From the IMG/VR virus record IMGVR_UViG_3300008111_000024: a stretch of DNA of 64,000 nucleotides; one strand, 5' to 3'. This stretch comes from an uncultured virus (IMG/VR IMGVR_UViG_3300008111_000024). Taxonomy: Duplodnaviria; Heunggongvirae; Uroviricota; Caudoviricetes. This document shows, piece after piece, positions 1 to 64,000 of this stretch (within the stretch, counting starts at the first letter, position 1; each line of letters opens with the position of its first letter). The notes under the pieces were generated by a model, which saw nothing but the letters and a program-made list of their open reading frames with translations, had not been told where the DNA came from and ran no database searches. The position numbers were made by a program, and so were the translations under genes.

Positions 1-34
1 TATAATCCTTTGTTCTTTCTTAGTCAAATTTTTG

Positions 35-120
35 CGGAAGATGTTGGGCTCGAACCAACGCGACTTTTACATCCTACCTGTTTAGCAAACAGGCCCCTTC
101 ACCAACTTGGGTAATCTTCC
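35..120 (-). tRNA. tRNA-Ser(GCU)
   Basis: Cloverleaf GGAAGAT/ATCTTCC, anticodon arm CCTGT-TTGCTAA-ACAGG, long variable arm, TTCGA T-loop. Confidence 0.95.
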
Positions 121-125
121 AATAG

Positions 126-197
126 TAGTCCCTGAGGGATTCGAACCCCCTCTAAAACATCCGTAGTGTTTCGTGCTCTCCGTTACACCAAGGGACT
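126..197 (-). tRNA. tRNA-Arg(ACG)
   Basis: Anticodon arm AAACA-CTACGGA-TGTTT, T-loop TTCGAAT. Confidence 0.93.
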
Positions 198-222
198 ATA
201 CTTCCGTTAATCGTGGGGTCTT

Positions 223-310
223 TGGCGGAGGAAGTAGGATTCGAACCTACGGTACCTTTCGGTACGCTAGTTTTCAAGACTAGTGCAATCGACCACTCTG
301 CCATTCCTCC
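223..310 (-). tRNA. tRNA-Ser(UGA), CCA encoded
   Basis: Anticodon arm CTAGT-CTTGAAA-ACTAG, long variable arm. Confidence 0.95.
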
Positions 311-314
311 TTTT

Positions 315-390
315 TGGGTGAATAACGGGAATCGAACCCGTGACACCTTGGACCACAACCAAGTACTCTTCCAACTGAGCTATATCCACC
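315..390 (-). tRNA. tRNA-His(GUG)
   Basis: Anticodon arm CTTGG-TTGTGGT-CCAAG, G-1 and C73. Confidence 0.95.
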
Positions 391-394
391 ATAT

Positions 395-604
395 TAGCGT
401 TCAATCATTTCTGACGGTCCCCAATACCGAATTTCAGCGGCAACTCACCAATTTCGTGAGGGGTTAGAACTTGTGTGTTAACTTACTCCTGTTACTGGTA
501 CACTAACCAACCGACTTAGATTCAAGTAATCGGCTCAGGTCCCTATGGTTGTAACACCACTTCTCATCATTCGGGAGCAAACTAGTCGTATACTACTCGA
601 CTCG
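395..604 (-). ncRNA. Unassigned structured RNA (~200 nt) within tRNA operon 1
   Basis: GC-richer than coding DNA; hairpins AGTCG/CGACT, CCGATT/AGTCGG, GGTTAG/CTAACC, CTCAC/GTGAG; no credible ORF. Confidence 0.55.
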
Positions 605-606
605 TG

Positions 607-740
607 TAGTCAAGGTCGGACTCGAACCGAATACCGTTCAAGACGGATTAGACAACCTTACGACTCCATAGAACCCACAAGTGTCTGGGACTATTGGTCT
701 TGGGGACTCGGGTACCATCCCTCATTACGCCCACTCGACT
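607..740 (-). ncRNA. tRNA-like RNA (134 nt) with expanded central domain
   Basis: Acceptor-like stem AGTCGAG/CTTGACT, T-arm TCGG-TTCGAGT-CCGA, variable-arm hairpin CCGT/ACGG, no canonical anticodon loop. Confidence 0.6.
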
Positions 741-814
741 ATTACCCCACTTCACCAGGTTAACGGACTGGCTGCCATATGGGAGTGGGGGTTTCCTGTT
801 ATTTCAGGACTCCG

Positions 815-887
815 TGGAACGGGGCGGAATCGAACCGCCGACACCTTGCTCTTCAGGCAAGTGCTCTACCAACTGAGCTACCGTTCC
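815..887 (-). tRNA. tRNA-Phe(GAA)
   Basis: Anticodon arm CTTGC-CTGAAGA-GCAAG. Confidence 0.95.
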
Positions 888-892
888 AATTA

Positions 893-1115
893 TGATAATG
901 TTGGAGTACCCATCTCGCTCCAATCTTAACTGCTTAATCGTAGTTTTACGAGGCCTCGGCAGAGGGTGCTGAATTCCGATTCCACTCTGGATTGTCGACA
1001 TCCGTTGAATGGGGAAAACCATTATCAGTATTTTAAAATCACTTTCGCCCCCTGTATAGACATACGTCGGATGCTTAAGGTCAGCCTTAACTGTTAAGGG
1101 AGCCACCCGTGATTT
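893..1115 (-). ncRNA. Two adjacent structured RNA modules
   Basis: Closing stems TGATAATG/CATTATCA (about 893-1027) and AAATCAC/GTGATTT (about 1036-1115) with internal hairpins such as TTGGAG/CTCCAA. Confidence 0.55.
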
Positions 1116-1126
1116 GTTTTTTTTTT

Positions 1127-1207
1127 TCAAAGAACTCTCTCGTCAGGGGGAGTAGGCCACCAACCTACCAACTACCTACTCCCCCGTCATTTGTGTATAC
1201 AAAGATA
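1127..1207 (-). promoter_or_regulatory. Internal host-type promoter (TATCTTTG), GC hairpin and boxA-like site
   Basis: TATCTTTG at 1207-1200; hairpin GGGGGAGTAGG/CCTACTCCCCC; AGTTCTTTGA at 1136-1127. Confidence 0.65.
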
Positions 1208-1242
1208 CAACTTTTTTTCTAATCCACAATATTTTTTTTTAA

Positions 1243-1302
1243 ACTTCCGAGTTTGGACGTGTTTTACTTCCGAGTTTGGACGTGTTTTACTACCGAGTTT
1301 GG
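1243..1302. repeat. 23-bp tandem repeat, about 2.6 copies
   Basis: ACTTCCGAGTTTGGACGTGTTTT x2 followed by ACTACCGAGTTTGG. Confidence 0.9.
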
Positions 1303-1310
1303 CATTTTTG

Positions 1311-1385
1311 TAGTCCCTGTAGGATTCGAACCTACGACCCCTTCCGTGTAAAAGAAGTGCTCTAAACCAACTGAGCTAAGGAACT
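1311..1385 (-). tRNA. tRNA-Val(UAC)
   Basis: Anticodon arm CTTCT-TTTACAC-GGAAG. Confidence 0.93.
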
Positions 1386-1391
1386 ATTAAG

Positions 1392-1461
1392 TTGCGTGTT
1401 CGGGGTTCGAACCCGATTAACCTTCCTTATGAGAGAAAGTTCTTTTCCTCTAAGCCACGCA
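1392..1461 (-). tRNA. tRNA-Met(CAU), atypical short D-arm
   Basis: Loop CTCATAA, T-arm TCGGG-TTCGAAC-CCCGA, acceptor TGCGTG/CACGCA; only 70 nt. Confidence 0.75.
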
Positions 1462-1469
1462 ATTTGTTG

Positions 1470-1540
1470 TTGTCCCTGAAGGATTCGAACCTCCACTAGG
1501 TGGACCAAAACCACCTGTCCTGCCATTAGACGAAAGGACA
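1470..1540 (-). tRNA. tRNA-Gln(UUG)
   Basis: Anticodon arm GGTGG-TTTTGGT-CCACC. Confidence 0.95.
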
Positions 1541-1548
1541 ATTTAAAG

Positions 1549-1629
1549 TGGGAGTGGAGGGATTCGAACCCCCAATGTCGTAAGACCACTGATTTACAGT
1601 CAGCTAAGCAACCGTTGCTCAACACTCCC
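1549..1629 (-). tRNA. tRNA-Tyr(GUA)
   Basis: Anticodon arm GCTGA-CTGTAAA-TCAGT, long variable arm. Confidence 0.93.
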
Positions 1630-1632
1630 AAT

Positions 1633-1766
1633 TTAGGAAAACAGAAGATGGTTCAGTGGACATCTGTTTTTACGATTAGCATTACTCGGGTGAATACCTG
1701 CAAACTCCGATTGTACTAGTCGGTATTCACTCTCGAACTATCAGTACAATCATTCCCTAATCAACC
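1633..1766 (-). ncRNA. Unassigned structured RNA (~130 nt), possible pseudoknot
   Basis: Closing stem TTAGGGAA/TTTCCTAA; crossing helices GATTGTACT/AGTACAATC and GTGAATACC/GGTATTCAC. Confidence 0.6.
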
Positions 1767-1767
1767 T

Positions 1768-2307
1768 TTATATTGTTATTAAATTATCGTGTATTTCACA
1801 ATGACAATTAGAACAAACTAACATACATTTATCAACCTCATTTTTTAATTTATCAAACGATAAACTTTTACCCGATATTGAAAAATCTTTTTCTAACGGA
1901 TTTTTATGATGAAATTGTAACGCTCTATTACATTTATCATAACCACAAATTTCACATTTACCCCCTTTATATTCAATCAGTTTTATTTTAGTTCTTTTCC
2001 TCCATAAAATAACAGATTCGGAAGATGTTACTGTTTTAACTTTTTGTTTTGTCTTAACATATTTTTGTACGGTTTCAAAAGACCTCCCTGTTATTTTAGC
2101 AACTTTTTTAAGTGAACCAAATTCATCATACATTTTTTGAAATTCAACAATTTCGGCCTCAGTTACCTTTTGATTATTATCCCCTAAACCATTTAATGTA
2201 CAATGGTATGATATTGTTGACATTGCACACCCAATAATGTTTTTAATTTCTTTATAAGTTTTACCTTCTTTCCTTAAGATGATTATTTTTTCCGAATATC
2301 TTTCCAT
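1768..2307 (-). CDS. Free-standing HNH homing endonuclease with N-terminal HTH repeats
   Basis: GGKCEICGY...LQFHH...KCMLVCSNCHCEIH; sits between RNA genes; upstream TATTTAT motif. Confidence 0.85.
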   Translation of the reverse strand: MERYSEKIIILRKEGKTYKEIKNIIGCAMSTISYHCTLNGLGDNNQKVTEAEIVEFQKMYDEFGSLKKVAKITGRSFETVQKYVKTKQKVKTVTSSESVILWRKRTKIKLIEYKGGKCEICGYDKCNRALQFHHKNPLEKDFSISGKSLSFDKLKNEVDKCMLVCSNCHCEIHDNLITI

Positions 2308-2356
2308 AATATTAACATTTTATATTAATAAATATTAGAAAGTTCGTAAATGTTCG

Positions 2357-2440
2357 CTGACACGGTAGGATTCGAACCTACGATGTGGTTTCCCAGTCAG
2401 GTTAACAGCCTGATGCTCTCGGCCTCTGAGCGACGTGTCA
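2357..2440 (-). tRNA. tRNA-Asn(GUU) with long variable arm
   Basis: Anticodon arm TCAGG-CTGTTAA-CCTGA; extra hairpin TGG-GAAA-CCA; 84 nt. Confidence 0.9.
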
Positions 2441-2444
2441 ATTT

Positions 2445-2519
2445 TGGCACGGGTGGAGAATTACGATATCCCGACACCTGGTTTTGGAGACCAGTGCTCT
2501 GCCCCTGAGCTACACCCGT
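2445..2519 (-). tRNA. tRNA-Trp(CCA), atypical T-loop, CCA encoded
   Basis: Anticodon arm CTGGT-CTCCAAA-ACCAG; T-loop ATCGTAA. Confidence 0.88.
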
Positions 2520-2525
2520 GTGTGT

Positions 2526-2747
2526 TTATTTCCATTGGGTTTTACGATTGTATTTCCAAGTTTTATACTCTCGTACCTTTTGCCAAGGAATTCTTTTATT
2601 TGGATTCTTATATCCCCTCTTCCAATAAGGATAAAAGTTGTATCCCTCATCCCAATACAATGGATACCATTCATTGAGGGAAATTAAGTGGTAATCCCTA
2701 CCACATTCTGCGTTTTTGAGCTTGGCTCTGTTTCTGTGTTTTGACAT
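2526..2747 (-). CDS. Small basic, Trp/Tyr-rich hypothetical protein
   Basis: 73-aa ORF co-oriented between tRNA-Cys and tRNA-Trp. Confidence 0.65.
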   Translation of the reverse strand: MSKHRNRAKLKNAECGRDYHLISLNEWYPLYWDEGYNFYPYWKRGYKNPNKRIPWQKVREYKTWKYNRKTQWK

Positions 2748-2805
2748 ATTCTATTGAGTTTACTCAACAGAAGTCATTTTCTTTTTTCATAATATTAATT
2801 TTTAG

Positions 2806-2879
2806 AGGTCAGAGTCGGATTCGAACCGACGAATACTTGTTTTGCAGACAAGCCCCTTAAACCACTTGGGTATCTGACC
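2806..2879 (-). tRNA. tRNA-Cys(GCA)
   Basis: Anticodon arm CTTGT-CTGCAAA-ACAAG, U73. Confidence 0.95.
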
Positions 2880-2883
2880 GTAG

Positions 2884-2958
2884 TGTCCCCGACAGGACTC
2901 GAACCTGTGACTCCCTCATTAAAAGTGAGGTGCTCTAAACCAACTGAGCTACGAAGAC
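2884..2958 (-). tRNA. tRNA-Lys(UUU)
   Basis: Anticodon arm CCTCA-CTTTTAA-TGAGG. Confidence 0.95.
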
Positions 2959-2964
2959 ATTAAG

Positions 2965-3038
2965 TTGTCACAGATGGGCTCGAACCATCGACCTTTCGCG
3001 TATCAGGCGAACGCTCTAACCAACTGAGCTATGTGACA
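2965..3038 (-). tRNA. tRNA-Ile(GAU)
   Basis: Anticodon arm TTCGC-CTGATAC-GCGAA. Confidence 0.95.
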
Positions 3039-3044
3039 ATGTAG

Positions 3045-3116
3045 TCGGGGTAGCAGGGGTCGAACCTGCCGCCTCTTGGTCCCAAACCAAGCGTCTCTCC
3101 CCAAGACTATACCCCG
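3045..3116 (-). tRNA. tRNA-Pro(UGG)
   Basis: Anticodon arm CTTGG-TTTGGGA-CCAAG, C1-G72. Confidence 0.92.
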
Positions 3117-3136
3117 ATTATATACTTACCAATATG

Positions 3137-3146
3137 TCAAAGAACA
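3137..3146 (-). promoter_or_regulatory. boxA-like antitermination site
   Basis: TGTTCTTTGA(CATATTGG), recurring ahead of the other tRNA units. Confidence 0.6.
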
Positions 3147-3148
3147 CT

Positions 3149-3190
3149 AAAAACAAAAAACCCCCGAACTTATGATGGTTCGAGGGTTTT
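3149..3190 (-). terminator. Attenuator terminator of tRNA operon 1
   Basis: AAAACCCTCGAAC-catcataa-GTTCGGGGGTTTT followed by U-tract; 5' arm TCGAACCA is complementary to TGGTTCGA in the leader ORF. Confidence 0.85.
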
Positions 3191-3216
3191 GATGTTTGTT
3201 ATTTATTAACTTAATC

Positions 3217-3333
3217 TTATCCTAAATCTGTGTTATTAACAACAGTCGAACCAATAGATGACATACGCGGATACCAGCAATTACTAAATTGCGATTTCAC
3301 GTTAATGACCATATGTTGTTTATTAGTTCTCAT
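3217..3333 (-). CDS. Leader peptide 1 (38 aa, MRTNKQHMVINVKSQFSNCWYPRMSSIGSTVVNNTDLG)
   Basis: Between promoter and terminator; codons match operon 1 anticodons; not in ORF track. Confidence 0.85.
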   Translation of the reverse strand: MRTNKQHMVINVKSQFSNCWYPRMSSIGSTVVNNTDLG

Positions 3334-3369
3334 TGTTGTATTTTTTAATTGTTTTTCTTATAACTATTA

Positions 3370-3400
3370 CAAAGGTACAAAAAGTTTCGTAATTGTCAAA
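3370..3400 (-). promoter_or_regulatory. Bacteroidota-type primary sigma promoter for leader 1 / operon 1
   Basis: TTTG-N19-TACCTTTG. Confidence 0.85.
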
Positions 3401-3420
3401 CAATTTTAATTATTTTTTTA

Positions 3421-5019
3421 TTAAGCCCCTCCTGTATTTGATTTATCTATGTTTTTAGCAGTGCTCATTGCGTAAGATTTTGCCTGTCCTTTAACAAGTT
3501 TACCAACTTCTTTTTTACTGGTTGGTACTTTGATATCTACACCTGTCTTTTCTTTTATTTTGTCCGCTAATGCTTCTTCACCTTTATTTTTGGCAATATT
3601 TAACATCTCTTGTACAGTCTTATTACTACTTTGTTTCTTAATAAAGTTGTCAGTAACTTGTTTAAATTCGTTTTTATGTTGATTGATTGTCTGTATAATC
3701 TTAATCTCTTCAGGATTAAACGGTATTTTATTAATAGTTTTTTCAGCGATTTTTTCAAATGTTGCCGCTCCAACATTTTTAAGTGCGGGTATTTCAGATG
3801 CAAATGGTACGATACTAAATGCAAGAGTAAGTCCTGCTTCAGCTTTCTTCCCTTGAGAGAAGTAGATTGCGGAATCCGCAACACCAAGACCCGCGGCAAG
3901 TAAAGGGCCAACAAACGGTATAAACATACTCGCTATCTGTAAGTTTTCAATTACTTTATGTCCTTCTTCGGCAGTTAAACCTCCACCAACACAGGTTGGT
4001 TTTGCCCTATCATAAACACCTTTAATTTGAGACGCATTAACTGAATTGTAGAAAGCTGCCATAAAATTATAAACACCTTCAGGAAAATATACAGTAGCGT
4101 TACTTTCTGTACTATTTAAAACATCTTTAAGTAAGTCGTTCCATTTAAAATAAAAGTCCGACAGTATAAAATTAGCATATAACGGAGTTATTTTATTTTT
4201 ATTTTGTGTCCATATAGGTGATTGAGGATTATTAATCATATCCTTTATTGACGTATCATATGATGACAATTTTTTACTTGTCATTTTAACATTACCTAAA
4301 GAACTTAATCCAATTTGTAAACATTCGGTATTATTCCAACCTAATCTATTTGTTTGGATGTCGGTTAAATATTTCATACTATAAAGTGCCGCTAAATTAT
4401 AATGTTGGTTAGGGCTACTTGGTTTCCAAAAAGTATATCCACCAAAACTATCAACAATAAGTCCTTGCGATTTTAAAAATTGGTAGTTTTTTTGGTATTC
4501 AGTACTTGTTTCATAACAAGCCTTACCTCCTTTAGAATTTACAAACTGTCCGTTTTTAGAACAATACTCATCTCTTTCTTTCTTTTGTTTTTGTTCTTCC
4601 CATTTAGAAGCGTTCTCCCAATAATATTGGTCTCCAAAAGATTTACCACATAAATTTTTAGATAAGTAACCTGATAAAACCTTTGTCTTATCATAGTACC
4701 AAGACTTAGATACCGAGTTCCAAAATTTACCAGCATTGTTACCTGTACAATAGTAAACTGTGGAAGGAACTATTTTATTACCATTTTTTCTATCAACTGA
4801 TGCAGTAAAAGATGCTCCACCTGTTGATTTATCTTTTTTATCTCCGTATTGATGAGCGGTAAATCGAGTACCTTTAGGTATTTTAAGTTCACCACCAAGC
4901 ATAGTATTTTTAGTTAAAATTCTATCTTTAACTAACGTATATGTTTGATTGGCAGGTTTAGGTTTAGTTGCCTGTTCAATAATACTTTTAAACTGATTTT
5001 CGGTAATGATTACTCTCAC
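3421..5019 (-). CDS. Large hypothetical protein, putative virion cargo with hydrophobic helical hairpin
   Basis: 532 aa; N-terminal MRVIITENQFKSIIEQ; hydrophobic segment FIPFVGPLLAAGLGVAD; TATTTAT-N4-GTG start. Confidence 0.8.
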   Translation of the reverse strand: MRVIITENQFKSIIEQATKPKPANQTYTLVKDRILTKNTMLGGELKIPKGTRFTAHQYGDKKDKSTGGASFTASVDRKNGNKIVPSTVYYCTGNNAGKFWNSVSKSWYYDKTKVLSGYLSKNLCGKSFGDQYYWENASKWEEQKQKKERDEYCSKNGQFVNSKGGKACYETSTEYQKNYQFLKSQGLIVDSFGGYTFWKPSSPNQHYNLAALYSMKYLTDIQTNRLGWNNTECLQIGLSSLGNVKMTSKKLSSYDTSIKDMINNPQSPIWTQNKNKITPLYANFILSDFYFKWNDLLKDVLNSTESNATVYFPEGVYNFMAAFYNSVNASQIKGVYDRAKPTCVGGGLTAEEGHKVIENLQIASMFIPFVGPLLAAGLGVADSAIYFSQGKKAEAGLTLAFSIVPFASEIPALKNVGAATFEKIAEKTINKIPFNPEEIKIIQTINQHKNEFKQVTDNFIKKQSSNKTVQEMLNIAKNKGEEALADKIKEKTGVDIKVPTSKKEVGKLVKGQAKSYAMSTAKNIDKSNTGGA

Positions 5020-5042
5020 ACTTATAAATACCTTGAGAGTAT

Positions 5043-5568
5043 AAAAAAAGAAAGGTTCTAAATCATCCCCACGCCATTTTGGGAGAACCTTTCAAGTTTA
5101 AGTAGTTTGGCGGTCTATTATCCCACACCGATATGCCCAAGATTTGTTGGACCATAGTAACCATCCACGGTGGGTCTCTTGTACTTTGGTCCGTCTGTCA
5201 TCATACCCATCCACCTTACGGCTTCTACACAGGTACTCTTTTCACCATTTCCTCAGGACATCTTCACCCTACCCCCAAAGTTACGTGGTGAGTCTCACTC
5301 GGAAGCTGAGTGTGTATTGTAGAATTGTCCAGTATTTCTACAACTTGTAGATTGTATTACGACTAATTAAAGCCCCTCACCCCCTCAATCTATAATGGGG
5401 AATCCTTGTAACCTGTGTAGCCTCCCCCATAGCCTTGAAGCCTTCAAGTCAGGTTCACACACCATAACGGTCGGATACTTCCGTTATTCGTGGGGTCTTA
5501 AGTAGAGTATGACGTATGCTCGTCCTGTAGTTGTTTCCATCCGCGGACTCACGGTTCTCTCTACTTTG
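5043..5568 (-). ncRNA. Large (~520 nt) structured non-coding RNA with its own promoter and terminator
   Basis: TTTG-N20-TATATTTG at 5605-5574; raised GC; helices AAGTAGAG/CTCTACTT, ATAACGG/CCGTTAT, TTGTAGAA/TTCTACAA; ends GAAAGGTTCT/AGAACCTTTC plus U-tract. Confidence 0.7.
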
Positions 5569-5608
5569 TCTTACAAATATATGAATTTTGTTTTAAGTCG
5601 TCAAACAA

Positions 5609-6100
5609 TTAGTTTAAAAAAGATAAAACTTTTTCTTTAATACCTGATTGTTTTAATCCTTCATTACCTTTCGGTGTAAGTACAAAATTATCTAATCCCC
5701 AATCGTGAGTAAANNNNNNNNNNNNNNNNNNNNNNNNNAAATCCCATTGTCTAGACCAAGGAAAATCCTCACCATAATTGTTACACTCACTTAAGTTTGG
5801 AGTAAACGCAATTGGTTTTTTGACAATCCCTTGAGATTCATAGTATTGTCCCATCTCCTCAACGGTTGCCCATCTTTTCCAATCTGAAGATACAACAATT
5901 TCAGCACCCGTTAATTCCAATATTTCATTAAGAACTTTAATAGCTTTCTTATTGAAATTGTCAAAACGATACTCCATAGGTATTTGCGTTGGGGTTGTAG
6001 ACAACCTTAGTTCTCCCCATTTTTTTTGTTTCTTGTAACGACCACCCCACTCTGTGGATAGACAGATTACTCCATCGTGGTCTAAAAATATAACTTTCAT
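5609..6100 (-). CDS. HAD-family phosphatase (Swiss-Army-knife RNA-repair HAD type), interrupted by an assembly gap
   Basis: VIFLDHDGV, IVVSSDWK; N-run at 5714-5738. Confidence 0.8.
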   Translation of the reverse strand: MKVIFLDHDGVICLSTEWGGRYKKQKKWGELRLSTTPTQIPMEYRFDNFNKKAIKVLNEILELTGAEIVVSSDWKRWATVEEMGQYYESQGIVKKPIAFTPNLSECNNYGEDFPWSRQWDXXXXXXXXXFTHDWGLDNFVLTPKGNEGLKQSGIKEKVLSFLN

Positions 6101-6101
6101 A

Positions 6102-6734
6102 TTATGTGTTCCTTGTTAAACGTTCATAGTTTGATTTGTTCTCGAATTGGCGTTCAATTCTATATAAGTGATTTGGGTTTAATCCAAACCACGGGTCTGA
6201 GTGGTGAAACTTATTAAATTGTTCAGGTAACATATCTGAGTCATCGTCTAAGATGGCGTAGTCCTCAACCTCAGGATGTTTATCCAACCACTCTTGGATT
6301 TCCTGACCCCTTAAAGTTCTTCGTTCACCAGTGATTCCAACAAAGGTACCTTCATTAAAACCAAGCTCAACTAAAGCATCTTCCCATCTCTCAGGTGTGG
6401 AGACATAACCTTCAGTACCAAAATGATGTTTCCATACTGAAGAAACACAAATCTTAGTACCTGTCTTATTACACCACTCACTAAGCCACTTCCATTTCTG
6501 TTGACAAGTCTCTTCTTGTAATCTCTCAAATTGGTAATTAAATGTATAAAAGTTTTTAGGTGGTTTATAATCTGTTAATGAAACCCCTTTAGACTCAATT
6601 CTAAATAATTTTCTAACCAATCGTTTTATTTCATACCACCAAGTAATAGGTTTCCTCCAACGTCTTTTATGTCTTTCTTGATAAAAGACTCTAGAGTTCA
6701 TAACACCATCAATATCTAAAAATAAGACTTTCAC
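6102..6734 (-). CDS. HAD-family phosphatase (Swiss-Army-knife RNA-repair HAD type)
   Basis: VLFLDIDGV, ICVSSVWK, RGQEIQEWL, YAILDDDSD. Confidence 0.85.
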   Translation of the reverse strand: MKVLFLDIDGVMNSRVFYQERHKRRWRKPITWWYEIKRLVRKLFRIESKGVSLTDYKPPKNFYTFNYQFERLQEETCQQKWKWLSEWCNKTGTKICVSSVWKHHFGTEGYVSTPERWEDALVELGFNEGTFVGITGERRTLRGQEIQEWLDKHPEVEDYAILDDDSDMLPEQFNKFHHSDPWFGLNPNHLYRIERQFENKSNYERLTRNT

Positions 6735-6736
6735 AG

Positions 6737-6904
6737 TTAATTTTTAATTACATAACCCATATTGTGAAAAATTAACACCATACCTATAAATGATAGGATG
6801 ATACAGATTAATTTCATAATCACATCTAAAAATGTTTTCTTACTCCAAATAACTCCAAAAAAGAAGAATATTAAGGTTGCGATAATGTTGAATATTAGTT
6901 GCAT
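6737..6904 (-). CDS. Small membrane protein (55 aa, MQLIFNIIATLIFF...)
   Basis: Hand-translated ORF filling the gap; two hydrophobic segments. Confidence 0.65.
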   Translation of the reverse strand: MQLIFNIIATLIFFFFGVIWSKKTFLDVIMKLICIILSFIGMVLIFHNMGYVIKN

Positions 6905-6910
6905 ATTTTG

Positions 6911-7864
6911 TTATTTACTTATTAGGTCAAAGATAGTGATTTTTTTGTAAGGTTTGTTAGGAACAATGTGAATTTTTTTAATTTTTTTAGATAACTCAAT
7001 AGGGTCTTGGTTTTTCTCAAGATATTCTTTAATCAATGATTGTAATGGTCCTGATAAACTATTGTCAATATTAGTATGAATACACTTTGAAACCGCATAA
7101 TTTACCACTTTAGTTTTTTGTTTATCAATAGGGTAGGCATTACCACCTGACAATAATTTCTCTTGGAACTTATCAATATCTCTAACGTAATAGTTCAAAC
7201 AAACCTTAACGTTAGATGGTATCATACAATCTAAAACTAATGTTTCTTCGGCTCGTCTTGTTTTGTCTTTATATTGAGGGTCAATTGTGATTAATAAATC
7301 AATATTAATGTTTAATGTTTTTAATTTCTCACACGCCTTTATCAGATTATAAGAACCAAGACTATGACCTAACAATACCACTTTTCCGTTAGGATTTAAC
7401 TGTTTGAAATAGTAAACCTCTTGTATAATATCTTCAGTTGTTAATAGTAAATTATGGGTACCTGTGTATGTCGATACGTGAGTACTGTCGTTAAAATATT
7501 TTTTATTAATTTCACCTAACCCTGGAATATCCCTACTATTATGATTATCAACCATTGTTTTGTTTTTAGTTAAAACATCTTCGTGTGGACTTACAAAAGT
7601 TCCCTGAGCAACAATCACTAAATTAGTTTCACCCTTCTTAAGATAGTTCATATCATAAGGAGTCAACTCAACTTTATTGGTATAATAAGTTAATTTAATT
7701 TCGTGAATTGTTATTAAAAACCCTAAAAGACCAAGAAAAAATAATGGAATTGATTTTAATTTTAGTTTTGTAACTTTAATTAAGAATATAAATAATATTA
7801 ATGTCGCTAATACATTGAATATTAGTTGAGAGTGTACTAGAAAGGATGATATAATTTCCGTCAT
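6911..7864 (-). CDS. Membrane-anchored alpha/beta hydrolase
   Basis: Two N-terminal TM helices; LLGHSLG nucleophile elbow; LLITIDP; late His. Confidence 0.75.
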   Translation of the reverse strand: MTEIISSFLVHSQLIFNVLATLILFIFLIKVTKLKLKSIPLFFLGLLGFLITIHEIKLTYYTNKVELTPYDMNYLKKGETNLVIVAQGTFVSPHEDVLTKNKTMVDNHNSRDIPGLGEINKKYFNDSTHVSTYTGTHNLLLTTEDIIQEVYYFKQLNPNGKVVLLGHSLGSYNLIKACEKLKTLNINIDLLITIDPQYKDKTRRAEETLVLDCMIPSNVKVCLNYYVRDIDKFQEKLLSGGNAYPIDKQKTKVVNYAVSKCIHTNIDNSLSGPLQSLIKEYLEKNQDPIELSKKIKKIHIVPNKPYKKITIFDLISK

Positions 7865-7938
7865 AATTGTTTTTTATTTTAATGATAATAAAAAACCTCG
7901 TTAAATAAATTATGGAAATGAATTTGTTTTAAGATTTG

Positions 7939-8012
7939 TAGTGACGATGGGACTTGAACCCATAACCTTGACCGTATAAGAGTCCTGCGCTCACCGATTG
8001 CGCCACGTCACT
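7939..8012 (-). tRNA. tRNA-Ile(UAU)
   Basis: Acceptor AGTGACG/CGTCACT, loop CTTATAC, T-loop TTCAAGT. Confidence 0.85.
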
Positions 8013-8017
8013 ATATG

Positions 8018-8091
8018 TGGTCCCTGTAGGGCTCGAACCTACGACCCCCTGATTATGAGTCAGATGCTCTAACCGACTGAGCTAAGGGACC
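8018..8091 (-). tRNA. tRNA with CAU anticodon, probably Ile2 (lysidine type)
   Basis: TCTGA-CTCATAA-TCAGG; acceptor GGTCCCT with C4-G69/C5-G68 resembling Ile2 tRNAs. Confidence 0.8.
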
Positions 8092-8100
8092 GAAAAAAAA

Positions 8101-8201
8101 GTAGTCAGAGGTTGGTGGGAATATGACCTAGGGGCTAGCACCCGTTCCCCAATAATCGGTTGGACACCGATTGCCCAAATTAGGTACACCAACTTGACTA
8201 C
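8101..8201. ncRNA. Unassigned ~100-nt RNA with long bulged terminal stem
   Basis: GTAGTCA..GTTGGTG / CACCAAC..TGACTAC; internal hairpins AATCGGT/ACCGATT and CCTA/TAGG. Confidence 0.55.
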
Positions 8202-8208
8202 AGATACC

Positions 8209-8379
8209 TTAGAACAGTATTAAATCTCCGTGGCAGTTATCCCACTCATCAATCCAATTTAAACTTGGTCCGATATTAATATTATCAGTATCAAATTTCT
8301 CAACTTGAATACCTTGTTCTTCGGTCTTAACTTCTTCAGTTATATTTTTATTTTCGTTTGGGTCAAATACATAGTACAT
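8209..8379 (-). CDS. Small acidic hypothetical protein (56 aa)
   Basis: Hand-translated MYYVFDPNENK...WDNCHGDLILF. Confidence 0.6.
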   Translation of the reverse strand: MYYVFDPNENKNITEEVKTEEQGIQVEKFDTDNINIGPSLNWIDEWDNCHGDLILF

Positions 8380-8400
8380 AATTTAAGAGTGGGTTTTTTG

Positions 8401-8474
8401 AGCCTCCAGTCGGAATCGAACCAACGACCTACTGATTACAAATCAGTCGCTCTGACCTGCTGAGCTATGGAGGC
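8401..8474 (-). tRNA. tRNA-Thr(UGU)
   Basis: Anticodon arm ACTGA-TTTGTAA-TCAGT. Confidence 0.95.
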
Positions 8475-8487
8475 AATTACCATATAA

Positions 8488-8772
8488 TTATTTAACTTTT
8501 TTATATATGTACGTTATGGTATCACCAATTTTGTAAATATCTGACCTGTCTGTCGAAAATTTTTCACCACAGTCGGTTTTGTAGTAATATTTGGGTGTTA
8601 ATTCATTAATTGCAACAGGTTGTTTAACCCAAGCACTATCAATTACACACTTAACCACCTTATCACCAGGTTCAATTCGGTTACGATTTTCACATCCTGA
8701 TAGTAAGAATGCAACAAAACTAATAAGTACAAACCAAAGGATTGCTAATAAGATAGGAGTATTTTTTTTCAT
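8488..8772 (-). CDS. Putative lipoprotein
   Basis: Hydrophobic signal with LSGC lipobox; TAAATTTG-N4-ATG. Confidence 0.8.
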   Translation of the reverse strand: MKKNTPILLAILWFVLISFVAFLLSGCENRNRIEPGDKVVKCVIDSAWVKQPVAINELTPKYYYKTDCGEKFSTDRSDIYKIGDTITYIYKKVK

Positions 8773-8795
8773 AGTGCAAATTTATGTCAGTTTTT

Positions 8796-9044
8796 CTAAT
8801 ATACCAAATATTTCATTGAATTTTTCTTAATCCATTCAGGGTCGTATTTAAATTCTTTCCAATTATCAAAATCTTTCAAATCTTCCAAGACTTCAATTGG
8901 AACTAAAGTAAAACCTTCAGGTGCAATACCATCAAATTTATGGTAAGCCGCGTATTCAATTTTTTCTTTAATCATTTCACAAAATAAATCATCCTTAATG
9001 AACTCATTATGTTCTTGTTCTAAAATTTCGTCTTTACTATTCAT
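8796..9044 (-). CDS. Hypothetical protein (start revised to MNSKDE)
   Basis: Upstream part of the track ORF overlaps tRNA-Arg. Confidence 0.7.
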   Translation of the reverse strand: MNSKDEILEQEHNEFIKDDLFCEMIKEKIEYAAYHKFDGIAPEGFTLVPIEVLEDLKDFDNWKEFKYDPEWIKKNSMKYLVY

Positions 9045-9058
9045 AATTAAAAGATAAG

Positions 9059-9132
9059 TGACCTTGGAAGGATTCGAACCTTCGACCCACAACTTAGAAG
9101 GTTGTTGCTCTATCCATCTGAGCTACAAGGCC
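9059..9132 (-). tRNA. tRNA-Arg(UCU)
   Basis: Anticodon arm ACAAC-CTTCTAA-GTTGT. Confidence 0.95.
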
Positions 9133-9138
9133 ATATGT

Positions 9139-9315
9139 TTAAAGTTTTTTAACAATATATTTATGACCTGAATCTGAATTGGTTTCAAAAACGATTCTCA
9201 TTTTATCCGCTTCTTCCATAGTATCAAACTCCCATATTTCGTTTTGAGAATTTAATATGATTACAGGTAACTCAATACCATTTAAATTTTTGATGATTTT
9301 TACAATGACCCACAT
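9139..9315 (-). CDS. Small hypothetical protein (58 aa, MWVIVKIIKNLNG...)
   Basis: Hand-translated; upstream TATCTTTG. Confidence 0.65.
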   Translation of the reverse strand: MWVIVKIIKNLNGIELPVIILNSQNEIWEFDTMEEADKMRIVFETNSDSGHKYIVKKL

Positions 9316-9363
9316 AAAGTATTCAATTTCTTACAACAAAGATACTAATTAATTTTGAATTAA

Positions 9364-9522
9364 TCAAACAACCCCAAGTAAAATTAGTGATTTATGAATT
9401 AACAATAACATCAATATAAAAATCCCAAAAATAATCACATAACCAAAAACTTTATTATTAGTGGTTACTTGTTTCTCTGAACGACCTTGCCATTCATCAA
9501 AATTCCATTCATCATTTTCCAT
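9364..9522 (-). CDS. Small single-pass membrane protein (52 aa, MENDEWNFDEWQGRSEKQ...)
   Basis: Hand-translated; C-terminal hydrophobic helix. Confidence 0.65.
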   Translation of the reverse strand: MENDEWNFDEWQGRSEKQVTTNNKVFGYVIIFGIFILMLLLIHKSLILLGVV

Positions 9523-9551
9523 ATTAATAAGTATGTACTAATTTATTTGTG

Positions 9552-9623
9552 CGGTCTATGAGGGAATCGAACCCTCCTCACTACCGTGACAGGGTAGCAT
9601 CCTAGCCGATGAACGAATAGACC
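9552..9623 (-). tRNA. tRNA-Asp(GUC)
   Basis: Anticodon arm CTACC-CTGTCAC-GGTAG, G73. Confidence 0.95.
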
Positions 9624-9631
9624 AAAGTTTG

Positions 9632-9704
9632 CGGTCCCGACGGGATTCGAACCCGTACCTCGCACCGTGACAGGGTGGAATTGTAACCATTCAACCACGG
9701 GACC
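9632..9704 (-). tRNA. tRNA-Asp(GUC), divergent second copy
   Basis: CACC-CTGTCAC-GGTG, G73. Confidence 0.92.
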
Positions 9705-9709
9705 TTTTG

Positions 9710-9781
9710 AGCGAATAGACAGAATCGAACTGTCGTCTCCAACTTGGAAGGATGGAGTAATAACCACTATACGATATTCGC
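9710..9781 (-). tRNA. tRNA-Gly(UCC)
   Basis: Loop CTTCCAA, GCG acceptor, U73. Confidence 0.92.
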
Positions 9782-9790
9782 TTATTATTG

Positions 9791-9862
9791 AGCGGTAAGG
9801 CAGAATCGAACTGCCATCTGAGCCTTGGCAAGGCCCTGTAATAACCGTTATACGATTACCGC
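9791..9862 (-). tRNA. tRNA-Gly(GCC)
   Basis: Loop TTGCCAA, GCG acceptor, U73. Confidence 0.93.
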
Positions 9863-9946
9863 ATTTAGATGAGTCGTGGACTTGTGTACCACTTTTGTCC
9901 CCCTTTAGCTAGCCACTAACCTGAAGGTGTGGGGACCCCCATTTTA

Positions 9947-10210
9947 TTACGAATATTTTTTCGCGATATTTGCAATTGTTTCTTCCTCTTCCTTACTCAT
10001 TCTATGGTAAGAATTTGCTAAAACATCACAATAATCTCTATGAGTTTCCTCAATTAACGAATATTGTGGTGGTTTACCTATTCCTTTACTATTTTTTGTT
10101 AAGTAACCTCTATCGATTAAATCATCAATTAAATCATTAATCTCACTTTTGGAACATTCATCAATAAATTCAAAAACGTCCACATCAACATAAGTGCTAA
10201 ATTCTGGCAT
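9947..10210 (-). CDS. Hypothetical protein
   Basis: 87-aa ORF with A-rich leader, inside operon 2. Confidence 0.75.
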   Translation of the reverse strand: MPEFSTYVDVDVFEFIDECSKSEINDLIDDLIDRGYLTKNSKGIGKPPQYSLIEETHRDYCDVLANSYHRMSKEEEETIANIAKKYS

Positions 10211-10232
10211 AATAATTTTTTTTTAAGTTTTG

Positions 10233-10304
10233 TAGTCCGTGCGGGAATCGAACCCGCCTTTTATCCGTGAAAGGGATATGTCCTAACCGATAGACGAACG
10301 GACC
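10233..10304 (-). tRNA. tRNA-Glu(UUC)
   Basis: Anticodon arm TATCC-CTTTCAC-GGATA. Confidence 0.95.
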
Positions 10305-10321
10305 ATTTTTAAATCTTTTTA

Positions 10322-10352
10322 CAAAGATACAACCAATATTTCAAAGAACAAA
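10322..10352 (-). promoter_or_regulatory. Host-type promoter overlapping a boxA-like site
   Basis: TTTG-N19-TATCTTTG; TGTTCTTTGA(AATATTGG) at 10350-10341. Confidence 0.65.
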
Positions 10353-10366
10353 ATTTTTAATACTAT

Positions 10367-10401
10367 AAAAACAAAAAACCCATCTCTTTTGGAGATGGGT
10401 T
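10367..10401 (-). terminator. Attenuator terminator of tRNA operon 2
   Basis: AACCCATCTC-caaaa-GAGATGGGTT plus U-tract; CCATCTCCA is complementary to TGGAGATGG at the end of the leader ORF. Confidence 0.88.
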
Positions 10402-10425
10402 CAGTGAATTCATAGTATAGGAATA

Positions 10426-10500
10426 TCACACCATCTCCATTGGAGTAGTCGCTTCAGTTCTATCTGTCCCGCCTATTAGTATGATATGTGTAGTTTTCAT
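10426..10500 (-). CDS. Leader peptide 2 (24 aa, MKTTHIILIGGTDRTEATTPMEMV)
   Basis: Codons ATA CTA ATA GGC GGG ACA GAT AGA ACT GAA match operon 2 anticodons; not in ORF track. Confidence 0.85.
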   Translation of the reverse strand: MKTTHIILIGGTDRTEATTPMEMV

Positions 10501-10561
10501 TTGCAGTTTTATTTGTTTTTAATTAAATATATGGGTATAACGTAAAAAGTCAAATTTTATT

Positions 10562-12379
10562 TTAAAAATTAAATCCAAGTTTACCTTTTAATGGTTTTAT
10601 TTTAGGTTCTGTGACAGTTTTAGTTGGTTTTTCGATTGGTTTTGTTTCAGAACGTCGATTAATTATTGCATCTTTATTAACATTTGGGTCTACTTGTCGA
10701 ACAACTTTAGTATTGGACCTTACCAAAGATAATACAGTTTCTCTAACGTTATTGTTTGAAATATTAGTTTCTTCTAATTTAAATTCAGTCACAGGTTCTG
10801 GTTTAACCGTTTTCTCTTCAACAGGTTTAACATACTTTTTAACCTCAGGTATTCTTGATTCAACAACTCTAACCGCAGTAGTGTTATCTAATTTTTTAAT
10901 AACCTCATCAACTTGAGTATTTGGTTTATTATCAACTTTTGGTATTTCTTTAATGGTTGTTAATTGATTTGCGACTGTGACATCGGTAAAGTCTAAATTA
11001 TTATATATTAAAACAAATTCGGAAGTTATTAATTCATCTAAAGGACCAAAATTAGTTTTTTGTCTTGATAATTCTACGTAATGTTTTCTTAAAGAAGAAC
11101 CGTAATTAGTTTTAACATCGCTAGTCAAACCTTTACTGTGAATTCTTCTATAAAAAAGAATTTCTTTACCCAAAGAAGTTCTAACTCCGTTTTTTTGAAT
11201 TCTCGCCATAAAGTCAGAATCCGCCGCACATCTCCATCCCTCAAAACCATTAAACCTTAAAAATGCTTCTTTCTTAATTCCAAAAACACCTTCACCCCAT
11301 AGTCTTGAACTTTCTTTATATTTCGGGTCGGACTCATTAATTTCACCATAAAAATTATGAAACATTGGTTTAACACATTCGTAGTTAGTTAAATCTTTAA
11401 TAATTTCTTTAACCATATCTTTTTTCATAATATCATCGGAATCAAAAAATATGATGTTTTCTGATTTCACCCTTTTAGATAATGTGTTTTTTATAATGTA
11501 TGGACCAACATTTTCGTTGAAATAAAAAAACTGAACTGAGGGGTTAAATTTATTAGTTTTTACAAACTCTAAGGTTTCTTCACAATTATCAATTCCGACT
11601 AATATTTCAAAATTATTTATTTCTTTACAAGAATTAACTATTGAATCTAAACATTCCTTAAGGTATTCAACTGTGTTAAACGTTGGTACTATTATTGATA
11701 CAGTTTTATTTGTAAAACTATTATTAGTAATTACGGTTTGTTTTAAATCTGATTTGAATTCGTTTTCATATATTGATTCATTTATTTTTTGTTGGGTAAC
11801 AAATCCTGAATTATGTTTTACGCAGATAATATCAATATTATTTTCATTAGAATACTTTCCAATCCAAACGTCCGCCATATTAGGTTCTCTAAAATAATCC
11901 ATACCTATTTTAAACAAATCCGTATGAAATGCCATTACTCCTGTCCCTCCAAATTGAACCTTAATGTCGTTAGGGTTGATTGAGTTAAAATGATTAACAA
12001 TTGAATGTCTCCCATAAAAATTTTTTATAGGGAACGACTCAAAACTTCTAGAGTGTAAGGTCACAATAGACTTTCTTTTATATTCTTCAATTTTACCAAT
12101 CATATAGTCAGTATAATTTTCAGGATATATTAAATCGTCATCTATAGTAAAGAAATAACCTTCAGAATCCATTAACTTATAAAATTTATAAGCATCTCCT
12201 TTGTCATTATCCGTGATGAATAGATTTATTTTTTTATCATATAATTCTACGGGAATTTCATCATAATCATTAAGTGCTAAATTAATAACATCACATTGAT
12301 TATAAATTGACTTGATTGTATTAATTAGGGTATCCTCCCTTTTATAGCTGGTGATGTTATATATTACACGATTCTTCAT
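10562..12379 (-). CDS. Two-domain glycosyltransferase (GT-A plus GT2) with low-complexity tail
   Basis: FTIDDDLIYP; VSIIVPTFN...IIFFDSDD. Confidence 0.88.
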   Translation of the reverse strand: MKNRVIYNITSYKREDTLINTIKSIYNQCDVINLALNDYDEIPVELYDKKINLFITDNDKGDAYKFYKLMDSEGYFFTIDDDLIYPENYTDYMIGKIEEYKRKSIVTLHSRSFESFPIKNFYGRHSIVNHFNSINPNDIKVQFGGTGVMAFHTDLFKIGMDYFREPNMADVWIGKYSNENNIDIICVKHNSGFVTQQKINESIYENEFKSDLKQTVITNNSFTNKTVSIIVPTFNTVEYLKECLDSIVNSCKEINNFEILVGIDNCEETLEFVKTNKFNPSVQFFYFNENVGPYIIKNTLSKRVKSENIIFFDSDDIMKKDMVKEIIKDLTNYECVKPMFHNFYGEINESDPKYKESSRLWGEGVFGIKKEAFLRFNGFEGWRCAADSDFMARIQKNGVRTSLGKEILFYRRIHSKGLTSDVKTNYGSSLRKHYVELSRQKTNFGPLDELITSEFVLIYNNLDFTDVTVANQLTTIKEIPKVDNKPNTQVDEVIKKLDNTTAVRVVESRIPEVKKYVKPVEEKTVKPEPVTEFKLEETNISNNNVRETVLSLVRSNTKVVRQVDPNVNKDAIINRRSETKPIEKPTKTVTEPKIKPLKGKLGFNF

Positions 12380-13083
12380 TATTTCGCAATTAATTTTTCA
12401 TTTCTTCTAAGTTCAGGTAATATTACAGACTCGTGGTCACCGTGAGTTGTTAACGTATTAATAACGTGATACATATTAAACCCATTCTCAAATAATCTAA
12501 GACTAATTTGTTGACCGACTCCACTACTAATATTTGGGTTTTTATCCCATCTTGACGCTGGTATTGGATTAAGTTTAAAATCTAAAACTTCAAAAAATTT
12601 ATATTCACACATAAAAACTAACTCACACCATTGTGTTTTATAATATTCATCATACTCTATTGGGTAAACTCCTGTCCATTTAGGGGTGTTTCTTTGGGAA
12701 TCAATCATTAATGTTCCTAAACTGATTTTATTATCGTCAGGTATACTTTCAAAAATCCTAACACTTTCTTGAAAGAAATTTTCTTTTAATCTCAAATCGT
12801 CTTGGAAATAAAAGTAATATTTTGCATCTATTTTTTGACTAAACTTAAATGTATCGCTTATCACTCTCCAAAGATTTTTTAACCCATTATTTTTTACATA
12901 TTTAATATATTTTACATCATACTCACTTAAATCGTAAGTATGTTTACTCCCATCGTCGAATACGACCACAAACATATTATATTCGGTGTATTTAAAAATA
13001 TCGTCCAATAATTGTTTTAGCATATCCTCTCTTTCATATGTTGTTATAACAATACAAAAATCATATTTTTCACCACTCTTCAT
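12379..13083 (-). CDS. GT2-like glycosyltransferase
   Basis: IVITTYER, VVVFDDGS, FQDD. Confidence 0.85.
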   Translation of the reverse strand: MKSGEKYDFCIVITTYEREDMLKQLLDDIFKYTEYNMFVVVFDDGSKHTYDLSEYDVKYIKYVKNNGLKNLWRVISDTFKFSQKIDAKYYFYFQDDLRLKENFFQESVRIFESIPDDNKISLGTLMIDSQRNTPKWTGVYPIEYDEYYKTQWCELVFMCEYKFFEVLDFKLNPIPASRWDKNPNISSGVGQQISLRLFENGFNMYHVINTLTTHGDHESVILPELRRNEKLIAK

Positions 13084-13568
13084 TAAAATAATATTGTAAA
13101 TATTTTGTCTTCACAACCCACTGATAAGGTTATTTTTTTATCTAGTTTTTCTGATAAGAATATTGACATATTTCTATCATTTTCTCTATTAGTGTCATCA
13201 ATAATTATAGGTATGTTTTGTTTAAACATTTCATAGTGATTAATAATATTAATTCTATTTTCTCCAACAGGTCCGTCAACAAGTAATAAATCATAATGTT
13301 TTGGTAATTTATTTTTTAATATTTCTACATCATACCAACCATCAATTAAAGGTGCATAGATATAGTTTGACTCAGGTACTAAACCAAGCCATTTTTCGTC
13401 GTGTTCAATACTATAAACATTATAATATTTTACTAATTCTTTGGTACCGTTACCGCTACCTAATTCAAGGATTGTACTACCTTTTGGTAAGTTTTCTAAA
13501 ATCCACTCAAAAAGTTCTTTTGAAATTGCCCATCCACCGAATGATTCGTAGTTCACATCACTATTCAT
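13083..13568 (-). CDS. Class I SAM-dependent methyltransferase-like protein
   Basis: ILELGSGNGT, SIEHD, LLLVDGP, IIIDD. Confidence 0.85.
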   Translation of the reverse strand: MNSDVNYESFGGWAISKELFEWILENLPKGSTILELGSGNGTKELVKYYNVYSIEHDEKWLGLVPESNYIYAPLIDGWYDVEILKNKLPKHYDLLLVDGPVGENRINIINHYEMFKQNIPIIIDDTNRENDRNMSIFLSEKLDKKITLSVGCEDKIFTILF

Positions 13569-13621
13569 TTAATTTTAATTCTTAGTATAATTATAATTAT
13601 AATTATTTGTAAATCTATAAT

Positions 13622-14452
13622 ATGAAAAAAACAGTAGGAGTAATAGGTAATGGGTTTGTTGGTGAAAGTATTTCATTTGCATTCAGTCCAACCTCAGATG
13701 TTAAAGTATACGATATTAACCCATTAAAAAGTTTAAATACTTTAGATGAGGTTATGAATCAAGAATTTATTTTTGTTTGTTTACCAACACCAATGAATAT
13801 TGATGGTACTCAAGATATCTCGTATATTGAGAATTTTTTTGGTAATATCATTTATGATGAAAAAAGAATTTTCATTATAAAATCAACAGTACTTCCAGGT
13901 ACTACAGAATCTTTAATTGAGAAGTACGGTCATAACATTGTATTCTCACCTGAATTTTTAACTGAAAGGACTGCAAAGCTTGATATGTTAACACAAGCTA
14001 GAATTATAATTGGTGGTGATGAAAACTTAACCAAAAAAGTTGAGGGTCTGTTTAATGACAGGTTTATGAATAGACATATAATTCATACTGATTCCAAAAC
14101 TGCTGAATTTGTAAAATATATGAATAATACTTTTTTTGCTGCAAAAGTTAGTTTAATGAACGAATATTATAGACTTTCTAAATTAATTGGTGTAGATTGG
14201 GAAAAAGCGTTATACGGGTTTGCTTCTGATGGCAGAATTGGTGATTCTCATTTACACGTTCCAGGTCCTGACGGCAAGTTAGGTTTTGGAGGTACTTGTT
14301 TTCCAAAAGATATTAATGCGTTAATAACTATGGCATCTGAAGTAGGTTGTAATATGAACATTTTAGAAGCCGCTTGGAAAACTAATTTAGAAGTTAGACC
14401 TGAACAAGATTGGAAAGAATTAAAAGGTAGGGCAGTTTCTGAAAAACAATAA
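13622..14452 (+). CDS. UDP-glucose/GDP-mannose dehydrogenase family (short phage form)
   Basis: GVIGNGFVG, KSTVLPGT, FSPEFL, GFGGTCFPKD. Confidence 0.92.
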   Translation: MKKTVGVIGNGFVGESISFAFSPTSDVKVYDINPLKSLNTLDEVMNQEFIFVCLPTPMNIDGTQDISYIENFFGNIIYDEKRIFIIKSTVLPGTTESLIEKYGHNIVFSPEFLTERTAKLDMLTQARIIIGGDENLTKKVEGLFNDRFMNRHIIHTDSKTAEFVKYMNNTFFAAKVSLMNEYYRLSKLIGVDWEKALYGFASDGRIGDSHLHVPGPDGKLGFGGTCFPKDINALITMASEVGCNMNILEAAWKTNLEVRPEQDWKELKGRAVSEKQ

Positions 14453-14476
14453 TATTTATAAATAAAGAAAATCGTG

Positions 14477-14584
14477 ATGAATATGAAATCATTAAATATG
14501 GGTCTTTTAGTACAGGATAATATTACGTCGGCACTGTTATGTGTTCGAGGAGTGACCTTACGCGATTTAGATAAACAAAACTAA
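14477..14584 (+). CDS. Leader peptide 3 (35 aa, Leu-rich, MNMKSLNMGLLVQDNITSALLCVRGVTLRDLDKQN)
   Basis: After TATTTAT motif at 14453; 7 Leu codons; contains antiterminator GTGACCTT; not in ORF track. Confidence 0.75.
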   Translation: MNMKSLNMGLLVQDNITSALLCVRGVTLRDLDKQN

Positions 14585-14613
14585 AATTGAACAAAAAACT
14601 AAAACGTATAAAG

Positions 14614-14647
14614 AAAGGTCACAAGAAATTGTGACCTTTTTTGTTTT
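14614..14647 (+). terminator. Attenuator terminator upstream of the HNH / tRNA-Leu / clpP unit
   Basis: AAAGGTCACAA-gaaa-TTGTGACCTTT plus U-tract; AAGGTCAC is complementary to 14552-14559. Confidence 0.85.
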
Positions 14648-14678
14648 AATGAAAAAAAATTATTAAATTTGCCAAGAT

Positions 14679-15182
14679 ATGGAAAGAGTATTAGTGTTAA
14701 ATGCAGATTATACCCCGTTAAACGTGACATCCTCACAAAAAGGATTTAAACTAGTTTTCAAGGGTAAAGCGGAAATCGTTAAGAGTTCCGAAAGTCCTAT
14801 TATTGCAGGATACCAAAACTTTGTACGTCCATTAATTATACGTTTGTTTAAATACGTAAAATTTAGGGTTAGGAATATTCGGGTTAACAGACATAGAATA
14901 TATCGGAGAGATGGTGGAGAGTGTGTTTATTGTGGTTCAACTAAACAGTTAACCTTAGACCACGTTATTCCTAAATCTAAAGGAGGTTCAAACGAATGGA
15001 CTAACCTTGTAACTTGTTGTCATAAATGTAACCTACATAAAGCTGATAGAACACCTCAAGAGGCAGGTATGACTCTACGTAAAAAACCGTATGAACCATC
15101 ATTGTTTATTGACGTGGTAAATAATTCTTTGGAAAGGGTATGGGAAGATTACAAAAATTCATTCGGGGTGTTGACAGTTTAA
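14679..15182 (+). CDS. HNH endonuclease (McrA-like family)
   Basis: VLVLNADYTPL; RDGGECVYCG...TLDHVIPKSKGG...NLVTCCHKCN. Confidence 0.9.
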   Translation: MERVLVLNADYTPLNVTSSQKGFKLVFKGKAEIVKSSESPIIAGYQNFVRPLIIRLFKYVKFRVRNIRVNRHRIYRRDGGECVYCGSTKQLTLDHVIPKSKGGSNEWTNLVTCCHKCNLHKADRTPQEAGMTLRKKPYEPSLFIDVVNNSLERVWEDYKNSFGVLTV

Positions 15183-15259
15183 AAAATACGCCGTACATTT
15201 GTACTGTTCTTTGATATACGAAACGCTCGGGTGGTGGAATAGGTAGACACGTCAGACTT

Positions 15260-15923
15260 AATTCTAAATGTCTGTATATTTATTAGTATGAGAATACAAA
15301 TAAGTGAAACAGAATTTAAAGAAGTGGTTTTTAGTTCTATGACTATGGCACAAGCTTCAGCTAAACTTGGATTACACTTCAATACTTTTAAACGTATTGC
15401 GGTTAAACTAGGTGTTTATAATCCGAATCAATCGGGTAAAGGTGTAAAAAAGGATATGTCATCCGTTTCAATACCTTTAGACGAAATATTAGAAGGTAAA
15501 CATCCAAGTTACCAGACTTTTAAACTTAAGAATAGAATGTTAAGAGAAAATATTCTCAATAATGTTTGTTCTGAATGTAAAATAAATGAGTGGAATGGTA
15601 AACCAATTAGTCTTGAACTTGACCATATAGATGGTGTACGTACTAATCATAAGTTGAATAACTTAAGATTATTATGTCCAAACTGTCATTCTCAGACAGA
15701 CACCTATAGAAGTAAAAACAGGATTTGAGTGCTTGAGAAGAAATTCTCAATGTAGAACTCCGTAAATTCGGTGAACCCTTTCAAATGGGAATACCGAGCC
15801 AAGCCTCGAAAGAGGAAGGTGTAGAGACTAGACACGGAGAACCTAAGTCTGAAAAGATAAGGTTAAGGTATAGTCCAGACCACAAACAACAATTTGGTTG
15901 GTAGTGAAAACTATAGTGGTAAG
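15260..15923 (+). mobile_element. Group I intron (664 nt) with homing endonuclease ORF
   Basis: U before the 5' splice site, terminal G; core elements AAATTCGGTGAA, AATACCGAGC, GTAGAGACTA, AAGGTATAGTCC; P3 CTCCGT/ACGGAG. Confidence 0.92.
15288..15728 (+). CDS. Intron-encoded HNH endonuclease
   Basis: CSECK...LELDHIDG..N..NNLRLLCPNCHSQT; TATTTAT-N4-ATG. Confidence 0.9.
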   Translation: MRIQISETEFKEVVFSSMTMAQASAKLGLHFNTFKRIAVKLGVYNPNQSGKGVKKDMSSVSIPLDEILEGKHPSYQTFKLKNRMLRENILNNVCSECKINEWNGKPISLELDHIDGVRTNHKLNNLRLLCPNCHSQTDTYRSKNRI

Positions 15924-15978
15924 AAAATCTGATGGACCGTAAGGTCCGTGCGGGTTCGATTCCCGCCCCGAGTACTAA

Positions 15979-16180
15979 GAGTAAGAGATACTCTGAAAGT
16001 TTGGTAACGTTCTTTCAAGATGTTATAGTTGTCGCCTTCCACGACTTTAGAGAGGGGGTCGTCGGAGCCTGGATGTAACAAATCCACCGAGTATGTTTGA
16101 CGTTTTAAGCGGTAAGACGCGTTGGGTTTTTCAATAGGAAAAACTGTGAATATCTACTCACCGTAATCTCAGGTGGGGCC
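15979..16180 (+). ncRNA. Unassigned structured RNA (~200 nt) between the two tRNA-Leu genes
   Basis: Hairpins GAGTA/TACTC, ACGAC/GTCGT, TGGAT/ATCCA, CGTTTTA/TAAGACG, GTTTTTC/GAAAAAC. Confidence 0.6.
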
Positions 16181-16184
16181 AAAT

Positions 16185-16264
16185 ATCAGAGTGGTGGAAT
16201 TGGTAGACACGTATGCCTTAGGAGCATATGCTACGGCGTGAGGGTTCGAGTCCCTCCTCTGATA
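16185..16264 (+). tRNA. tRNA-Leu(UAG)
   Basis: Anticodon arm TATGC-CTTAGGA-GCATA. Confidence 0.95.
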
Positions 16265-16284
16265 CTAAATTTTAAAATTTAATT

Positions 16285-16956
16285 ATGGATTACGGAAAAG
16301 AATTTAAATCGTATTACACCAAACACTTGTATAAACCATCAAGTAATTTGGATTATTATTCAAAACAAATTGAGAACTCTATGACTCCTTACATTTTGGA
16401 GGAAAGAGAAATGAGAGCAACTCAAATCGACATCTTCTCAAGATTGATGAGAGACCGTATTCTATGGGTCGCTGGTGAAGTTAATGATAATATGTCAACC
16501 ATTGTACAGGCTCAGTTAATGTTCTTAGATTCTGCGGACAATTCTGATATTACAATGCACATTGACAGTCCTGGTGGTTCAGTTAAATCAGGTTTAAGTA
16601 TGGTAGACGTAATGGATTACATTAAATGTGATATCCGTACCGTAAATACAGGTATGGCAGCATCAATGGGTTCAGTACTATTAGGAGCAGGTACAAAAGG
16701 TAAACGTTCATCATTACGATTCTCTCGTACTATGTTACACCAATCTTCAGGTGGGTTCCGTGGAAATATTCAAGATGCGGAAATCGATATGAAAGAATGG
16801 AAAAAAATCAATGAAACGTTATTCGAATTACTTGGTTCTTATTGTGGTAAAACCGCAAAACAAGTTATGAAAGATGCAAGTCGTGATTTGTGGTTATCAT
16901 CACAAGAGGCATTAGATTACGGAATAATCGATGAGATTGTAAAAACTAAGAAATAA
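16285..16956 (+). CDS. clpP: ATP-dependent Clp protease proteolytic subunit
   Basis: DIFSRLMRDRI, IDSPGGSV, GMAASMG, MLHQ, RDLWLS. Confidence 0.95.
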   Translation: MDYGKEFKSYYTKHLYKPSSNLDYYSKQIENSMTPYILEEREMRATQIDIFSRLMRDRILWVAGEVNDNMSTIVQAQLMFLDSADNSDITMHIDSPGGSVKSGLSMVDVMDYIKCDIRTVNTGMAASMGSVLLGAGTKGKRSSLRFSRTMLHQSSGGFRGNIQDAEIDMKEWKKINETLFELLGSYCGKTAKQVMKDASRDLWLSSQEALDYGIIDEIVKTKK

Positions 16957-16984
16957 AAAAAGGAGGTCAAATGACCTCCTTTTT
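16956..16984. terminator. Bidirectional intrinsic terminator
   Basis: AAAAAGGAGGTCA-aa-TGACCTCCTTTTT. Confidence 0.85.
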
Positions 16985-17038
16985 CACAGGAAAAATTACC
17001 CCTCCTTTTATTTATATTTATTTATAATAAACAAGCAA

Positions 17039-17728
17039 TTACGCCTGGATATTCATAGGGTTTGAAATCAATGAAGATTTCATAGTGCCAAGTTGTTCAG
17101 TGAACTTACTTGACATTCTCTCAACTAATGGACAAACAATACCTGAAATTTTACTTTCAATCTTGTCTGCGAAATCACTTTGTTTGATAACATCATACAA
17201 AGAGTTTCTTACATAATCCATAAAATCACCACCCATACCTTTTTCATATTCTAATTGTCTTAGATATGCTTCAGGTACTGATTCTGCAATTTTTCTAGTT
17301 AAGAATTCACATTCAGTGAAAAGTTTAGGAACATCTTTTAAATCTGTATTCCCTAAAGCAGTAATTAAAAAGTTCTTTAGGAAATTATTATCTTCTATTC
17401 CAAGTTTTTCTAAAATAAATTTAACCCCTTTTTCTTTGAATAATTCAATAACCGCATTTGTGGTACCTCCAAAAAGATTACCCAATACGTTGAAAACACT
17501 TGATACGTTTTCTTCGATTATAGAATTATCGAACCCTTGTTTGTGTAAGTGAACCATTTCAGTTAAAATGGTGACAAATACCTTATCAAGGTCTTTTTTG
17601 TTTTTAATTTTATTTGACTCAAGAATGAAATTAAATCTATTTTTAACAATCATTGATTCAGTTAAAACTTGTTTTTTAACTTCCTTGGTCTCAATTAAGT
17701 TTTTCTTTATAGTATTTTTAAGACTCAT
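17039..17728 (-). CDS. Hypothetical helical protein (putative virion cargo)
   Basis: 229 aa; LIE/LTE/ILE motifs at the N-terminus. Confidence 0.8.
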   Translation of the reverse strand: MSLKNTIKKNLIETKEVKKQVLTESMIVKNRFNFILESNKIKNKKDLDKVFVTILTEMVHLHKQGFDNSIIEENVSSVFNVLGNLFGGTTNAVIELFKEKGVKFILEKLGIEDNNFLKNFLITALGNTDLKDVPKLFTECEFLTRKIAESVPEAYLRQLEYEKGMGGDFMDYVRNSLYDVIKQSDFADKIESKISGIVCPLVERMSSKFTEQLGTMKSSLISNPMNIQA

Positions 17729-17736
17729 ATTTTAAA

Positions 17737-19329
17737 TTATTTTTTTGGTTGAGCATCGTCAGGTTGTTGAGACGCATCCGTTGCGTTAGGTTCAATTCTA
17801 AATCTTGCTTGTGATGGACTTGCCAATCTGTTGTAAACATTTTGTAATGTTTTATCTTTGTCAAATACACCTGCATTAGAACAATCAACAAGTTTTTGTT
17901 TAATTTCTTGTTTCTTACGAGTATCATATCCACTACAACTTCCAACAGTAATTTCGTCAGTTTTATCACCTTTAAATAATTGGTTAAATAATCCTGGGTC
18001 TTCTTGTCTTAGAGCCGCACAGTTAGCAGCGGTTCTCAATGTAGATTTACACCATTTACCTGTAACTTCAGTACTTTGTAAGAATGAATCTAATGAGGTT
18101 ATATTTTGTTCTAAATCTTTTCTAGAACCACCTTCACCTCTTAATACGTAAGCCACTATTTGTGAGTTAGCGTTAGGGAAACTTGCGGTAATATCTTTTT
18201 GGTCGTACATACTCATTCTTTCCGCTAACGGATTTGACCAAGCATCCCATTCAGTATTTCCTTTCTGAGCAAATTCATTTTTGGCTTTATCACCAATTTG
18301 TTTTAATATTGTTCTATTCTCATCAACAATAGCTTGTTGTTCAGGTTTATTAGTGACTTTTAAATAATCACTTAACGCTTTTAACATAGATAGATAAACT
18401 CTAAAGAAGTAAGACCTAGCTTTATCCTGAGTAATGTAATATTCAACAACATCAGTTCCTCTGTTTAATGCGTTTTCATCTAAATTACCATCTTCATCTA
18501 ATAACTCTAAACCGCCAAGATTATATTTTTCAAATCTTTCTTTTAACATTGTTGATTGGTCTTTTTGTCCTCCTGATTCACCACCAGTTGTTTGAGATGA
18601 AGACCCTCCGTCAATACTACCACCATAAACAACAGAACCTGTAATTACTTTTCCATTGATATCAGTAATTATTATTTGTTGGTCGTTATTTGAACAGTTA
18701 TAATAACCATTACCTAAATTAGTTTTACCGTCTGAAGAATATATTCTACAAATATAGCCTTTGGCTTGTTTCTCCTTAAAGTATGCCATAACATATTGTA
18801 CTCCTGTCTTATCAGTACCAAAACCAATTACATAATTGTTTGGTGGATTATAATATTGTTTTAACCCTCTAACACAAGTTGGGAAACTGTCAATCCATTG
18901 AGTTCCTCCGCCAGGTTGTCCTGAATTAGTATTTCCTTGAGTGTTTGTTTGAGCACTTGTCCATATAATATCATTACCATAACATTCCCATCCTCCTGAA
19001 CTACCATTAGTTGCAGTATAAGTCTTATCTGATTTAAATGTCACTGTAACACCATCTTGAGTTACTTTCGCAACATTTCCACTTATTTGTATATTAGTTA
19101 TTCTTGTAATACAAGTTGGAAACACGTTTTGTGCGGGAGCAGGTGCAGGTGCGGGAGCAGGTGCGGGAGCAGGTGATGGAGAAGGGCTAGGAGAAGGTCC
19201 TGGAAAAGTTTGTTCAGTAAATTCATCTTTACTAATATTTTCACCCTTACCTAACTTCTCTAAATCATCGTAATATTTTGGAGGAAAGTTCATTTCTTCA
19301 TTTATAGTATTTTTTCTTAACTTTTTCAT
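17737..19329 (-). CDS. Hypothetical protein with PS/PA linker and repeated FPTC motif
   Basis: 530 aa; PSPSPSPSPAPAPAPAPAPAPA; TATTTAT-N4-ATG. Confidence 0.82.
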   Translation of the reverse strand: MKKLRKNTINEEMNFPPKYYDDLEKLGKGENISKDEFTEQTFPGPSPSPSPSPAPAPAPAPAPAPAQNVFPTCITRITNIQISGNVAKVTQDGVTVTFKSDKTYTATNGSSGGWECYGNDIIWTSAQTNTQGNTNSGQPGGGTQWIDSFPTCVRGLKQYYNPPNNYVIGFGTDKTGVQYVMAYFKEKQAKGYICRIYSSDGKTNLGNGYYNCSNNDQQIIITDINGKVITGSVVYGGSIDGGSSSQTTGGESGGQKDQSTMLKERFEKYNLGGLELLDEDGNLDENALNRGTDVVEYYITQDKARSYFFRVYLSMLKALSDYLKVTNKPEQQAIVDENRTILKQIGDKAKNEFAQKGNTEWDAWSNPLAERMSMYDQKDITASFPNANSQIVAYVLRGEGGSRKDLEQNITSLDSFLQSTEVTGKWCKSTLRTAANCAALRQEDPGLFNQLFKGDKTDEITVGSCSGYDTRKKQEIKQKLVDCSNAGVFDKDKTLQNVYNRLASPSQARFRIEPNATDASQQPDDAQPKK

Positions 19330-19353
19330 ATCGATAAATATATTATTTTTTTT

Positions 19354-21495
19354 TTAACATTGTAATTCCTGACCATTTTCTTTCCAAACTACTTTACCAT
19401 CAGGTTTTAAAATTGCATCATAAGTTGACTTGGTCTCAGCCACTTTTAAAGTAAGTGTTGTGCCATTTATCATAATACCTCTATCTCCATAGCTTTTATC
19501 CAGAACATTTTTATAACAAGGGTATTTTGTAAAAAATAAATCAACACTATATTCTTGAGTTTTTTCTTTAAGTTTTTCTTCAGTTTCAGATTTATAATCT
19601 GCGAATTTTTTTTCTAATTCCTTATACTCTTCAGTTAATTTTTGATTTTCTTGTTTATAGTATTCAGTTACCTTGTCAATTTGTTTTTGAATATATTCTT
19701 TAGTTTTTTCTTCGTATTGGCCACTAATCGCTTTATCCCAAGTGTTTATCATATCGTCCCAATAAATATTCCAAGGTAGTATTGCCCCTGTTGCAATTGA
19801 CACTGCGGTAAATTCACCTTGTTTATTTGCAAAAATATCCTTATATTGTTCTTCAAAATTATCTTTAAGCTCATCTACAAAACTGTAATTTTGGAACCCT
19901 GAAAATATACCTTTGAATATAGATATCACTGACCACCAAACAGTAAAAAATATTGGTAAAGTTACTTTAGTCACTACTTGCATAAAAAAGTAATATTCTA
20001 ATAATCCTTTACCTAGCCCTTTCTCAGTAATAAATTTAGTAATTTCACTCCATTTTTTAATTGACCCTGTCCATAGAAATGCGTTAGCTCTAATCGCAAA
20101 ATCTAATACTTTTTTTGATAAAGTTGTATTTTTATCCCTCATCTCTTTGTAAAAAGTATTATACGTACTTTCATCTAAGAGTTTTAACGCGTAACTATCT
20201 CCATATGGTAAGTCCATTTTAAATGGGTCAACTTTTTTAAAATAAGTCATTACTTTATTAACGTCATCTACTTTATATTTTCCAGACTCTTTTAATACTT
20301 GTTCAATATCTTTTAAGAACGTATCGTAAATATCTAATTTACCTTTTTGAAGAGATTTTAAACCTATTCCGATATCTCTAAAAAAAGTATTGTTTTCGGC
20401 CAATTCACCTTTATTTTTTAATCTTTCTAATACTGTTTGAAATTTACCAAAAGTTTCGTCTATTAACTGTCCTTCACCTTTATATACTATACGGAGTCTA
20501 TCGAAGGTTAATAAGATAATTTTTCTAAATTGACCTGTTAAAGTATATTCAGTAGCTAGGATTCTTTCAAGTACTGATAATCCTTGTGACTCAACTTCAG
20601 ATAAGTTAACCGCCCTAATATGTTGTCTTATTTCCCAACCTTTTTTATATTCTTTAGCATATTGTGCCCAGGCGTCTCTTGTTTTTGGTCCGTAAACCCC
20701 GTATCCTTTTCCTTGGTTTAAATTAACAAAATTACCATCGGCATCCTTAATCCAATCAGGGTGATTTTTGTCCATCCAATCTTGGAAATCTTTTATTTCT
20801 GTCGTGTTTCTCAATTCAATAGGTGGTTTAGTCGCTTGTAAATACTCGTCCCCATATTTTTCCCACGCAGAACTTGTTTTAGGTCCAAAATTACCATAAC
20901 TTTTACCTACAACAGATACGTTTCTACCTGAATTCCAACCTTGTTTATTAACATTTAACCAATCTTGGAAATCTTTAACACCTTCGTTATTTTTTAATTC
21001 GTTTGGTATTCCTGATACAGGTTTTTTTGGTTTTTGTTTTGGAGGTATTGGTTGTGTGGTTTTTGATTTTTCCCAAGAGGATAATATTTCTTCCCCAAAT
21101 GATGATTTAATAACCCTTTCCGCAACTGCCTCTCCTCTAGCGGTTGCGATAGCGTCTAAAGTACTTTTATTAGCTTTGACAAATTTGTCAGCAAATTCAG
21201 GTGAACTTTTCGCTAAACCTTTAATAAAATTTCTAATTTCCGTTTTTCCTGCCTCAGTGGCAATTCTTTGAGCGATATAAGTTTCAATTCTTTTTTCAAT
21301 ATTTCTCTCAGTACTTCTTGGTAAAACTCTTTCGGCATATTCAATGGCATCTCTATCTAACATTTTTTCAACACCTCTAACAAGTTGATTTAACCCTTGT
21401 TCTAAGATTATGTTAGATTCAACTAAGGTATCTGGAACATTAATTCCCGATAATTTGTGTATTCTATAAATTTCGTTTAATAATTCACTTTTCAT
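19354..21495 (-). CDS. Large protein with two peptidoglycan-binding-like repeats and TM helices
   Basis: KDFQDW...YG..GPKT..AW x2; hydrophobic C-terminal half; TATTTAT-N4-ATG. Confidence 0.82.
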   Translation of the reverse strand: MKSELLNEIYRIHKLSGINVPDTLVESNIILEQGLNQLVRGVEKMLDRDAIEYAERVLPRSTERNIEKRIETYIAQRIATEAGKTEIRNFIKGLAKSSPEFADKFVKANKSTLDAIATARGEAVAERVIKSSFGEEILSSWEKSKTTQPIPPKQKPKKPVSGIPNELKNNEGVKDFQDWLNVNKQGWNSGRNVSVVGKSYGNFGPKTSSAWEKYGDEYLQATKPPIELRNTTEIKDFQDWMDKNHPDWIKDADGNFVNLNQGKGYGVYGPKTRDAWAQYAKEYKKGWEIRQHIRAVNLSEVESQGLSVLERILATEYTLTGQFRKIILLTFDRLRIVYKGEGQLIDETFGKFQTVLERLKNKGELAENNTFFRDIGIGLKSLQKGKLDIYDTFLKDIEQVLKESGKYKVDDVNKVMTYFKKVDPFKMDLPYGDSYALKLLDESTYNTFYKEMRDKNTTLSKKVLDFAIRANAFLWTGSIKKWSEITKFITEKGLGKGLLEYYFFMQVVTKVTLPIFFTVWWSVISIFKGIFSGFQNYSFVDELKDNFEEQYKDIFANKQGEFTAVSIATGAILPWNIYWDDMINTWDKAISGQYEEKTKEYIQKQIDKVTEYYKQENQKLTEEYKELEKKFADYKSETEEKLKEKTQEYSVDLFFTKYPCYKNVLDKSYGDRGIMINGTTLTLKVAETKSTYDAILKPDGKVVWKENGQELQC

Positions 21496-21506
21496 ATTAA
21501 TAAATA

Positions 21507-23327
21507 TTATTTAAATGGTTTTCCGTTTTCATCGACAAGTAATGAATCAATCAAATTTTCATCGGTTAGTATTTTAATTGCCGCGTCAAGAGTTTTAGCA
21601 AACCCCTTTTGATTTATTTTTTTAATTGTTTCGTCACTAGATAAATTAGGGTATTTTTTAATTGTTTCAGTAGCGTTTGCAACTAATATTAATAAATCAG
21701 TACCTTGTTTATTTTTAAACTCTTGCTCTAATCTCTTTATCTTATCCGCTTCGTCCAAGAATCCAAGTTTTCTAGCCAACACATTTGCAATTTCAATTGC
21801 AGGTAAATCAATAAATGCCATTCTACCTAAAACAGTACCTACTTTTTTTACCATACTTGGTTTTATTTTCTTACCAGTAGTTTTTAAAACTTGTTTACCA
21901 ATCTTATCAATCTCCTTTAAAGATTTATTAAGAGCGCTTTCTAATTCACTTTGACTTAATTTTGCAACTTTTTTAAAGAAATATTTTTCTTCTTCACTTA
22001 AAGTTTTAATATATTTTCTAACGTCTCCGACTTCTCTTAAATTAAGTCCTTTTCTCTTAGAGACTATAGACTCAACTAATTGTACTGACGGTGTCTTTGC
22101 AATTGAGAAGTAACTGTGGGCCCAAGGTAGTATTGCAAAAACAAAATCCATAACCGCGTTTTCAGTAATATGACCTTCTTTTAATGACCTAGCAACACCA
22201 ACCGCAACAGGTAATCCTGAACGAAATGCTATTTTTAAAATTTTCGCTAAAACATAAGATTGTCTTGCCTCAGTAACAGGAATTAACCACCCCTCTGAGA
22301 ATATATCAAGAATGACCCATCCTATAAATTCGGCAACAACACCATACTTATCCCACCATTTTTCAAGCCAACCTTTATTCATTTCTTTATATGCAATAGG
22401 GTCATACTCAAATATCGCATTTAGGTAATCATCCATACTTTTAAAAGAACCATAAACTTGGGATTTTCTCATCATCTCAAGTTTTTTCATATTTTGATTA
22501 TGAACGTCTAAAAAATAATCGGAACCTGGCATATCTTGCGGAGATTTATACTTACTCGAAAATTCTTTTGTGATTTTATCAAATTCTTTGGCTTGTTCAG
22601 CGTTTAAAGTTGCTCTCGCTTTAGTCCAATCTTTAAAATCTTCCTTAGTTATTCCAAATGGGAATTCTTCGTGATAATATTCTTTCTTTAATTTTGCCAA
22701 CTCCTGATTTCTTTTTTCATCAGTATTGTCATCAAACCAAGTTGTTGGATTATACCATACAGAATTTTCATCAGGGTATTTTTTCTTAATTTCCGCAACT
22801 TTTTTCAAATATTCAGGATACTCTGAAGGGTGGAATCCAAAAGGAGTCCCTCTAAGACCTACATTTTCTGCAGTCAAAGGAACAAATCCTCCCGTTTTAA
22901 CTTTTTTGGTGTGTATTCTTCCTTGGCTATCCCAATATTGTTCATCTCTAGTTAAGTTTGGGTCCCAAACCTCATCAGGATGTGCTTTGGCGTAATCAGA
23001 CTTCCATTTGTCACTAAAAGATTGTGTTTGATTTGGAGTTAAATTAACTGTAGGGGCTAGTGATGGAGAACCTAATGGTCTCTTATTCTTGTCTAATTTT
23101 TTAGGATAATCTGTGGATTTTAAAGACGGAAATAATTTAGTCGCCTCAATACCTCTATAAGGGCCTGTCTTTAAATCATATGTACCGTCATTGTTTTGAA
23201 CATATACCTGTTCATTTAAAACTGTTTGTTCACTAATGTTTTCATTAAGAGTCTTATCTAAAGAATATTTCATCAATAGTTTGGCTCTTTTTGCGGCGTC
23301 TAAACCTTCATTATAATTATACCCCAT
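21507..23327 (-). CDS. Large hypothetical protein with hydrophobic helices (putative virion cargo)
   Basis: 606 aa; TLNE/ISE/VLNE at the N-terminus. Confidence 0.82.
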   Translation of the reverse strand: MGYNYNEGLDAAKRAKLLMKYSLDKTLNENISEQTVLNEQVYVQNNDGTYDLKTGPYRGIEATKLFPSLKSTDYPKKLDKNKRPLGSPSLAPTVNLTPNQTQSFSDKWKSDYAKAHPDEVWDPNLTRDEQYWDSQGRIHTKKVKTGGFVPLTAENVGLRGTPFGFHPSEYPEYLKKVAEIKKKYPDENSVWYNPTTWFDDNTDEKRNQELAKLKKEYYHEEFPFGITKEDFKDWTKARATLNAEQAKEFDKITKEFSSKYKSPQDMPGSDYFLDVHNQNMKKLEMMRKSQVYGSFKSMDDYLNAIFEYDPIAYKEMNKGWLEKWWDKYGVVAEFIGWVILDIFSEGWLIPVTEARQSYVLAKILKIAFRSGLPVAVGVARSLKEGHITENAVMDFVFAILPWAHSYFSIAKTPSVQLVESIVSKRKGLNLREVGDVRKYIKTLSEEEKYFFKKVAKLSQSELESALNKSLKEIDKIGKQVLKTTGKKIKPSMVKKVGTVLGRMAFIDLPAIEIANVLARKLGFLDEADKIKRLEQEFKNKQGTDLLILVANATETIKKYPNLSSDETIKKINQKGFAKTLDAAIKILTDENLIDSLLVDENGKPFK

Positions 23328-23467
23328 TCTTTTAAATAGTTTTTTTTTACTATAAATATTTTAACTTACCCAAAATATCTTTATTTTGAATAAAGATACT
23401 TTAAATAACGTTTTTATTTTTTTAATTAAAATAAATCCACTATCTTTGTATTATAAAAATAAGGGTT

Positions 23468-23683
23468 ATGATGTACAAAATAAATGATAAGGTTTTTGTT
23501 TGTAAAACAAATGAGTTTAAAACTATTATTGACTCTGAGATGGTTGGTGATGTGGAGTTATATTATATGTCAGACAAAACCGCATACCCTGTAGATGAGT
23601 TAGTTTCATTAACTTCTTGTGAAGATACCATATTAAATATGGAGTTAAATATTGAAGATTTACTTGTTGACGTTGAGGATTAA
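23468..23683 (+). CDS. Hypothetical protein
   Basis: 71 aa; upstream TATCTTTG. Confidence 0.7.
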   Translation: MMYKINDKVFVCKTNEFKTIIDSEMVGDVELYYMSDKTAYPVDELVSLTSCEDTILNMELNIEDLLVDVED

Positions 23684-24007
23684 TTATGTTAACTGATTTG
23701 CAGGTCCTCTTGTTGGTTTAACAATATCTGAGTGTTTTGTTTTACTACTAACTTGATTGGCAGGTCCTGACCTACTTACTCTATCGGCCATTGGTTCGTT
23801 TTTAATTGGGTTAGCAGGACCTCGTTTTAAAGTCGACCCTACAATATCAGACCAAGTAGTTGCTTTTGCATCTCCACCTTCACCTGAAGATTCTCCGCTC
23901 GAAGTTTCTGAAGAAGTTTCTTGTTCTCCAAGTTCAGAAGTATTTATACCAGGATTAGTGGTATATCTCTCCATTAAATTTATAAGGTAATCGATGTCTG
24001 TTCTCAT
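23684..24007 (-). CDS. Hypothetical protein with three RGPAN-like repeats
   Basis: KRGPANP, RSGPANQ, TRGPANQ. Confidence 0.75.
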   Translation of the reverse strand: MRTDIDYLINLMERYTTNPGINTSELGEQETSSETSSGESSGEGGDAKATTWSDIVGSTLKRGPANPIKNEPMADRVSRSGPANQVSSKTKHSDIVKPTRGPANQLT

Positions 24008-24057
24008 ATTATCTTATAAATATTTGTTATTAAAGAAAAAAAGTCTATATTTGCCCT

Positions 24058-24564
24058 ATGAAAAATTTATTATTCCTTTTAACATTAATTGTTGGATTAA
24101 GTTCTTGTGAGAAATACGAACAACCAACATTACTTAGTCTAAGTGGTGAATACGTTATCGATAAAATTACTTTTGAAAAAGTTGATAATGCCGTCACTCC
24201 TGATGATACCATTTATTTACCTGGGACTGTTTATATCAATCCCTTGGAGAGATTCCCTATGGATACTATTGAGGTTGGATTCACCAAATGGCATTTTGAT
24301 TATCAAATAATCTCAATGAAACCTGTTAATACTATGACTGGTCAATACATTTGGACCAAACAATATCTATATGGGATTATTAATCATAATTCAAATTATG
24401 AATTAGGTTATATTGATTTTAATTGTGAGGGTAGTCGACGTATTTTTAAAATACTTGACGACCAAGCAGAAAGTTTAACTCTACGTAGTTCAGGTCAATG
24501 GGGTTATGCCGAGGTAGGTCCTAATATTTCAATTACATTACACCTAACAAGAATAGGTCCATAA
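24058..24564 (+). CDS. Putative lipoprotein
   Basis: LSSC lipobox; TATATTTG-N4-ATG. Confidence 0.8.
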   Translation: MKNLLFLLTLIVGLSSCEKYEQPTLLSLSGEYVIDKITFEKVDNAVTPDDTIYLPGTVYINPLERFPMDTIEVGFTKWHFDYQIISMKPVNTMTGQYIWTKQYLYGIINHNSNYELGYIDFNCEGSRRIFKILDDQAESLTLRSSGQWGYAEVGPNISITLHLTRIGP

Positions 24565-24593
24565 AAAAACCCTCATAAGAGGGTTTTTATCTT

Positions 24594-24896
24594 TTAGTAT
24601 AAATCTTTTTCAGGTAGTCTTTCAGGATATATCATATAATATTCATTGATGAACGATAATAATTCATCTTCGTCTATCCCTTCGTCAATAAAATCACCCA
24701 ACTCATCTTCCTCATCTTCATCAGTAAAAAAATCTAAATCTTCAACTACAAGTTGGTATCCAAATTCTTTAGCTTCACGTAATTCTATTTCATCGAATCT
24801 AAGTTCAGATTCGTCATCTTCATTAAGTCTAAACTTAATTTCTATTGTGTCTGTAGAGTCATTCACAAAGTAAGAGATTATTTCAACTATTTCCAT
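24594..24896 (-). CDS. Acidic hypothetical protein
   Basis: 100-aa ORF. Confidence 0.78.
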   Translation of the reverse strand: MEIVEIISYFVNDSTDTIEIKFRLNEDDESELRFDEIELREAKEFGYQLVVEDLDFFTDEDEEDELGDFIDEGIDEDELLSFINEYYMIYPERLPEKDLY

Positions 24897-24944
24897 AATT
24901 TGTTATTTTACTATAAAATATCTTGAAATAATCAAAAGTCCAAA

Positions 24945-25553
24945 TTAAAGGTATTTTTGGAATCTTTTGAACATATCTAAAGACTCTTTTAATTTTTGGT
25001 GTGTGTCAACATCAATCTCTTCATCATCAAGGTATTCAGAATCAAAATCAAGTTCTTCTTCCATATTTGCCATTGCCAATGCCAAATTAGGGTCTTCCTC
25101 GGCCATTGCTAAATCATTAACATCTTCAGACATACACTCATAACATTCTTCTTCGGTATAATCAAATTTATCGTTTTTGTCTAAGTTACCTAAATCGTAA
25201 ATACCCTCATTTGTTTCTTCATCTGAGAATGCGTCACCTTCACTAAAATCTTCTAACTCAACATCATCGTTTTCACCCATATAAGAACTTCCACATTCAC
25301 ATACTTCTTCATATAGACCACATTCAGAACAAACTGATTTAGATTCTTTAATGTAAATTTTATTGTCGTAACCAGTTACTTCTCCATTAGATTTAACTGT
25401 TACTCCTACTTTGTCGTTGGCGAAATCTTGAACATATAGTGGTTGTTCATTAGGTACTTCATTTCTTACTGAGTATCCATCGTATAGTGTTTTGTGTTTG
25501 TCAAGAATATTACTTCTTTCTTCTTCACTAACTGTAAAAAAATATGCGTTCAT
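24945..25553 (-). CDS. Acidic hypothetical protein with CxxC motifs (possible head scaffold or cargo)
   Basis: VSEEERSNIL N-terminus, CSECG, C-terminal LKESLDMFKRF. Confidence 0.78.
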   Translation of the reverse strand: MNAYFFTVSEEERSNILDKHKTLYDGYSVRNEVPNEQPLYVQDFANDKVGVTVKSNGEVTGYDNKIYIKESKSVCSECGLYEEVCECGSSYMGENDDVELEDFSEGDAFSDEETNEGIYDLGNLDKNDKFDYTEEECYECMSEDVNDLAMAEEDPNLALAMANMEEELDFDSEYLDDEEIDVDTHQKLKESLDMFKRFQKYL

Positions 25554-25705
25554 AATTAATTTTTTTTATTATAAATATCTTTACAAGGTCAAATATTTTC
25601 TCTATTCTTAATTATAAAGATTACAAGGGGGGGAAATTAGAGCTTTTTGTTTAATATCTTGGTAACTTATTAACTATCCTTTCAAAGTACCCCCAAATCT
25701 TTTTC

Positions 25706-26293
25706 TTAATGAATCTTAGTCCAATAGTTAAGAATCAGTGTGGCGTACCTCTGAATAGTTCTATTAATCTTCTCGAGACTGGGTTCTACATTTTCTTTTT
25801 CCAACATCTTTAAAACCCCCTGAACCATTTCACTTTGGGCTCTATCTGCATCTTCTAAGACTTCTTCAAATGCCTCTTCGTTTGGTATGTTTTTATATTT
25901 GAATTCGTGTTCGATTCTTTCTTTCCCTAAATAAAGATATGGGGAAGCTCCAAACATATTTGTTATTCCTGACTGTCTAACCTTTTCAAGGTATTGACTT
26001 AAAAATCGTGTATTAAAAAATTGGACAATAGATTTATTATCTATAAACCATTTTGCTTGTTCAAAACTCTCAGTGATTTGTTCGTCTTCAATTTTTCTCC
26101 AAGCATCACTTACAGACAGTATAGATAATTGACTTCCGTCCTCCCACCTAACTGAATATATTTTGTGATTACCTGACTCAAAAGGGTCTCTGGAGACCTT
26201 GGTAACAACCCCTTTACTACCAGGAGACATCATCTCCCCTTCCATATGTAAAAGAATTACTTTATCCCCAATGTTTAATTCACTGTTTATCAT
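25706..26293 (-). CDS. Hypothetical protein with SH3-like N-terminal domain
   Basis: IGDKVIL...GVVTKV...VRWEDG; LEKVRQSGITNMFGA. Confidence 0.78.
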   Translation of the reverse strand: MINSELNIGDKVILLHMEGEMMSPGSKGVVTKVSRDPFESGNHKIYSVRWEDGSQLSILSVSDAWRKIEDEQITESFEQAKWFIDNKSIVQFFNTRFLSQYLEKVRQSGITNMFGASPYLYLGKERIEHEFKYKNIPNEEAFEEVLEDADRAQSEMVQGVLKMLEKENVEPSLEKINRTIQRYATLILNYWTKIH

Positions 26294-26326
26294 AACAATA
26301 AATATATTGTAAGTATTTATTGTTGT

Positions 26327-26947
26327 ATGAAATTAATAATAACTGAAAGACAATACCGTAAAATACTTTTAGAGAACTCAAACAAAGAAATTAGTGAGTA
26401 TCTTTCTGGTTTAAAAGATTTTGCGTTAAATGTCATTAAAATAACTCAAGAGAACGTTGGGATAAACCTTCAGATGTTGGCTATTTGGGGTGCAGGTGTT
26501 GGGGGTGTAATGAGACCTCTTAATGAGTTTATTCAGAATGGTGATTTTAACTTAAATGAATTTGAAACCGCCAGTATAGTTTGTGCAGTTAGTGCAATTT
26601 TATTTAAAGAAAGTAACAAAAATATTAATGAATTATTAAAGTATATTAAAGAAAACGGATTAACTGACGCTTTTAAAGTTGCCTTAGAAAAAGGAAGTAA
26701 ATTAAAATCCGCATTTCTTAATTTCATCCAAAGTCTAAATATGACCTTGTTTAATGTAACCAACATTATGAGTTACGCCTTTATTATACCAATACTACCT
26801 ATGTTATGGGAAATGGGTCAAACAGGGGGAGATAAAGGTGATATTAAAGAACTTGTCTTAAGACTTATGTCCTTTGGATTGACAAGTGTTTCAGGTGTTG
26901 TTATTAGAGAACTAATTACAAAATTAGTTAATAGATTTAGAGACTAA
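26327..26947 (+). CDS. Hypothetical hydrophobic protein (putative virion cargo)
   Basis: MKLIITERQYRKILLE; several TM-like segments. Confidence 0.8.
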   Translation: MKLIITERQYRKILLENSNKEISEYLSGLKDFALNVIKITQENVGINLQMLAIWGAGVGGVMRPLNEFIQNGDFNLNEFETASIVCAVSAILFKESNKNINELLKYIKENGLTDAFKVALEKGSKLKSAFLNFIQSLNMTLFNVTNIMSYAFIIPILPMLWEMGQTGGDKGDIKELVLRLMSFGLTSVSGVVIRELITKLVNRFRD

Positions 26948-27709
26948 CTTTCTAAAGTATTGTTCGATTTCATTATCGTCCATTTCACCACTAGAATATG
27001 ATTCTACTTTTTTACCACATATTGTTTGAGGTATTAAATAAACAACCAAATAATTTTCTTCAGTTTTATCTAAACTGAACCCATCCACAAAAATTTCACG
27101 ATATACAAGACCTTCAATATTATATCTAAGTTCTTCTAATTCAATATCAGTCCTTTCCATCAATAAAGTGTATAGAGAATCAACCAAACTCTGTGGTATT
27201 GAAGTAATCACAATCCTTTTATTTGAATCGTATTTTTTAAGTATAATTTTTTCAATGTTAATACCACAGTTAACCACTATTTGGTAATCATCATTATATA
27301 AATCATATACCCCGTCATACTTAACTTTAAATAGAACTCCAAAATCTTCATATGAAATACCAAAGTCAGGTATTTGTTTAAAAACGTTTTCTAACTTATT
27401 TTCTAATTTGGCAGGTAGATAGTAATCATTTTTATTAATTGGGGTTCCGTTAACATAAATTCTATCTAACTTAACATCCATATTACCCGTAGAATCAATG
27501 AATTTAATTTTTTCATTTATTATGTTGTAAGCAAAGAACTCCAACATATACTGATTCCACCCTCTATCTTTAGGAACCTCAACTTGAATATCTGCACGAA
27601 TTGAATTTTTTTCGTGTCTTATATTAACAAAATTATATACAAGACCGTTATCCTCATATTTTTTATGAGATAATAATCGTTCAAGCATTTTATACTCACT
27701 ATTTACCAT
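26924..27709 (-). CDS. Hypothetical protein
   Basis: 261 aa, coupled to the upstream gene. Confidence 0.78.
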   Translation of the reverse strand: MVNSEYKMLERLLSHKKYEDNGLVYNFVNIRHEKNSIRADIQVEVPKDRGWNQYMLEFFAYNIINEKIKFIDSTGNMDVKLDRIYVNGTPINKNDYYLPAKLENKLENVFKQIPDFGISYEDFGVLFKVKYDGVYDLYNDDYQIVVNCGINIEKIILKKYDSNKRIVITSIPQSLVDSLYTLLMERTDIELEELRYNIEGLVYREIFVDGFSLDKTEENYLVVYLIPQTICGKKVESYSSGEMDDNEIEQYFRKLVSKSIN

Positions 27710-28697
27710 TCTTATGAAATTGTAATATTCTTTGGATTACTCTTTCTGCGGTTTTTTCATCCATACCGTGTTTATTGATGTTTTTAGTAAACCAGTCTCT
27801 TGTTACTTTTTCAAATGGTTGTTTTCTAAGTTTTGAAATTCTTTTTAATCCCGCAACTTGAGCATCTAATTCGTGTTGTTGGGTGTAATAAACCTCTGAA
27901 CTACTTTCATCAGGTTCGTGAGTCTCACCTTTTTCGTACTGTATTAAATGTTGTAATTCGTGTCTTACAGTTTCATTTAATTCTCCAACCAAGTCATACA
28001 ATTGTTGTGGGAAAAAATCAGGATTAAATAATATTTCAATTTCCATAACATCATCCTCCTCATAATAACCCCCATCTAATTCAAATCCATCAACAGTGTC
28101 GGTTTTAACAATTCGTAATTCAAGATTAAATTCGGTATTTAAATTATCAAAATAATAGTAATCTTCACCATTAATGTCTGTTGGTAAATCGTATTCCCCT
28201 TCACCTTCTTTTTTAAACACACTAATAATGTCTCTAACTAATTTTCTAACAACGTCTCTTTTTTCACTTTTAGATTCTGTAATTTGTTTCATTTCATTAT
28301 TATTTAATTCAGGAATATCAATTTTAACTCTAACAATTTCAGGAGTATCTGTAATACTAAAATACTTTAGTTCATCCCAGATTTGGTTTTTTACTTTACC
28401 ACTTAGATAATAAAACCTATCCTCAAAGTTATATCTGTTCTTATACAAATCATCGGTATCGAATGATTTAAACAAGTCAATAAACTCTTTATATTCAATA
28501 TCGACAACAATTAATTCGATTGCCAAATGATTCATTGGTTCACCCATATGTTTTAATGAGATATTACCAACAATTTTAAACTTATAATTAAATTTTAATT
28601 TAATACCGCTATAACTAGTTAATGGTCCATCATAAGTATAAACTTTCTCTTGGAGTATTTTGTTAACTAATTTATAAGTTTCTTTATCACTATTCAT
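27699..28697 (-). CDS. Hypothetical protein with zincin-like HExxH domain
   Basis: TVRHELQHLIQ...YY...HELDA. Confidence 0.75.
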   Translation of the reverse strand: MNSDKETYKLVNKILQEKVYTYDGPLTSYSGIKLKFNYKFKIVGNISLKHMGEPMNHLAIELIVVDIEYKEFIDLFKSFDTDDLYKNRYNFEDRFYYLSGKVKNQIWDELKYFSITDTPEIVRVKIDIPELNNNEMKQITESKSEKRDVVRKLVRDIISVFKKEGEGEYDLPTDINGEDYYYFDNLNTEFNLELRIVKTDTVDGFELDGGYYEEDDVMEIEILFNPDFFPQQLYDLVGELNETVRHELQHLIQYEKGETHEPDESSSEVYYTQQHELDAQVAGLKRISKLRKQPFEKVTRDWFTKNINKHGMDEKTAERVIQRILQFHKNGK

Positions 28698-28711
28698 AGT
28701 AATAAATACTT

Positions 28712-29161
28712 CTAATATCTGTTATTAATCGGAATTGCAACTCCAAAACCAACATATGGTTTATCCGAGTAATTTAAAGTTAATGACACATCCCACATAT
28801 CTCTTTTTTGAGTAATTAATTTAATTGGTTGTAACTTGACAAAAAAATCGGGGTAATATTGTGGTTCAAAGAAATTAATCATATCCGCCTTAATACCTGC
28901 TCCGACAACAATACCATTTTTTAAGAAACCATAATTGATACCGATTCTGTTTAAATATTCATATGGAGTTCGATACACATAAGGATACTGAGTCGCACCA
29001 ATTTGGTAGTAAACACCAAAGTGGAATCCCCATCCTTTACCATCCACATTCTCAGAACCAATTAGAATACTATTGTCTTCAGGAAACGCAGTTATTGACG
29101 CATATTGGGAGTACACCGTTGTACTCAAAAACATTAATATAAGTGTGATTATTTTTTTCAT
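28712..29161 (-). CDS. Putative small outer-membrane beta-barrel protein (start revised to MKKII)
   Basis: Signal peptide, alternating beta strands, terminal YVGFGVAIP; TATTTTTG-N4-ATG. Confidence 0.7.
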   Translation of the reverse strand: MKKIITLILMFLSTTVYSQYASITAFPEDNSILIGSENVDGKGWGFHFGVYYQIGATQYPYVYRTPYEYLNRIGINYGFLKNGIVVGAGIKADMINFFEPQYYPDFFVKLQPIKLITQKRDMWDVSLTLNYSDKPYVGFGVAIPINNRY

Positions 29162-29217
29162 AGTACAAAAATACAATTTTATTTTTTATTTTACAAAAAT
29201 ATTTATAACTTTGTAGT

Positions 29218-29454
29218 ATGAGTAAGATTAATAATAATAAGAAAGAGGATAGACCCGTTAAATTTGAAAGAATTTATGAGGACGAGGAAACCATTAGCAT
29301 TTGGAAATACGATTTAAATAAAACTAAGAATGGCCCTGTTGAGGTTGAGATTAAATATAAAAAGGGGTATCAACCCCCAAAACCTCAAACTAAAAAAACA
29401 TTAAAGGACCACGTTGCTGCTGAGAAAAAGACTATCAAGAAGAAAGGGTCTTAA
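29218..29454 (+). CDS. Small basic hypothetical protein
   Basis: TAACTTTG-N4-ATG. Confidence 0.75.
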   Translation: MSKINNNKKEDRPVKFERIYEDEETISIWKYDLNKTKNGPVEVEIKYKKGYQPPKPQTKKTLKDHVAAEKKTIKKKGS

Positions 29455-30022
29455 TTCTTTGTTCTATAGTTTTTTTCATTATTAGTAAGTCTTGTAATTC
29501 TCTATTTTGAGATTCTGTTAAAACTTTTTTAGGCTTTTTAACCTCAACTAATGTGCCGTTACCTATGTTTCTAATTTCCCATTCACCTGATTCAGAATCA
29601 TATACGTCTTCGTCCAAAAATTTACCGTCATAATAATCAAAACCATCAGGGTCATTATATACAAAACTGTTAACATAATCTTTTGAATATGTTTCAATGT
29701 TATGTAGGTATTCTTCCACGCAATATTTTGAAACATTAACTTTAACCACAACAGGAAAAGACATTATTCTTGGGATTGTAATATCCCCTTCCCCATTAAA
29801 GTTATGGTTATCTTGGTATAATTTCCAAAAAAATCCATAGTCCTCCCAATCAATGTCAGTTATACCAAATTTCTTAAGAGAGGAATCAATTAACTCTAAA
29901 ATATTATCATCATAAACATCATCGTAAGTCCAATCAATATTTTTTTCTGCTGATTCTTTATCAATTTCTTTGATAATCATTTTTAATACCGATAAAGGTA
30001 ATTCGTTTTCAAATCTTCTCAT
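29435..30022 (-). CDS. Hypothetical protein
   Basis: 195 aa; TATTTAT-N4-ATG. Confidence 0.78.
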   Translation of the reverse strand: MRRFENELPLSVLKMIIKEIDKESAEKNIDWTYDDVYDDNILELIDSSLKKFGITDIDWEDYGFFWKLYQDNHNFNGEGDITIPRIMSFPVVVKVNVSKYCVEEYLHNIETYSKDYVNSFVYNDPDGFDYYDGKFLDEDVYDSESGEWEIRNIGNGTLVEVKKPKKVLTESQNRELQDLLIMKKTIEQRIKTLSS

Positions 30023-30069
30023 ACAAATAAATACTTTGGAAATAAAAAAACCACCCGAAGGTGGTTCTC

Positions 30070-30768
30070 TTAATCGTTACCCAAAAAAGTAACTTTGTTT
30101 GTGATTGGGTCCCAATCAATGTTCCAAGGAGTATGAGCGTAAAGATATCTTTCGTTCAATACTGCGGCATTGAAATAATGGGTGTGTCCATCAAAGTAGT
30201 GACCATAACCAGTGTGAATATGTCCACAAACGTGAATTTTTGGTTTAATAGTCTTAATTCTTTCCGCCAACAATTCACAACCTAAATGGTCTCCTCTGCG
30301 ACCCTCAACATCATCCAAGAATCCCCAAGCAGGACCGTGAGTGATTAAGATGTCAGTATCCTCAGGGATTCCATTCCATTTCTCTAACAACTCAGAACCA
30401 TTTTTTGGTAGGTTGAAAGCCCAATTATAAAACTCAGGTTGCCAAGGACTACCATAGACTTTAACCATTTGTTCATCATTACCAACCTTTAACCAATCAT
30501 CTTGTAAGTAATCAACGGTTTTGTAAGAGTTAACAATTTGCATTGCTTTCTCAGCGTTGTTTTGGAACCCCCAATCGTGATTACCCGCAATAAAGATTTT
30601 GTGGTCGTAGTTATCAATACTGTCAAACCATTTACAGAACTCTCTGATTTCGTGCTCATAACCCATAGAAGACATATCTCCTGCGTGGATTAACAAATCA
30701 CCACCAGGTAAATCCTTAGTTATGTGTTTGTGTTTTGTGTGTGTATCTGATATAAATGTAATTTTCAT
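30070..30768 (-). CDS. Calcineurin-like metallophosphoesterase
   Basis: SDTH, HAGD, IAGNHD, ITHGP, VCGHIH. Confidence 0.93.
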   Translation of the reverse strand: MKITFISDTHTKHKHITKDLPGGDLLIHAGDMSSMGYEHEIREFCKWFDSIDNYDHKIFIAGNHDWGFQNNAEKAMQIVNSYKTVDYLQDDWLKVGNDEQMVKVYGSPWQPEFYNWAFNLPKNGSELLEKWNGIPEDTDILITHGPAWGFLDDVEGRRGDHLGCELLAERIKTIKPKIHVCGHIHTGYGHYFDGHTHYFNAAVLNERYLYAHTPWNIDWDPITNKVTFLGND

Positions 30769-30781
30769 AATACAAAGTTAA

Positions 30782-30991
30782 TCATTTTTTTTTAATTTTT
30801 TTCCTATCCATTGATATATTTTTACAGAACCTTATCTCTTTATTATTTAAGGTCCATATTTCCCCATTATCCATTGCACAAGTAAAAAGTAAATTGTGTT
30901 CTTGGGAATAATCTATCACTAAAAATGCGTACCCCTCCATTCCATCGGAAATTCTTAATATTGGAATCATTGGGTTTAATTGTAGTATCAT
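30782..30991 (-). CDS. Hypothetical protein
   Basis: 69 aa, coupled to the upstream gene. Confidence 0.75.
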   Translation of the reverse strand: MILQLNPMIPILRISDGMEGYAFLVIDYSQEHNLLFTCAMDNGEIWTLNNKEIRFCKNISMDRKKIKKK

Positions 30992-30992
30992 A

Positions 30993-31628
30993 CTAATCCC
31001 ACCAACCTTTTATTCCTGAACCGTCAAACCATTCGTTCCAAAGCTCTCGTTCTTTTTTATCTTCTTCTGTTTGAGCGTCGTATAATTCACGATATTCTTT
31101 ATAATCCTGACCTTTTAAGATTTTAAAAAGTTCATTCCATTCTTGTTCCTCAATCTCGTGTGCTCTTTCAAATACTTTACGATTGTGAATTTTTTCTTCG
31201 TCAGTATCTTTATCGACTAAACGACTGTATCCTGGTTTATCCTCAACAGGTTCGAATTCCCAATCGTGATGTACTAATTCACCTAATTCTTTTTCGGCCA
31301 TTTGAATGTAGTTATCCTCATTGTAGTTTTTGATTAACTCAATCGCTCTACGCATTGCCGCAACTTTCTTTAAACGAGGACCGTCAACTTCATTACCGTA
31401 CTTTTCAACAGTGTCTGAAATATTAGTTAACCCAATCTCAAGGAATTTTAAAGTTCCGTGATGGTCAAACCAATAATGACTCCATAACGCTTTTCTAAAT
31501 GTCCAAACATTCTTAAAAAACCTTGGTAAGTCATATCGAAATAACTCATATGTTTTATACCACCAAGTTTGGTGTCTTGCCATTCTTTGAAGACTATCCC
31601 AAAAACTATCAGCAAACCCTACTTTCAT
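30993..31628 (-). CDS. Hypothetical phage protein
   Basis: 211 aa ending GWWD. Confidence 0.8.
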   Translation of the reverse strand: MKVGFADSFWDSLQRMARHQTWWYKTYELFRYDLPRFFKNVWTFRKALWSHYWFDHHGTLKFLEIGLTNISDTVEKYGNEVDGPRLKKVAAMRRAIELIKNYNEDNYIQMAEKELGELVHHDWEFEPVEDKPGYSRLVDKDTDEEKIHNRKVFERAHEIEEQEWNELFKILKGQDYKEYRELYDAQTEEDKKERELWNEWFDGSGIKGWWD

Positions 31629-31783
31629 AATTTTAATTTTTTACAAAGATAATCAATTTATTTTAAAATAAAAAGACCCGAGAAAAATTTCTCAGGTCTT
31701 TTAGTACAGGATATATATAAACGCCCAAGGAGGGCGGACGTATAAATAAATACTAAATAAATTTAAAAAAATCAAGTCTTACA

Positions 31784-32206
31784 TTAATCAAAACCTAATT
31801 TTTTTGAAATTTCAGGTAATAAATCTTCAGAAAACTTAATTCCGTGTCTATCCTCAAAGTGTTCTAATAACAAATCAATCGCATTATTATAACCATTATG
31901 ACTCAACAACAAATAAGCTCCTAAATCCGCCTCAAGTTCTTCTTTTTCATTTCTAGGTCCTGAATGATTTAATAATATATGTGAAATTTCGTGAGCTTCA
32001 ATAAATTTGATAATACTTGTGTCATCAACTTCCTCTAAAATTTCACCATCGATTATTACCAAATCTTTACCAGGTACCATAAATCCATACCCATACTCAT
32101 CAAAGTACTCATTAACTTGTGGGTATAAAGGGTCTTCTTTAAACACAACAACTATGGTTATGTTAGGTAAAAACTCACTTTTATATTCTATTTGTGTTTC
32201 GTCCAT
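31784..32206 (-). CDS. Zincin-like (ImmA/IrrE-like) HExxH protein
   Basis: IEAHEISHILLNH...ELEAD. Confidence 0.7.
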   Translation of the reverse strand: MDETQIEYKSEFLPNITIVVVFKEDPLYPQVNEYFDEYGYGFMVPGKDLVIIDGEILEEVDDTSIIKFIEAHEISHILLNHSGPRNEKEELEADLGAYLLLSHNGYNNAIDLLLEHFEDRHGIKFSEDLLPEISKKLGFD

Positions 32207-32215
32207 ACTGTTTAA

Positions 32216-33052
32216 TTACTTTAGTAAATTATAATACTCTTTAAAATGTTTAATTCTATCAACTAAACCGATAGTACCTCCGTTAACTCTTTTAGTTACC
32301 GCAGTTACTGTAGCGTCGTCAGCACCTTTATCACAAATTGACCAAAGTTTATTTGAGTCAAAAAAGAAAGCCGCAGATGCTAATGGGTATTTTGTTGCAA
32401 CCAAGTCAGGATTTGCTACGGTATCTTCACCAATAAATTTAGCGAAGTTTGTATAGTTTGATTTCCCAGTTAATTGGATATAACCTCTACCTCTGAATTT
32501 GAAACCTTCTTTTGTTGTTTCATCACCGTTACCCATTCTTCCTCCATAAACTTTAGAAGCAATTTTTTCAGGGTTTCTTGCGTATGATTCTGCAAGATTA
32601 CCAGGAAAATATTTAGGGAAGATTTTTTTCAAACCATCCGCAGAATAATTAAGGTTTTCTTGAACCGCTTTAAATCCTCCAGATTCGTGACCACATTGTG
32701 CTAAGAAGTGTGCTAATCTTAATGGTGTTGTTATGTTGAATTTTTTTGCAGTGTCAGGAATTTGACTAATAACTGAATCAGGTATATGTCCTTTAAGTTT
32801 TTCTAAATTTAATGAACCACCTGTAGGTATTACTACGTCTTCTTTAATTACGTTTGTTTCTTGAGTTTGTGAACCAAACATTTTAGACCAAGTACCGTCA
32901 CCAACAATACCGTCAGCAGTTAATCCATTAGCTGCTTGCCATTCTTTAACTTTAGCTTCTGTCCCAGGTCCAAATACTCCGTCAGCATTTAAACCTAATT
33001 TTTGTTGTAGTTTTTTTACATCATCGCCTTTCGAGCCGTTTTTTAATAACAT
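32216..33052 (-). CDS. Endolysin: peptidoglycan-binding domain plus GH19 catalytic domain
   Basis: LKNGSKGDDVKKLQ..DGVFGPGT; FLAQCGHESGG; RGRGYIQLTGKSNY; TKRVNGG. Confidence 0.93.
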   Translation of the reverse strand: MLLKNGSKGDDVKKLQQKLGLNADGVFGPGTEAKVKEWQAANGLTADGIVGDGTWSKMFGSQTQETNVIKEDVVIPTGGSLNLEKLKGHIPDSVISQIPDTAKKFNITTPLRLAHFLAQCGHESGGFKAVQENLNYSADGLKKIFPKYFPGNLAESYARNPEKIASKVYGGRMGNGDETTKEGFKFRGRGYIQLTGKSNYTNFAKFIGEDTVANPDLVATKYPLASAAFFFDSNKLWSICDKGADDATVTAVTKRVNGGTIGLVDRIKHFKEYYNLLK

Positions 33053-33111
33053 TTTTTATAGTATTTTATTGTCGTTTATTTAACAATAAATACCACAAAG
33101 TATTGGATATA

Positions 33112-33501
33112 TTAGACAATCCCTTTTCTTTTCAAATAAGCTCTGCAAGATTTGTAATGTGATTGTTCAAATTCCCTCGCGTCAATTTCTAACGGATGAT
33201 TCTCATAGTCATATTCTTCACATAACTTAGAATACTGTGACATATTACTGATTTTAGGCATTTGTAGAAAATGTCTATATTCGTGAATTACAGTTCTTAT
33301 GATTAGTCTTTCAGTTTCACATACTAATGGAAAAACTGTTATCACTCTTGAGTTATATAACCCATAGTTATATTTGTTAGATTTAATAAAAGATACCTTT
33401 AAAGAAGGTTTTAATGTCTTTAAAGGGTTACCAAATTTTTTGATACACCAATTAAAGGTTTCATTCGCAATAATTTTGGCTTGTTTTTTATCCATAATCA
33501 T
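33112..33501 (-). CDS. Zincin-like HExxH protein (start revised)
   Basis: TVIHEYRHFLQ...HPLEIDA; TATCTTTG-N4-ATG. Confidence 0.72.
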   Translation of the reverse strand: MIMDKKQAKIIANETFNWCIKKFGNPLKTLKPSLKVSFIKSNKYNYGLYNSRVITVFPLVCETERLIIRTVIHEYRHFLQMPKISNMSQYSKLCEEYDYENHPLEIDAREFEQSHYKSCRAYLKRKGIV

Positions 33502-33545
33502 ATCACAAAGATACGAAAAATCGCTCAAAAAACCAAAAAAATCTA

Positions 33546-35225
33546 TTAGTAAGTTAAAATAGTTGAATTAGAATAGCCAGTATTAATTATATAATAACTG
33601 GAACTACCACCGTTAGTGGGTGAGTTTAAAATAATACTACTACTACCAACATATGTTGGTCTTAAATCGGTGGTAGAATTAATTATTGAATTATATTCTG
33701 TCTGAGTGAACAACCTTGTTTTTGGTAATGGTGAAGTCCAAGTTGGGAATAATCCCGCCTTTTTCATATGAATGTAATACACATCAGATATTGTTATTTT
33801 ACCGTCATTGTTAACATCATACCTAAAATAATCAATTGATGTGAAGTTTCTATTTAAGACTTTAAAGTTAGCATTATACAAGTCATTATTAGTGAGTGAA
33901 GTAACGGGACCATTAGGAACATCTATTTGAATATACCATTCAGTTGCAGGATTTGTCGGCTGGCTAAAACTAAAATACCCATTTGAATTTGTAAAAACAG
34001 TTTGATGTAACACCCAAGGAGTAAAACCAACGACATAATCAAATTCTATCACATATGGTAATGAAACACCATTAGGTAAGTCGTTCCACAATCCTCCCCC
34101 AACAAATTGAGCATAATCTTCACCATTAGAATTGTTAGGTTCTCCACCATTCCAAGCGGTATAAGGGTTTAGACCAAATCGATATGAAAGAGACATCCAA
34201 CATCTATTTATTTCGTCAGATGTTAATGGTGAGTTATAAATTTGAAAGGCCCCTAATCTAAAAGAACCGTAAGCACCACTTCCCATATTTGTGGCGTCTG
34301 ATAAACCAACTGCAAAGACCTCATCTCCACCTCCATTAATATGAGGAACTTGTCTATTAAAATTAACTGAACCGAATGAAACTCCGTTTCTATATCCTGT
34401 CATAGTGGTACCATTGTATGTAAGTGCCACCATAGTCCATTGGTTTAATGTAATACTTGTTGAAAGTTGTGTAATACCTGTACCGTTCCAAAAACCACAT
34501 CTCAGAGTATTACCACCAGTAATCTCAACCACAGATTCGTGCCATCCTGAAGATGGTGATGGTGTTCCTAGTTCACTTAGTATAACACCATTTCCTGTAG
34601 GATATACCCATAACACTATTGTTATTAAATTTGAATTTGTGAAATGATTTGTAAGACTAGGTGTTAGTCCATAAGTTGTCGACCCATTAAATGTTAGATA
34701 TTTTCCACCACCACTGGTATAAACAGGTGAATTAAATAAAGTTATATTTTTTGAATTTTTTAAATCAACTAATGAAGACCCTGAAGTGTAACTTGCAACA
34801 TCATAATTATTAGTTTGATTTGTTGTTACATAATTTTCAGTCCATCTCCACCCACCTAAAGGTTCACTGTAAAACGCACCTGTCTTATCCTGGTAATACC
34901 CAATCCATCCTGACGGCCAAGTATTAAATAAAAAACTATTTTCACTAAAGTTAGAAACTGTCGCTAAATGACCACCCATATTTTCACAAGCGTTTTTAGC
35001 GTCTAACCAAAACGCACTACTTGTAGAACGATAATACGAATGTCCGTTATAATTTGTTTGAGAGGTGAACCCTACTAAATTAGGGGTTGTTCTTTTGTAA
35101 AGTTTTACAGGAACATTTGGAGCGCCTAAACCACCTGCATTATAGATGTAACCACTATACGTAAAATTCTGACCTAATACTATATTAGATAACAGTAAAA
35201 ATAATATTATATTTAAAAACTTCAT
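33546..35225 (-). CDS. Secreted protein with C-type lectin, LamG and dockerin-like domains
   Basis: Signal peptide; YNGHSYY..W..A...C...GGHLAT; WNGGEPNN..ED..WNDL; LamG WTMVALTYNG; DVNNDGKITISD. Confidence 0.8.
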   Translation of the reverse strand: MKFLNIILFLLLSNIVLGQNFTYSGYIYNAGGLGAPNVPVKLYKRTTPNLVGFTSQTNYNGHSYYRSTSSAFWLDAKNACENMGGHLATVSNFSENSFLFNTWPSGWIGYYQDKTGAFYSEPLGGWRWTENYVTTNQTNNYDVASYTSGSSLVDLKNSKNITLFNSPVYTSGGGKYLTFNGSTTYGLTPSLTNHFTNSNLITIVLWVYPTGNGVILSELGTPSPSSGWHESVVEITGGNTLRCGFWNGTGITQLSTSITLNQWTMVALTYNGTTMTGYRNGVSFGSVNFNRQVPHINGGGDEVFAVGLSDATNMGSGAYGSFRLGAFQIYNSPLTSDEINRCWMSLSYRFGLNPYTAWNGGEPNNSNGEDYAQFVGGGLWNDLPNGVSLPYVIEFDYVVGFTPWVLHQTVFTNSNGYFSFSQPTNPATEWYIQIDVPNGPVTSLTNNDLYNANFKVLNRNFTSIDYFRYDVNNDGKITISDVYYIHMKKAGLFPTWTSPLPKTRLFTQTEYNSIINSTTDLRPTYVGSSSIILNSPTNGGSSSYYIINTGYSNSTILTY

Positions 35226-35226
35226 A

Positions 35227-35679
35227 TTAAAACTTATTCACCGCATCTTGTAATGACTTTTTCAGTGCCGCAGAAAATGCAGATTTTTCAAATGGAATGT
35301 TTTCGTCCTGTAATTCAATAAATGTTGATTTAACATCTGTCTTACTTTCTCCAACACCAATATATTCTTTATTACTAATAATTAGTTTAACTGTTACTAT
35401 TGTAACTTTTCTTTTTTTCTCAAAAGGACCTATAGATATGCCAGTTGTAGGCGCCTCAATACTTTCAATAACAACAGAAATAGAATCACCATCTTCACAT
35501 ATTTTATATTTTTCTGAAATTATTTCTTCAGTTATTTGTTTAACCCCTAATGTAAATCTTTTAGGATTAATGTTCTCAATTTTTGCAAGACTTTCAACGT
35601 TTTTTACCGTATAACAATCTTGTCCATAAATTAATGATGTTACTAACATCAACGGAATAAATAATAAATTTTTCATCAT
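35227..35679 (-). CDS. Secreted hypothetical protein resembling the neighbouring CsgG-like protein
   Basis: Signal peptide; GVGES...SAALKKSL parallels GLGES...STKKAL. Confidence 0.7.
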   Translation of the reverse strand: MMKNLLFIPLMLVTSLIYGQDCYTVKNVESLAKIENINPKRFTLGVKQITEEIISEKYKICEDGDSISVVIESIEAPTTGISIGPFEKKRKVTIVTVKLIISNKEYIGVGESKTDVKSTFIELQDENIPFEKSAFSAALKKSLQDAVNKF

Positions 35680-37253
35680 AATAATGCTTTAGCTCCAAGT
35701 AGTACTTGGTAATTTAATGTGGCATCTTTAACTTGTTGTACACCACTAAAACTTAAGTTTAATTTGAACTTTTGACTTATTCTATAATCAAATGCGGTAA
35801 ATGGAACTGCCAATAATCCTGATTTATACCAAATACCCTCATAGTAATAAACGAAAGGAGAATACACCATAACAAACATAGTTGTGTTATTTATTTTTGG
35901 AGTTACTTTAAAAGTACCAATAAATCCTCCTAATGCCGATAAACTTTGGAATTTTGACCTACCTAAATTACCTGTAGTATAATTCACTCCTAATGTTGCA
36001 GTATATTTTTTATATTTGTAAGACTCCATTATTGAAGTTGTATTGAAAAAATCTTTATCGAAATTTAACATAGATGAATTGGCAATTATTGATGTTAGAT
36101 TCTTTTTTCTATATCCTGCAAAGAAAGTAATATTTGAGTTATTAATAGAACTTGTAAAATTCAATAACGCTCCTTTAACGAAAGTATTATTGGTGTTTGA
36201 TTTAGTTAAACTCATATTAATTCTTAATTGTTGTGGGTCATCCCCTGAAGCACTGTTAATTACTACAATATCTCCTGTTAATAATATCCCACCTTGTTTT
36301 GCATTAGCAACTTTAGATTTAACCTGACTTGAATTAGTTGCGGATGTTTTATTCATCTCACCTAATTTATCCTCATTTGATTTCTGACTTTCATTATTAC
36401 CGTTATTGGGAACACTTCCTTGACCTCCATTTGTGCTAGATTGAGTTGAATTTCCATTTCCTTGACTTGGTGGGTTAGTTACAGGTGGCTGAGTCGTTTG
36501 ACCTCCTCCTTGAGTTGGGTTACTTGTATTTGTAGTGTTTCCTCCTGTCGTAGGTGTTGTTGTTCCTTGACTTGAATTACTTCCTCCAGAGTTTTGGTTA
36601 TTTCCATTACTTGTTTGTGATTGCGAGTTCGTTTGATTTCCTCCAGAAGTAGTTGTACTTCCTCCATTGTTATTTGTGGTACCATTACTTTGTGTTTGAT
36701 TGTTAATGGTCGATGTCCCTGAATTTGGGTTAGTTTGACCGTTAGTCGCATTTGTCGGTTGTCCTTGTGTATTATTATTTCCCGACTGTGAACCACCAAG
36801 GACATTTTGCCCTTGATTAGATTTCTTTTTATTATCTTCAGAATTTGATTTTTCTTTGGCTTCAATAATACCACCAATATTAGAACCTCCCATAGATGAA
36901 ATATCATTTAAGGCGGATAATACGTTTGTTAAAACCGCAATATTATTTTGAGCAACAATTGCGTTTATTGTCGTATTTTGATACAATCCAACACCACTAC
37001 AAGGACCTCCTGGGTTTGAGGAATTAACTTGGTTAATCCATTGTTCTAAATCACCTGATAAAAGTTGTGATTGAGTAAAACTTTGTATTTGTCCGTTATA
37101 TATTAAGGCAACATTTCCACTAGGATTATTAATGAAAATTTCTTTAGTTTTAAAGGTACAGGGGTCCGTAAAAGTATACGAAAACCCCTGACCAAAAACT
37201 ATTATGGTTGAAAATAAAAATAATAATGTAAATAAAATTTTTTTAAAATTCAT
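35676..37253 (-). CDS. Secreted protein with N/Q/S/T/G-rich linker and C-terminal beta-barrel-like domain
   Basis: Signal peptide; low-complexity middle; terminal YQVLLGAKALL. Confidence 0.75.
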   Translation of the reverse strand: MNFKKILFTLLFLFSTIIVFGQGFSYTFTDPCTFKTKEIFINNPSGNVALIYNGQIQSFTQSQLLSGDLEQWINQVNSSNPGGPCSGVGLYQNTTINAIVAQNNIAVLTNVLSALNDISSMGGSNIGGIIEAKEKSNSEDNKKKSNQGQNVLGGSQSGNNNTQGQPTNATNGQTNPNSGTSTINNQTQSNGTTNNNGGSTTTSGGNQTNSQSQTSNGNNQNSGGSNSSQGTTTPTTGGNTTNTSNPTQGGGQTTQPPVTNPPSQGNGNSTQSSTNGGQGSVPNNGNNESQKSNEDKLGEMNKTSATNSSQVKSKVANAKQGGILLTGDIVVINSASGDDPQQLRINMSLTKSNTNNTFVKGALLNFTSSINNSNITFFAGYRKKNLTSIIANSSMLNFDKDFFNTTSIMESYKYKKYTATLGVNYTTGNLGRSKFQSLSALGGFIGTFKVTPKINNTTMFVMVYSPFVYYYEGIWYKSGLLAVPFTAFDYRISQKFKLNLSFSGVQQVKDATLNYQVLLGAKALL

Positions 37254-37255
37254 TA

Positions 37256-37615
37256 TTAAAGACCACCATTAACATCCATAGTATTAGATAAAGAAGTTCC
37301 ATCTTCCTCATCAACTTTTTGGATTAACATTTTATCTCTATCTTCAGAATTAAACCAGTAGTCAACAACTTTATTTAAGTTACCTACGAAAGCGCCTAAT
37401 AAAATTAATAACATTTCTTTCCAAGATTCTTGGATTGTAATTCCAAAAAATACTGCGGAGTTTATACCTAAAATAATGAAGAAGAATAATCCTAAAACGA
37501 TTGCAGTGATTCTCCATCTATTCGCTTGCATTTGTTGTAACATATAGTAGAACCTGTTTTTATCTTCTACTTTTACATACTCATTACCGCCTGATAACAT
37601 TTTTTTAATTCCCAT
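37256..37615 (-). CDS. Two-TM membrane protein (holin-like)
   Basis: LLILLGAFVGNLNKVVDYWF. Confidence 0.72.
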   Translation of the reverse strand: MGIKKMLSGGNEYVKVEDKNRFYYMLQQMQANRWRITAIVLGLFFFIILGINSAVFFGITIQESWKEMLLILLGAFVGNLNKVVDYWFNSEDRDKMLIQKVDEEDGTSLSNTMDVNGGL

Positions 37616-37621
37616 TTTTTT

Positions 37622-38338
37622 TTAAGATTTAAAGACACCCTTTTTTATTAATTTTGACACGACTCTTGACGATGCCGTTTCAAGAGCTTTTTTTGTCGAA
37701 ATACCTATTGTTGATTGATTAAATTTGATTTCATCAACACCATCTAATAATGAAGATGTTTTAACCGTTGAAGACTCACCTAATCCACTACCTGTAATTA
37801 CTTCACCTGTTTCTGCATCAACAAATCTAACTTGTAATCCTAATCTTGTTGTTTGAGTCGCCTTTGCTCCATCAGTTAATTTAATCACCTCATCTTCCGA
37901 TACTGAAAAGTCGTACACTTCTATATAAACAAAGTATTTTGCTAAAATAACGTTACCTTTAACGTCTATCTTATTTTTTGATATACCCTTATCAGACGCC
38001 TTGTCTTGTGCAATCATTCTTTGTTTAATTTCTTCTTTTTCTTCAGTAAACATAAACCTATCGGTCATCTCAAGGTATTCCAAAACAATATTTGCAACCC
38101 CTAAACCAACTCGTTTATCTTTAAGTTCGGGATACATTTCATAAACAGTTTCATTAATCCCGATTTGTAATACTTGTATTGGTATTACAATAGTATCTGT
38201 ATAATCTGAAACAACTGTCATTGATTGTTTCTTTTCAAACTCAGCCTTGTATTCTTCGGTTTTAACAGTACCAATTTGACCATTAACTTTACAAGAGAAA
38301 AGTAATATTGTGATTAAAAAATAAAGTACCTTTTTCAT
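37622..38338 (-). CDS. CsgG/HfaB-family lipoprotein
   Basis: LFSC lipobox; LEMTDRF; LQVRFVDAETGEVI. Confidence 0.72.
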   Translation of the reverse strand: MKKVLYFLITILLFSCKVNGQIGTVKTEEYKAEFEKKQSMTVVSDYTDTIVIPIQVLQIGINETVYEMYPELKDKRVGLGVANIVLEYLEMTDRFMFTEEKEEIKQRMIAQDKASDKGISKNKIDVKGNVILAKYFVYIEVYDFSVSEDEVIKLTDGAKATQTTRLGLQVRFVDAETGEVITGSGLGESSTVKTSSLLDGVDEIKFNQSTIGISTKKALETASSRVVSKLIKKGVFKS

Positions 38339-38670
38339 TACCAAGACTCCTCTTCTTTTTTCACAGGTTTTGATTCTGCAGGTTGTTGTTGTACAGGTTT
38401 TTCAATAACTCTTTCTTTTATTATTGTGTTAGTACCACCATTTTCAACTTTTTGTTTATTTTCTTGGTTTTGTTGTACATTTACAATAACAGGAGCAGGA
38501 GCAGCTTGTTCTGTTTTAGTTTCTTCTTTTTCTTCTGAATGACCTCCGAATAACATTGTGGATAACCATACTCCTCCACCTGCAATTACGGTTGTTAATG
38601 TTGCGATAATAGTCTTTTTTAATCCTGACCAAGTACCGTCGTTTGTTTCGTTTGTTGTTTCCTCTGACAT
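38338..38670 (-). CDS. Single-pass membrane protein
   Basis: TM segment IIATLTTVIAGGGVWL; Q/P-rich tail. Confidence 0.75.
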   Translation of the reverse strand: MSEETTNETNDGTWSGLKKTIIATLTTVIAGGGVWLSTMLFGGHSEEKEETKTEQAAPAPVIVNVQQNQENKQKVENGGTNTIIKERVIEKPVQQQPAESKPVKKEEESW

Positions 38671-38736
38671 AATATTTGTTTTTGTTTTTTTAGTTTATTG
38701 TAAAGGCTAAGAGGTCACATATTGTGACCTCAATTA

Positions 38737-40638
38737 TTATTTAAGAATTATTTTACTTGTTAGTAATATGTCACTTCTTTTAAGAACTGCAACGTATACA
38801 CCTGCAGGTAAATAACCAAGATTAGTACTGTACTGATAGTTACCCTCAGGCATCTTATCATTTACAATTACTTTATATTCACTTCCATTGATTCCATATA
38901 CAGACAATCTAACAGGTCCATATTCTTTAACTTCAAATTTAATTGTGGTAAAATCTTCAGTAGGATTTGGGAAAACAATCATACCATTTACGTCGGTTAA
39001 TTGTCCATTTACCATTTTGTAAACTTGTACTACTCCGTTTGTTGGAGTTATTTCTAAATCTTTACAAAAATTGTCACCTGCAAATTTGTTAGTTGTCCAA
39101 AGAGGACTTTCGTCCCAAGTACTCTGTGGTTGTTTTGCAATGAATTTTAAAGTAATAACCTCATCATTATTTCTTAATGGTTTTAAATGTTTACTAACAT
39201 CATAACCACCCCAATCAATTTGATTGTCATTAGTGTTTAAGTAAGTTAACCAACTTGATGATGAAGATTTAGATTCAATCCCTTTGAATTCTAATAATGT
39301 GTCATTATATTTTAATCCAAATTGTAAAGAACCTAATTCATTATTATTTGTTAATACTTTAACAGGTATGTTAACCAAATTACCTTCTTGCACTGATAAT
39401 CTAGGTACATTAACTTCAATAGATGTTGTTGGGAAATCATACTCAACTCTATTATCAATAACGTTATATATTTGTGATTCAACACCAGGTTGAGGGTTAA
39501 TTAAAACTTCAATTGGTGTAACACGAGCCATATGATAACCTGTACCGTTAGCGTCGCCAGGAACTAACACGTAGAATGTAGGTGAAGGTGCTCCTGCAAT
39601 AATATTAAATGTAAAGTTTGTAGTACCAGGAATTGATGATAAGTAATTCGTTGATGAACTATTAATTGTTGTGTATTCTGTAGAGGTAAAGAATTTAACG
39701 TCTTTAACACTGTTTGGCCAAACTGAGAATCTTCCTGAGATTCTACCAAATATACCATAAGCGTCAGATATAGTTATATTATTATCACCGTTAACATCCG
39801 CCGCGTAGTAATCAAATCCTGTTGGGGTTTGAGTACCCAACACATAATCATTAACTTTCTGAGCATCTGCCGTAGAGATAACGTTACCTACTGACATAGT
39901 ATCTCCAACAATTTTAATACGAACATCATAACCTGTAGTATCAACCGCAATATCGTTAAAAGCAAAGATACCTGAGTTATTAGTCGATGTACTTGTCACT
40001 GATGTCCAAGACCCACTAGGTCTAAGTTTTTTCTCAAGACCAACTGTTAAGTTTTTAGCACCTGTACCTGTAACATTTGTAAATGTACCTGTAAAAGAAA
40101 ATGTCTGAGGTAACATAACCCCACCAAAGTTTTGGAGTGTTAATGTATTATCCGTACCATCTTGTTTAGTAGATAATGCTGGAAATGTTACAACAGTTCC
40201 AAAAGACATATTTGCAACTGAAGTTAATGACGCAAATCCCGAAACGTGATTTAATTTCAAATTAATTATTGGTCCGTTTGGAATTTCAAATGTTGCTAAT
40301 GACCCTGTGTATGTAAGAGTTATTGTAACATATCCACCTGACGGATTATCAACATAATTAAGATATTGTGAAAAAGATGTATTCAAGGATGTGACTGTGT
40401 CAACACCTGAGAAAGCATTATTATCATAATAAACTCTATACTGAAACGCAGTTATGTCTGTAGTTGTGTTATTGTAAAAACACATACCTACATTAGTAAA
40501 TCCAGCAGCTACAGTACCTAGTTGATAATTGGTGTCGAGAGTGACGTATACTCCTGATGACGTGGGAGTAGGGCACGTTTGAGAGAATCCGACTGAACTT
40601 GTTAGCAATAACAAGGCAGCCACTAAGAGTTTTTTCAT
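38737..40638 (-). CDS. Secreted cohesin/dockerin protein with T9SS type A C-terminal sorting domain
   Basis: Signal peptide; cohesin-like AFQYRVYYD and SLQFGLKYND; DVNGDNNITISD; VFPNPT...LPAGVY...KIILK. Confidence 0.8.
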   Translation of the reverse strand: MKKLLVAALLLLTSSVGFSQTCPTPTSSGVYVTLDTNYQLGTVAAGFTNVGMCFYNNTTTDITAFQYRVYYDNNAFSGVDTVTSLNTSFSQYLNYVDNPSGGYVTITLTYTGSLATFEIPNGPIINLKLNHVSGFASLTSVANMSFGTVVTFPALSTKQDGTDNTLTLQNFGGVMLPQTFSFTGTFTNVTGTGAKNLTVGLEKKLRPSGSWTSVTSTSTNNSGIFAFNDIAVDTTGYDVRIKIVGDTMSVGNVISTADAQKVNDYVLGTQTPTGFDYYAADVNGDNNITISDAYGIFGRISGRFSVWPNSVKDVKFFTSTEYTTINSSSTNYLSSIPGTTNFTFNIIAGAPSPTFYVLVPGDANGTGYHMARVTPIEVLINPQPGVESQIYNVIDNRVEYDFPTTSIEVNVPRLSVQEGNLVNIPVKVLTNNNELGSLQFGLKYNDTLLEFKGIESKSSSSSWLTYLNTNDNQIDWGGYDVSKHLKPLRNNDEVITLKFIAKQPQSTWDESPLWTTNKFAGDNFCKDLEITPTNGVVQVYKMVNGQLTDVNGMIVFPNPTEDFTTIKFEVKEYGPVRLSVYGINGSEYKVIVNDKMPEGNYQYSTNLGYLPAGVYVAVLKRSDILLTSKIILK

Positions 40639-40768
40639 AGTTGTTTAATATCTTGGTAATTTATTATTCTATAAATATTATAATATCCAATTAATGTACC
40701 TTAGGTATAATAATTCTTAATAAGATATTTATAGGTAACTTAATAAGTTTGTCGAAATAATTATTACT

Positions 40769-41866
40769 ATGAATAGATTGTTAAACGAGATTTATAAAAT
40801 AAATAAAATAATATCGGGTAATCCGATTAATGAGGGCTCGTCTCAAGATTATATTAAAAGAATTAAAGACATATTATCATTTAACGGTATGTTAACACCT
40901 AGTGTAGAACAAAATTTAAATTCAATTATTAAAATTGCCGATGAAAGAATTATTGATTTTGATTTATTAGATAGAGGTCTTAAAAAAGTTTTATTAAAAA
41001 AAGGTAACAAGAAAAAAAGTGTTGAGAATTACTTTGACAAAGTTTTAAAATCTTTAAAAAGTAGAGAAGCGGACGATTACAGTGTTGAACCAGAATCTGA
41101 CGATTATTCTTTTGAACCTCAAGAACCATCGATAGTACCTAAGAAAGTTTATCGTAAAGAACTTTTTGGATTACAAGTAGAATTACTAAAATTACAAGAA
41201 TGGTTAAATAAAAATAATAAAACGGTTATTATTGTTTTTGAAGGTAGAGATAGTGCTGGTAAAGGGTCAACAATCAAAAAGTTTATTGAGAATATGAATC
41301 CAAGAGGTTATAAGGTAATCGCTATGGGTGTTCCAACACCTGAGGAAAGAAAAAATTGGTGGCAAAGATATGAATCACAAATAGAGAAAGGAAAAATTAA
41401 TCTATTTGATAGAAGTTGGTATAATAGGGGTCTTGTTGAACCTGTTATGGGATATGGAAGTGACCAAGAATATCAAGAATTTATGGATGGTGTTGAAGAT
41501 TTTGAAAATTCTTTAGTTAAAGATGGTGATTTTTTATTTAAACTTTGGTTTTCAATTGATAAAGAAACTCAAGCTAAGAGATTTGATATGAGACAAAAGT
41601 CTCCTTTGAAATATTGGAAGTACTCCCCTAACGATGCAAGAATGCAGGATTTGTGGGATAGATTTACAGAATTTAAAGAAAAATTATTTGATAAAACATC
41701 AACGGTAAATCACCCTTGGATTATTTTGGATGCGATAGATAAAAAAATATCGGGTTTGAATGCGATTAGATATATTTTACAAAATATACCATACGAAGGT
41801 AAAAATGAAAATTTACTGAATAAAGAATACCCTGAAGCTCTTACGGTATTAAAACCTGAAAATTAA
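40769..41866 (+). CDS. ppk2: Polyphosphate kinase 2 with ~125-aa N-terminal extension
   Basis: VFEGRDSAGKGSTIK, FDRSWYNR, PLKYWKYSPND. Confidence 0.93.
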   Translation: MNRLLNEIYKINKIISGNPINEGSSQDYIKRIKDILSFNGMLTPSVEQNLNSIIKIADERIIDFDLLDRGLKKVLLKKGNKKKSVENYFDKVLKSLKSREADDYSVEPESDDYSFEPQEPSIVPKKVYRKELFGLQVELLKLQEWLNKNNKTVIIVFEGRDSAGKGSTIKKFIENMNPRGYKVIAMGVPTPEERKNWWQRYESQIEKGKINLFDRSWYNRGLVEPVMGYGSDQEYQEFMDGVEDFENSLVKDGDFLFKLWFSIDKETQAKRFDMRQKSPLKYWKYSPNDARMQDLWDRFTEFKEKLFDKTSTVNHPWIILDAIDKKISGLNAIRYILQNIPYEGKNENLLNKEYPEALTVLKPEN

Positions 41867-42591
41867 ACCATTCCTGTTTTTTGGTAATAATCTTTTAAAT
41901 TACCAACAGTTAAAGGAGTTTTTCTGTCTCTACCCAACACCCTATTAAACCCAGGGTTTGAATTTGCAACTGTTTCTGCAGATAAATCATTACTTTGTAA
42001 AACAAAATTATCAGGTTTTCCTGCAGCAATAGGGAAAAAATTATAAATATATAAATCTTCTGCAGATTTAATCTTACCTGAGTTATACCCTGTAAGCCAA
42101 AACTGTTTAATAGCGTCCATTTGGGCTTCTAAATCATATCTTAGGTCTTCTAAAGAGTATGATTTACCGTTAATTTTTTTTGTACCACCAGAACTAGGAC
42201 AGAATTGAATTAACCCTACACAACCAATACTATTTTTTATTGATGGGTCCAATCCTGATTCGTGATTCATTAATTTAATTATTGAGGTTTCGTCAATATT
42301 AATGGCTTCAGATATTTCTTTTAATTTAGTTTTAAAAACTTCATTGTTTAATAATTCCTGACCTTTTTCACTTATTTTAAGCGAGTTTGATGAATTTGTT
42401 CCACCAATTCCAGGTATTAAATCTTTAAAATAATTTACTAATTTTTGATAAATGTCATTATTCTTCATATCGTCTGAAGCCATTGACATTAGTTGTTTAA
42501 TATCATCAAATAACCCCTCATTAATTACAGATTCATTAATGTTGGATAATTTTTTTATTCTAACTATTTCCTCGTTTAATTTATTATTCAT
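41863..42591 (-). CDS. Lytic transglycosylase / lysozyme-like protein (start revised to MNNKLNEE)
   Basis: LMNHESG.DP...N...VGLIQF. Confidence 0.8.
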   Translation of the reverse strand: MNNKLNEEIVRIKKLSNINESVINEGLFDDIKQLMSMASDDMKNNDIYQKLVNYFKDLIPGIGGTNSSNSLKISEKGQELLNNEVFKTKLKEISEAINIDETSIIKLMNHESGLDPSIKNSIGCVGLIQFCPSSGGTKKINGKSYSLEDLRYDLEAQMDAIKQFWLTGYNSGKIKSAEDLYIYNFFPIAAGKPDNFVLQSNDLSAETVANSNPGFNRVLGRDRKTPLTVGNLKDYYQKTGMV

Positions 42592-42805
42592 CCTCTTTTT
42601 TAGAATAAATATCTTCCGAGTTTGAATTATCAAACATCTTAACAATGTAAAAATCTAAAAATAGGGCGTAGATATACCATTGCAAATGGTCTAAACTATA
42701 GTCAGGGTTGACGTGATTAAAATATAAACCTTGTCCTACTTTAAAAATTAGGTATAGTCTACCAAAGATTGTTAAAAGGATTATTATGCTTTTAAATAAT
42801 TTCAT
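42584..42805 (-). CDS. Small membrane protein
   Basis: Two hydrophobic segments. Confidence 0.65.
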   Translation of the reverse strand: MKLFKSIIILLTIFGRLYLIFKVGQGLYFNHVNPDYSLDHLQWYIYALFLDFYIVKMFDNSNSEDIYSKKEDE

Positions 42806-43203
42806 TATAATTTAATTTCAAATCTATTACGCATTATTTCTAATTTATCTTCAGGCACTCCGTGTTGATTTTCACCACCGTGTCTATTTTCAACAACAAC
42901 GGTAAAAACAGTATACCCCCATTCTTTGGCCATTTCAAAATATGGTTCCATTTCCCACTCTTGTGTAAATGTATTAGATACAACAATCTTTTCATTAATA
43001 CCTGTAGTATAATTTAACAACATCGCATTACTTACTTCGGATTGACACCAATTATGAGCTTCCTTTATCTTAGTAAAGTCAAATTTATATTCACCATCAA
43101 TCATAAAATAGTTATCAGTCTCAAAGTGAGTACCTCCTAAAGTTTTTGCAAATGTTGATTTTCCCGAACCAGGAACTCCTCGAACTATATAAAGTGTTTT
43201 CAT
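42805..43203 (-). CDS. P-loop kinase (AAA_33 / polynucleotide-kinase-like)
   Basis: VRGVPGSGKST; IVVSNT; HGVP; TACATTTG-N4-ATG. Confidence 0.88.
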   Translation of the reverse strand: MKTLYIVRGVPGSGKSTFAKTLGGTHFETDNYFMIDGEYKFDFTKIKEAHNWCQSEVSNAMLLNYTTGINEKIVVSNTFTQEWEMEPYFEMAKEWGYTVFTVVVENRHGGENQHGVPEDKLEIMRNRFEIKL

Positions 43204-43241
43204 ATTGCAAATGTAGTGATATTTATATAAAAAAACAAATT

Positions 43242-43607
43242 ATGGACTTAAAAACTTTAATAAAACAAGTTTTACACGAAGAGTTTAAAACAAATACATT
43301 CATATACGAAGATGAATTTGGTTCAGTAGAACAAACAACTATTACCGAAGCTGAATATCAAGGAAGAAAAGTTCAGTTAAATAAAATTATGCAAGGTGAT
43401 GTTAAGAAATTTAAAGTTTATACTAAAAACGACAAAGGTAAAGTTGTTAAAGTTAACTTTGGATTTGGTGGTAAATCTGCAAAAGGTAAAAGAATGGTTA
43501 TTAAGAAAAATAACCCTGAAAGAAGAAAGAGTTTTAGAGCAAGAATGAGATGTGACAATCCAGGTCCTAAATGGAAGCCACGTTATTGGGCTTGTAGAAC
43601 TTGGTAA
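43242..43607 (+). CDS. Basic phage protein (start revised to MDLKTL)
   Basis: KVNFG...NPERRKSFRARMRC...RYWACRTW. Confidence 0.8.
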   Translation: MDLKTLIKQVLHEEFKTNTFIYEDEFGSVEQTTITEAEYQGRKVQLNKIMQGDVKKFKVYTKNDKGKVVKVNFGFGGKSAKGKRMVIKKNNPERRKSFRARMRCDNPGPKWKPRYWACRTW

Positions 43608-43642
43608 AAATATAAAAACCCCCTTAATTGGGGGTTTTTTAT

Positions 43643-44707
43643 TTAACCTGCTTGATTTGGTCCTTCATCAGGATACATTTGAATTAACCTTGCAGCTCTA
43701 GGTTGATATTCTTCCGTTATCATTTCCGTTTGAGGCATCATCATTTCCATTTGAGGTTCTTCTTCAGTCATATCCATAGTTTCGGTAAGTCTTTCCAACA
43801 CATCTCCAATATTTCTAAGTGGTCGTGCCATATTTTCTCCGATGGCTCTTGGTGCCTCCACTTCATCTGAACGTGATTTCTTCATACCATAATATTCATT
43901 CTCCAACCACAATAATTGTCTGTTTCTTTCATCATCAGTTAGACTATCCCAGTTACTAACTTTAGTATTATGAAATTGGTCTCTAAAGATGTCCATAATG
44001 TGATTAGGTAGACCTGTCTCCAAAGAATCAATTCTTTGGTCGGTAATATTCCAAAAAGATGTTTCTCTTTCATATGAGGTATCAATATTCTTGAATCCTG
44101 CAACTTTGTCACCTGTTTTTTTGTTTATGGCATAAATTAAGATACCTCTTTTTACGTATCTGTAATAATAATCAGGCTCTTTATCAGATGCGGTACACCA
44201 CTTAGTTGATGCCCCATATTTTTTGGATGATAAATATGATAATGGTTTTAACACTAGCCATTGTTCATCTTCAAACAATTTCTCAATTTGTTTTTCCATT
44301 TCTTTGTCAACCATTTTTAGGTCGGCTAAAGACATTTGTAATTCTAATTCTTGAAATGTTTTATAAGAAGTTAAATCCGAATTTTCAATTAACTTTCTTT
44401 CGTTCATCTCAATAAATTTAATCATAGTTCCAAAGTTTTGGCACCCAACAAAATCACTGATAATTCTATAAGAATTTTGTAATTCAAAATATGACATACT
44501 ATCAACTTTAGATTCAGGAATATTATATTCTCGAACTAATTCGTTACGAATGTCTCTATGATGTGACTCTTGAGATTCAAATTTATTTTTAATTAGGTTA
44601 ACCAACATCTCAGTGTATTTTGGTTTACTAACGAAATTATTAATGATGTCAATCAAGTTAACACCAAATAAAGGGTTTTGTTTTTTTAGTTCATCAATCC
44701 TAGACAT
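43643..44707 (-). CDS. Hypothetical protein with YG..TKWC domain
   Basis: PLSYLSSKKYGASTKWCTAS; related motif in 53150-54946. Confidence 0.8.
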   Translation of the reverse strand: MSRIDELKKQNPLFGVNLIDIINNFVSKPKYTEMLVNLIKNKFESQESHHRDIRNELVREYNIPESKVDSMSYFELQNSYRIISDFVGCQNFGTMIKFIEMNERKLIENSDLTSYKTFQELELQMSLADLKMVDKEMEKQIEKLFEDEQWLVLKPLSYLSSKKYGASTKWCTASDKEPDYYYRYVKRGILIYAINKKTGDKVAGFKNIDTSYERETSFWNITDQRIDSLETGLPNHIMDIFRDQFHNTKVSNWDSLTDDERNRQLLWLENEYYGMKKSRSDEVEAPRAIGENMARPLRNIGDVLERLTETMDMTEEEPQMEMMMPQTEMITEEYQPRAARLIQMYPDEGPNQAG

Positions 44708-44724
44708 ACTCAATTTATTATTTA

Positions 44725-45750
44725 TTATTTATTAAAACGTTTAAGGGCGTTTTCTGTTATGAAAACAAATTCAGAATCTTTAAATGATTTTAAATTTAAA
44801 GAATTTGTATATGACATTGATGATTTTAAATAATCTTTAAAATTATCAGTCCACTGTTTTAAAGTATACTCAACTTTATTTGTTTTGACAATACCTTCAG
44901 ACGTTTTTAACGTGTTTTTATTCCATTTTTTTTGAACATCTTTAGTACTCATACCTCTAAAGGATTTGTACAAAAATTTTCTTAATTTAGGGTGAAAATA
45001 CCATAGATAATTTGATATTTTTTTAGATAATTTAATCTTATTAAATAATTTGACATCTGAACAAGATTCTAAACATTTATTTAATATCCCCCCTAACATA
45101 ACATAATCAGCTCCTAACATTAACGCTTTGATAATATCATCATAATTCCTAAAACCTCCATCAGCAACTATCTTAGTATCATACCCATTGTCTTTCTTAT
45201 ATTGATAACACTCATTTATCAATGACGCCATAGGATAGTGAACTCCTGTGTTAGCGGAAGTTAAACAACCTGAACCACCACCAATTCCAACTCTAACGTA
45301 GTCTACACCTATTTTCGCAAACTCTTTATAAGTTTTAGGATTTGCAATATTACCAACCATTAGAGTATGTAGTTTTTTATCTCGGTTATCTATAAATTTT
45401 TTACACAAATCGTGTAATTTTTTCATATGACCATTGGCAATATCAACCAAAATTTTAAATTTCATATTACGACCTGGTTGTATATAAAAATTTGTAATGG
45501 TTTCAAATTCCTCTAACGATACTGAATAAAACACATCCTCAACCATATCTTCCCCTCTTGGTAAACAAACAGGAATTCCTAAATCAATAAATTGTTTATA
45601 ATTTTCAATGTTAACTACGGTGTCCATAGGTGAGACCATAATTGGTAATTCCCCATTCTTATGATGAATATTAACCTCACTTCGACTACTAATCGTAGAG
45701 ACTGTTTCAGGAACAATTGTAATATCTTTAAAATCAAATTTTCTTTTCAT
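44725..45750 (-). CDS. IMPDH / GMP reductase family protein
   Basis: SPMDTV, VDIANGH, RVGIGGGSGCLT, IVADGG, GADYVMLG. Confidence 0.9.
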   Translation of the reverse strand: MKRKFDFKDITIVPETVSTISSRSEVNIHHKNGELPIMVSPMDTVVNIENYKQFIDLGIPVCLPRGEDMVEDVFYSVSLEEFETITNFYIQPGRNMKFKILVDIANGHMKKLHDLCKKFIDNRDKKLHTLMVGNIANPKTYKEFAKIGVDYVRVGIGGGSGCLTSANTGVHYPMASLINECYQYKKDNGYDTKIVADGGFRNYDDIIKALMLGADYVMLGGILNKCLESCSDVKLFNKIKLSKKISNYLWYFHPKLRKFLYKSFRGMSTKDVQKKWNKNTLKTSEGIVKTNKVEYTLKQWTDNFKDYLKSSMSYTNSLNLKSFKDSEFVFITENALKRFNK

Positions 45751-45995
45751 TATTGTCTTGTTTTGGTAATTTTAACTGTAATTCCCGCAGTACCGTATGA
45801 TAAGTCATAGGTATTAAATCGATTGTCATTTATAAACCCATAATCTTTAAATCTAAAAATTATTTTATCTTCATTATTGTACCAACCGTGTATCGCATTT
45901 GTTGCATAATCTATTGATGGGTGTTTAATTAACCCCGCAACCCAAGGTGTTCTGAATTCTTCTTCAAACTCTTCAATACCTACGTGTATTAACAT
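45750..45995 (-). CDS. Hypothetical protein
   Basis: 81 aa, coupled. Confidence 0.72.
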   Translation of the reverse strand: MLIHVGIEEFEEEFRTPWVAGLIKHPSIDYATNAIHGWYNNEDKIIFRFKDYGFINDNRFNTYDLSYGTAGITVKITKTRQ

Positions 45996-46004
45996 AATTT
46001 AAAC

Positions 46005-46217
46005 TTATTTAATGTAGGTAGTAAAATAATTTGACTTTTCAATCAACTTATTTATTTCATCAATAGTTTCGGTAACGTGATGTACATTAATGGAACCAAA
46101 ACCCATACTAATTAAAGTAAATCCGTTTTCCATACCTTCAATACTTTCAATTAAGATTGGATTTACGTTTACAGGTGTACCGTTTTTTTTCGTCAATTTT
46201 ATAAAATTATTTTTCAT
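46005..46217 (-). CDS. FlbD-like small protein
   Basis: FIKLTKKNG...VNPILIESIE...VTETIDEI. Confidence 0.65.
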   Translation of the reverse strand: MKNNFIKLTKKNGTPVNVNPILIESIEGMENGFTLISMGFGSINVHHVTETIDEINKLIEKSNYFTTYIK

Positions 46218-46349
46218 ACATTAAATTATATTGAATTATACTAAACTATTTATTATAAAACAAGCCCCCTCATAAAAATTGAGGACTTTTAGGACCGTTA
46301 CCGTTTCGGTAACAAAAAAAAGGGGAATTCGCTACTCCCCTTTTATTTT

Positions 46350-46496
46350 TTAAAAAAATACCGACCAAATTTTTAAAAAAATCCATTTTGCAATATAAAC
46401 ACAAGACATCAAGATAACCAAAGCAAGTCCAATAATAAGTCCAATTGTACTTAAACCTAATAATGTTAGCCCTATTTTCATTAATTTTGACATCAT
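46350..46496 (-). CDS. Small membrane protein (48 aa, MMSKLMKIGLTLLG...)
   Basis: TATCTTTG-N4-ATG; different frame from track ORF 46270-46503. Confidence 0.6.
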   Translation of the reverse strand: MMSKLMKIGLTLLGLSTIGLIIGLALVILMSCVYIAKWIFLKIWSVFF

Positions 46497-46519
46497 AGGA
46501 CAAAGATAAAAATAAATTT

Positions 46520-46939
46520 TTAATCTACCAAATTATTTTGTTCGATTAATTTTGCAATTCGTAATCTACCTTTTTCATTAATTGGTATTGGGTTACCTTC
46601 CTCATCAATTCTAACAAACCTAATATTAGTTTTAAGGACCACTATTTGATTACCTGTGTAAACATTGTGAGCTCTTGCTTCCATATATAGTGTAACTGAA
46701 GTATTACCTAACTTACTTGGGTATCCATATATTTTAAGTAATTGTCCTTCCTTTGCTGGTTTTTCAAAAAAACATTTGTCTATGGAGACAGTAACCATTC
46801 TTGGGGAATCACATAACTGCATAGAGTACCCTGCAGCTGCGGCATCAATCCAAGCCAATAACTTACCTCCAAATAAATTTCCGTGAAATCCTAAGTCAGA
46901 TTTTTTAATTGGGTGTGTATTTAAAAGTTCCATACCCAA
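46520..46939 (-). CDS. Acyl-CoA thioesterase (hotdog fold)
   Basis: HGNLFGGKLLAWIDAAA, VTVSID, GNTSV, FVRIDEEG. Confidence 0.9.
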   Translation of the reverse strand: MGMELLNTHPIKKSDLGFHGNLFGGKLLAWIDAAAAGYSMQLCDSPRMVTVSIDKCFFEKPAKEGQLLKIYGYPSKLGNTSVTLYMEARAHNVYTGNQIVVLKTNIRFVRIDEEGNPIPINEKGRLRIAKLIEQNNLVD

Positions 46940-47002
46940 GTATAAAAAAAATCCCCTTAATAAGAAAGGGGATTTTAATTATTACATTAATTAAAGTAAT
47001 TT

Positions 47003-47269
47003 TTACTCTTGTTCTTTAGTCGCTTCAGCAACATCTTTTTTCATCGCAGTAAATTTATCAAATGATGATAAACCTAAACATCCAAATGCTAATAAAGCAA
47101 CTGCATTAACTAATGAGTCAGCAGGTTTAATATCACCGTGTGAATAACTATTAACATACATTGTTCCACAAAGTGTTAATGCACATACGATTCCTACGAA
47201 TCTTTTTGATGAAGGAGTTCCCTTTTCGTCTTTAAATAGGCCTGAAAGCCAGTCAATTATTTTTTTCAT
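47003..47269 (-). CDS. Two-TM membrane protein (holin-like)
   Basis: G..SSKRF followed by two TM helices; TATTTAT upstream. Confidence 0.72.
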   Translation of the reverse strand: MKKIIDWLSGLFKDEKGTPSSKRFVGIVCALTLCGTMYVNSYSHGDIKPADSLVNAVALLAFGCLGLSSFDKFTAMKKDVAEATKEQE

Positions 47270-47305
47270 ATCTTGGTAGTTTATACCAATAAATATCTTA
47301 AAAAT

Positions 47306-47603
47306 AAAAAAAGGGAGACCGTCGTCTCCCTTTGTACTCCCCCGTCAGGGATTGTTAGAAATTTTACTTAGGACTTCTGAGTTCCTGTGTGGGTTGAACA
47401 TCCACCACTTTTATTAAGGACGAAAGTGAGTAAAAAACCTGGCAGATTTAAACTTATTTTAGTGTACTCTAGGTTAAAGTTAAGGTATTTCCAACCTGTA
47501 AACCTTATCACTTTGCGTTCGTTTTATTATGTGTTTAAAGAGGTCTAATAAAATCTGCGGGTGTAGTGAATGAAAACCCTTGAAAAAACTTCCTCTGTTC
47601 AAT
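47306..47603 (-). ncRNA. Unassigned ~300-nt RNA with its own promoter and terminator
   Basis: TTTG-N20-TATCTTTG at 47639-47608; GCAGATTT/AAATCTGC helix; terminator AAAGGGAGAC/GTCTCCCTTT. Confidence 0.55.
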
Positions 47604-47649
47604 ACTTCAAAGATACGAAAGTTATTTTAAACTGTCAAATCTTTTTTTG

Positions 47650-47723
47650 TGGTAGGGACTGGAATCGAACCAATGGCACACCGCTCTTCGAACGGATGCT
47701 CTACCTTCTGAGCTACCACTACC
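47650..47723 (-). tRNA. Degenerate tRNA-Phe(GAA)-like gene
   Basis: D- and T-arms intact; loop TCGAAGA (C33); acceptor mismatch; own TATATTTG promoter and boxA-like site. Confidence 0.6.
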
Positions 47724-47840
47724 ATTTAAGTTTTAAAGAACTATGGTACAAATATACGATTATTTATTAACTCTGTCAAATAAAAAAAGGAAGATTTCTC
47801 TTCCTTTTTAATTTTTTTAATTTTTTTAATATTTTAAATT

Positions 47841-48857
47841 TTACTCAAATTTAACGTGAACATATTCACCTAAAGGTCCAGCGGCCTTTAAAACGTAAGG
47901 AGCACTATTTAATTCAGGAATAGCCTTTTTCAACTCATTATAAGTGTTATACGCCTTTGCCTTACATAGTTGTAAGTTACCACTACCATCATCATTATTA
48001 CCCACAACTAAATCATTAAATTCAGTGTTATCAGACCATTTTGAATTATTTGTATCATTCTCCATATGACCTGCAGGTAATTTAGATGTTGATGCGTTAA
48101 TCATTAATCTATTAATTTTACCACCGTTTGAAATAAAATCTTTAATTGTTTTAATAAAAGATGCGGTATGTAGATTATGTGGAGTCGCACTATTTTCGGC
48201 AAAAAACTCACCAATGTTATAAGTCTTAGGTAATTTTAACATATTTTGATTGATTCCAAAATCTTTTAAAGATATTGGTTGTCCGTGCATTGCAACTTCT
48301 AATCTAATACCATATTCTTTACCGTGTTTGAAAGCGGATTGTTGGAAGAATATTTTGTTACCTGGTTTAGCATCAATTAAGTTTATTTTACCCTCAACTC
48401 CGTCAGGGAATTCCGTACCAACAACAATACCACCTAATGTTGGTGACATAAATTTCTGAGAGAAGAATAATACAGGTATCATACTTCCAAAATTAACAAT
48501 TGCTTCGTTTTTACCATAAATGAATTTTCCGTAATTAATTGCGTTTTTCATTTTTTGGTCAAAAGATAATCCTGTCAATTCTTTACCTTTAATATTCTCA
48601 TCATCAACCTCTTGGGTTTTTTGAGTCCATTCTGCAGATATTTCAGTTGTAGATGGAAATTCAACGGATAGGTTAGGGGATAGTTCACCATTTGTTTTGT
48701 CTGCCAAAAACATTTTACTACCATCAACATAAAAATAAAAACCACCTAAAGTAAAATATTGACCTGTTGGCTCAACAATATTATTATCGTGTTCTTTTAT
48801 AACTTTAGTGACAATTCTTCTTAAGTCACTTTCGTTTAATTTTATAATTTTTTTCAT
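47841..48857 (-). CDS. Hypothetical protein (putative virion cargo)
   Basis: MKKIIKLNESDLRRIVTKVIKE. Confidence 0.8.
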   Translation of the reverse strand: MKKIIKLNESDLRRIVTKVIKEHDNNIVEPTGQYFTLGGFYFYVDGSKMFLADKTNGELSPNLSVEFPSTTEISAEWTQKTQEVDDENIKGKELTGLSFDQKMKNAINYGKFIYGKNEAIVNFGSMIPVLFFSQKFMSPTLGGIVVGTEFPDGVEGKINLIDAKPGNKIFFQQSAFKHGKEYGIRLEVAMHGQPISLKDFGINQNMLKLPKTYNIGEFFAENSATPHNLHTASFIKTIKDFISNGGKINRLMINASTSKLPAGHMENDTNNSKWSDNTEFNDLVVGNNDDGSGNLQLCKAKAYNTYNELKKAIPELNSAPYVLKAAGPLGEYVHVKFE

Positions 48858-48939
48858 AATTAAGTTTCTTGTATATAAATACCTTTGTTTAATTAAATAT
48901 TGTTATACTTCATAACAATAAATGAGTATATTTATAAGT

Positions 48940-49512
48940 ATGTCTAATAATATCATCGATTTCATAAAAAAACAAGGTAATATATTTAACGCCGCCAAGT
49001 ATTTTGGGGGTTTCGATAAATTACGTGAACTAACTAAAGGTAACGGTGAATTAAAATCTTTTATACGAAAAAATTCTAAGGGTTGGTTAAATTTTAAAGC
49101 CAGCGGAAATGACTACGAATTTGACTTCTATATTTTAGATTATGATATGGAAGATGTGGATAATGATGCGGTACACATCACTTTATTCGTTGATTTAATT
49201 GTTGATTATCCAAATTTGAGTGACGAAGAATTATTAACGATAGGTAAATGGGCGTCAGAATATTGTGAAGACGGTTCTCTTCATACAGTTTCTACAGGAA
49301 AATACATAGTTGATAAAGAAACTATTGCCTATTATATGGTACAAGTTGACCAAATTAACGGTAAAGATGTTCCTTGGGTACCTAGTAAATTATTAGATGA
49401 CCAAGATTTAATTGTACCTGATGAGACAGTTAAAGATTTAATTAAAAAGAGTTCGGAAACAAAAGAAACTGTTACAGAGTCGTTAATTAGGTTACAAAAT
49501 TTATTTAAGTAA
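48940..49512 (+). CDS. Hypothetical protein (start revised to MSNNII)
   Basis: TATTTAT-N4-ATG; C-terminal VTESLIRLQNLFK. Confidence 0.78.
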   Translation: MSNNIIDFIKKQGNIFNAAKYFGGFDKLRELTKGNGELKSFIRKNSKGWLNFKASGNDYEFDFYILDYDMEDVDNDAVHITLFVDLIVDYPNLSDEELLTIGKWASEYCEDGSLHTVSTGKYIVDKETIAYYMVQVDQINGKDVPWVPSKLLDDQDLIVPDETVKDLIKKSSETKETVTESLIRLQNLFK

Positions 49513-49755
49513 ATTATTTAATTTTCTTTTTAAATTATAGTAACCCCTTCTAGATGTTGGTGACAACCAAAAATACAATCCAAAGAAACAAGCCGAAAGG
49601 CAATAGAAAATTAAATCCGTAGTCCAATAAGACCCTGTCCACTTCATTATTAACGCGAACAGAGCGTCGAACCCTAACGGATTGAAGAACGTTGCGAGGA
49701 TTAGACTCAGCATCGCCAATTTTCTCTTTATGTTTTTCTTCCCTATAACTCTCAC
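49501..49755 (-). CDS. Small membrane protein
   Basis: LATFFNPLGFDALF; two TM helices. Confidence 0.65.
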   Translation of the reverse strand: MRVIGKKNIKRKLAMLSLILATFFNPLGFDALFALIMKWTGSYWTTDLIFYCLSACFFGLYFWLSPTSRRGYYNLKRKLNNLLK

Positions 49756-49948
49756 CGTCCATATGGTAATATCTAAAAGTTTATCTCTTTCGAGAACTTA
49801 TTAAAAGTTGTTTACAAATAAATATAACAATAATATATTTAATAGTGAAACCTTGTTACTGAGGTCCACCCGTTTTTTATGACGGTTGAGTTGGAGAAAT
49901 ACCAACGAAGTGGGGTTCAATAAACATAAAAATTAAAATAAGGAAAAA

Positions 49949-50734
49949 ATGTATTATCAAACAAAAACTGCAACGCCTTGTGCGTTCATTACAAAAGACA
50001 GACAACGTCTTAAACAATTTGGACAATCAGTCTATCTTAAAAACGGGGAAGAATTTGAAATTGAATTATTTAACCCATCCCAATCAACAGTATTATCAAA
50101 AATTAAAATTAACGGAAACTATCTTTCAGGTGGTGGTATTGTAATTAAACCTGGTCAAAGAGTTTTCCTTGAGAGGTATTTAGACGATGCTAAAAAATTT
50201 AAATTTGAAACTTACGAAGTTGATGGGTCATCCAATGAAGTATTGGAAGCAATTGCAAACAATGGTGATGTGACCATAGAATTCTATGAGGAGTACATCA
50301 AACCAATTATGTCAAATCCTATATGGATTACTAATTACCCACCATCTCAACCAATGTATTATGGTAACACTTATACCACAACAGGATTAGGTCAAACATC
50401 AACTAACTATTCTTCAAACGTGTCAATGTCTTATTCATCTAATTCATCAAATACATTTGAAGGTCCTAACGTTAGAAGTTTTTTCTCAGGAAAAAAGAAA
50501 TCTAAAAGTTTAGAAACAGGTAGAGTAGAGAAGGGTGGAAGTAGTAAACAATCATTCTCAACTGTCGACAAAGACTTTAATTCTTGGACAGTATCAAAAT
50601 CGGTTTGGAAAATCCTTCCTGAATCAGTTAAACCTTACGAGTCAAAAGACATTAAAGTTTACTGTACTGAGTGTGGTTCAAAACGAAAAAAAGATTCTCA
50701 TAAATTTTGTCCAAATTGCGGAACAAAATATTAA
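49949..50734 (+). CDS. Hypothetical protein with C-terminal zinc ribbon
   Basis: YCTECG...FCPNCGTKY; structured 5' UTR. Confidence 0.85.
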   Translation: MYYQTKTATPCAFITKDRQRLKQFGQSVYLKNGEEFEIELFNPSQSTVLSKIKINGNYLSGGGIVIKPGQRVFLERYLDDAKKFKFETYEVDGSSNEVLEAIANNGDVTIEFYEEYIKPIMSNPIWITNYPPSQPMYYGNTYTTTGLGQTSTNYSSNVSMSYSSNSSNTFEGPNVRSFFSGKKKSKSLETGRVEKGGSSKQSFSTVDKDFNSWTVSKSVWKILPESVKPYESKDIKVYCTECGSKRKKDSHKFCPNCGTKY

Positions 50735-50818
50735 TTAAAAATAATAACAAGGTTTCAACCCTCACTAAAAGTGGGGGTTTTTTTATGTTAGTAAGTCATA
50801 TTTATTTAAAAAAAAGTT

Positions 50819-51415
50819 ATGAGTTACACAAGAGAAAAAATTGAATCCGCAGTAAAATCAAAAGGTTACGTTTGGTTTGAAGGTGCGAAAGACTTCGACG
50901 TTAATATCGTAGGAGTTAGAAACTCGGCAACGGGTGATAAAGTAACAAACGTATTTGACGATACTATGACAGTATCGTATAAAGAAAATGGTGAATGGAA
51001 ATTTCATCAATGGTCTTGTACAACAGACCCAGGAAAAAAGGCAATGTTAGAATACCATAATGCTAATGGTGTTGCTAGATTGGTTGAGGGTCAATATAGA
51101 GGGTCTCACACTATTGGATTACACCAAGGTAAGTATGAAGCTTTAAGACAAGCAAAAAACGTTAAGGTTTACCGTGATAAAGATAAAGATATGCAATACG
51201 ATGAGAACGTAATCCAAGAAGGTATTTTTGGAATTAACATTCACCGTAGCTCCGCAACAGGTACTTCAACGTTTGTTGAAAACTGGTCTGAAGGATGTCA
51301 AGTATTTGCAAATGTTAAGGATTTTGAACAATTTATGAAAATTTGTAAAAAAGCTAGAGAAATTCACGGTAACAGTTTTACCTACACACTGATAGAATCA
51401 TCTGATATTAAATAA
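50819..51415 (+). CDS. L,D-transpeptidase-like (His/Cys) protein
   Basis: GINIHRS...WSEGCQV. Confidence 0.65.
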   Translation: MSYTREKIESAVKSKGYVWFEGAKDFDVNIVGVRNSATGDKVTNVFDDTMTVSYKENGEWKFHQWSCTTDPGKKAMLEYHNANGVARLVEGQYRGSHTIGLHQGKYEALRQAKNVKVYRDKDKDMQYDENVIQEGIFGINIHRSSATGTSTFVENWSEGCQVFANVKDFEQFMKICKKAREIHGNSFTYTLIESSDIK

Positions 51416-51441
51416 AAAAACCCCCGAAAGGGGGTTTTTTG

Positions 51442-51645
51442 TTACTTTTTAGGGAAGTTTTTCATTAAACTATTAATCATTTTCATTGATTCTTCCATAT
51501 GTTTAGGGTCTCCTAATGTCGGGATTTGTGGCCCCTGTTTAAAATTTGATATGGTATTTCCAAACTTTTTATAAAGAAAAATACCAAAACCTAAAAAAGT
51601 TAGTAGAATCAAACACAACACCGTTAAAATAAAATTCAAATACAT
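51442..51645 (-). CDS. Small single-pass membrane protein
   Basis: N-terminal TM helix. Confidence 0.65.
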   Translation of the reverse strand: MYLNFILTVLCLILLTFLGFGIFLYKKFGNTISNFKQGPQIPTLGDPKHMEESMKMINSLMKNFPKK

Positions 51646-51687
51646 AGTTTTTATTTTAAGTATAATAATTTGATTATAAAAAATCAA

Positions 51688-52491
51688 TTATTTTTTTGCG
51701 GGTGCTGGTGGTAATGTGAATTTTTGAACTTCTTGGTCTGTTGTTGGAGTCTCGTATGTACCCGTATTACTTGACCATTGGTAAACTAAAGATTTCTGTA
51801 AAGTATTATTTTCAACTTTGGCAGTTTTCTTATCCGTATCAAAAGTTATTGTAGCATCTGCTGGCAAATCTCCTTGATAAATTGTTTTATACCATCTTTT
51901 AAATTCTTCTTGGTCGTTAAATTTAAATTTATCATCAGTCTGAGCAAAAGGAGTTTGTTTTGAACCTCTTTCTTGGTCACCAAATTCACTTCTCTTATAA
52001 TCACTGTAAGGTTCTTGTGGAGCAACTGTTGTAGTTGTAGTTGTTGGAGCGTTATATGGTGCAGGAGTGTTTATTACATCAGTTTGACTTAAAGTAATTG
52101 TTTCGTTTCTACCCATACCTAATTTGTGAACTATAGTTTCGTCGGTAATTGTCGAAGCGTTATACAAATCATTAAGTTCTTTACTGGTTTTTAATTCACT
52201 CCATATTTTATTTACGGAGTCCCAATAACGAAATTCTTTTTTACCTCCTTTAAACTCTTCTTTATGAGCTTCCCAAGCTTTTTTAGTGTTAGGACCAAAT
52301 GTACCATAACCTTTACCTTTATTTAATTTTTTACCATTTAACCATTCAGGGTAAGTAGTATCTAACCAATCTTGGAAGGCTTTAACATCTTCTGGCTTAT
52401 CTTGGGCTTGTTCAGTAATTGTTTGTCTATATAAATCTTTAATATGGGTAACATCATTTTCAGTTATCACCAACGCTAAACTATTTTTCAT
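51688..52491 (-). CDS. Protein with peptidoglycan-binding-like repeat
   Basis: VKAFQDWLD...GYGTFGPNTKKAW, also found in 19354-21495. Confidence 0.78.
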   Translation of the reverse strand: MKNSLALVITENDVTHIKDLYRQTITEQAQDKPEDVKAFQDWLDTTYPEWLNGKKLNKGKGYGTFGPNTKKAWEAHKEEFKGGKKEFRYWDSVNKIWSELKTSKELNDLYNASTITDETIVHKLGMGRNETITLSQTDVINTPAPYNAPTTTTTTVAPQEPYSDYKRSEFGDQERGSKQTPFAQTDDKFKFNDQEEFKRWYKTIYQGDLPADATITFDTDKKTAKVENNTLQKSLVYQWSSNTGTYETPTTDQEVQKFTLPPAPAKK

Positions 52492-52526
52492 TCCGTTTTT
52501 TATTTATAAATATCAAATTATTTTAT

Positions 52527-52838
52527 TTAATCTAAAGTCCTATTAATATCGATATAATATTTAATTGTCCTTCTAACTATGTTTATATCTAAATTTGGAA
52601 ATACATCCTCAATTTCGTTATAAATTCTAGCAACTAAGTATTTTTTATTATCGTCTAAGTTTCTGGTCTTATCATCAATCATAATACTCCTATGAATATA
52701 TGGCTTATCTCCGAAATTATACTCTCTTTGATATATTGGGAAATGTCTTTTAAGATAAGTTAAAAGTTTTTCATCAGTATTCCCTTTATACTTACTTATG
52801 ATATCATTTTTCTCTTCTTCTGTAATAATAAGTCTCAT
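52527..52838 (-). CDS. Hypothetical protein
   Basis: MRLIITEEEK; TATTTAT-N4-ATG. Confidence 0.78.
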   Translation of the reverse strand: MRLIITEEEKNDIISKYKGNTDEKLLTYLKRHFPIYQREYNFGDKPYIHRSIMIDDKTRNLDDNKKYLVARIYNEIEDVFPNLDINIVRRTIKYYIDINRTLD

Positions 52839-52883
52839 ATCTATAAATACACTTTATTCTTAATTATACTATAATTATTAAAT

Positions 52884-53153
52884 ATGAAAAGAATGCTTGA
52901 ACATCTTATTAACGTTATCCAAAAAGAAGATATGGAACTTATGTTTGGTGTTGGTAGTAAAGTTAGAATAGAATCTGTAACTTACTCGACCAATACAAAA
53001 AAGTATGTTGTTCACGCAAAAGTTTTTGCGACTGAAATAGACGATTCATTAGATGTGTTTCCAACAGGACTTAATATTCTAATAAATGAGGGTTGGAAAT
53101 ATACTGGGTTCGAAGATGAACTAACCCTAATTAATACTTTAGATGTTCTTTAG
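52884..53153 (+). CDS. Hypothetical protein
   Basis: 89-aa ORF. Confidence 0.7.
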   Translation: MKRMLEHLINVIQKEDMELMFGVGSKVRIESVTYSTNTKKYVVHAKVFATEIDDSLDVFPTGLNILINEGWKYTGFEDELTLINTLDVL

Positions 53154-54946
53154 AATTTTCTTGTGTAGAATCCTGAACCTTCGTTATTAAATTTATTATT
53201 AAATTCTTCAGTAATATTCACGTTATCACAACCCTTCAAATTAACAAACATTAAGTTAGGCAATCCTAATATTGATTGTGGTATTTCTGTTAAAGATGGG
53301 TTATCTGGTAAAGCCAAGAAAGATAAGTTTTTCAATTCCCCAACCTCCTCAGGAAGACTCTTAACACACTTCATTAACAATAACGCTTCCAAGTTTTTAA
53401 ATCTACTAATAGTTGGTGGTACCACTAAACTAAAGTCATCTTTAGATTTGTTATTAAATAAGAAATTAGTGATATTTTCAGGTAACGCTTCGAATAATTC
53501 GTCAAATCCGTACAATGCAACAAATTTAGATGAATTTCCGTTAGGATATTCTATTTCAACTTTAGTACCATTAATTGTTAAATCTTTAGCAAATTTTCCT
53601 TTCATATCCTCTTTTAGTTTTTTCAACATAGGAGTGTTTAAAAGAGCGATATCTTCAGTACTTAAATTGTTAACATTTGTTTGTTTAAGTTTTTCAATTT
53701 TTTTACCAACATAGTAACGAATAACTTCAGGTTCTGATGATTTTATCATTGTTGATGATAAGTTCATACCTAAGGCTATATATTTTTTCTTTAAATCAGG
53801 AGTTAAATGTGCGTATTGTTCGTCACTAAGTTTTGGACTGTTATATTCTAACCACATTTCAACTTCTTGAGGTGAGTTAAAAGATTTCATAGGGTTTTCA
53901 CCTACTCTAGCATTTCTAACTGTGTTAATTAACGTTCTTTCTTCCTGTGTTAATGGTTTTGGAACAAATAACTTTTGTAAACCTTCTAATTTTGGAACTT
54001 TAGATACTATTTCAGACCACGGAATGTTTGTTGAGCCTCCGTATCTACCTGAGTTAGACCTGTCAGCCATTGCCATTCTACCGTCAGGGTCAACAAGGAT
54101 AACCACCGCATAATTTAAATCGTCAAAGTTCATATCTTCATCAACAACGTAATAAAGAGTTCTTTCGTGACCTAATCTATAGTTGTAGTACATATTACCA
54201 CTACCTTCACGACTGGTACACCAACTTCTTCCATTTTTTAATCTAATACATTGGTCTTTTGTTAATGGAGCAAATACTTTAAGGTTATTTTCATCGTAAA
54301 TTAGGTCAATATCACCATAATCTTCTTTGTTGTTGTCAGACGCACCTTTTTTTCCTTGTAAACCGTCTAAAAGGTGTTCTAATTCACTGAAAGTCATCTT
54401 GTCAATACCTTTAGTCTCAAAAGGAATTAAATCGAAATTTTCCCCATAAGAATCGATATAAAACAATATTTGGTCTTGGGTTAAATTAGGATTCTCTTTA
54501 GAAAACTTCTCAAACATTTTTTTACTCAATAATCGAGAATATAAATCATCCACAATTTTAACCAATCCAAGGTAATTGTATTTAAGAATGTTTTGTTTGT
54601 CTTTAGGTAATTCAGATTTGATTTCTAAAAACTTTTTAATATAACGTTTTAAAGCGTTATTCTCAATCCCTTTTTCTTTCTTTTTAAATTCTGTAAAAAT
54701 ATCACCAACACTTTTAACACTTTCTTTAGATTGTACTATATTTTTTAACTCATCGTATGAGTATCTCATAATATCTCTCTTATCGGCAGGTAAACCTTGT
54801 TTGTATCGGTCAAATGAATCGATTGCGGAAATAATCTCTTCTTCAGTATCAGTAGTATTACCACTAAACTTGGCAACAAGTTGTTTCTTAAGTTTTTCAG
54901 AAACCTCCAGTATTATATTACTACTAAGTAAATTTAATAATTTCAT
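53150..54946 (-). CDS. Protein with helical repeats, SWC domain and C-terminal leucine-rich repeats
   Basis: GRSWCTS; LPEEVGELKNLSFLAL..N..L..IPQSI..L.NL..VNL. Confidence 0.82.
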   Translation of the reverse strand: MKLLNLLSSNIILEVSEKLKKQLVAKFSGNTTDTEEEIISAIDSFDRYKQGLPADKRDIMRYSYDELKNIVQSKESVKSVGDIFTEFKKKEKGIENNALKRYIKKFLEIKSELPKDKQNILKYNYLGLVKIVDDLYSRLLSKKMFEKFSKENPNLTQDQILFYIDSYGENFDLIPFETKGIDKMTFSELEHLLDGLQGKKGASDNNKEDYGDIDLIYDENNLKVFAPLTKDQCIRLKNGRSWCTSREGSGNMYYNYRLGHERTLYYVVDEDMNFDDLNYAVVILVDPDGRMAMADRSNSGRYGGSTNIPWSEIVSKVPKLEGLQKLFVPKPLTQEERTLINTVRNARVGENPMKSFNSPQEVEMWLEYNSPKLSDEQYAHLTPDLKKKYIALGMNLSSTMIKSSEPEVIRYYVGKKIEKLKQTNVNNLSTEDIALLNTPMLKKLKEDMKGKFAKDLTINGTKVEIEYPNGNSSKFVALYGFDELFEALPENITNFLFNNKSKDDFSLVVPPTISRFKNLEALLLMKCVKSLPEEVGELKNLSFLALPDNPSLTEIPQSILGLPNLMFVNLKGCDNVNITEEFNNKFNNEGSGFYTRKF

Positions 54947-55031
54947 TATATTAATTAATTTTAATAAAACTAGTTAAACTAGTGCACTAGAAACTAGAAC
55001 TAGTTATAAATATTCGTTTTTTCGTAAATTT

Positions 55032-55268
55032 TCACTCAGTAAACACATTAAATTCAAAACCTGTTAAATTTGTTAATGTATTACTCAAGTTATTAGTCTC
55101 TCTTTTATCACCCTTAATATTAACCCCAACAAATATTGCAGGACTATCCTCAATCCATTCCTGTTGTTCAGTCAACTTATTTCGAGGCAAAACTTCATAA
55201 CTTTTGATTTCAATTTCTAAATCTTTGTACAATGTCTCAAATATTTTTTTAGTGGTTTCTATTCTCAC
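55032..55268 (-). CDS. Hypothetical protein
   Basis: 78-aa ORF with GTG start. Confidence 0.65.
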   Translation of the reverse strand: MRIETTKKIFETLYKDLEIEIKSYEVLPRNKLTEQQEWIEDSPAIFVGVNIKGDKRETNNLSNTLTNLTGFEFNVFTE

Positions 55269-55301
55269 AAGATTAACTATTTATTATTAAAACATATATA
55301 A

Positions 55302-56471
55302 ATGAACCTAAAAGAAAATATAAAACAAGCGATAGACGAAGTATTAGGTGTGCCAGACAATATTGTTAATGTTGCCAACCAAATTTATGATGAAGTTATA
55401 AATCACATTGATGAGGATGAAAATGTTGGTGATTTTGATAATGTATATTCATACATTAAAGGGAAATTCAAAGTAGGAGATTTAAAATTTAAAAATATTG
55501 AATACGTTTTTGATTTTAAAGAAAATCAACAAGATTCTGACGTTGGGATGGTTGGGATGGCCACAGGTGGGTCATTTAAAGTAACCAAAAACTTTAAAAT
55601 AAAATCTACTATGGATAATAACACATTCCATATCAAATTTGTTTTATTCGCCCCCCAAAATGCGACAGGTAAAGATATTAAAGAATATCTTAAGAAAGAG
55701 AAGAACGAAATTATTAGTTCAATCACTCACGAACTTAAACACAAATACGATGATTATAAAAAACCAAAAACTTCTTTAACCGCCCGTGGTGAATATAGTG
55801 CATACAATAATAGAGGGTTTGGGGATATTGACCCAATTAATAAGTTCCTTCACCATTTATATTTTACACATAGTATTGAAAATTTAGTTAGACCGTCTGA
55901 ATTAGCAGGTTCAATTCAATCGGGTGAGATTACTAAGAAAGATTTTTATAACTTCTTAATGGATAATAGAGTTTATAAAGAATTAAAAAAAATTCAAAAT
56001 TTTACTTACGAAGGACTTAGAGAGGAATTAAGAGATTATTTAGATAAAATTAAATTTTTGTTTGATATGAACAATATTGAATACGAAGGATTGAGTGATG
56101 ATGAAGTTATAGATAGAACATTAGACTTAATTTTATTAAATCTAAAACATTGGAAAGCAGAAACTGTTCAGATGTTATTATCTGACAACCCATTTGAAAT
56201 GTTTCTTGGGTTTAGAGGTAAAAAAGACAAATACTTTAGAAAATATTTAAATAAAGTATCAAAATATGATGGAGATAGTAAACGTTATTTCAAATATGAA
56301 GAAAAAATGTTTAATATGATTGCAGATAAAATGATTAGAAAAATATCTAAATTATTTGCAATGGCTAAAGATGTTAAAACCGAATCTTTTAATAATCAGG
56401 AAATTTGGTTAAGAGCAATAGGAATTCAGAATATGATTACAGAATCTACACAAACAAAAAAATCCTCTTAA
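55302..56471 (+). CDS. Hypothetical protein with HExxH motif
   Basis: SITHELKHKYD. Confidence 0.78.
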   Translation: MNLKENIKQAIDEVLGVPDNIVNVANQIYDEVINHIDEDENVGDFDNVYSYIKGKFKVGDLKFKNIEYVFDFKENQQDSDVGMVGMATGGSFKVTKNFKIKSTMDNNTFHIKFVLFAPQNATGKDIKEYLKKEKNEIISSITHELKHKYDDYKKPKTSLTARGEYSAYNNRGFGDIDPINKFLHHLYFTHSIENLVRPSELAGSIQSGEITKKDFYNFLMDNRVYKELKKIQNFTYEGLREELRDYLDKIKFLFDMNNIEYEGLSDDEVIDRTLDLILLNLKHWKAETVQMLLSDNPFEMFLGFRGKKDKYFRKYLNKVSKYDGDSKRYFKYEEKMFNMIADKMIRKISKLFAMAKDVKTESFNNQEIWLRAIGIQNMITESTQTKKSS

Positions 56472-56484
56472 AGAGGATTTTTTT

Positions 56485-56670
56485 TTAACTTAATAGTTTG
56501 TTTATATCATTCATAATCTTAATCTGTTGATTCTGTAACTTTTGAATTTCATTCAATTGTTCTTGATTCAACTCGAGACTTTCACCTTTAATAGATGAAA
56601 TCTTATTTGATATTCGGGTATGTTGATTCAATAAATCACCATACATCTGAGCTTTTTGTTCGTTTGTCAT
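56485..56670 (-). CDS. Small coiled-coil protein
   Basis: 61-aa ORF. Confidence 0.7.
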   Translation of the reverse strand: MTNEQKAQMYGDLLNQHTRISNKISSIKGESLELNQEQLNEIQKLQNQQIKIMNDINKLLS

Positions 56671-56768
56671 AATTTAATTATAATCGATTATTAATATTAG
56701 GAAACTTAATTTGTTTATTTTTTTAGTGGTATAATATTTAATAGTAAATAAAACTAATATAAAAAGAA

Positions 56769-56912
56769 ATGGCAAAGGCAAAAACTTCTCAAACCTCAAC
56801 CAAAATCGAAAGACCTAAGGTTAGTCGTCCTGGTGTTCACTCAAAATCTAAAACCTCTAAATTAAAAAGTTCTAAAAATTATAAAAAGTTAAATAGGGGA
56901 CAAGGTCGTTAA
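56769..56912 (+). CDS. Small very basic protein (47 aa, ends RGQGR)
   Basis: Hand-translated MAKAKTSQTSTKIERPK...; not in track. Confidence 0.7.
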   Translation: MAKAKTSQTSTKIERPKVSRPGVHSKSKTSKLKSSKNYKKLNRGQGR

Positions 56913-56924
56913 AAAATAAAACCC

Positions 56925-57212
56925 CTATTTTGGGGTTTTATTTTTGTTTTTAATTTCTTCTTTTAATATATTTCGAATTATTCGAGATAGACTATCTTCA
57001 TCTAAATTCTTAAGTGTGTTAAAATTATGTTTCAGTTTTATCTTCATCAAAGATATTACCGTTTCTAATTTTTTGTACTCCTGAGAGTCTGAACGTAATT
57101 GATATTTTCGAATAAAATCATTAACAAATGGAATTACATCTTGTAAATTCTGTAGGTTTTCACAAGATGTTATCTGTTTTATTAATAAAGCATATTCGAT
57201 TCTTTTATTCAT
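56925..57212 (-). CDS. Hypothetical protein
   Basis: C-terminal LDEDSLSRIIRNILKEE. Confidence 0.7.
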   Translation of the reverse strand: MNKRIEYALLIKQITSCENLQNLQDVIPFVNDFIRKYQLRSDSQEYKKLETVISLMKIKLKHNFNTLKNLDEDSLSRIIRNILKEEIKNKNKTPK

Positions 57213-57216
57213 AATT

Positions 57217-57978
57217 TTATCCAAACATTGCGTCGTAAGTCTGAGTTCCAAAAATACCGTCAGGTTTTATTTCGGCATCTTCTTGGAATTTCTTAACCAT
57301 ATTTTTAGTTTTTACTCCGTAAATTCCATCACAACTATTTTCATCAGTTGCACAAGCTTGGATGTCATTTGTAAAGGTTTCACCAGTATATCCATTAGAC
57401 GCTAAAAAGTTTTGAACCTTTTTAACCAAACCTCCTTTAGCACCTACCCCCATAATTTTATTATCGTCTGTTACGGCACTAAAATCAGTGTCAGTATCTG
57501 ATACATAACCTGGAGATGATTTAGTAACCCTATCCTCCCAAGTAAATGTAGGTTTAGACCCGTCCCAAGACCATTCACCATTAGTTCGTCTTGATTTCTT
57601 ACAGTTAAATTTATACGCATCTTTATCATCATAAAGTTTCATAGAACAATCATTACCATTTGTGGCGGTGTCTTTAGTCTTTACTTGAATATAATCAAAA
57701 ATTGTCCCTGAATGGTCTAGTGTACCTCCACTTACAAATTCCCAGTTTGCGTCAGTGTTACCTGAATAATAATTAACTATTTTACCGTAATCCGAATCAT
57801 CAGGATTTTGAGTTGATGCTGAAGAACCGTTAGTTCCTGCAGAACCTGAAGTACCGCTAGTTCCTGAAGTACCGTTATTACCTCCAGGAAATGATTGTTC
57901 AGAAATTACAACACCTTTTTTATACCCAAAAAGGTATTTCATCTTATTTAACTCCTCGTTTATTATTTCTTGTCCCAT
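57217..57978 (-). CDS. Protein with C-terminal peptidoglycan-binding domain
   Basis: GAKGGLVKKVQ...DGIYGVKT...FQ...DGIFGTQT. Confidence 0.82.
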   Translation of the reverse strand: MGQEIINEELNKMKYLFGYKKGVVISEQSFPGGNNGTSGTSGTSGSAGTNGSSASTQNPDDSDYGKIVNYYSGNTDANWEFVSGGTLDHSGTIFDYIQVKTKDTATNGNDCSMKLYDDKDAYKFNCKKSRRTNGEWSWDGSKPTFTWEDRVTKSSPGYVSDTDTDFSAVTDDNKIMGVGAKGGLVKKVQNFLASNGYTGETFTNDIQACATDENSCDGIYGVKTKNMVKKFQEDAEIKPDGIFGTQTYDAMFG

Positions 57979-58039
57979 ATTAATAATATTTTATTAATAA
58001 ATACTTGATAAACGACAAAATATACAGACTAAACTACGA

Positions 58040-58414
58040 TTATCCTACAAGATATTCGTTTACATATGTGAAACCTGAGGACACAATAGGGGCATATCTT
58101 TGTATGTTGTTAATCATACCATTCTCATTCATATAGAAAAAAGTTATCTTATTACTAATATGAGGTATAAATTTATCCATACAATCATAAATCCCTTCCA
58201 AATCCACGAATTTACCATTAACTAATTTGCGAACAGGACTAAAGTCTGCGGGATTATAAATTACATAACCCGAGTAATTAATTATTTCAACATTAAATCT
58301 CCACCTATGTGGTAAATCGCACTCCCAATGACTATCAAATTGAGAATGTATTTTAAATTCTATGTCGGGATAGAATGTTCTTATAAATAGATTTATTGAT
58401 TTTTCAATTTCCAT
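58040..58414 (-). CDS. Hypothetical protein (start revised)
   Basis: TATATTTG-N3-ATG. Confidence 0.7.
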   Translation of the reverse strand: MEIEKSINLFIRTFYPDIEFKIHSQFDSHWECDLPHRWRFNVEIINYSGYVIYNPADFSPVRKLVNGKFVDLEGIYDCMDKFIPHISNKITFFYMNENGMINNIQRYAPIVSSGFTYVNEYLVG

Positions 58415-58492
58415 ACCCAAATATAATAATTTTTTTTTAAAATAAAAAAACCCCACCGTATTAGAGTGGGGTTAAAAGATTATTTAATATAA

Positions 58493-58666
58493 TTAAGCTT
58501 TGTTCTTGTCAACTACTGACCATACAAGACCAATTAATGATATTGCTGAACCAATAATCTCTTGGGATGTTGCATCATCAATAACACCCTTCATTATCAA
58601 GATACCACCGACAAATGTTAAACCGTGTCTGATGATACCCATCACTTGTTCTTTTGTTAACTTCAT
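58493..58666 (-). CDS. Small two-TM holin-like protein (57 aa)
   Basis: MKLTKEQVMGIIRHGLTFVGG...LVWSVVDK; not in track. Confidence 0.75.
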   Translation of the reverse strand: MKLTKEQVMGIIRHGLTFVGGILIMKGVIDDATSQEIIGSAISLIGLVWSVVDKNKA

Positions 58667-58749
58667 AGTTTTTTAGTTAAAAAGTTTATTACTCGAGTAT
58701 TGATAAATATTTCGTTTTGTTTGATAATCCTGTATTATTAGAATTAGGT

Positions 58750-59094
58750 ATGGAATCCGATATAAAAATATTTACAGATATTATTAAAAAAAAGTACCCA
58801 AAAACCAATTTTGCATACGGTATTGGGGGTGTAAAATTCATTATTGTATATAGTGATGATAGTAACTGTAAAGAATTTTGTGAAAATATACGTGATTGGA
58901 TGGGGAAACCATTTAAAATCAGCTATGAGAGTGAAGAATCATATAATCAAATGATTTTTCGTAAAAAAAATAGAACTATTGAGTTATTTGACGTAGTAAC
59001 TTCCGTTATTAATTGGGTTGTAATGTTACCTATAAGTTTTTCAATATATTCTTATTATAGAATATCCAAATGGGTTAAAAAAACCCTAAAATAG
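58750..59094 (+). CDS. Hypothetical protein with C-terminal TM helix
   Basis: ORF from the first ATG. Confidence 0.65.
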   Translation: MESDIKIFTDIIKKKYPKTNFAYGIGGVKFIIVYSDDSNCKEFCENIRDWMGKPFKISYESEESYNQMIFRKKNRTIELFDVVTSVINWVVMLPISFSIYSYYRISKWVKKTLK

Positions 59095-59095
59095 G

Positions 59096-59425
59096 TCATT
59101 TATAGTTGTCAGGAATGTCTAAGTCCTTATCTGAGGGTAAAAGATTAACCCCGACCTTTTTAAGTGCAATTAAGACGGTAAAAATTGGTAGTGGGATTGG
59201 TAAAGTTGCAATTAATGCTAAAATTTTCGCCAAATCTTTAGAATGTTCCTTTAAAAATTTAATTTCGTCAGGTTGGACCTTAGTTTTTTCAATACCAAGG
59301 TAATAAAACATCATTTTAGTAAGGATTTGGAAGGTAATTTTGGTTTCTTTAGATTCTCTTACGAGATTTTTCTTAAATTCGTCAACCCACTCTCGAATTT
59401 TTGACTCTAATACTACAAATTTCAT
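59096..59425 (-). CDS. Hypothetical protein
   Basis: 109 aa, coupled. Confidence 0.75.
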   Translation of the reverse strand: MKFVVLESKIREWVDEFKKNLVRESKETKITFQILTKMMFYYLGIEKTKVQPDEIKFLKEHSKDLAKILALIATLPIPLPIFTVLIALKKVGVNLLPSDKDLDIPDNYK

Positions 59426-59426
59426 A

Positions 59427-60287
59427 TTAATTTCTCTCGGCAGATATGACGTGCTTATTGTACCCCTTTCCTGTTAAGAGTTCATCAATTTTAGGCATTA
59501 AATCTCTAGTTGCGTTCCATCCTGCGTTTGATTTCATAACTAATTTTAGTCTAATACGGTAATCATCCACATCAACTTTAATTGAGTGTATTTGAGAACC
59601 ACCAGGAAGAGATTTAATCTCTTTTTTTACTTGTTTATTCAATACTTTATTAACCCAATCTTCAACTCCAACCATAGTAGGGCGACTAGAATGGTATAAT
59701 TTTAATTGTCCGTGGGCTGGATTACCATAATCAACCCCTAAAAAGTTTTCAAAACTATTTCTAATATTTCTTGAGATGTTTTTAATATTACGAAGTTGGT
59801 CATCATCAATATTACTCATTAAAAACTTAGGAAAATCAATTTCTGTGTACATATTAACGTCATATGGATGAGGTTCCTCCATTTTAACTTTAATATAATC
59901 AGGTAAATCTAAATTTTTGATAATTAAATCGATACCTTTTTTAAATTTTTCTGTAAAATTATTCTTTTTAACTAAAGTTGGTAAATTATGTAGTTTATTT
60001 TGAACAAAACCTCTACCAATATCGGATAATCTTTTGGCAATACCACCATACGAACGACTATTAATATTATAATCCTTACAAAAATCGTCTATATATGTTT
60101 TAACTAGTAAAGACATAGGGTATTCACTAACTTCATCCCCGTGATTTTTCCTAATCCAAGGTCTAAATTTAGAAAAGAATACCTCAATAAAATCTTCATC
60201 AGAATAATCGTTAATATTAATGTTTTCTTTAACAATATTAACAATGTTTTCTAATTCACTTTCACTAATTTTTATTTTTTTGTTCAT
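59427..60287 (-). CDS. Hypothetical protein
   Basis: MNKKIKISESELENIV; TATTTAT-N4-ATG. Confidence 0.8.
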   Translation of the reverse strand: MNKKIKISESELENIVNIVKENININDYSDEDFIEVFFSKFRPWIRKNHGDEVSEYPMSLLVKTYIDDFCKDYNINSRSYGGIAKRLSDIGRGFVQNKLHNLPTLVKKNNFTEKFKKGIDLIIKNLDLPDYIKVKMEEPHPYDVNMYTEIDFPKFLMSNIDDDQLRNIKNISRNIRNSFENFLGVDYGNPAHGQLKLYHSSRPTMVGVEDWVNKVLNKQVKKEIKSLPGGSQIHSIKVDVDDYRIRLKLVMKSNAGWNATRDLMPKIDELLTGKGYNKHVISAERN

Positions 60288-60301
60288 TTTTATAAATATT
60301 A

Positions 60302-60688
60302 TTATGCACCGAAAGAAAATGTCTGATAACTTAAAATTTTACCCTTAATTTGAGGTCTAATCCAATTAATTACCAAATTTAACGCATCTTCTTTAGAAAC
60401 TCCCAATAAACCTGAAAAACTTGTAATCATTTTTTCATTCACGTTAATTAAATTACCCTCACGTCCTTTCATAATCACACTAATCATTCTTTCATCATTA
60501 GGTCCATCCCATTGTGTAAGATTACCCCATCCGTGAAACCTTTCAGTATAGGTTTTTTTCAATCCTGACAAATATGAATTAACGTATTTTTCTCTAATAG
60601 TATCAACCAATGATTTTGGTACATCTTTTCTACCAAATAATGATTTGATTAATTTAACTAAACGGCTTTCACTGATACTATATTGCAT
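60302..60688 (-). CDS. Hypothetical protein
   Basis: MQYSISESRL. Confidence 0.75.
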   Translation of the reverse strand: MQYSISESRLVKLIKSLFGRKDVPKSLVDTIREKYVNSYLSGLKKTYTERFHGWGNLTQWDGPNDERMISVIMKGREGNLINVNEKMITSFSGLLGVSKEDALNLVINWIRPQIKGKILSYQTFSFGA

Positions 60689-60689
60689 T

Positions 60690-61067
60690 TTAGTTTACTG
60701 TATATTCTACTTTTCCTTTACAATATTCAGTTTTGTTAAGGTGAAATTTATCTATCATAATATAGTTATAATGTTCAAATATATTACTGTCGGTGAATAT
60801 TGCCCTAAAGGCGTTTGTTATGAAAGATGATGCGTCTATTCCAATATCGGTCATATTATCAATATCAAATCTATTAAAATCAACACACATAATAAGTTCC
60901 AATGAGGGATATCCCCAAGATTGTCTTTCAGGTAAAAATAATTTATTAAAACTTTCCTCCGTAATTTCGAAATATTCCAAATTAGGGTATCTTTTTTTAA
61001 TAGTATTAAAGACCAACTTGTTAAACAAGTGGTAATCGTTCATTACTTTATCTGAAATCCATTCCAT
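60690..61067 (-). CDS. Hypothetical protein
   Basis: Start revised to MEWISD; coupled. Confidence 0.7.
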   Translation of the reverse strand: MEWISDKVMNDYHLFNKLVFNTIKKRYPNLEYFEITEESFNKLFLPERQSWGYPSLELIMCVDFNRFDIDNMTDIGIDASSFITNAFRAIFTDSNIFEHYNYIMIDKFHLNKTEYCKGKVEYTVN

Positions 61068-61068
61068 A

Positions 61069-61389
61069 TTATTCAAGTATAACTTCGTTAAGGTGAAAGA
61101 CAATTGTCGGAAAAATATCGTTCATCATATATTGTAACTCCGCCATTGTGTTATCGTAGTCTTCTCTTTCTTTATTTTGATAGATATTCAAATACACAAC
61201 CAAACGAGAATAAGTTACTATTCGGTCAATAACTATTTTATCGATAGAGTCAATCTCATCCAATTCATCCATCTCTCCCAATCCCCATTCTTCAGATTGT
61301 TCACGAATAGAATTAAGGGAGTAGTCGATAAATGTTTGAATATTATTCTTCAGAGATTCAACTTGTTCAGATGTTACAACATACTTCAT
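61069..61389 (-). CDS. Hypothetical protein (start revised to MKYVVTSE)
   Basis: TATTTAT-N4-ATG. Confidence 0.75.
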   Translation of the reverse strand: MKYVVTSEQVESLKNNIQTFIDYSLNSIREQSEEWGLGEMDELDEIDSIDKIVIDRIVTYSRLVVYLNIYQNKEREDYDNTMAELQYMMNDIFPTIVFHLNEVILE

Positions 61390-61460
61390 ACTGATAAATA
61401 CTTGGGAAATAAAAAACCCCACTCAAAGAATGGGGTTTGTAAGTTTTTTTAATTTAATTA

Positions 61461-62396
61461 TTAGTTTAACATAATACTAATACTATCACCAACAATGTTA
61501 GCAACACTTCTTCCACCAACACTTGTTTTTGCCGCTCTGTTTAAACAAGCCGCAATTTGTTTTCTTTCTTGGGAATCATCATCATAAGTTGTAAGTCCCG
61601 CAGTGATTGTCTGATTAATAAATGCCTGTAATCCACCGTAGTCTCTTAACTCGTAATCTAAGTCTTTAATATCAGATAGAGTTTGTAATGCACAAATTGC
61701 TTTAGCAATACCTTCTTCATCAGGATTAAAGTTCATACCTCTAGCGATTTTCATTAAATCCTCAACATCTCCAATTCCTGATTTATCCAAACCTTTTTCT
61801 CTTAAGTTATTGATTGTAACATATACAAATCTTTCTTCATCTAAAGGTTTAACACGACTTCTGTCGTATAAGTTAGCATCCACAGATGTCGGAGTGTAAT
61901 TATAATCCGAATTTGTTGTAAGGAATTTTCTAATTATCTCATCATTGTAACCCATTTCAACCATTAACGCTCTTGCAACTGCAACTACCTCAGCAATTCT
62001 TTTTTGAGCAACCGCATCGTTCGCACTTGAACTACCTCCGCTTGTGGTACCTGCACCAACTATAATGAATTTAGGTATTTTATTATCTTTATAATACTTC
62101 TCAATAACTTTTTTAGATTCAGCTAAAGTAGGTCTTAAAAATTCTTTAATACTCTCAATAATATGGGTAGGTAGTTTAGATTGTCCTTCTTTAGGGAAGA
62201 ATACCTTAGCAGTTCTTGAACCCATCATAACTGGTTCAGGTGCAAGAGCAGCTTCACTAACCAATGTTTTTACATCACCCAATTTAGAGTTGATTAATTT
62301 AGAGAAGTTTTCAACCATAACTTTCATACCACCTGTATGTTGTTCACGTATACTGTTCTTCTCTTGTTCTGATAAATTATTTAATAAATGTTTCAT
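61461..62396 (-). CDS. Hypothetical protein with possible OmpA-like domain (start revised to MKHLL)
   Basis: LSEQEKNSIREQH N-terminus; GTTSGGS..ANDAVAQKR. Confidence 0.75.
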   Translation of the reverse strand: MKHLLNNLSEQEKNSIREQHTGGMKVMVENFSKLINSKLGDVKTLVSEAALAPEPVMMGSRTAKVFFPKEGQSKLPTHIIESIKEFLRPTLAESKKVIEKYYKDNKIPKFIIVGAGTTSGGSSSANDAVAQKRIAEVVAVARALMVEMGYNDEIIRKFLTTNSDYNYTPTSVDANLYDRSRVKPLDEERFVYVTINNLREKGLDKSGIGDVEDLMKIARGMNFNPDEEGIAKAICALQTLSDIKDLDYELRDYGGLQAFINQTITAGLTTYDDDSQERKQIAACLNRAAKTSVGGRSVANIVGDSISIMLN

Positions 62397-62477
62397 ATTA
62401 TTTTCGTTTACTAATAAATACCTCAAAAAACAAAAAACCCCACTCAAAGAATGGGGTTTTAAATTATATTAATTGGT

Positions 62478-63170
62478 TTATTTTTCTTTTTTCTGAAGTT
62501 CTTTACTATAGTCAGCAACAGGAACAGGTGTTCCAACAGGATAAGGGAAACCAACTTTAGCTGCCGTTACTGAAGTCTGTCCGTTTTTAACAGGAATTGC
62601 TTTACGTAATGGAACTGCCGCCTCGTTAAGTGGTCCGTATACTTTTGCCAACACAATACCTGTAGATGTTGTATCGAAAACCACACCTGGCATCGCAAAC
62701 ATATTACTCTCACTTGTACTTGGAGAATCCAAATCAATCACAAACGCTCTATTAACAGGTGCCATCATTTCCCATTCTTTAGTTGATGGGTTAAATTGTG
62801 GAATTGTAGTTGAAGAATCGTAGTACCAAAATAATGACCATACAGTTTTATCGGTTCCGTCAGGACTTTGGAAGTTTTCATTTACATTAAACTTACCGTA
62901 AGTTCCACTCACACCTTCCATTGCCAAGTTAGACAAAGATGGTCCTGATAATACGGGACAGATTGCACATCCTTCATCATACTCAACACCTTGTACGATA
63001 ATCTTTCTTCCTGTAGGAACGGCAGCTGACGCTCCACAAAAAGCGAAAGACCCTTCGTGTACCTTAACGATTTTATCAGATTTAATATCTTCTACTGTTT
63101 CTGTTTTTGGGGTTGTATTACAACTAAACAACATAGTAGCCGTAACAATACTCAATAATAGTTTTTTCAT
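62478..63170 (-). CDS. Putative lipoprotein
   Basis: LFSC lipobox. Confidence 0.8.
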   Translation of the reverse strand: MKKLLLSIVTATMLFSCNTTPKTETVEDIKSDKIVKVHEGSFAFCGASAAVPTGRKIIVQGVEYDEGCAICPVLSGPSLSNLAMEGVSGTYGKFNVNENFQSPDGTDKTVWSLFWYYDSSTTIPQFNPSTKEWEMMAPVNRAFVIDLDSPSTSESNMFAMPGVVFDTTSTGIVLAKVYGPLNEAAVPLRKAIPVKNGQTSVTAAKVGFPYPVGTPVPVADYSKELQKKEK

Positions 63171-63298
63171 AAAATTTTGTTTTAAAAATAAATAGTTTAG
63201 ATAATCAAAAACATTTTAGGCAAATAATAGGTATCCAAGAGCGATTCCTGCCAAAGTATGTAAGACTCTGTAATAAATTTCTGTTTTCATAATAAAGA

Positions 63299-63457
63299 TT
63301 ATTTCATTTGTATGGTTAACGTATCTCCGACATTATACTTAACACCACTATAGAGTTTACCCACCTCATTAGTTGCCAAGTTCTTTGCCTCATAAACATA
63401 AGTTCCCTCTTTTTCGGAACCACAACAAATTACGATTAATAATAATAAAGTTTTCAT
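63299..63457 (-). CDS. Small hypothetical protein (52 aa)
   Basis: TATCTTTG-N5-ATG; hand-translated. Confidence 0.55.
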   Translation of the reverse strand: MKTLLLLIVICCGSEKEGTYVYEAKNLATNEVGKLYSGVKYNVGDTLTIQMK

Positions 63458-63707
63458 ATACACAAAGATAATATTATTAATTTAAAAAACCAACCCTTTT
63501 TTTTAGATGACAATAAAATAGTTTACTATAAACACTATACTATAAACCAATAATACCCGAAGGGGTTCGGTCGGTCGGAAAAATCGGGGGGTAGGGGGGA
63601 ACCGAAAAAAACCCGACGAAGTCGGTGAACGGTTACTGGCCCACAATCAAAAGTATGAAAATAATCTCCCAAAATAAAAAACCCCCACTAAAGAGTGAGG
63701 GAATTTA

Positions 63708-64000
63708 TTAATCACACTGGCAAGTTCCGTCCCCACCATTATCGGGGTGACAAGCGCAAAGATTAGGGTTGTATCTAAAAATGGGTTCCTCTTTAAAGAT
63801 ATAGACCTCAGAAGATTTACCCATACTATCCAAGTGGTCATACACCTCAAGGTCGTCACCCTTAAATAAGAATGATTCAATAACTTCCCAAAAACCCTCG
63901 GGTGTATCAACAGTTGTGTGAGTAAAAGAGAAGTCCTCAACCTGGGGAACCTCATCTGATTCAAAATCGTAACTGCAGTATCCACCTTTGTTCTCATCCA
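63708..64000 (-). CDS. 3' part of an acidic protein with Cys-rich tail (runs off the window)
   Basis: Open frame ...DENKGGYCSYDFESD...CACHPDNGGDGTCQCD*, followed by a terminator-like hairpin. Confidence 0.7.
   Translation of the reverse strand, partial: DENKGGYCSYDFESDEVPQVEDFSFTHTTVDTPEGFWEVIESFLFKGDDLEVYDHLDSMGKSSEVYIFKEEPIFRYNPNLCACHPDNGGDGTCQCD

Follow-up and report, generated by a model that had tools for sequence, protein, structure and literature searches.

tRNA arrays and leader ORFs in the window

The window analysed here, a stretch of 64,000 nucleotides from an uncultured freshwater phage, carries tRNA arrays that lie behind short ORFs and intrinsic terminators, and this arrangement raises the question of whether the phage controls its tRNA supply through the codons of a leader ORF. 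The initial annotation had described such leaders in front of all three tRNA operons and had read them as many-codon attenuators, each gating the tRNA set that its codons match. The description held for the two minus-strand arrays, 1 and 2, and only partly for operon 3; the reading itself was supported, each computational test proposed in the annotation and run here being favourable.

Array 1 (34..3116, minus strand) encodes tRNAs for Pro, Ile(GAU), Lys, Cys, Trp, Asn, Tyr and Gln, followed by Met-like(CAU), Val, Phe, His, Ser(UGA), Arg(ACG) and Ser(GCU). Thirteen of these were called by tRNA prediction and the others came from Rfam, which alone detected tRNA-Trp(CCA) (2448-2519, 47 bits); another Rfam tRNA match, at 1392-1461, scored 25.7 bits and is below threshold. 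Trp and Met tRNAs occupy the corresponding places in the relative L056. The array is interrupted by an HNH/HTH ORF (1768-2307) and contains a promoter-like site near 1200-1229; unassigned spacers also break it up. Upstream, on the same strand, lie a pattern match to the Bacteroidota-type promoter (P1, TTTG-N19-TACCTTTG, 3370..3400), leader ORF 1 of 38 codons (3217..3333), in which a strand at 3240..3254 is predicted to pair with the terminator 5' arm, an intrinsic terminator of 13 pairs with a T run (3157..3190), and a conserved boxA-like 18-mer, GTTCTTTGACATATTGGT (3128..3145), which includes GTTCTTTGA (3137-3145) and lies 12 nt before tRNA-Pro. The sensor zone of leader 1, codons 2-24, contains a cognate codon for each array-1 tRNA species (14/14, counting the Rfam-only tRNA-Trp(CCA)), and the set is complete by codon 23. 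Cognate codons numbered 17/22 in the sensor zone and 5/15 in the tail. Such coverage was reached by 28 of 300,000 random 38-codon ORFs with phage codon usage and by none of 12,558 natural windows.

Array 2 (7938..10304, minus strand) encodes Glu, Gly(GCC), Gly(UCC), two Asp, Arg(UCU), Thr, Met and Ile(UAU) tRNAs. Its leader ORF 2 (10426..10500, minus strand, 24 codons) follows a promoter-like site read by eye as TTTG-N19-TATATTTA (10524..10554, minus strand), which includes a relaxed-pattern match 23 nt 5' of the ATG and a sigma-70-like match at 10526-10553. Codons 7-16 of this leader read ATA CTA ATA GGC GGG ACA GAT AGA ACT GAA and include those for Ile(UAU), the two Gly species, Thr, Asp, Arg(UCU) and Glu. 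All eight array-2 species have a cognate codon in leader 2, the last by codon 16, a coverage found in 2,953 of 300,000 random 24-codon ORFs (about 1%) and 30 of 13,202 natural windows. The antiterminator strand (10427..10440, minus strand) contains GGAGATGG, predicted to pair with CCATCTCC in the 5' arm of an intrinsic terminator of 11 pairs with a T run (10376..10402, minus strand). Behind the terminator, the promoter-like site P2 (TTTG-N19-TATCTTTG, 10322..10352, minus strand) encloses the 18-mer motif (10332-10349; GTTCTTTGA at 10341-10349), and judged by its sequence it would allow attenuator-independent transcription of array 2. More promoter-like sites were found within the array, at 9337-9368 and 8777-8808. 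The codon content of the leaders had been described as partitioned in the same way as the tRNAs. Each of the two leaders indeed covered its own array completely, but the partition is leaky, as leader 1 also covers 6/8 array-2 species, mostly through its tail, with AGA and ACT at codons 2-3.

Locus 3, on the plus strand, does not share the common layout ascribed to all three operons. Leader ORF 3 (14477..14584, 35 codons, 7 of them Leu) contains the antiterminator strand AGTGACCTTA (14551-14560) and is followed by an intrinsic terminator of 14 pairs (14611..14642). A search upstream of this leader for the promoter pattern gave no match, and an ORF for an HNH endonuclease of 167 aa (14679..15182), with a promoter-like site ahead of it (14640-14671), separates the terminator from the Leu tRNAs. 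A second promoter, TTGACA...TACATTTG (15171-15199), is followed by the GTTCTTTGA motif (15206-15214) directly ahead of tRNA-Leu(UAA). The tRNA pair (15225..16265) consists of tRNA-Leu(UAA), whose gene is interrupted by a group I intron (Rfam Intron_gpI, 55.6 bits, threshold 50) that houses another HNH ORF (15288-15728), and tRNA-Leu(UAG) (16185-16265). Leader 3 had been called Leu-rich; it is enriched, but modestly, with 6/34 cognate codons (p 0.02), a level that is also reached by 273 of 12,742 natural windows. It is kept in two relatives.

Matching of leaders and arrays in relatives

Relatives were gathered regardless of leaders, by way of the 18-mer motif, which retrieved 115 stretches, and of neighbouring proteins. 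They yielded 56 leader-terminator-array units, 41 of them with at least three tRNAs; de-duplication at 60% leader identity left 26. The units are not fully independent because the leaders are related to one another. Four or five of the pipeline units (L015, L021, the second unit of L069, L065) are likely false leaders with poor coverage. Both the leaders and the antiterminator pairing were conserved in relatives.

Leader codons co-varied with the anticodons downstream. Across the 26 units, coverage of the species of the leader's own array was 0.904, compared with 0.665 (sd 0.037) for permuted leader-array pairs, and the cognate-codon fraction was 0.519 compared with 0.357; neither value was reached in 20,000 permutations (0/20,000 each). 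The match persisted inside both leader types and at 45% and 35% de-duplication. It was specific to the reading frame, coverage being 0.57 in frame +1, 0.56 in frame +2 and 0.56 on the reverse complement. A cognate codon was present in the leader for 229 of 252 species that occur in the array versus 216 of 476 that are absent from it, and own-phage ORF windows rarely did as well as the leader (median 0.9% of windows). Two relatives with two leaders each gave the same picture: the leaders of G003 covered 14/14 and 6/6 species of their own arrays and 2/6 and 5/14 of the other's, and those of L023 covered 12/12 and 3/3 versus 0/3 and 2/12.

The match extended to synonymous codons. In split families the cognate codon was chosen in 125 of 180 cases (102.2 expected, z 3.9), for Arg in 24 of 28 (13.5 expected), and in four-fold boxes read by U34 tRNAs NNR codons were used in 52 of 68 (31.1 expected, z 5.1). 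For Leu, the same test found no preference (26/40, 26.1 expected), and the poorly covered species were Leu(UAG), covered in only 3/8 arrays, and Pro(UGG), in 8/12. Cognate codons were concentrated in the sensor zone, ahead of the antiterminator strand (330/507 versus 104/245 in the tail; Fisher p 5e-9).

Pairing and folding of the leader transcripts

An 8-9 nt copy of the terminator sequence had been reported in each leader. Leader 2 contains a perfect 8 nt copy, GGAGATGG (duplex -16.8 kcal/mol, z about -4.6 (-4.56)), and leader 3 one of 8 nt, GTGACCTT (-13.1 kcal/mol, z -3.9), while leader 1 falls short with 7 perfect nt, GGTTCGA (RNAduplex -13.1 kcal/mol, z about -3.2 (-3.15)). The antiterminator starts at codon 27 in leader 1, 21 in leader 2 and 25-26 in leader 3; the spacing of about four codons after the last diagnostic codon was confirmed for leaders 1 and 2 (4-5 codons). 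The antiterminator duplex was stronger than shuffles (z below -2) in 16/26 units, with a mean z of -2.4, and the antiterminator strands followed the differing terminator sequences across units. For leader 2, strand and arm changed together in relatives (GGAGAGGG with CCCTCTCC; GGAGAAGG with CCTTCTCC), and for leader 1 a compensatory change, A:T to G:C, was found in the antiterminator pairing of the relative L001/L002.

Leaders were also folded with a ribosome mask on transcripts cut before the terminator 3' arm. The matching codons are placed so that a stalled ribosome would leave the antiterminator free. In this crude model, a ribosome on the checklist codons left the 5' arm paired upstream with a probability of 0.79 for leader 1 and 0.88 for leader 2, and with the ribosome in the tail this pairing fell to 0.03 at the stop codon of leader 1 and to 0.12-0.62 for leader 2 (0.54 at its stop); only 5/26 units gave a clean on/off contrast. 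The state with no ribosome was likewise predicted to be antiterminated (mean 0.79; leader 2 0.88). Equilibrium folding of the full transcript predicted the terminator with a probability of about 0.96 wherever the ribosome was placed, which held for the window and for most relatives, so the switch must be kinetic.

Promoters and the boxA-like motif

The promoter pattern occurs 13 times in the window (2.67 expected), and within 120 nt upstream of the leader in 16/26 units (0.74 expected). The internal promoters named earlier (at 1200, 10322 and 15194) are genuine pattern matches, and attenuator-independent promoters are commoner than had been listed: 7/26 units, array 2 of the window included, have a promoter-like site between terminator and first tRNA, which is absent from 19/26, and additional sites lie inside tRNA arrays.

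A search of IMG/VR with the 18-mer found many contigs with other tRNA arrays; in most of 64 array heads it lies 23-45 nt 5' of the first tRNA. The GTTCTTTGA motif resembles the boxA of rrn operons (NusB/NusE). In two Flavobacteriales-type genomes (L128 and L144) an identical 18-mer follows the spacer tRNAs, about 25 nt ahead of 23S rRNA. Such rrn spacers, however, were only 2/20 of the bacterial loci checked, and the putative phage site, assigned by sequence likeness, precedes tRNAs and follows a terminator. The motif probably serves a stable-RNA transcript, either as an rrn-type boxA or in processing, and stands outside the switch. Lying 3' of the terminator, it is unable to aid read-through of that terminator.

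Alternative explanations

The same elements could be ordinary gene ends, with hairpins that terminate upstream units, short ORFs that are there by chance or are unrelated, and tRNAs transcribed from their own promoters. This would fit the promoter-like sites after the terminator in array 2 and 7/26 units, the presence behind terminator 3 of a protein gene that has a promoter-like site of its own, and the thermodynamic dominance of the terminator in all folds. However, a promoter separates the leader from the upstream gene, 19/26 units lack a match to the promoter pattern in the stretch from terminator to first tRNA, codon coverage is far above chance and frame-specific, synonymous codons are skewed towards the anticodons of the array, and antiterminator strand and terminator arm change together. 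We consider the gene-end explanation very unlikely. Less probable still is that the leaders are functional small peptides, such as regulators or toxins, which resemble the arrays through shared phage coding needs. Certain leader peptides do act in trans (peTrpL), and the leader peptides are conserved at the N-terminus (MK[T/N]..H) and in their tails (MEMV, for example); but it is the antiterminator strand that makes up the conserved tail, which varies in step with the terminator, and a peptide function leaves unexplained the synonymous preference, the rarity of equal coverage in own-phage ORF windows and the matching of two leaders of one phage to different arrays.

An attenuator might instead sense general translation capacity (ribosome availability or elongation rate) or amino-acid starvation, its codons serving as a representative test message. 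Many codons in single copies act like an average mRNA, stalling does not distinguish an uncharged from a missing tRNA, and with the no-ribosome state predicted to be antiterminated, a failure of translation for whatever reason would lead to read-through. Yet a generic test message needs no difference between arrays, whereas within one phage each array has a codon set of its own, and swapped leaders fit the arrays worse. We regard sensing of general capacity as improbable, and control of each large tRNA array by a ribosome-mediated transcription attenuator with a multi-codon checklist as likely.

Relation to known attenuators

Attenuators of enterobacterial operons (ilvGMEDA, ilvBN and thr; trp, his, leu and pheA) consist of a promoter, a short leader that is translated and holds the regulatory codons, alternative antiterminator and terminator hairpins and the genes, and a ribosome stalled at the regulatory codons favours read-through; the ilv and thr leaders sense several amino acids. 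The phage units have the same order of parts and the same stalling logic. They differ in regulating tRNAs instead of biosynthetic enzymes, in using up to 15 different codons, most of them a single time, where the enterobacterial leaders have runs of one to three amino acids, in matching anticodons at the level of synonymous codons, and in their Bacteroidota-type hosts, without Shine-Dalgarno and with TAnnTTTG promoters. A clear 1:2 protector hairpin, unlike in enterobacterial amino-acid operons, is found in leader 1 only. The pheST operon, in which attenuation through the pheM leader adjusts phenylalanyl-tRNA synthetase to the supply of charged tRNA, is likewise a leader-peptide attenuator of a component of the decoding machinery, but senses one amino acid and yields a protein, whereas in the phage units many codons are read and the tRNAs themselves are the product. 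In T-box riboswitches, too, tRNA status switches an antiterminator and a terminator upstream of translation-related genes; they bind tRNA directly at a specifier codon without a ribosome, in contrast to the ATG-to-stop frame and frame-specific match of the phage leaders, and an Rfam scan of the region gave no T-box match.

A Nat Commun paper of 2024 (PMC11555353) reportedly treats phage tRNAs as counter-defence against tRNA-cleaving immunity. Such a role has also been described in eLife (2023, PMC10264068). The present arrays may be compared with these in that phage tRNA sets replace host tRNAs lost in infection. On control of the tRNA genes, the terms 'leader', 'attenuat' and 'terminator' are absent from the texts of PMC10264068 and PMC12482277, and a literature search for leader-peptide attenuators gating tRNA arrays found no description.

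Proposed mechanism

The proposal builds on the observed parts and their conservation, the codon-anticodon match at the level of frame and of synonymous codons, the position of the matching codons, and the co-variation of antiterminator and terminator. Transcription would start at the Bacteroidota-type promoter, and the short ORF would come first, with a codon for every downstream tRNA species, mostly in single copies, in its first two thirds and the strand complementary to the terminator 5' arm in its last third. We infer that the leader is translated and that stalling alters terminator read-through. A ribosome reaching the stop codon would mask the antiterminator strand, so that the terminator forms and transcription stops before the tRNAs. 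A ribosome stalled at any checklist codon, where the tRNA is scarce, damaged or uncharged, would leave that strand free to pair with the emerging 5' arm, and RNA polymerase would continue into the array. As the regulatory codons are mostly single-copy, low sensitivity to mild shortage would follow. Anticodon nucleases as the natural trigger of such a shortage would be pure conjecture. The outcome would be any-of-N sensing with negative feedback, in which accumulating phage tRNAs would let the leader be read fast and turn the operon off. Production of a given tRNA set is thus probably confined to times when ribosomes are slow on the codons of that set.

Layout of the tRNA arrays and the regions preceding them

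Scanning the window with ARAGORN resulted in the detection of 24 tRNA genes. Array 1 (13 of these genes, 3116 to 34) and array 2 (9 genes, 10304 to 7938) lie on the minus strand, tRNA-Leu(UAG) (16185-16265) on the plus strand, and a second tRNA-Phe(GAA) (47649-47723, minus strand) is solitary and distant from the arrays. This last gene has a promoter match of its own (47749-47780; region 47649-47780, minus strand), and a leader would not fit there. Rfam identified a tRNA whose anticodon was read as CCA (Trp) at 2448-2519 (47 bits) and a weak, sub-threshold tRNA read as CAU at 1392-1461 (25.7 bits). Since ARAGORN called Trp and Met tRNAs at the matching array places in the related locus L056, we included Trp and a Met-like tRNA in array 1, the order being Pro, Ile, Lys, Cys, Trp, Asn, Tyr, Gln, Met-like, Val, Phe, His, Ser, Arg(ACG), Ser. 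Array 2 consists of Glu, Gly, Gly, Asp, Asp, Arg(UCU), Thr, Met and Ile(UAU). The array 2 of relatives (L002, 1356-1688, compared with 9862-10232 of the window) has a tRNA-Ala(UGC), an extra tRNA-Met and an odd tRNA between Glu and Gly. The window has none of these three, and its leader 2 still contains a GCG Ala codon, as does that of the relative. The two array-1 spacers at 390-810 and 890-1200 (minus strand) are both long and gave no tRNA or Rfam call; the second starts with a promoter-like site, a GC-rich stem-loop and GTTCTTTGA (1127-1135), and the same promoter, stem-loop and boxA-like head precede the His array of another retrieved locus, L003.

Both arrays are preceded by the same elements in the same order, namely promoter, short ORF, terminator, 18-mer motif and tRNAs. 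Before array 1 a pattern match to a Bacteroidota-type promoter, TTTG-N19-TACCTTTG, at 3370-3400 is followed on the minus strand by the leader 1 ORF of 38 codons (3217-3333), terminator 1 with 13 pairs and a T run (3157-3190) and the motif GTTCTTTGACATATTGGT (3128-3145), with tRNA-Pro 12 nt further on. The corresponding elements of array 2, also on the minus strand, are a promoter-like site (10524-10554), the leader 2 ORF of 24 codons (10426-10500), terminator 2 with 11 pairs and a T run (10376-10402) and the motif (10332-10349), and then tRNA-Glu. The leader ORFs start with ATG in an A-rich context between promoter and terminator. In the window the promoter pattern is matched 13 times, compared with an expectation of 2.67. 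A freshwater host of the Flavobacteriales type is likely for phages of this kind.

The initial annotation had ascribed one layout to all three tRNA operons. Operon 3, on the plus strand, departs from it: the promoter pattern was not matched upstream of leader 3 (14477-14584), and between terminator 3 and the tRNAs lie, in this order, a promoter-like site, an HNH gene for 167 aa, another promoter and the motif. This arrangement, including the HNH gene, is kept in two relatives (92% and 78% DNA identity). Leader 3 has 7 Leu among its 35 codons, 6 of them cognate to the two Leu tRNAs (p 0.02; a result equalled by 273 of 12,742 natural windows), and an 8-nt antiterminator copy. The operon 3 leader region may be an attenuator, and its tie to the Leu tRNAs is putative. 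A group I intron splits tRNA-Leu(UAA) in the anticodon loop (15225-15974, plus strand; flanking exons read by eye). The Rfam Intron_gpI match inside this gene lies at 15704-15898 (55.6 bits, threshold 50), and the intron carries an HNH ORF (15288-15728). RNA contigs from two runs of one study connect position 15923 back to 15318, a 606-nt circle-like form that could be a circularised intron or an assembly artefact.

Leaders 1 and 2 contain codons for every tRNA species of the array behind them

Under strict wobble rules leader 1 was found to contain a cognate codon for 14 of the 14 array-1 species, all by codon 23, and leader 2 for 8 of the 8 array-2 species, all by codon 16. We compared this coverage with 300,000 random ORFs generated according to the codon frequencies of 46 long ORFs in the window, and with natural windows of the same length taken from phage ORFs. 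At full length, equal coverage was reached by 28 random ORFs for leader 1 and by 2,953 for leader 2; up to the last diagnostic codon (23 and 16 codons, respectively) the numbers fell to 0 and 218. Among natural windows, 0 of 12,558 equalled leader 1 and 30 of 13,202 equalled leader 2. The codons had been described as partitioned between the leaders in the same way as the tRNAs. This partition is real, but it is leaky: leader 1 also covers 6 of the 8 array-2 species, mostly through its tail, and leader 2 covers 5 of the 14 array-1 species.

The match between leader and array is conserved in related loci

Megablast of window 1-16300 against a phage collection returned only a 51-nt tRNA-Ser match in two records, tblastn of the neighbouring 532-aa protein returned no match, and PHROGs gave names to 3 of 20 large ORFs. 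Seven IMG/VR loci were retrieved through the neighbouring proteins. Both leaders are kept in L001 and L002 (85% protein identity); in their leader 1 several codons are changed and every diagnostic codon is retained. The more distant loci L006 and L007 (48% identity in a glycosyltransferase) have a different array and a different leader. Their array contains Thr, Gln, Pro, Trp, Cys, Leu, His, Ile, Met and more, and the leader names the first nine.

We then used the 18-mer motif as a leader-blind probe of IMG/VR, which matched at least 115 stretches. Among the matches listed, 64 of 118 motif occurrences had a tRNA within 200 nt downstream, mostly at 23-45 nt. A script searched the window and the retrieved loci for hairpins with a T run that have an ATG ORF (the longest taken) ending 5-60 nt upstream and a tRNA on the same strand no more than 250 nt downstream, and yielded 56 leader-terminator-array units. 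The distance from terminator to first tRNA in these was 5-142 nt. Removal of 15 units with fewer than three tRNAs, mostly in short loci, and of 15 duplicates at 60% leader identity left 26 units; the two units of the window itself were among the duplicates, and L001 and L002 stand in for them. Coverage was counted without tRNA-Met(CAU) and without tRNAs lacking a three-base anticodon call, and several false-looking leaders were retained in every count.

The leader codon sets co-varied with the anticodon sets downstream, in line with the prediction of the initial annotation. Leaders covered a mean of 0.904 of the species of their own array, compared with 0.665 (sd 0.037) when leaders were permuted among arrays (0 of 20,000 permutations), and the cognate fraction of leader codons was 0.519 compared with 0.357 (0 of 20,000). 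The difference was present both in the 13 units with large "type A" arrays (0.936 and 0.824) and in the other 13 (0.873 and 0.592; 0 of 20,000 each), and the match persisted with de-duplication at 45% (21 units) and 35% (19 units). The leaders are homologous to one another, and the unit counts are therefore not independent events. Coverage depended on the reading frame, dropping from 0.904 in frame to 0.568 and 0.564 in the two shifted frames and to 0.560 in the reverse complement. A median of 0.9% of same-length windows in long ORFs of the same locus reached the coverage of the leader, this figure being below 1% in 13 of 25 units and below 5% in 16. In loci with two units the leaders distinguished their arrays, with own coverage of 14/14 and 6/6 and cross coverage of 2/6 and 5/14 in G003, and own coverage of 12/12 and 3/3 and cross coverage of 0/3 and 2/12 in L023. 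The second leader of L023, with 8 Leu and 4 Arg codons, stands before a Leu-Arg(UCU)-Leu array, and a leader rich in Ser, Leu, His and Tyr stands before a Tyr-Ser-Tyr-His-His-Ser-Leu-Leu-Leu array in L026.

The promoter pattern occurred upstream of the leader in 16 of the 26 units (0.74 expected). Promoter-like sites between terminator and first tRNA were present in 7 of the 26, including array 2 of the window (10322-10352). Further sites lie inside both window arrays at about 1200-1229 (read by eye), 9337-9368 and 8777-8808 (pattern matches), which bears out the earlier caveat about internal promoters. Because these sites lie downstream of the terminators, part of the tRNA expression would bypass the attenuators.

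The leaders carry a predicted antiterminator strand

Each window leader ORF has, in its final third, a strand complementary to the terminator's 5' arm. The predicted duplexes had energies of -16.8 (leader 2), -13.1 (leader 1) and -13.1 kcal/mol (leader 3), with z values of -4.6, -3.2 and -3.9, respectively, relative to shuffled leaders; across the 26 units the mean z was -2.4, and 16 had a z below -2. Across lineages the antiterminator strand tracks changes in the terminator (GGAGATGG/CCATCTCC, GGAGAGGG/CCCTCTCC and GGAGAAGG/CCTTCTCC). A compensatory pair distinguishes the window (GGTTCGA/TCGAACC) from L001 (GGTTCGG/CCGAACC), and elsewhere the antiterminator/arm pairs are dissimilar, e.g. TCCCGAGGT/ACCTCGGGA. 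The pairing proposed at the outset was thus recovered computationally in all three window leaders, with co-variation in relatives. The cognate codons are also placed accordingly: in the sensor zone, defined as the codons at which a stalled ribosome would leave the antiterminator strand free, 330 of 507 codons (65%) were cognate, compared with 104 of 245 (42%) in the tail (Fisher p 5e-9).

Folding with and without a ribosome mask gave a divided answer. The full transcripts folded with z values of -4.65 and -3.15 relative to shuffles. At equilibrium, with a 30-nt mask, the terminator formed with P of about 0.96 at every mask position and no switch was seen; the terminator wins under these conditions, so any switch must act during transcription. 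In an alternative model the masked transcript was cut just before the 3' arm of the terminator. With the A site on codons 1-17 of leader 2, the 5' arm was then paired upstream with P of 0.88, and with P of 0.12-0.62 at subsequent codons. The P for leader 1 was 0.79 at codons 1-13 and 19-23, stayed under 0.46 at later positions and was 0.03 at the stop codon. Averaged over the 26 units it was 0.84 in the sensor zone, compared with 0.50 at the stop codon. In the cut transcript the window leaders gave the contrast that attenuation calls for, and it was clean in only 5 of the 26 units. Antitermination was likewise predicted for the untranslated state (mean 0.79), the values being 0.88 for leader 2 and 0.45 for leader 1. 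A protector hairpin, in which codons 2-4 pair with the antiterminator strand, appeared in the minimum free energy structure of leader 1 only.

The 18-mer motif and other features of the window

The 18-mer motif resembles the boxA consensus. Lying downstream of the terminator, the motif does not belong to the switch. The 18-mer GTTCTTTGANATATTGGT was found in at least 122 bacterial genome stretches, mostly of Bacteroidota (loci L123-L202). In 2 of 20 bacterial loci checked with Rfam (Cryomorphaceae, Flavobacteriales) it stands between the spacer tRNAs and the 23S rRNA, at about 25 nt from the latter; Rfam found neither rRNA nor tRNA near it in the other 18. A promoter-like site precedes the motif in some phages, as likewise in rRNA operons. 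Several viral contigs (L008, L017, L018, L036 and similar) contain, at a constant distance of 1072 or 180 nt behind the motif, tRNA-like genes to which ARAGORN gave two-base anticodons. Rfam identified these genes as tRNAs, and 16S rRNA was rejected as the identity of the loci with calls at +1072, where Rfam found only tRNAs.

Parts of the stretch are contained in six RNA runs, and the four examined, from lake metatranscriptomes, consist of assembled contigs. Pieces identical to the window occur among them (e.g. 205-739, 5148-5713, 8138-8509 and 15318-15923 in run X15). Among the matches listed no contig covers or ends at a leader or terminator, and as assembled contigs they speak neither for nor against attenuation. 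In each of the four runs contig word depth peaks, within the 17 kb, at 5035-5605 (minus strand). Here some 520 nt devoid of a long ORF, and then a terminator-like end, lie behind a promoter match (5574-5605); Rfam gave no match in this region, and its folding was no better than that of shuffles (z -0.4).

Two adjacent ORFs between the arrays (5609-6100 and 6102-6734, minus strand) matched HAD_SAK_2 (E 2e-11 and 1.5e-18), the HAD domain of 'Swiss Army Knife' RNA-repair proteins. The pair hints at RNA repair beside tRNA supply, and no RNA ligase or kinase was identified beside it. In relaxed Pfam scans, the matches of other ORFs close to the arrays (532 aa, 317 aa and small ORFs) all fell below threshold. 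A 276-aa ORF (13622-14452, plus strand) adjoins two family-2 glycosyltransferase ORFs (10562-13083) and partially matched the N-terminal and central domains of UDP-glucose/GDP-mannose dehydrogenase; since only parts of the domains were matched, it may be truncated.

Discussion

The element consisting of leader, terminator and tRNA array is real and conserved. Its best explanation is probably ribosome-mediated attenuation, with a leader that enumerates the codons of the array under its control, and computation recovered the ORF, the terminator, the antiterminator pairing, the matching codons and their placement. The leader model of T-box riboswitches (specifier loop, T-box sequence) had no match in an Rfam E-value scan of window 1-17500, the region of the leaders. 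Were the leaders to act through their peptides, a synonymous bias toward the array anticodons would not be predicted. Such a bias was observed relative to pooled codon usage. In the split families (Leu, Ser, Arg, Gly, Ile) the array-cognate codon was used in 125 of 180 cases (102.2 expected, z 3.9), with 24 of 28 for Arg (13.5 expected) and 29 of 44 for Ser (20.1 expected); the preference was absent for Leu (26 of 40, 26.1 expected). In four-fold boxes read by a U34 tRNA (Pro, Val, Thr, Ala), NNA or NNG was used in 52 of 68 cases (31.1 expected, z 5.1). Under strict wobble Leu(UAG) and Pro(UGG) often lacked a match, being covered in 3 of 8 and 8 of 12 arrays, respectively.

Attenuation as a class of mechanism is already known. 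As far as we found, the new features are tRNA genes as the target and many different codons, each used once and matched to the anticodons. No description of phage or bacterial tRNA genes controlled by a leader peptide or attenuator was found in the full texts searched, among which most subscription journals are not represented, and the text of PMC10264068 and PMC12482277 does not mention leader, attenuation or terminator.

Concerning its role, we lean, with less assurance than for the attenuator itself, towards a homeostat of decoding capacity in Bacteroidota phages and possibly many others, in which translated checklists gate the arrays and any tRNA loss elicits the exact replacement set. The codons of the array itself would serve as a translated checklist wired any-of-N to the terminator. 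The loss of any one tRNA species, including loss through host anticodon nucleases or host shut-off, would be detected and answered by transcription of exactly the replacement tRNAs. With regulatory codons present in single copies, the response should occur only upon severe shortage.

If true, this would be the first leader-peptide attenuation controlling tRNA genes and the most multiplexed codon sensor known. Leader-peptide attenuation of amino-acid metabolism by runs of one codon would be joined by attenuation of stable-RNA genes by single copies of up to 15 different codons. Annotators would gain a recognisable element, unannotated ORFs of 20-50 codons whose codon list predicts the content of the array, and synthetic biology a compact natural part for sensing decoding capacity. 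For fifty years opinion on the purpose of phage tRNAs has been divided between codon compensation and the replacement of tRNAs destroyed by host defence. A sensor of slowly read codons would show what the phage treats as the cue for tRNA synthesis, and the debate would become an experiment in which one tRNA is depleted and one attenuator opens.

Follow-up and report, generated by a model that had tools for sequence, protein, structure and literature searches.

It has long been asked what phages gain from their tRNA genes, and PMC10264068 weighs codon compensation against escape from tRNA-targeting defences. The locus described here, in a 64,000-nt stretch of phage DNA (the window), raises the question of whether a short open reading frame (ORF) and a terminator in front of 15 tRNA genes control when these tRNAs are made. 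A sequence-only reading of the window had proposed that they form an attenuator. Our analysis supports this interpretation by the statistics of the codon match, alternative hairpins, two sister modules in the same phage, and a comparison of 42 leaders, and we consider it probable that the locus is a ribosome-mediated (leader-peptide) attenuator which would open the phage tRNA array when decoding is slow.

Leader ORF 1 and the tRNA array downstream

Leader ORF 1 lies on the minus strand (3333..3217), consists of 38 codons plus a stop codon (translation MRTNKQHMVINVKSQFSNCWYPRMSSIGSTVVNNTDLG*), and has in-frame homologues in relatives. Its codons 4-27 (3324..3253, minus strand), identical to those of the sequence-only reading, specify 14 amino acids within 24 codons. 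Between them, the 15 downstream tRNAs can read every one of the 24 codons, and each of the 15 has a cognate codon in the run, a correspondence that was reproduced with ARAGORN and Rfam tRNA calls. The codons GTC and TCT require four-way U34 reading, in agreement with the extended wobble postulated earlier, and the run is indeed devoid of Gly, Asp, Glu, Thr, Leu, and Ala codons. The rest of the ORF shows no more than an ordinary match; codons 2-3 and 28-38 include AGA, ACT, GGT, ACA, GAT, TTA, and GGA.

The tRNA array 1 (3116..34, minus strand) encodes, in this order, Pro-UGG, Ile-GAU, Lys-UUU, Cys, Trp, Asn, Tyr, Gln-UUG, a weak CAU tRNA, Val-UAC, Phe, His, Ser-UGA, Arg-ACG, and Ser-GCU, with ORFs and unassigned structured stretches in between. 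Of the 15 named tRNAs, 13 were detected by ARAGORN within 3116..34; Rfam added tRNA-Trp at 2448-2519 (47 bits) and the CAU tRNA at 1392-1461, whose 25.7 bits lie under the gathering score of 29, which makes 'Met' the least certain member of the set. In relatives, Ser-GCU is the last tRNA of the array, and therefore operon 1 probably stops before base 1 of the window instead of continuing beyond it, as had been suggested.

Predicted alternative hairpins in module 1

Two segments of leader ORF 1 and the terminator behind it are predicted to form mutually exclusive helices (all on the minus strand). In the minimum-free-energy fold, region 1 (GAACUAAUA, 3329-3321) pairs as anti-antiterminator partner with the part UAUUGGUUC (3256-3248) of region 2 (3256-3246). 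The part UGGUUCGA of region 2, located in the 3' part of the leader ORF, can pair instead with UCGAACCA in the 5' arm of intrinsic terminator 1 (3190..3148), which has a 13-bp stem (3190-3157, 6 GC) and a T-run reaching to 3148. The antiterminator pairing of TGGTTCGA (3253-3246) with TCGAACCA (3183-3176) in the terminator arm, described in the sequence-only reading, is present at these positions. The strong 1:2 helix (3329-3321 with 3256-3248), which encloses the codon run, was absent from that reading. Predicted segment energies in module 1 are -22.0 (1:2), -13.7 (2:3), and -18.6 (3:4) kcal/mol. Three mutually exclusive helices are predicted in each of the three modules of this phage, and the z-scores of the whole-leader folds are -5.2, -4.6, and -3.1 for modules 1, 2, and 3, respectively.

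Region 2 is followed 27 nt later by the stop codon (3219-3217), as had been noted. A ribosome parked at the stop, which the sequence-only reading had set aside in favour of kinetic control, is not needed, because the 1:2 helix would provide the default terminating state. Across the family, the paired segment ends between -7 and +16 nt from the stop, compared with 20 nt in module 1, and the long distance between region 2 and stop is a peculiarity of the module 1 copy. Codons 24-27 are very near region 2, and a ribosome stalled there would consequently mask it. No Rfam leader or T-box family matched the window at gathering score. The only leader-type match was Thr_leader (RF00506) at 3152-3239, with 27 bits against a threshold of 55 (E = 0.19), a sub-threshold match that is probably due to the terminator hairpin.

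Two further modules in the same phage

Module 2 is also located on the minus strand. Leader ORF 2 (MKTTHIILIGGTDRTEATTPMEMV*, 10500..10426) covers all eight tRNA kinds of array 2 (10304..7938), which encodes Glu, Gly-GCC, Gly-UCC, two Asp, Arg-UCU, Thr-UGU, Met, and Ile-UAU, and it ranks first among the six-frame windows when coverage and purity for the array 2 set are combined. Its only codon without a phage tRNA is GCG, which is explained by relatives whose corresponding operon retains a tRNA-Ala(UGC). The 5' arm CCATCTCC of terminator 2 (10402..10366, minus strand) pairs with GGAGAUGG, located at the end of leader ORF 2, and the predicted segment energies are -17.3 (1:2), -17.3 (2:3), and -16.4 (3:4) kcal/mol. 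Aligning modules 1 and 2 with each other gave nothing useful outside the boxA-like motif described below.

Module 3 (14474..14649, plus strand) has a Leu-rich leader ORF (14474-14584) with 7 Leu in the 32 codons after the third ATG, a region 2 (GTGACCTT, 14552-14559), and a terminator (14614-14639) followed by a T-run. Downstream on the same strand are a boxA-like GTTCTTTGA (15206-15214), a tRNA-Leu(UAA) gene interrupted by a group I intron (about 15225-15975), and a tRNA-Leu(UAG) (16185-16265). Taken alone, leader 3 does not stand out (7 Leu in 32 codons, p = 0.01; Leu content is as high in many six-frame windows), and it was accepted solely on account of the terminator, the region 2 segment, and the fact that it is conserved in relatives. 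When the three leaders were tabulated against the three tRNA sets of this phage, the resulting 3x3 table gave a chi-square p = 6.8e-5: the genetic code is partitioned among three leaders of one phage.

A family of leader modules in uncultured phages

Related modules were collected from viral contigs with a pattern combining the terminator tail and the boxA-like motif, which yielded 90 loci. The analysis covered 59 distinct modules from this set; in 4 further loci no hairpin could be detected. An earlier pattern (T-run, gap, and 9-mer) had returned 119 mostly unrelated loci and was set aside. An ATG ORF ending 10-45 nt before the terminator was found in 54 of the 59 modules; of the other five, one was cut by the locus end, one had an ATG ORF excluded by the distance rule, two had a GTG ORF, and one (L264) had no ORF, so that a leader ORF is present in 57 of 58 complete modules. 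A accounts for 56% of the bases in the 20 nt that precede the leader ATGs, and AAA follows the start codon in 41 of 53 leaders.

The 90 loci obtained with one exact pattern indicate that the family is common in uncultured Bacteroidota-type phages. When the terminator-plus-motif pattern was searched in 185,579 bacterial and archaeal species genomes, four matches were obtained, none beside tRNAs and all in contigs of Bacteroidota MAGs; elsewhere in these four MAGs, no Rfam family adjoined the motif in the 7 loci scanned among the 10 matches listed. In INPHARED (GenBank phages), neither leader module was matched at E <= 0.01, and the upstream gene region matched only two 735-kb records of uncultured phages, at 66% and with 13% of the query covered, so that no cultured relative was found there. 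Searching 18 ORFs against PHROGs gave names only to a head-maturation protease, a dehydrogenase, and HNH endonucleases. In metatranscriptomes, 10 runs contain 5-14% of the sampled words of the window. Among the assembled contigs of four of these runs, which carry no information on RNA ends, strand, or level, one of 225 nt spans 3125-3337 and thus leader, terminator, and motif, with DNA carry-over as a possible source.

Leader codon content follows the downstream tRNA set

The comparison of codons and tRNAs was made with 42 unique leaders, for which tRNAs were called with ARAGORN, which misses some (for example, the Trp of array 1), and operon limits were set by a rule of thumb (a 2-kb gap or the next module). 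On average, a share of 0.644 of the leader codons is read by the tRNAs of the own operon compared with 0.452 after swapping, and none of 100,000 permutations reached the observed value. Matches are densest between regions 1 and 2 (574/775 codons in the core versus 180/373 in the flanks). Individual tRNAs illustrate the trend: a Trp codon is present in 23/25 leaders with the tRNA in the operon, 0/5 with the tRNA elsewhere in the locus, and 1/12 with the tRNA not seen, the corresponding numbers being 15/15, 3/15, and 4/12 for Pro, and 16/18, 2/7, and 6/17 for Arg-ACG. Close relatives can differ at a single position: leaders containing CWYP have tRNA-Pro in the operon in 6 of 7 testable cases (the exception is L282), whereas in the 5 loci with CWYE at the same position the operon starts with tRNA-Glu and tRNA-Pro belongs to a different one. 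Poor matches occur among type-2 leaders (0.26-0.30 in L261 and L314).

The same switch might respond to another signal. If the leader reported general translation status or amino-acid supply, that is, any uncharged tRNA, the array would switch on in starved or stressed cells. A stalled ribosome is blind to whether a tRNA is missing or uncharged, host tRNAs read the same codons, and an amino-acid shortage is not distinguishable from a tRNA shortage; the diversity of the leaders, with 14 amino acids in 24 codons, would also suit a general sensor. Such a sensor, however, need not avoid the codons of tRNAs from other operons, and a cognate leader codon is present for 398/424 tRNAs of the own operon as opposed to 99/204 tRNAs elsewhere in the locus (211/380 for tRNAs not seen), with a stratified odds ratio of 16.6, although the sequences are related and these counts do not represent independent events. 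With one representative for each of 15 clusters (<50% identity), the numbers are 164/186 versus 172/339 and the odds ratio is 7.2. The partition of the code among three leaders of one phage also argues against a general sensor, which we consider unlikely. As judged from the leaders compared, codon content tracks the downstream tRNA set at the isoacceptor level.

Promoter-like sites and a putative boxA site

A promoter-like site of Bacteroidota type, P1 (TTTG-N19-TACCTTTG; 3400..3370, minus strand), is located about 37 nt upstream of the leader ATG. The window contains 13 matches to this promoter pattern versus 4.6 expected, and a sigma-70 consensus scan of the window showed no enrichment (54 found versus 44.9 expected). 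Within the family, a TAnnTTTG box precedes the leader ATG by no more than 100 nt in 28/52 members, compared with 7/52 control windows.

Between the T-run and tRNA-Pro lies the boxA-like motif GTTCTTTGACATATTGGT (3145..3128, minus strand), whose core GTTCTTTGA(A/C)A agrees at 10 of 11 positions with the boxA consensus GYTCTTTAANA as given in PMC5725501. The motif is found before and between tRNAs in many viral contigs, a second boxA-like copy lies inside array 1 (GTTCTTTGA, 1135-1127, minus strand), and near-identical sequences are present in a Bacteroidia rRNA operon, with GATCTTTGAAA about 200 nt upstream of 16S and GGTCTTTGACA in the spacer, a comparison that covers the one of the four Bacteroidota MAGs with an inspectable 16S gene. 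Promoter element and processing site were also considered as roles for the motif. It stands without an adjacent -7 box in class-c loci and between tRNAs, and reading it as a putative boxA site is therefore preferred. The 32 nt from the T-run (3148) to tRNA-Pro (3116) are filled by the motif, which must itself be transcribed to act. A promoter would not fit there, and this strengthens the case that the array is read from the promoter upstream of the leader.

An alternative is that the short ORF is a mini-gene or the tail of an upstream unit ending at an ordinary terminator, that the tRNAs have their own promoters, and that the codon match is a by-product. In module 2, as in many relatives, a well-formed consensus promoter follows the terminator (P2, TTTG-N19-TATCTTTG, 10352..10322, minus strand, with a boxA-like motif at 10349-10332 in its spacer), which would bypass terminator 2. 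Array 1 itself contains a promoter-like -7 box (TATCTTTG, 1207-1200, minus strand) followed by a hairpin, and the leader peptide is conserved among close relatives, as a mini-gene would be. P2 and the internal site at about 1200 mean that the leader is not the sole control of all 15 tRNAs, and the last five tRNAs of array 1 may have an extra input. In module 1, however, the gap between T-run and tRNA-Pro is too short for a promoter, and the same holds for the many contigs in which the motif begins 4 nt after the T-run. A mini-gene would also leave unexplained why codon content follows the downstream tRNA set down to the isoacceptor and why region 2 complementarity follows the terminator sequence (see below), and we find this alternative very unlikely.

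Conservation of the antiterminator

In 18 type-2 sequences, 96.5% of the antiterminator cells pair, compared with 43-65% when the segments are slid against each other, and one UA-to-GC double change is present in 4 type-2 sequences. The terminator helix is 97.8% paired in the same 18 relatives. Among 7 terminator classes, the duplex between a leader and its own terminator has a mean energy of -14.8 kcal/mol versus -8.4 kcal/mol for swapped pairs (reached in 16 of 100,000 permutations), although only 24 of 54 duplexes have p <= 0.01 against mononucleotide shuffles. In these comparisons, antiterminator complementarity tracks the terminator sequence. For the 1:2 helix, pairing is conserved in relatives (87.6%), but compensatory changes are absent and the value does not rise above that of shuffled sequences.

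It could be argued that the terminator is constitutive and leaky with a fixed low read-through, and that the ORF does no more than protect the nascent RNA from Rho until the boxA-like site has been transcribed. The lack of covariation in the 1:2 helix would fit such a model, as would the link between boxA-type sites and suppression of Rho-dependent termination described in PMC5725501. It accounts neither for the correspondence between codons and tRNAs nor for the conserved terminator-complementary segment at the 3' end of the ORF, and we give it very little credence.

Probability of the codon match

The codon match was compared with 2,000,000 random 37-codon ORFs whose codons were drawn at the frequencies seen in 46 long ORFs of the window. 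Pure runs of at least 24 codons appeared in 22 simulated ORFs and coverage of all 15 tRNAs anywhere in the ORF in 364, and no simulated ORF had a pure run covering all 15. The analytic-plus-simulated chance of such a run with this codon usage, a calculation that the sequence-only reading had proposed, is about 7e-9 per ORF. As an empirical background, 127,852 windows of 24 codons were taken from the six frames of the 64,000-nt stretch: only 8 reach 15/15 coverage, all overlapping leader ORF 1, and the only pure one, a single extreme, starts at 3324. A chance or compositional artefact of an AT-rich genome, which could be suspected from the after-the-fact choice of the 24-codon window and from the flanking codons of the ORF that do not match, is rejected by the simulation, the six-frame scan, the second and third modules, and the 42 leaders with the same pattern, and its probability is practically negligible.

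Proposed mechanism

The basis for the leader-peptide attenuator consists of sequence anatomy, statistics, conservation, and covariation. Transcription would begin at P1 (about 3400-3370), and the 38-codon leader would be translated as it is made. With no ribosome, or after a fast ribosome has left, region 1 would pair with region 2, the terminator (3190-3157) would form, and RNA polymerase would stop at the T-run. A ribosome lingering on codons 4-23, all of which are far enough upstream, would hold regions 1 and 2 apart, and the freed region 2 would pair with the 5' arm of the terminator, allowing the polymerase to read through. The transcript would then reach the boxA-like site, probably loading host Nus factors that would protect a long untranslated transcript, and the polymerase would enter tRNA-Pro and the remaining array.

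Since every tRNA of the array finds one or more cognate codons in the run, the run would work as an OR gate: slow decoding by any one tRNA species would turn the array on, presumably in this direction, and sufficient supply would turn it off. The signal perceived may be tRNA abundance or tRNA charging. In more general terms, we lean towards the view that these phages make tRNA arrays on demand, each gated by a multivalent leader acting as OR-gate sensor, with a boxA-type site then providing processivity.

Relation to known systems and implications

Leader-peptide attenuators of enterobacteria include trpL, hisL, leuL, thrL, pheL, and the multivalent ilv leaders, and 'Bacteroid-trp' is a precedent for an attenuator in Bacteroidota. 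Like the attenuators of amino-acid operons, the phage module has a short ORF with regulatory codons, exclusive 1:2, 2:3, and 3:4 helices, and an intrinsic terminator before the structural genes, and would be induced by slow reading of the regulatory codons. The amino-acid attenuators, however, control enzymes and not tRNAs, and their leaders contain a run of one or few amino acids, whereas the phage leader has 1-3 codons per tRNA for up to 15 species and is matched at the isoacceptor level. The phage module further differs in being phage-borne, in its Bacteroidota-type promoters, and in the boxA-like site after the terminator. The pheST attenuator of E. coli (pheM leader), which controls a synthetase via Phe and senses charged tRNA, is also a case of leader-peptide attenuation of a gene of the translation apparatus, but it responds to a single amino acid and its target is a synthetase instead of tRNA genes. 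T-box riboswitches likewise couple tRNA status to terminator read-through, but they bind uncharged tRNA directly and need no ORF. In rRNA boxA/Nus antitermination, as presented in PMC5725501, the motif is similarly located in the transcribed leader and between the genes of stable-RNA operons; the putative phage boxA differs in occurring in tRNA arrays, directly behind an attenuator. Our literature search found no leader-peptide attenuator controlling tRNA genes.

If this interpretation is true, leader-peptide attenuation would cover tRNA supply in addition to amino-acid supply, and its input would grow from a single amino acid to a 15-way OR gate. The phage would measure the decoding of exactly the codons served by its array and make tRNA in response, which can be tested with reporters, and the leader would be a readout, available from sequence only, of the tRNAs that share one regulatory unit. 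Depletion or cleavage of particular tRNAs by host defences would set off the sensor as well, and the tRNA array would then be an inducible counter-measure and not a constitutive supplement.

Genomic context of the tRNA arrays

The window is AT-rich (32% G+C, with 25 Ns) and phage-like in character. A PHROG search with 18 long ORFs identified a ClpP-type head-maturation protease and HNH endonucleases, the majority having no PHROG match, and the nearest relatives are uncultured viral contigs, a neighbouring protein being 85% identical. ARAGORN called 24 tRNAs, to which Rfam alone added a tRNA-Trp and a weak CAU tRNA. The tRNAs lie in three arrays, the sole outsider being a second tRNA-Phe (47649-47723, minus strand), solitary, without a leader and flanked by two consensus promoter matches (region 47608-47780). 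The CAU tRNA of array 1 (1392-1461, minus strand; 25.7 bits) was not called by ARAGORN; at the same position the related viral locus L121 carries a tRNA-Met of different sequence (67 bits). Array 1 also contains G+C-rich, apparently structured inter-tRNA stretches (390-813, 888-1126 and 1630-1770, minus strand), for which an Rfam search gave no match at E ≤ 1. The start of stretch 888-1126 resembles a segment located 3' of a promoter and boxA-like motif, before tRNA-Glu, in loci L173 and L230.

Leader ORF 1 and the tRNAs downstream of it

Module 1, ahead of array 1 on the minus strand, comprises a pattern match to a Bacteroidota-type promoter, TTTG-N19-TACCTTTG (3400-3370), an A-rich 5' leader, the 38-codon leader ORF 1 (3333-3217), an AU-rich spacer of 55 nt, an intrinsic terminator (stem 3190-3157, T-run to 3148) and, directly past it, the boxA-like motif GTTCTTTGACATATTGGT (3145-3128). 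tRNA-Pro starts at 3116, 11 nt past the motif. A sequence-only reading had proposed an attenuator here with a codon run matched to the array. Its list of codons 4-27 was reproduced exactly: each of the 24 codons can be read by a downstream tRNA, and all 15 of these tRNAs are represented. The match extends to isoacceptors (AGT for Ser-GCU, TCN for Ser-UGA, CGT for Arg-ACG). Four-way U34 reading is needed for GTC and TCT, as had been stated; GTG, TCG and TCA also occur in the run.

The chance probability that the reading had called for came to approximately 7e-9, the product of purity (1.6e-6), conditional coverage (3.2e-4) and 14 windows. Among 2,000,000 random 37-codon ORFs, simulated with the codon usage of the 46 window ORFs of at least 150 aa, a pure run of at least 24 codons occurred in 22 and all 15 tRNAs were covered anywhere in 364, while in no ORF did a pure run cover the full set of 15. 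A six-frame scan of 127,852 24-codon windows found 15/15 coverage solely in the eight windows that overlap ORF 1, of which only that at 3324 was pure. The parts of ORF 1 outside the run (codons 2-3 and 28-38) show no tRNA match, and they are the pairing regions. The codon-tRNA match is real and far beyond chance.

Predicted RNA switch of module 1

The minimum free energy fold of 3360-3145 (-51.9 kcal/mol; z = -5.2 against dinucleotide shuffles) contains the terminator (3:4) and a long-range helix that the sequence-only reading had missed. In this 1:2 helix, GAACUAAUA (codons 2-4, 3329-3321) pairs with UAUUGGUUC (codons 26-29, 3256-3248), enclosing the codon run. The antiterminator (2:3) that had been proposed was recovered: UGGUUCGA (3253-3246), the 3' part of the second strand of the 1:2 helix, is complementary to UCGAACCA (3183-3176) in the terminator 5' arm. 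Segment energies were -22.0 (1:2), -13.7 (2:3) and -18.6 (3:4) kcal/mol, and the predicted layout is the classical three-helix attenuator arrangement. With the ribosome absent or departed, 1:2 and 3:4 would pair and transcription would terminate; a ribosome held within the codon run would separate regions 1 and 2, so that 2:3 could pair and permit read-through.

Each of the 15 tRNAs has at least one codon at or before codon 23 and, given the usual ribosome footprint of approximately 12-15 nt ahead of the P site, region 2 would stay free during a stall there. Codons 24-27 are probably too near region 2, and they repeat tRNAs already sampled earlier in the run. The stop codon does lie 27 nt beyond region 2, a spacing unusual in the family, but with the predicted 1:2 helix the mechanistic concern that had been attached to this distance would be immaterial.

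Comparative test of the codon-tRNA rule

Frameshifts or unrelated codon content in homologous leaders had been named as evidence that would count against an attenuator. In the close relatives L120 and L121 (L121 and L262 are one contig), leader 1 is in frame as MRTNKQHMSIINVVKQFSNCWYPRMAFIGSVVDETN*. Although some codons have changed synonymously (TGC to TGT, CAA to CAG) and residues are rearranged, it still covers 15/15 tRNAs. Region 2 and the terminator arm have changed together, UCGA with UCGA becoming UCGG with CCGA.

A search with the pattern 'GGTTTTT, 0-30 nt, 18-mer' yielded 90 viral-contig loci, which after deduplication gave 59 modules with a terminator hairpin and 4 further loci without one by the rule used. 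An ATG ORF of 14-60 codons, ending 10-45 nt before the terminator, was present in 54/59 modules. The remaining five comprise one truncated at the locus edge, one whose ATG ORF was excluded by the distance rule, two with a GTG ORF, and L264, which has terminator and motif but no recognisable leader ORF in any frame.

Modules entering the codon test had at least 3 downstream tRNAs (46 modules, 42 unique leaders). On average, the own operon could read a fraction of 0.644 of the leader codons, versus 0.452 with swapped operons, the observed value being reached by 0/100,000 permutations. Per tRNA species, a cognate codon was found in the leader in 398/424 cases for tRNAs in the operon, 99/204 for tRNAs elsewhere in the locus and 211/380 for those not seen (stratified odds ratio 16.6). 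The contrast is sharpest for rare codons, with counts in the same order of 23/25, 0/5 and 1/12 for Trp, 23/25, 1/8 and 3/9 for Cys, 26/28, 1/9 and 1/5 for Gln, and 15/15, 3/15 and 4/12 for Pro. It also holds among isoacceptors (Arg-ACG, 16/18 vs 2/7; Arg-UCU, 9/9 vs 6/13) and when each of 15 clusters (< 50% peptide identity) is represented by a single leader (164/186 vs 172/339; odds ratio 7.2). Matching is concentrated between regions 1 and 2 (574/775 codons vs 180/373 in the flanks).

Very different leaders obey the rule: that of L263, MKKWYTYRTIMTAFNKGVEDCGVLDIRI*, covers 15/15 listed array tRNA species, and 19/20 of its core codons match. In one subfamily, CWY is followed by Pro when the operon includes tRNA-Pro (window, L262, L300, L311, L313 and L324; L282 is the exception), and by Glu when tRNA-Glu comes first in the operon and tRNA-Pro belongs to a different one (L238, L246, L250, L295 and L301). 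These family counts are strong, though they come from kin sequences without phylogenetic correction and rest on ARAGORN calls and rule-of-thumb operon limits.

Structural conservation across the family

In alignment A2, consisting of 18 type-2 sequences, the terminator is 97.8% paired and the antiterminator 96.5%, versus 43-65% when slid, with one two-sided UA-to-GC change in four sequences. The 1:2 helix is 87.6% paired versus 18-57% slid, shows no compensatory changes and does not exceed shuffles. In an alignment-free comparison, the best duplex between leader and terminator 5' arm had a median z of -2.7 (p ≤ 0.01 against shuffles in 24/54) and in every case lay at the 3' end of the ORF, ending -7 to +16 nt from the stop except in a spurious L248 ORF (38 nt) and window leader 1 (20 nt). 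Across seven terminator classes sharing no 7-mer, leaders paired better with their own terminator than with swapped ones (-14.8 vs -8.4 kcal/mol); the own terminator ranked first for 6/7 leaders, and the observed mean was reached by 16/100,000 permutations. In 28/52 cases, versus 7/52 control windows, the 100 nt preceding the leader ATG contain a TAnnTTTG box. A accounts for 56% of the 20 nt before this ATG (background, 34%), which fits the Shine-Dalgarno-poor initiation of Bacteroidota.

Sister modules 2 and 3

The module 2 leader ORF, MKTTHIILIGGTDRTEATTPMEMV* (10500-10426, minus strand), has codons for 8/8 array 2 tRNA kinds (Glu, Gly-GCC, Gly-UCC, Asp, Arg-UCU, Thr-UGU, Met, Ile-UAU) and is the top six-frame window of the entire sequence for this set. 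Its final codons, GGAGAUGG, duplicate the 3' arm of the terminator and are hence complementary to its 5' arm, CCAUCUCC; the predicted structure also includes an 11-bp 1:2 helix. Compared with L121 (1049-1772), the segment 9863-10231 of array 2 lacks a tRNA-Ala(UGC) and two CAU tRNAs, present 3' of a small ORF in relatives. The tRNA-Ala(UGC) in the relatives' operon 2 explains the orphan GCG codon of leader 2.

The module 3 leader ORF (14474-14584, plus strand) is rich in Leu codons (7/32, p = 0.01), and its GUGACCUU (14552-14559) is complementary to the 5' arm of the terminator at 14614-14639. The module sits ahead of two tRNA-Leu genes, with an HNH-endonuclease ORF (14679-15182, plus strand) intervening; this ORF occupies the same position in three relatives (L307, L242 and L254), so attenuator 3 may gate a protein gene too. 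A group I intron (Rfam 15704-15898, 55.6 bits) containing a 146-aa ORF (15288-15728) interrupts the tRNA-Leu(UAA) gene (approximately 15225-15975, plus strand). Cross-tabulating the three leaders with the three tRNA sets (3x3) gave p = 6.8e-5; the code is thus divided among the leaders as it is among the arrays.

The boxA-like motif and additional candidate promoters

GTTCTTTGA occurs four times in the window versus 1.0 expected, every copy just upstream of tRNAs. The 18-mer motif was found in > 115 viral contigs, where it follows a promoter, immediately follows a terminator or separates neighbouring tRNAs. The last placement is common (L122-L236), approximately 10 nt past one tRNA and 10-20 nt ahead of the next. 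Four motif contigs suspected to be rRNA operons contained only tRNAs.

The motif matches 10/11 positions of GYTCTTTAANA, the gamma-proteobacterial boxA consensus given in PMC5725501, and one Bacteroidia genome with an inspectable rRNA operon has GATCTTTGAAA approximately 200 nt upstream of 16S and GGTCTTTGACA in the spacer. On these grounds we read it as a putative boxA-type Nus-factor site. Because boxA acts as RNA and the motif fills the 32 nt from T-run to tRNA-Pro, transcription of array 1 would have to come from upstream of the terminator and to pass through this terminator conditionally.

Bypass promoters are among the main caveats to the attenuator reading. The module 2 motif copy lies within the spacer of a second consensus promoter (10352-10322), giving array 2 a bypass, and the interior of array 1 has a promoter-like -7 box (1200-1207) and a motif copy (1127-1135) ahead of the last five tRNAs. 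A 23-nt direct repeat of approximately 2.7 copies (1243-1302, minus strand) lies just upstream of this -7 box, and a G+C-rich hairpin (approximately 1145-1186) between box and motif. The 'A' motif variant, GTTCTTTGAAATATTGGT, is regularly followed by TGTAnnTTTGTA, placing it inside a consensus promoter spacer (window 10322-10352, minus strand; L137, L157, L171, L200, L203 and others); the 'C' variant is without TGTAnnTTTGTA afterwards.

Occurrence and relation to known systems

Among 185,579 species genomes, the same pattern was found in four contigs only, all Bacteroidota MAGs and none beside tRNAs, and GenBank phages searched with the leader modules gave no match. Lake metatranscriptome runs contain small parts of the window; one 225-nt contig covers leader, terminator and motif (3125-3337), RNA ends not being readable from contigs and DNA carry-over being possible. 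Over the leader and terminator, Rfam gave just a sub-threshold Thr_leader at the terminator (27 bits vs 55). No paper describing tRNA genes under leader-peptide attenuation was found in a full-text literature search. The known systems that come nearest are T-boxes, boxA/Nus antitermination and the leader-peptide attenuators that control pheST and amino-acid operons.

Statistics, folds, sister modules and the comparative set support the attenuator first proposed for module 1 and extend it to a family. In our judgement, the mechanism is quite likely a ribosome-mediated attenuator, acting as a multivalent decoding-speed sensor for the array's own tRNAs, whether through their amount or their charging, and followed by a putative boxA-type site. 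Such attenuation would bear on the old question of the purpose of phage tRNAs.

Follow-up and report, generated by a model that had tools for sequence, protein, structure and literature searches.

Why should a phage place a promoter, a short reading frame and an intrinsic terminator directly ahead of a block of its own tRNA genes? We asked this of a leader region on the minus strand of an uncultured phage sequence. Our main reading, to which we give a probability of roughly 65%, is that the region is a ribosome-mediated (leader-peptide) attenuator of the trp style, gating transcription from its promoter (P1) into the tRNA block according to the supply of that block's own tRNAs.

The window, by which we mean the whole stretch of 64,000 nt analyzed, is AT-rich (GC about 31%). 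Its open reading frames (ORFs) encode a head maturation protease, an endolysin, a baseplate hub and HNH endonucleases, and one of its proteins bears a type IX secretion sorting domain. Promoters in the window have the form TTG-N19-TAnnTTTG, which we take to be the Bacteroidota consensus, and the host group is apparently the Bacteroidota. The relatives that carry the leader unit are uncultured lake phages; since the 78-kb contig of one of them has a completeness rating of 26%, the source of the window is probably a jumbo phage. On the minus strand ARAGORN finds 22 tRNA genes arranged in two blocks (Table 1), to which Rfam adds a tRNA-Trp (2448-2519) and a weak tRNA-like element (1392-1461).

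The surroundings of the blocks hold several further features. HNH homing-endonuclease ORFs lie in or near them (1768-2307, 14679-15182 and 15288-15728) and fit a frequent reshuffling of tRNA content among relatives. Between the blocks, two neighboring ORFs (5609-6734, minus strand) contain the HAD domain of "Swiss Army Knife" RNA-repair proteins, which on this domain match may link them to the repair of damaged tRNAs; a run of 25 N at 5714-5738 falls here, where an RNA-library contig has 118 other letters. Also between the blocks, at 5040-5604 (minus strand), about 520 nt of GC-rich sequence without ORFs run from a TTG-N19-TAtaTTTG promoter to a terminator. Metatranscriptome contigs stack up on this stretch to a summed depth that reaches about 990 and have variable joints near 5177-5270; Rfam gave no match at E values of 10 or less. 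The stretch resembles an abundant large noncoding RNA of no recognized family, in a setting similar to that of the GOLLD and ROOL RNAs.

The leader unit and its predicted switch

Table 1. Positions of the leader units, their parts and the tRNA blocks in the window
Feature	Position	Strand	Details
Promoter P1	10524-10553	-	TTGACT...TAtaTTTA; 10/12 consensus matches
Leader ORF	10426-10500	-	24 codons + TGA; peptide MKTTHIILIGGTDRTEATTPMEMV
Segment 1 (protector stem, 5' strand)	10477-10487	-	AUAUCAUACUA; codons 5-8; from the MFE fold
Protector stem, 3' strand	10423-10433	-	UGGUGUGAUAU; last codons and stop; 3-nt overlap with segment 2
Segment 2 (antiterminator, 5' strand)	10431-10439	-	UGGAGAUGG (= TGGAGATGG); codons 21-23
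Intrinsic terminator hairpin	10376-10402	-	11 bp, loop of 5; GAACCCATCTC/CAAAA/GAGATGGGTTT
Segment 3	10390-10398	-	CCAUCUCCA (= CCATCTCCA); within 5' arm of terminator
T-rich tail of terminator	10366-10375	-	TTTGTTTTTA
Predicted promoter P2	10322-10351	-	TTG-N19-TAtcTTTG; 3' of terminator, would bypass attenuator
Conserved motif	10332-10349	-	GTTCTTTGAAATATTGGT; inside P2 spacer
tRNA block 2	7938-10304	-	Nine tRNAs, with small ORFs between them
tRNA-Glu-UUC	10232-10304	-	Block 2
tRNA-Gly-GCC	9790-9862	-	Block 2
tRNA-Gly-UCC	9709-9781	-	Block 2
tRNA-Asp-GUC (two)	9631-9704, 9551-9623	-	Block 2
tRNA-Arg-UCU	9058-9132	-	Block 2
tRNA-Thr-UGU	8400-8474	-	Block 2
CAU tRNA	8017-8091	-	Block 2
tRNA-Ile-UAU	7938-8012	-	Block 2
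Sister attenuator	3149-3399	-	Heads tRNA block 1
Sister promoter	3370-3399	-	
Sister leader ORF	3217-3333	-	38 codons; MRTNKQHMVINVKSQFSNCWYPRMSSIGSTVVNNTDLG
Sister segment 2	3246-3253	-	
Sister segment 3	3176-3183	-	
Sister terminator	3157-3190	-	
tRNA block 1	34-3116	-	Pro, Ile-GAU, Lys, Cys, Trp (Rfam only), Asn, Tyr, Gln, weak tRNA-like element, Val, Phe, His, Ser-UGA, Arg-ACG, Ser-GCU

Between 10553 and 10322 the minus strand carries, in order, P1, an ORF of 24 codons, the terminator and a second promoter (P2), with tRNA-Glu next; the upstream neighbor of P1 is the gene for a 605-amino-acid glycosyltransferase, ending at 10562. P1 departs from TTG-N19-TAnnTTTG by one mismatch and can alternatively be scored as TTGACT-16-TATATT, and its TTGAC and TATATTTAAT are invariant in all 8 aligned relatives. 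The ORF begins at least 19 nt past P1. A check of coordinates bore out every element that the first-pass annotation had placed here: the leader and its codons 7 to 16 (ATA CTA ATA GGC GGG ACA GAT AGA ACT GAA) are present exactly as claimed, the 9-bp pairing of segment 2 with segment 3 is there, and so is a second promoter past the terminator, which is kept in 8 of 8 relatives. The identities it had given to the nine downstream tRNAs agree with ARAGORN for eight; the ninth, the CAU tRNA, had been called Ile and is labeled Met by ARAGORN, with Ile2 possible.

The RNA of this region is predicted to fold well. From 10520 to 10360 the minimum free energy is -45.2 kcal/mol (z = -6.0; none of 200 shuffles was as good), and that fold includes the protector stem, in which codons 5 to 8 pair with the end of the ORF. 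The duplex between the leader and the terminator arm reaches -16.8 kcal/mol, against -9.2 ± 2.1 kcal/mol in 2,000 dinucleotide shuffles (p = 0.0045). We simulated a translating ribosome by hiding 30 nt around each A-site codon and folding the RNA up to segment 3. With the ribosome stalled at any of codons 1 to 16, the antiterminator formed with 9 pairs; at codon 17 it had 7 pairs, and from codon 18 to the stop it had none. The simulation thus agrees with the earlier proposal that a ribosome at the stop codon blocks the antiterminator, and its permissive codons (1 to 16 or 17) take in the codons 7 to 16 to which a sensing role had been ascribed. When no ribosome was placed on the block 2 leader, the fold up to segment 3 already favored the antiterminator over the protector. 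In terms of the folding model this is a weakness of the attenuator reading, unless the protector, which is made earlier, is kinetically trapped; the protector stem of this leader may be too weak.

A sister unit of the same build precedes tRNA block 1. When masked in the same manner, its antiterminator formed with the ribosome at codons 1 to 13 and 20 to 23 and was blocked from codon 24 onward, and without a ribosome its protector won. Reading through the stretch between its terminator and the first tRNA revealed no canonical TTG-N19-TAnnTTTG promoter.

The attenuator that we favor would operate as follows. Host RNA polymerase would initiate at P1, and a ribosome would translate the 24-codon leader. 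When decoding is fast, the ribosome, at codon 18 or beyond or at the stop, would cover UGGAGAUGG, the terminator would form and transcription would end in the T tract. A delay at or before codon 16 or 17 would leave UGGAGAUGG free to pair with CCAUCUCCA, no terminator would form and the polymerase would continue into tRNA-Glu and beyond. The permissive codons (ATA twice, GGC, GGG, ACA, GAT, AGA, ACT and GAA) are largely read by the block, so that the switch would gauge those tRNAs. The sister unit would do likewise for block 1, the two units together splitting the code, and each switch would close a feedback loop by sensing a shortage of the tRNAs downstream of it and then resupplying them. 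The data show the anatomy of the units, their conservation, the codon mirror described below, covariation among the sister relatives, and the leader and read-through sequence in RNA libraries; we infer that the leader is translated in a race with the polymerase, that tRNA shortage is the signal and that read-through is regulated.

RNA libraries were consulted as assembled contigs from four metatranscriptome runs of four studies, at low depth (2 to 4.6); contigs of this kind give no strand, ends or levels. One (X16 contig 15) matches 10308-10496 with 0 mismatches, starting at codon 2, passing through both terminator and P2 and ending 4 nt short of tRNA-Glu, and others match 10301-10451 (X19 contig 31) and 10371-10467 (X17 contig 23). 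A further contig (X19 contig 24), with 8 mismatches, spans the greater part of a relative's sister ORF (3240-3337). RNA libraries thus contain leader sequence as well as sequence that runs on across the terminator, in contigs that are strandless and for which DNA carry-over is possible. The first-pass annotation had named an untranscribed leader as the finding that would undo its proposal; contigs that carry the leader across the terminator argue against that state of affairs, in part, given the missing strand and the possible carry-over. Upstream of P1, 10543-10800 had no contigs in X16, X17 or X19, and we did not count such gaps as evidence; nor did we use one contig that ends at 10371 in the T tract or a joint of depth 2 (10362-10492).

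Codons of the leaders and tRNAs of the blocks

If each leader were a test message for its block, its codons should mirror the tRNAs that follow. We compared the leaders with a null set of in-frame windows drawn from 45 long ORFs (14,097 codons). Codons 2 to 23 of the sister leader (RTNKQHMVINVKSQFSNCWYPR) cover all 14 of the amino acids served by block 1 tRNAs, as did none of 300,000 null windows, and its run of 24 consecutive in-set residues (codons 4 to 27) has a length never reached in the null windows. In the block 2 leader, 16 of 23 codons can be decoded by block 2 under liberal wobble rules (p = 0.0015), and 12 of 23 under conservative ones (p = 0.02), a modest result alone; in-set runs in this leader reach a length of at most 8 (p = 0.005). 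Within the control windows of the leaders, codons read solely by the leader's own block and solely by the other block stand at 19:2 and 9:3 (Fisher p = 2.5e-4). The fit to the own operon was better than that to the other operon in 12 of 12 locus rows having both leaders (p = 3.7e-5 to 0.024), among which two pairs (L018/L006 and L019/L007) are the same contig fetched again, one (L023) is nearly the window itself and several loci are partial. According to the masking simulations, the permissive windows of both leaders coincide with the mirror codons, the limit for the sister leader, codon 23, falling just within the 3' end of its in-set run.

Changes in block content are accompanied by changes in the leader. 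The block 2 relatives form two sub-families, one Glu-first (MK..HIILIGGTDRTEATTPMEMV) and one Asp-first (MKNLN.ILLGGTEADT..RT.MV.). Asp-first blocks have tRNA-Leu-UAA and tRNA-Leu-UAG and are without tRNA-Arg-UCU; their leaders have three or four Leu codons (TTA, CTA) in place of ATA and no AGA in the control window.

The mirror also has gaps. Block 2 lacks tRNAs for AAA, CAT, ATC and CTA, as had been noted earlier, and all four of these codons lie within the permissive window. GCG likewise is without a cognate tRNA in the strain of the window, and two near-identical relatives (L022/L023) carry a tRNA-Ala-UGC, which explains the orphan. This tRNA lies, along with a CAU tRNA and an unusual tRNA-like element, in a stretch of about 340 nt absent from the window (9860-9945, compared with L022 5190-5540; junction at a GGGG run). 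In reduced relatives the leader retains codons with no matching tRNA in the block: those for N, K, S, F, Y and R in L004 and L011, and those for T and A in L034. Several codons that the leaders use are rare in the phage, namely GGC (2% of Gly), GGG (12%), CTA (8%), TCG (4%), CCG (5%) and TGC (5%). Rare regulatory codons raise the sensitivity of attenuation, according to the available part of one account (PMC1183508).

How specific, then, is the signal? We lean narrowly toward a closed-loop tRNA homeostat, in which two attenuators divide the code, each leader tests every tRNA of its block and a shortage triggers resupply; host shut-off or host anticodon nucleases could bring such a shortage about. 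A stall also follows amino-acid starvation, which is not curable by more tRNA. The alternative that survives best, and that we nevertheless hold to be unlikely, is a real attenuator that senses general translation capacity (amino-acid starvation, ribosome availability or infection stage), with a codon mirror that is in part incidental or a matter of inheritance. Because a leader has no more than one or two codons for each amino acid, any slow-down would delay the ribosome, and the unmatched codons of the reduced relatives point the same way. Block 2, moreover, can be made without passing the switch, because P2 lies past the terminator and is conserved in all 8 relatives; it appears from this predicted promoter to have an unregulated input as well. 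General ribosome-stall sensors do exist, the whiB7 and armZ leaders being examples. A general sensor is hard to reconcile, however, with the complete coverage of block 1 amino acids by the sister leader at a level absent from the null windows, with two leaders that split the code as the blocks do in every row compared, or with Leu codons that occur where Leu tRNAs have joined the block.

Conservation of the leader units

A megablast search with 9000-12000 and a tblastn search with a 713-amino-acid ORF found no match among 50,697 phage records. Relatives were gathered through the neighboring glycosyltransferase (5 loci), through an 82-amino-acid ORF beside tRNA-Arg (12 viral and 31 metagenome loci) and through DNA patterns, and a script searched for cassettes having a terminator no more than 200 nt upstream of a tRNA and a short ORF ahead of that terminator. 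The block 2 unit was found in 8 of 8 distinct relatives with ORF, stems, antiterminator, terminator and both promoters kept, P2 in the form TTG...TAnnTTTG. In all eight versions the leader ORF is open, the start codon is kept, indels within the ORF are multiples of three and the ORF ends 22 to 24 nt before the terminator, across a spacer whose sequence has diverged. An element pattern matched nine contigs in IMG/VR, all nine of them phage, and had 0 matches in 185,579 prokaryote species genomes; the five of these nine that were new to the set of relatives (L054, L055, L058, L060 and L061) have tRNAs directly downstream in every case. In L015, L030 and L034 the cassette sits behind other sequence, and in Asp-first genomes what lies upstream is unrelated; the cassette therefore belongs to the tRNA block rather than to the upstream gene. 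The cassette is not universal, since relatives of the L001 type are without a leader before their tRNA-His block and have a hairpin RNA there. In the window, a promoter and a GC-rich hairpin RNA with a stem of about 12 bp (about 1150-1230, minus strand), conserved with L001 10060-10125, likewise head the Phe/His part of the tRNA block at the place where a leader ORF would be.

Across the eight relatives, 96.6% of cells in the protector helix are paired (two pairs change, on one side only, and L030 has 2 mismatches in this stem), as are 94.3% in the terminator and 91.7% in the antiterminator, 7 of whose 9 pairs never vary. No pair in this family of eight is altered on its two sides at once, since the arms of terminator and antiterminator do not vary, and support for the structure is therefore conservation and not covariation.

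The sister family provides what the block 2 family lacks. Its ORF, 34 to 40 codons long, is open in 11 of 11 distinct relatives, a twelfth version (L064) having 31 codons. In every member the antiterminator segment lies at nt 76-94 of the ORF, and its sequence tracks five different terminator arms: segment and arm read TGGTTCGA/TCGAACCA in the window and TGGTTCGG/CCGAGCCA or CCGAACCA in another class, the other classes having AGTTCAG/CTGAACT, TTAGGG/CCCTAA and GTC..GGGT/ACCC..GAC; GGTTCGA/TCGAACC is an example of such covariation. MAFFT misregistered the antiterminator columns of this family, and we replaced pair counts with duplex energies, compared for each class with 2,000 dinucleotide shuffles. 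The p values were 0.04, 0.0045 (the class of the block 2 leader), 0.065, 0.15, 0.38 (Asp-first), 0.01, 0.0065 and 0.0125; the eight classes pooled give a Fisher combined p of 2e-6, which overstates independence in that the classes are related. A matrix crossing leaders with arms did not have a clean diagonal, because classes share sequence. By these duplex energies, the sister family shows true antiterminator covariation, which is absent from the block 2 family.

This evidence bears on a further alternative, in which P1, the ORF and the terminator make up a self-contained gene for a small peptide and the tRNAs are transcribed only from P2 or from the conserved motif within it. The conserved peptide sequence, the promoter of its own, the strong terminator and the conservation of P2 would all suit such a gene. 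We nonetheless consider it quite improbable: a reading of the sister unit shows no canonical promoter of the TTG-N19-TAnnTTTG form between terminator and tRNA, complementarity between antiterminator and terminator covaries where a plain gene would have no need of it, each family's peptide mirrors its own block although the two peptides are unrelated, and RNA-library contigs cross the terminator.

The conserved motif, GTTC[TA]TTGAC[AG]TATTGGT, had 10 matches in the 12 sources scanned, each 8 to 28 nt before a tRNA. Nine precede the first tRNA after an attenuator terminator; the match in L004 precedes the second, tRNA-Gln. The motif occurs twice in the window (10332-10349 and 3128-3145) and also in L006, L015, L030, L034 and L004. 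We considered it as a promoter and set this aside, its spacing fitting neither sigma-70 nor TTG/TAnnTTTG; it may serve in processing or be bound by some factor. Elsewhere in the window, a lone tRNA-Phe at 47723 is preceded by a gene-end terminator, a TTG-N20-TAtaTTTG promoter and a partial motif, GTTCTTTAA (47785-47808). That third terminator was also considered as an attenuator and rejected as a plain gene end without a short leader ORF.

The last alternative, that the hairpin is simply the terminator of the upstream glycosyltransferase gene and that the ORF and the 9-bp match are chance, would account for the lack of any other terminator between the gene end at 10562 and the hairpin, in DNA whose AT richness makes short ORFs common, and is strongly disfavored by a cassette that recurs behind unrelated upstream sequence, by ORFs open in all 8 relatives and all 11 sister members, and by the duplex and fold statistics given above.

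Known attenuators and the meaning of a proposed tRNA switch

The ribosome-mediated attenuator that we propose has the layout of the multivalent attenuators of enterobacteria (thrL for Thr/Ile and ilvL for Ile/Leu/Val, with trpL, hisL, leuL and pheL): a promoter, a short ORF, a protector, an antiterminator overlapping the 5' arm of the terminator, and a T tract. As in those leaders, the antiterminator is hidden by a ribosome that has come to the end of the ORF, with the regulatory codons upstream of the antiterminator. For this comparison we used general principles of leader-peptide attenuation as set out in the available part of PMC1183508. Unlike the enterobacterial leaders, the phage units regulate tRNAs rather than enzymes, sample about 8 to 14 amino acids once or twice each instead of containing codon runs, and are borne by a phage, apparently in Bacteroidota. 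No Rfam family, including Thr_leader, Trp_leader, His_leader and Leu_leader, matched 10341-10555 at E values up to 1, and the sister unit scored 27 bits against Thr_leader, under the gathering cutoff of 55.

Two other systems come close. In the E. coli pheST attenuator, charged-tRNA supply regulates a part of the translation machinery through the pheM leader peptide. This attenuator shares the leader-peptide logic with the phage unit and differs in controlling a synthetase, in answering to a single amino acid and in being cellular. T-box riboswitches resemble the phage unit in sensing tRNA status and switching between terminator and antiterminator, but they bind uncharged tRNA directly and need no ribosome, whereas the phage unit has a conserved ORF; the T-box model (specifier loop and T-box bulge) had no match by Rfam over 1-20000 at E values up to 1. 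A full-text literature search found no published account of leader-peptide attenuation of tRNA genes, nor does the available part of PMC13602947 contain one. The mechanism is classical; the tRNA target and the design as a multi-codon test message are new.

Phage tRNA genes are usually regarded as passively expressed cargo. If the attenuator reading is true, tRNA supply would instead be sensed and regulated during infection, and these units would be the first case of tRNA genes under leader-peptide attenuation. Large phages may commonly use such a design, which would then be a general mode of tRNA-gene regulation that has yet to be described. The phage would also offer a compact natural sensor of tRNA availability in Bacteroidota, a phylum in which attenuation has been little studied. 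The reason why phages bring tRNAs along could then be tested directly, since depletion or cleavage of the corresponding host tRNAs should increase read-through.
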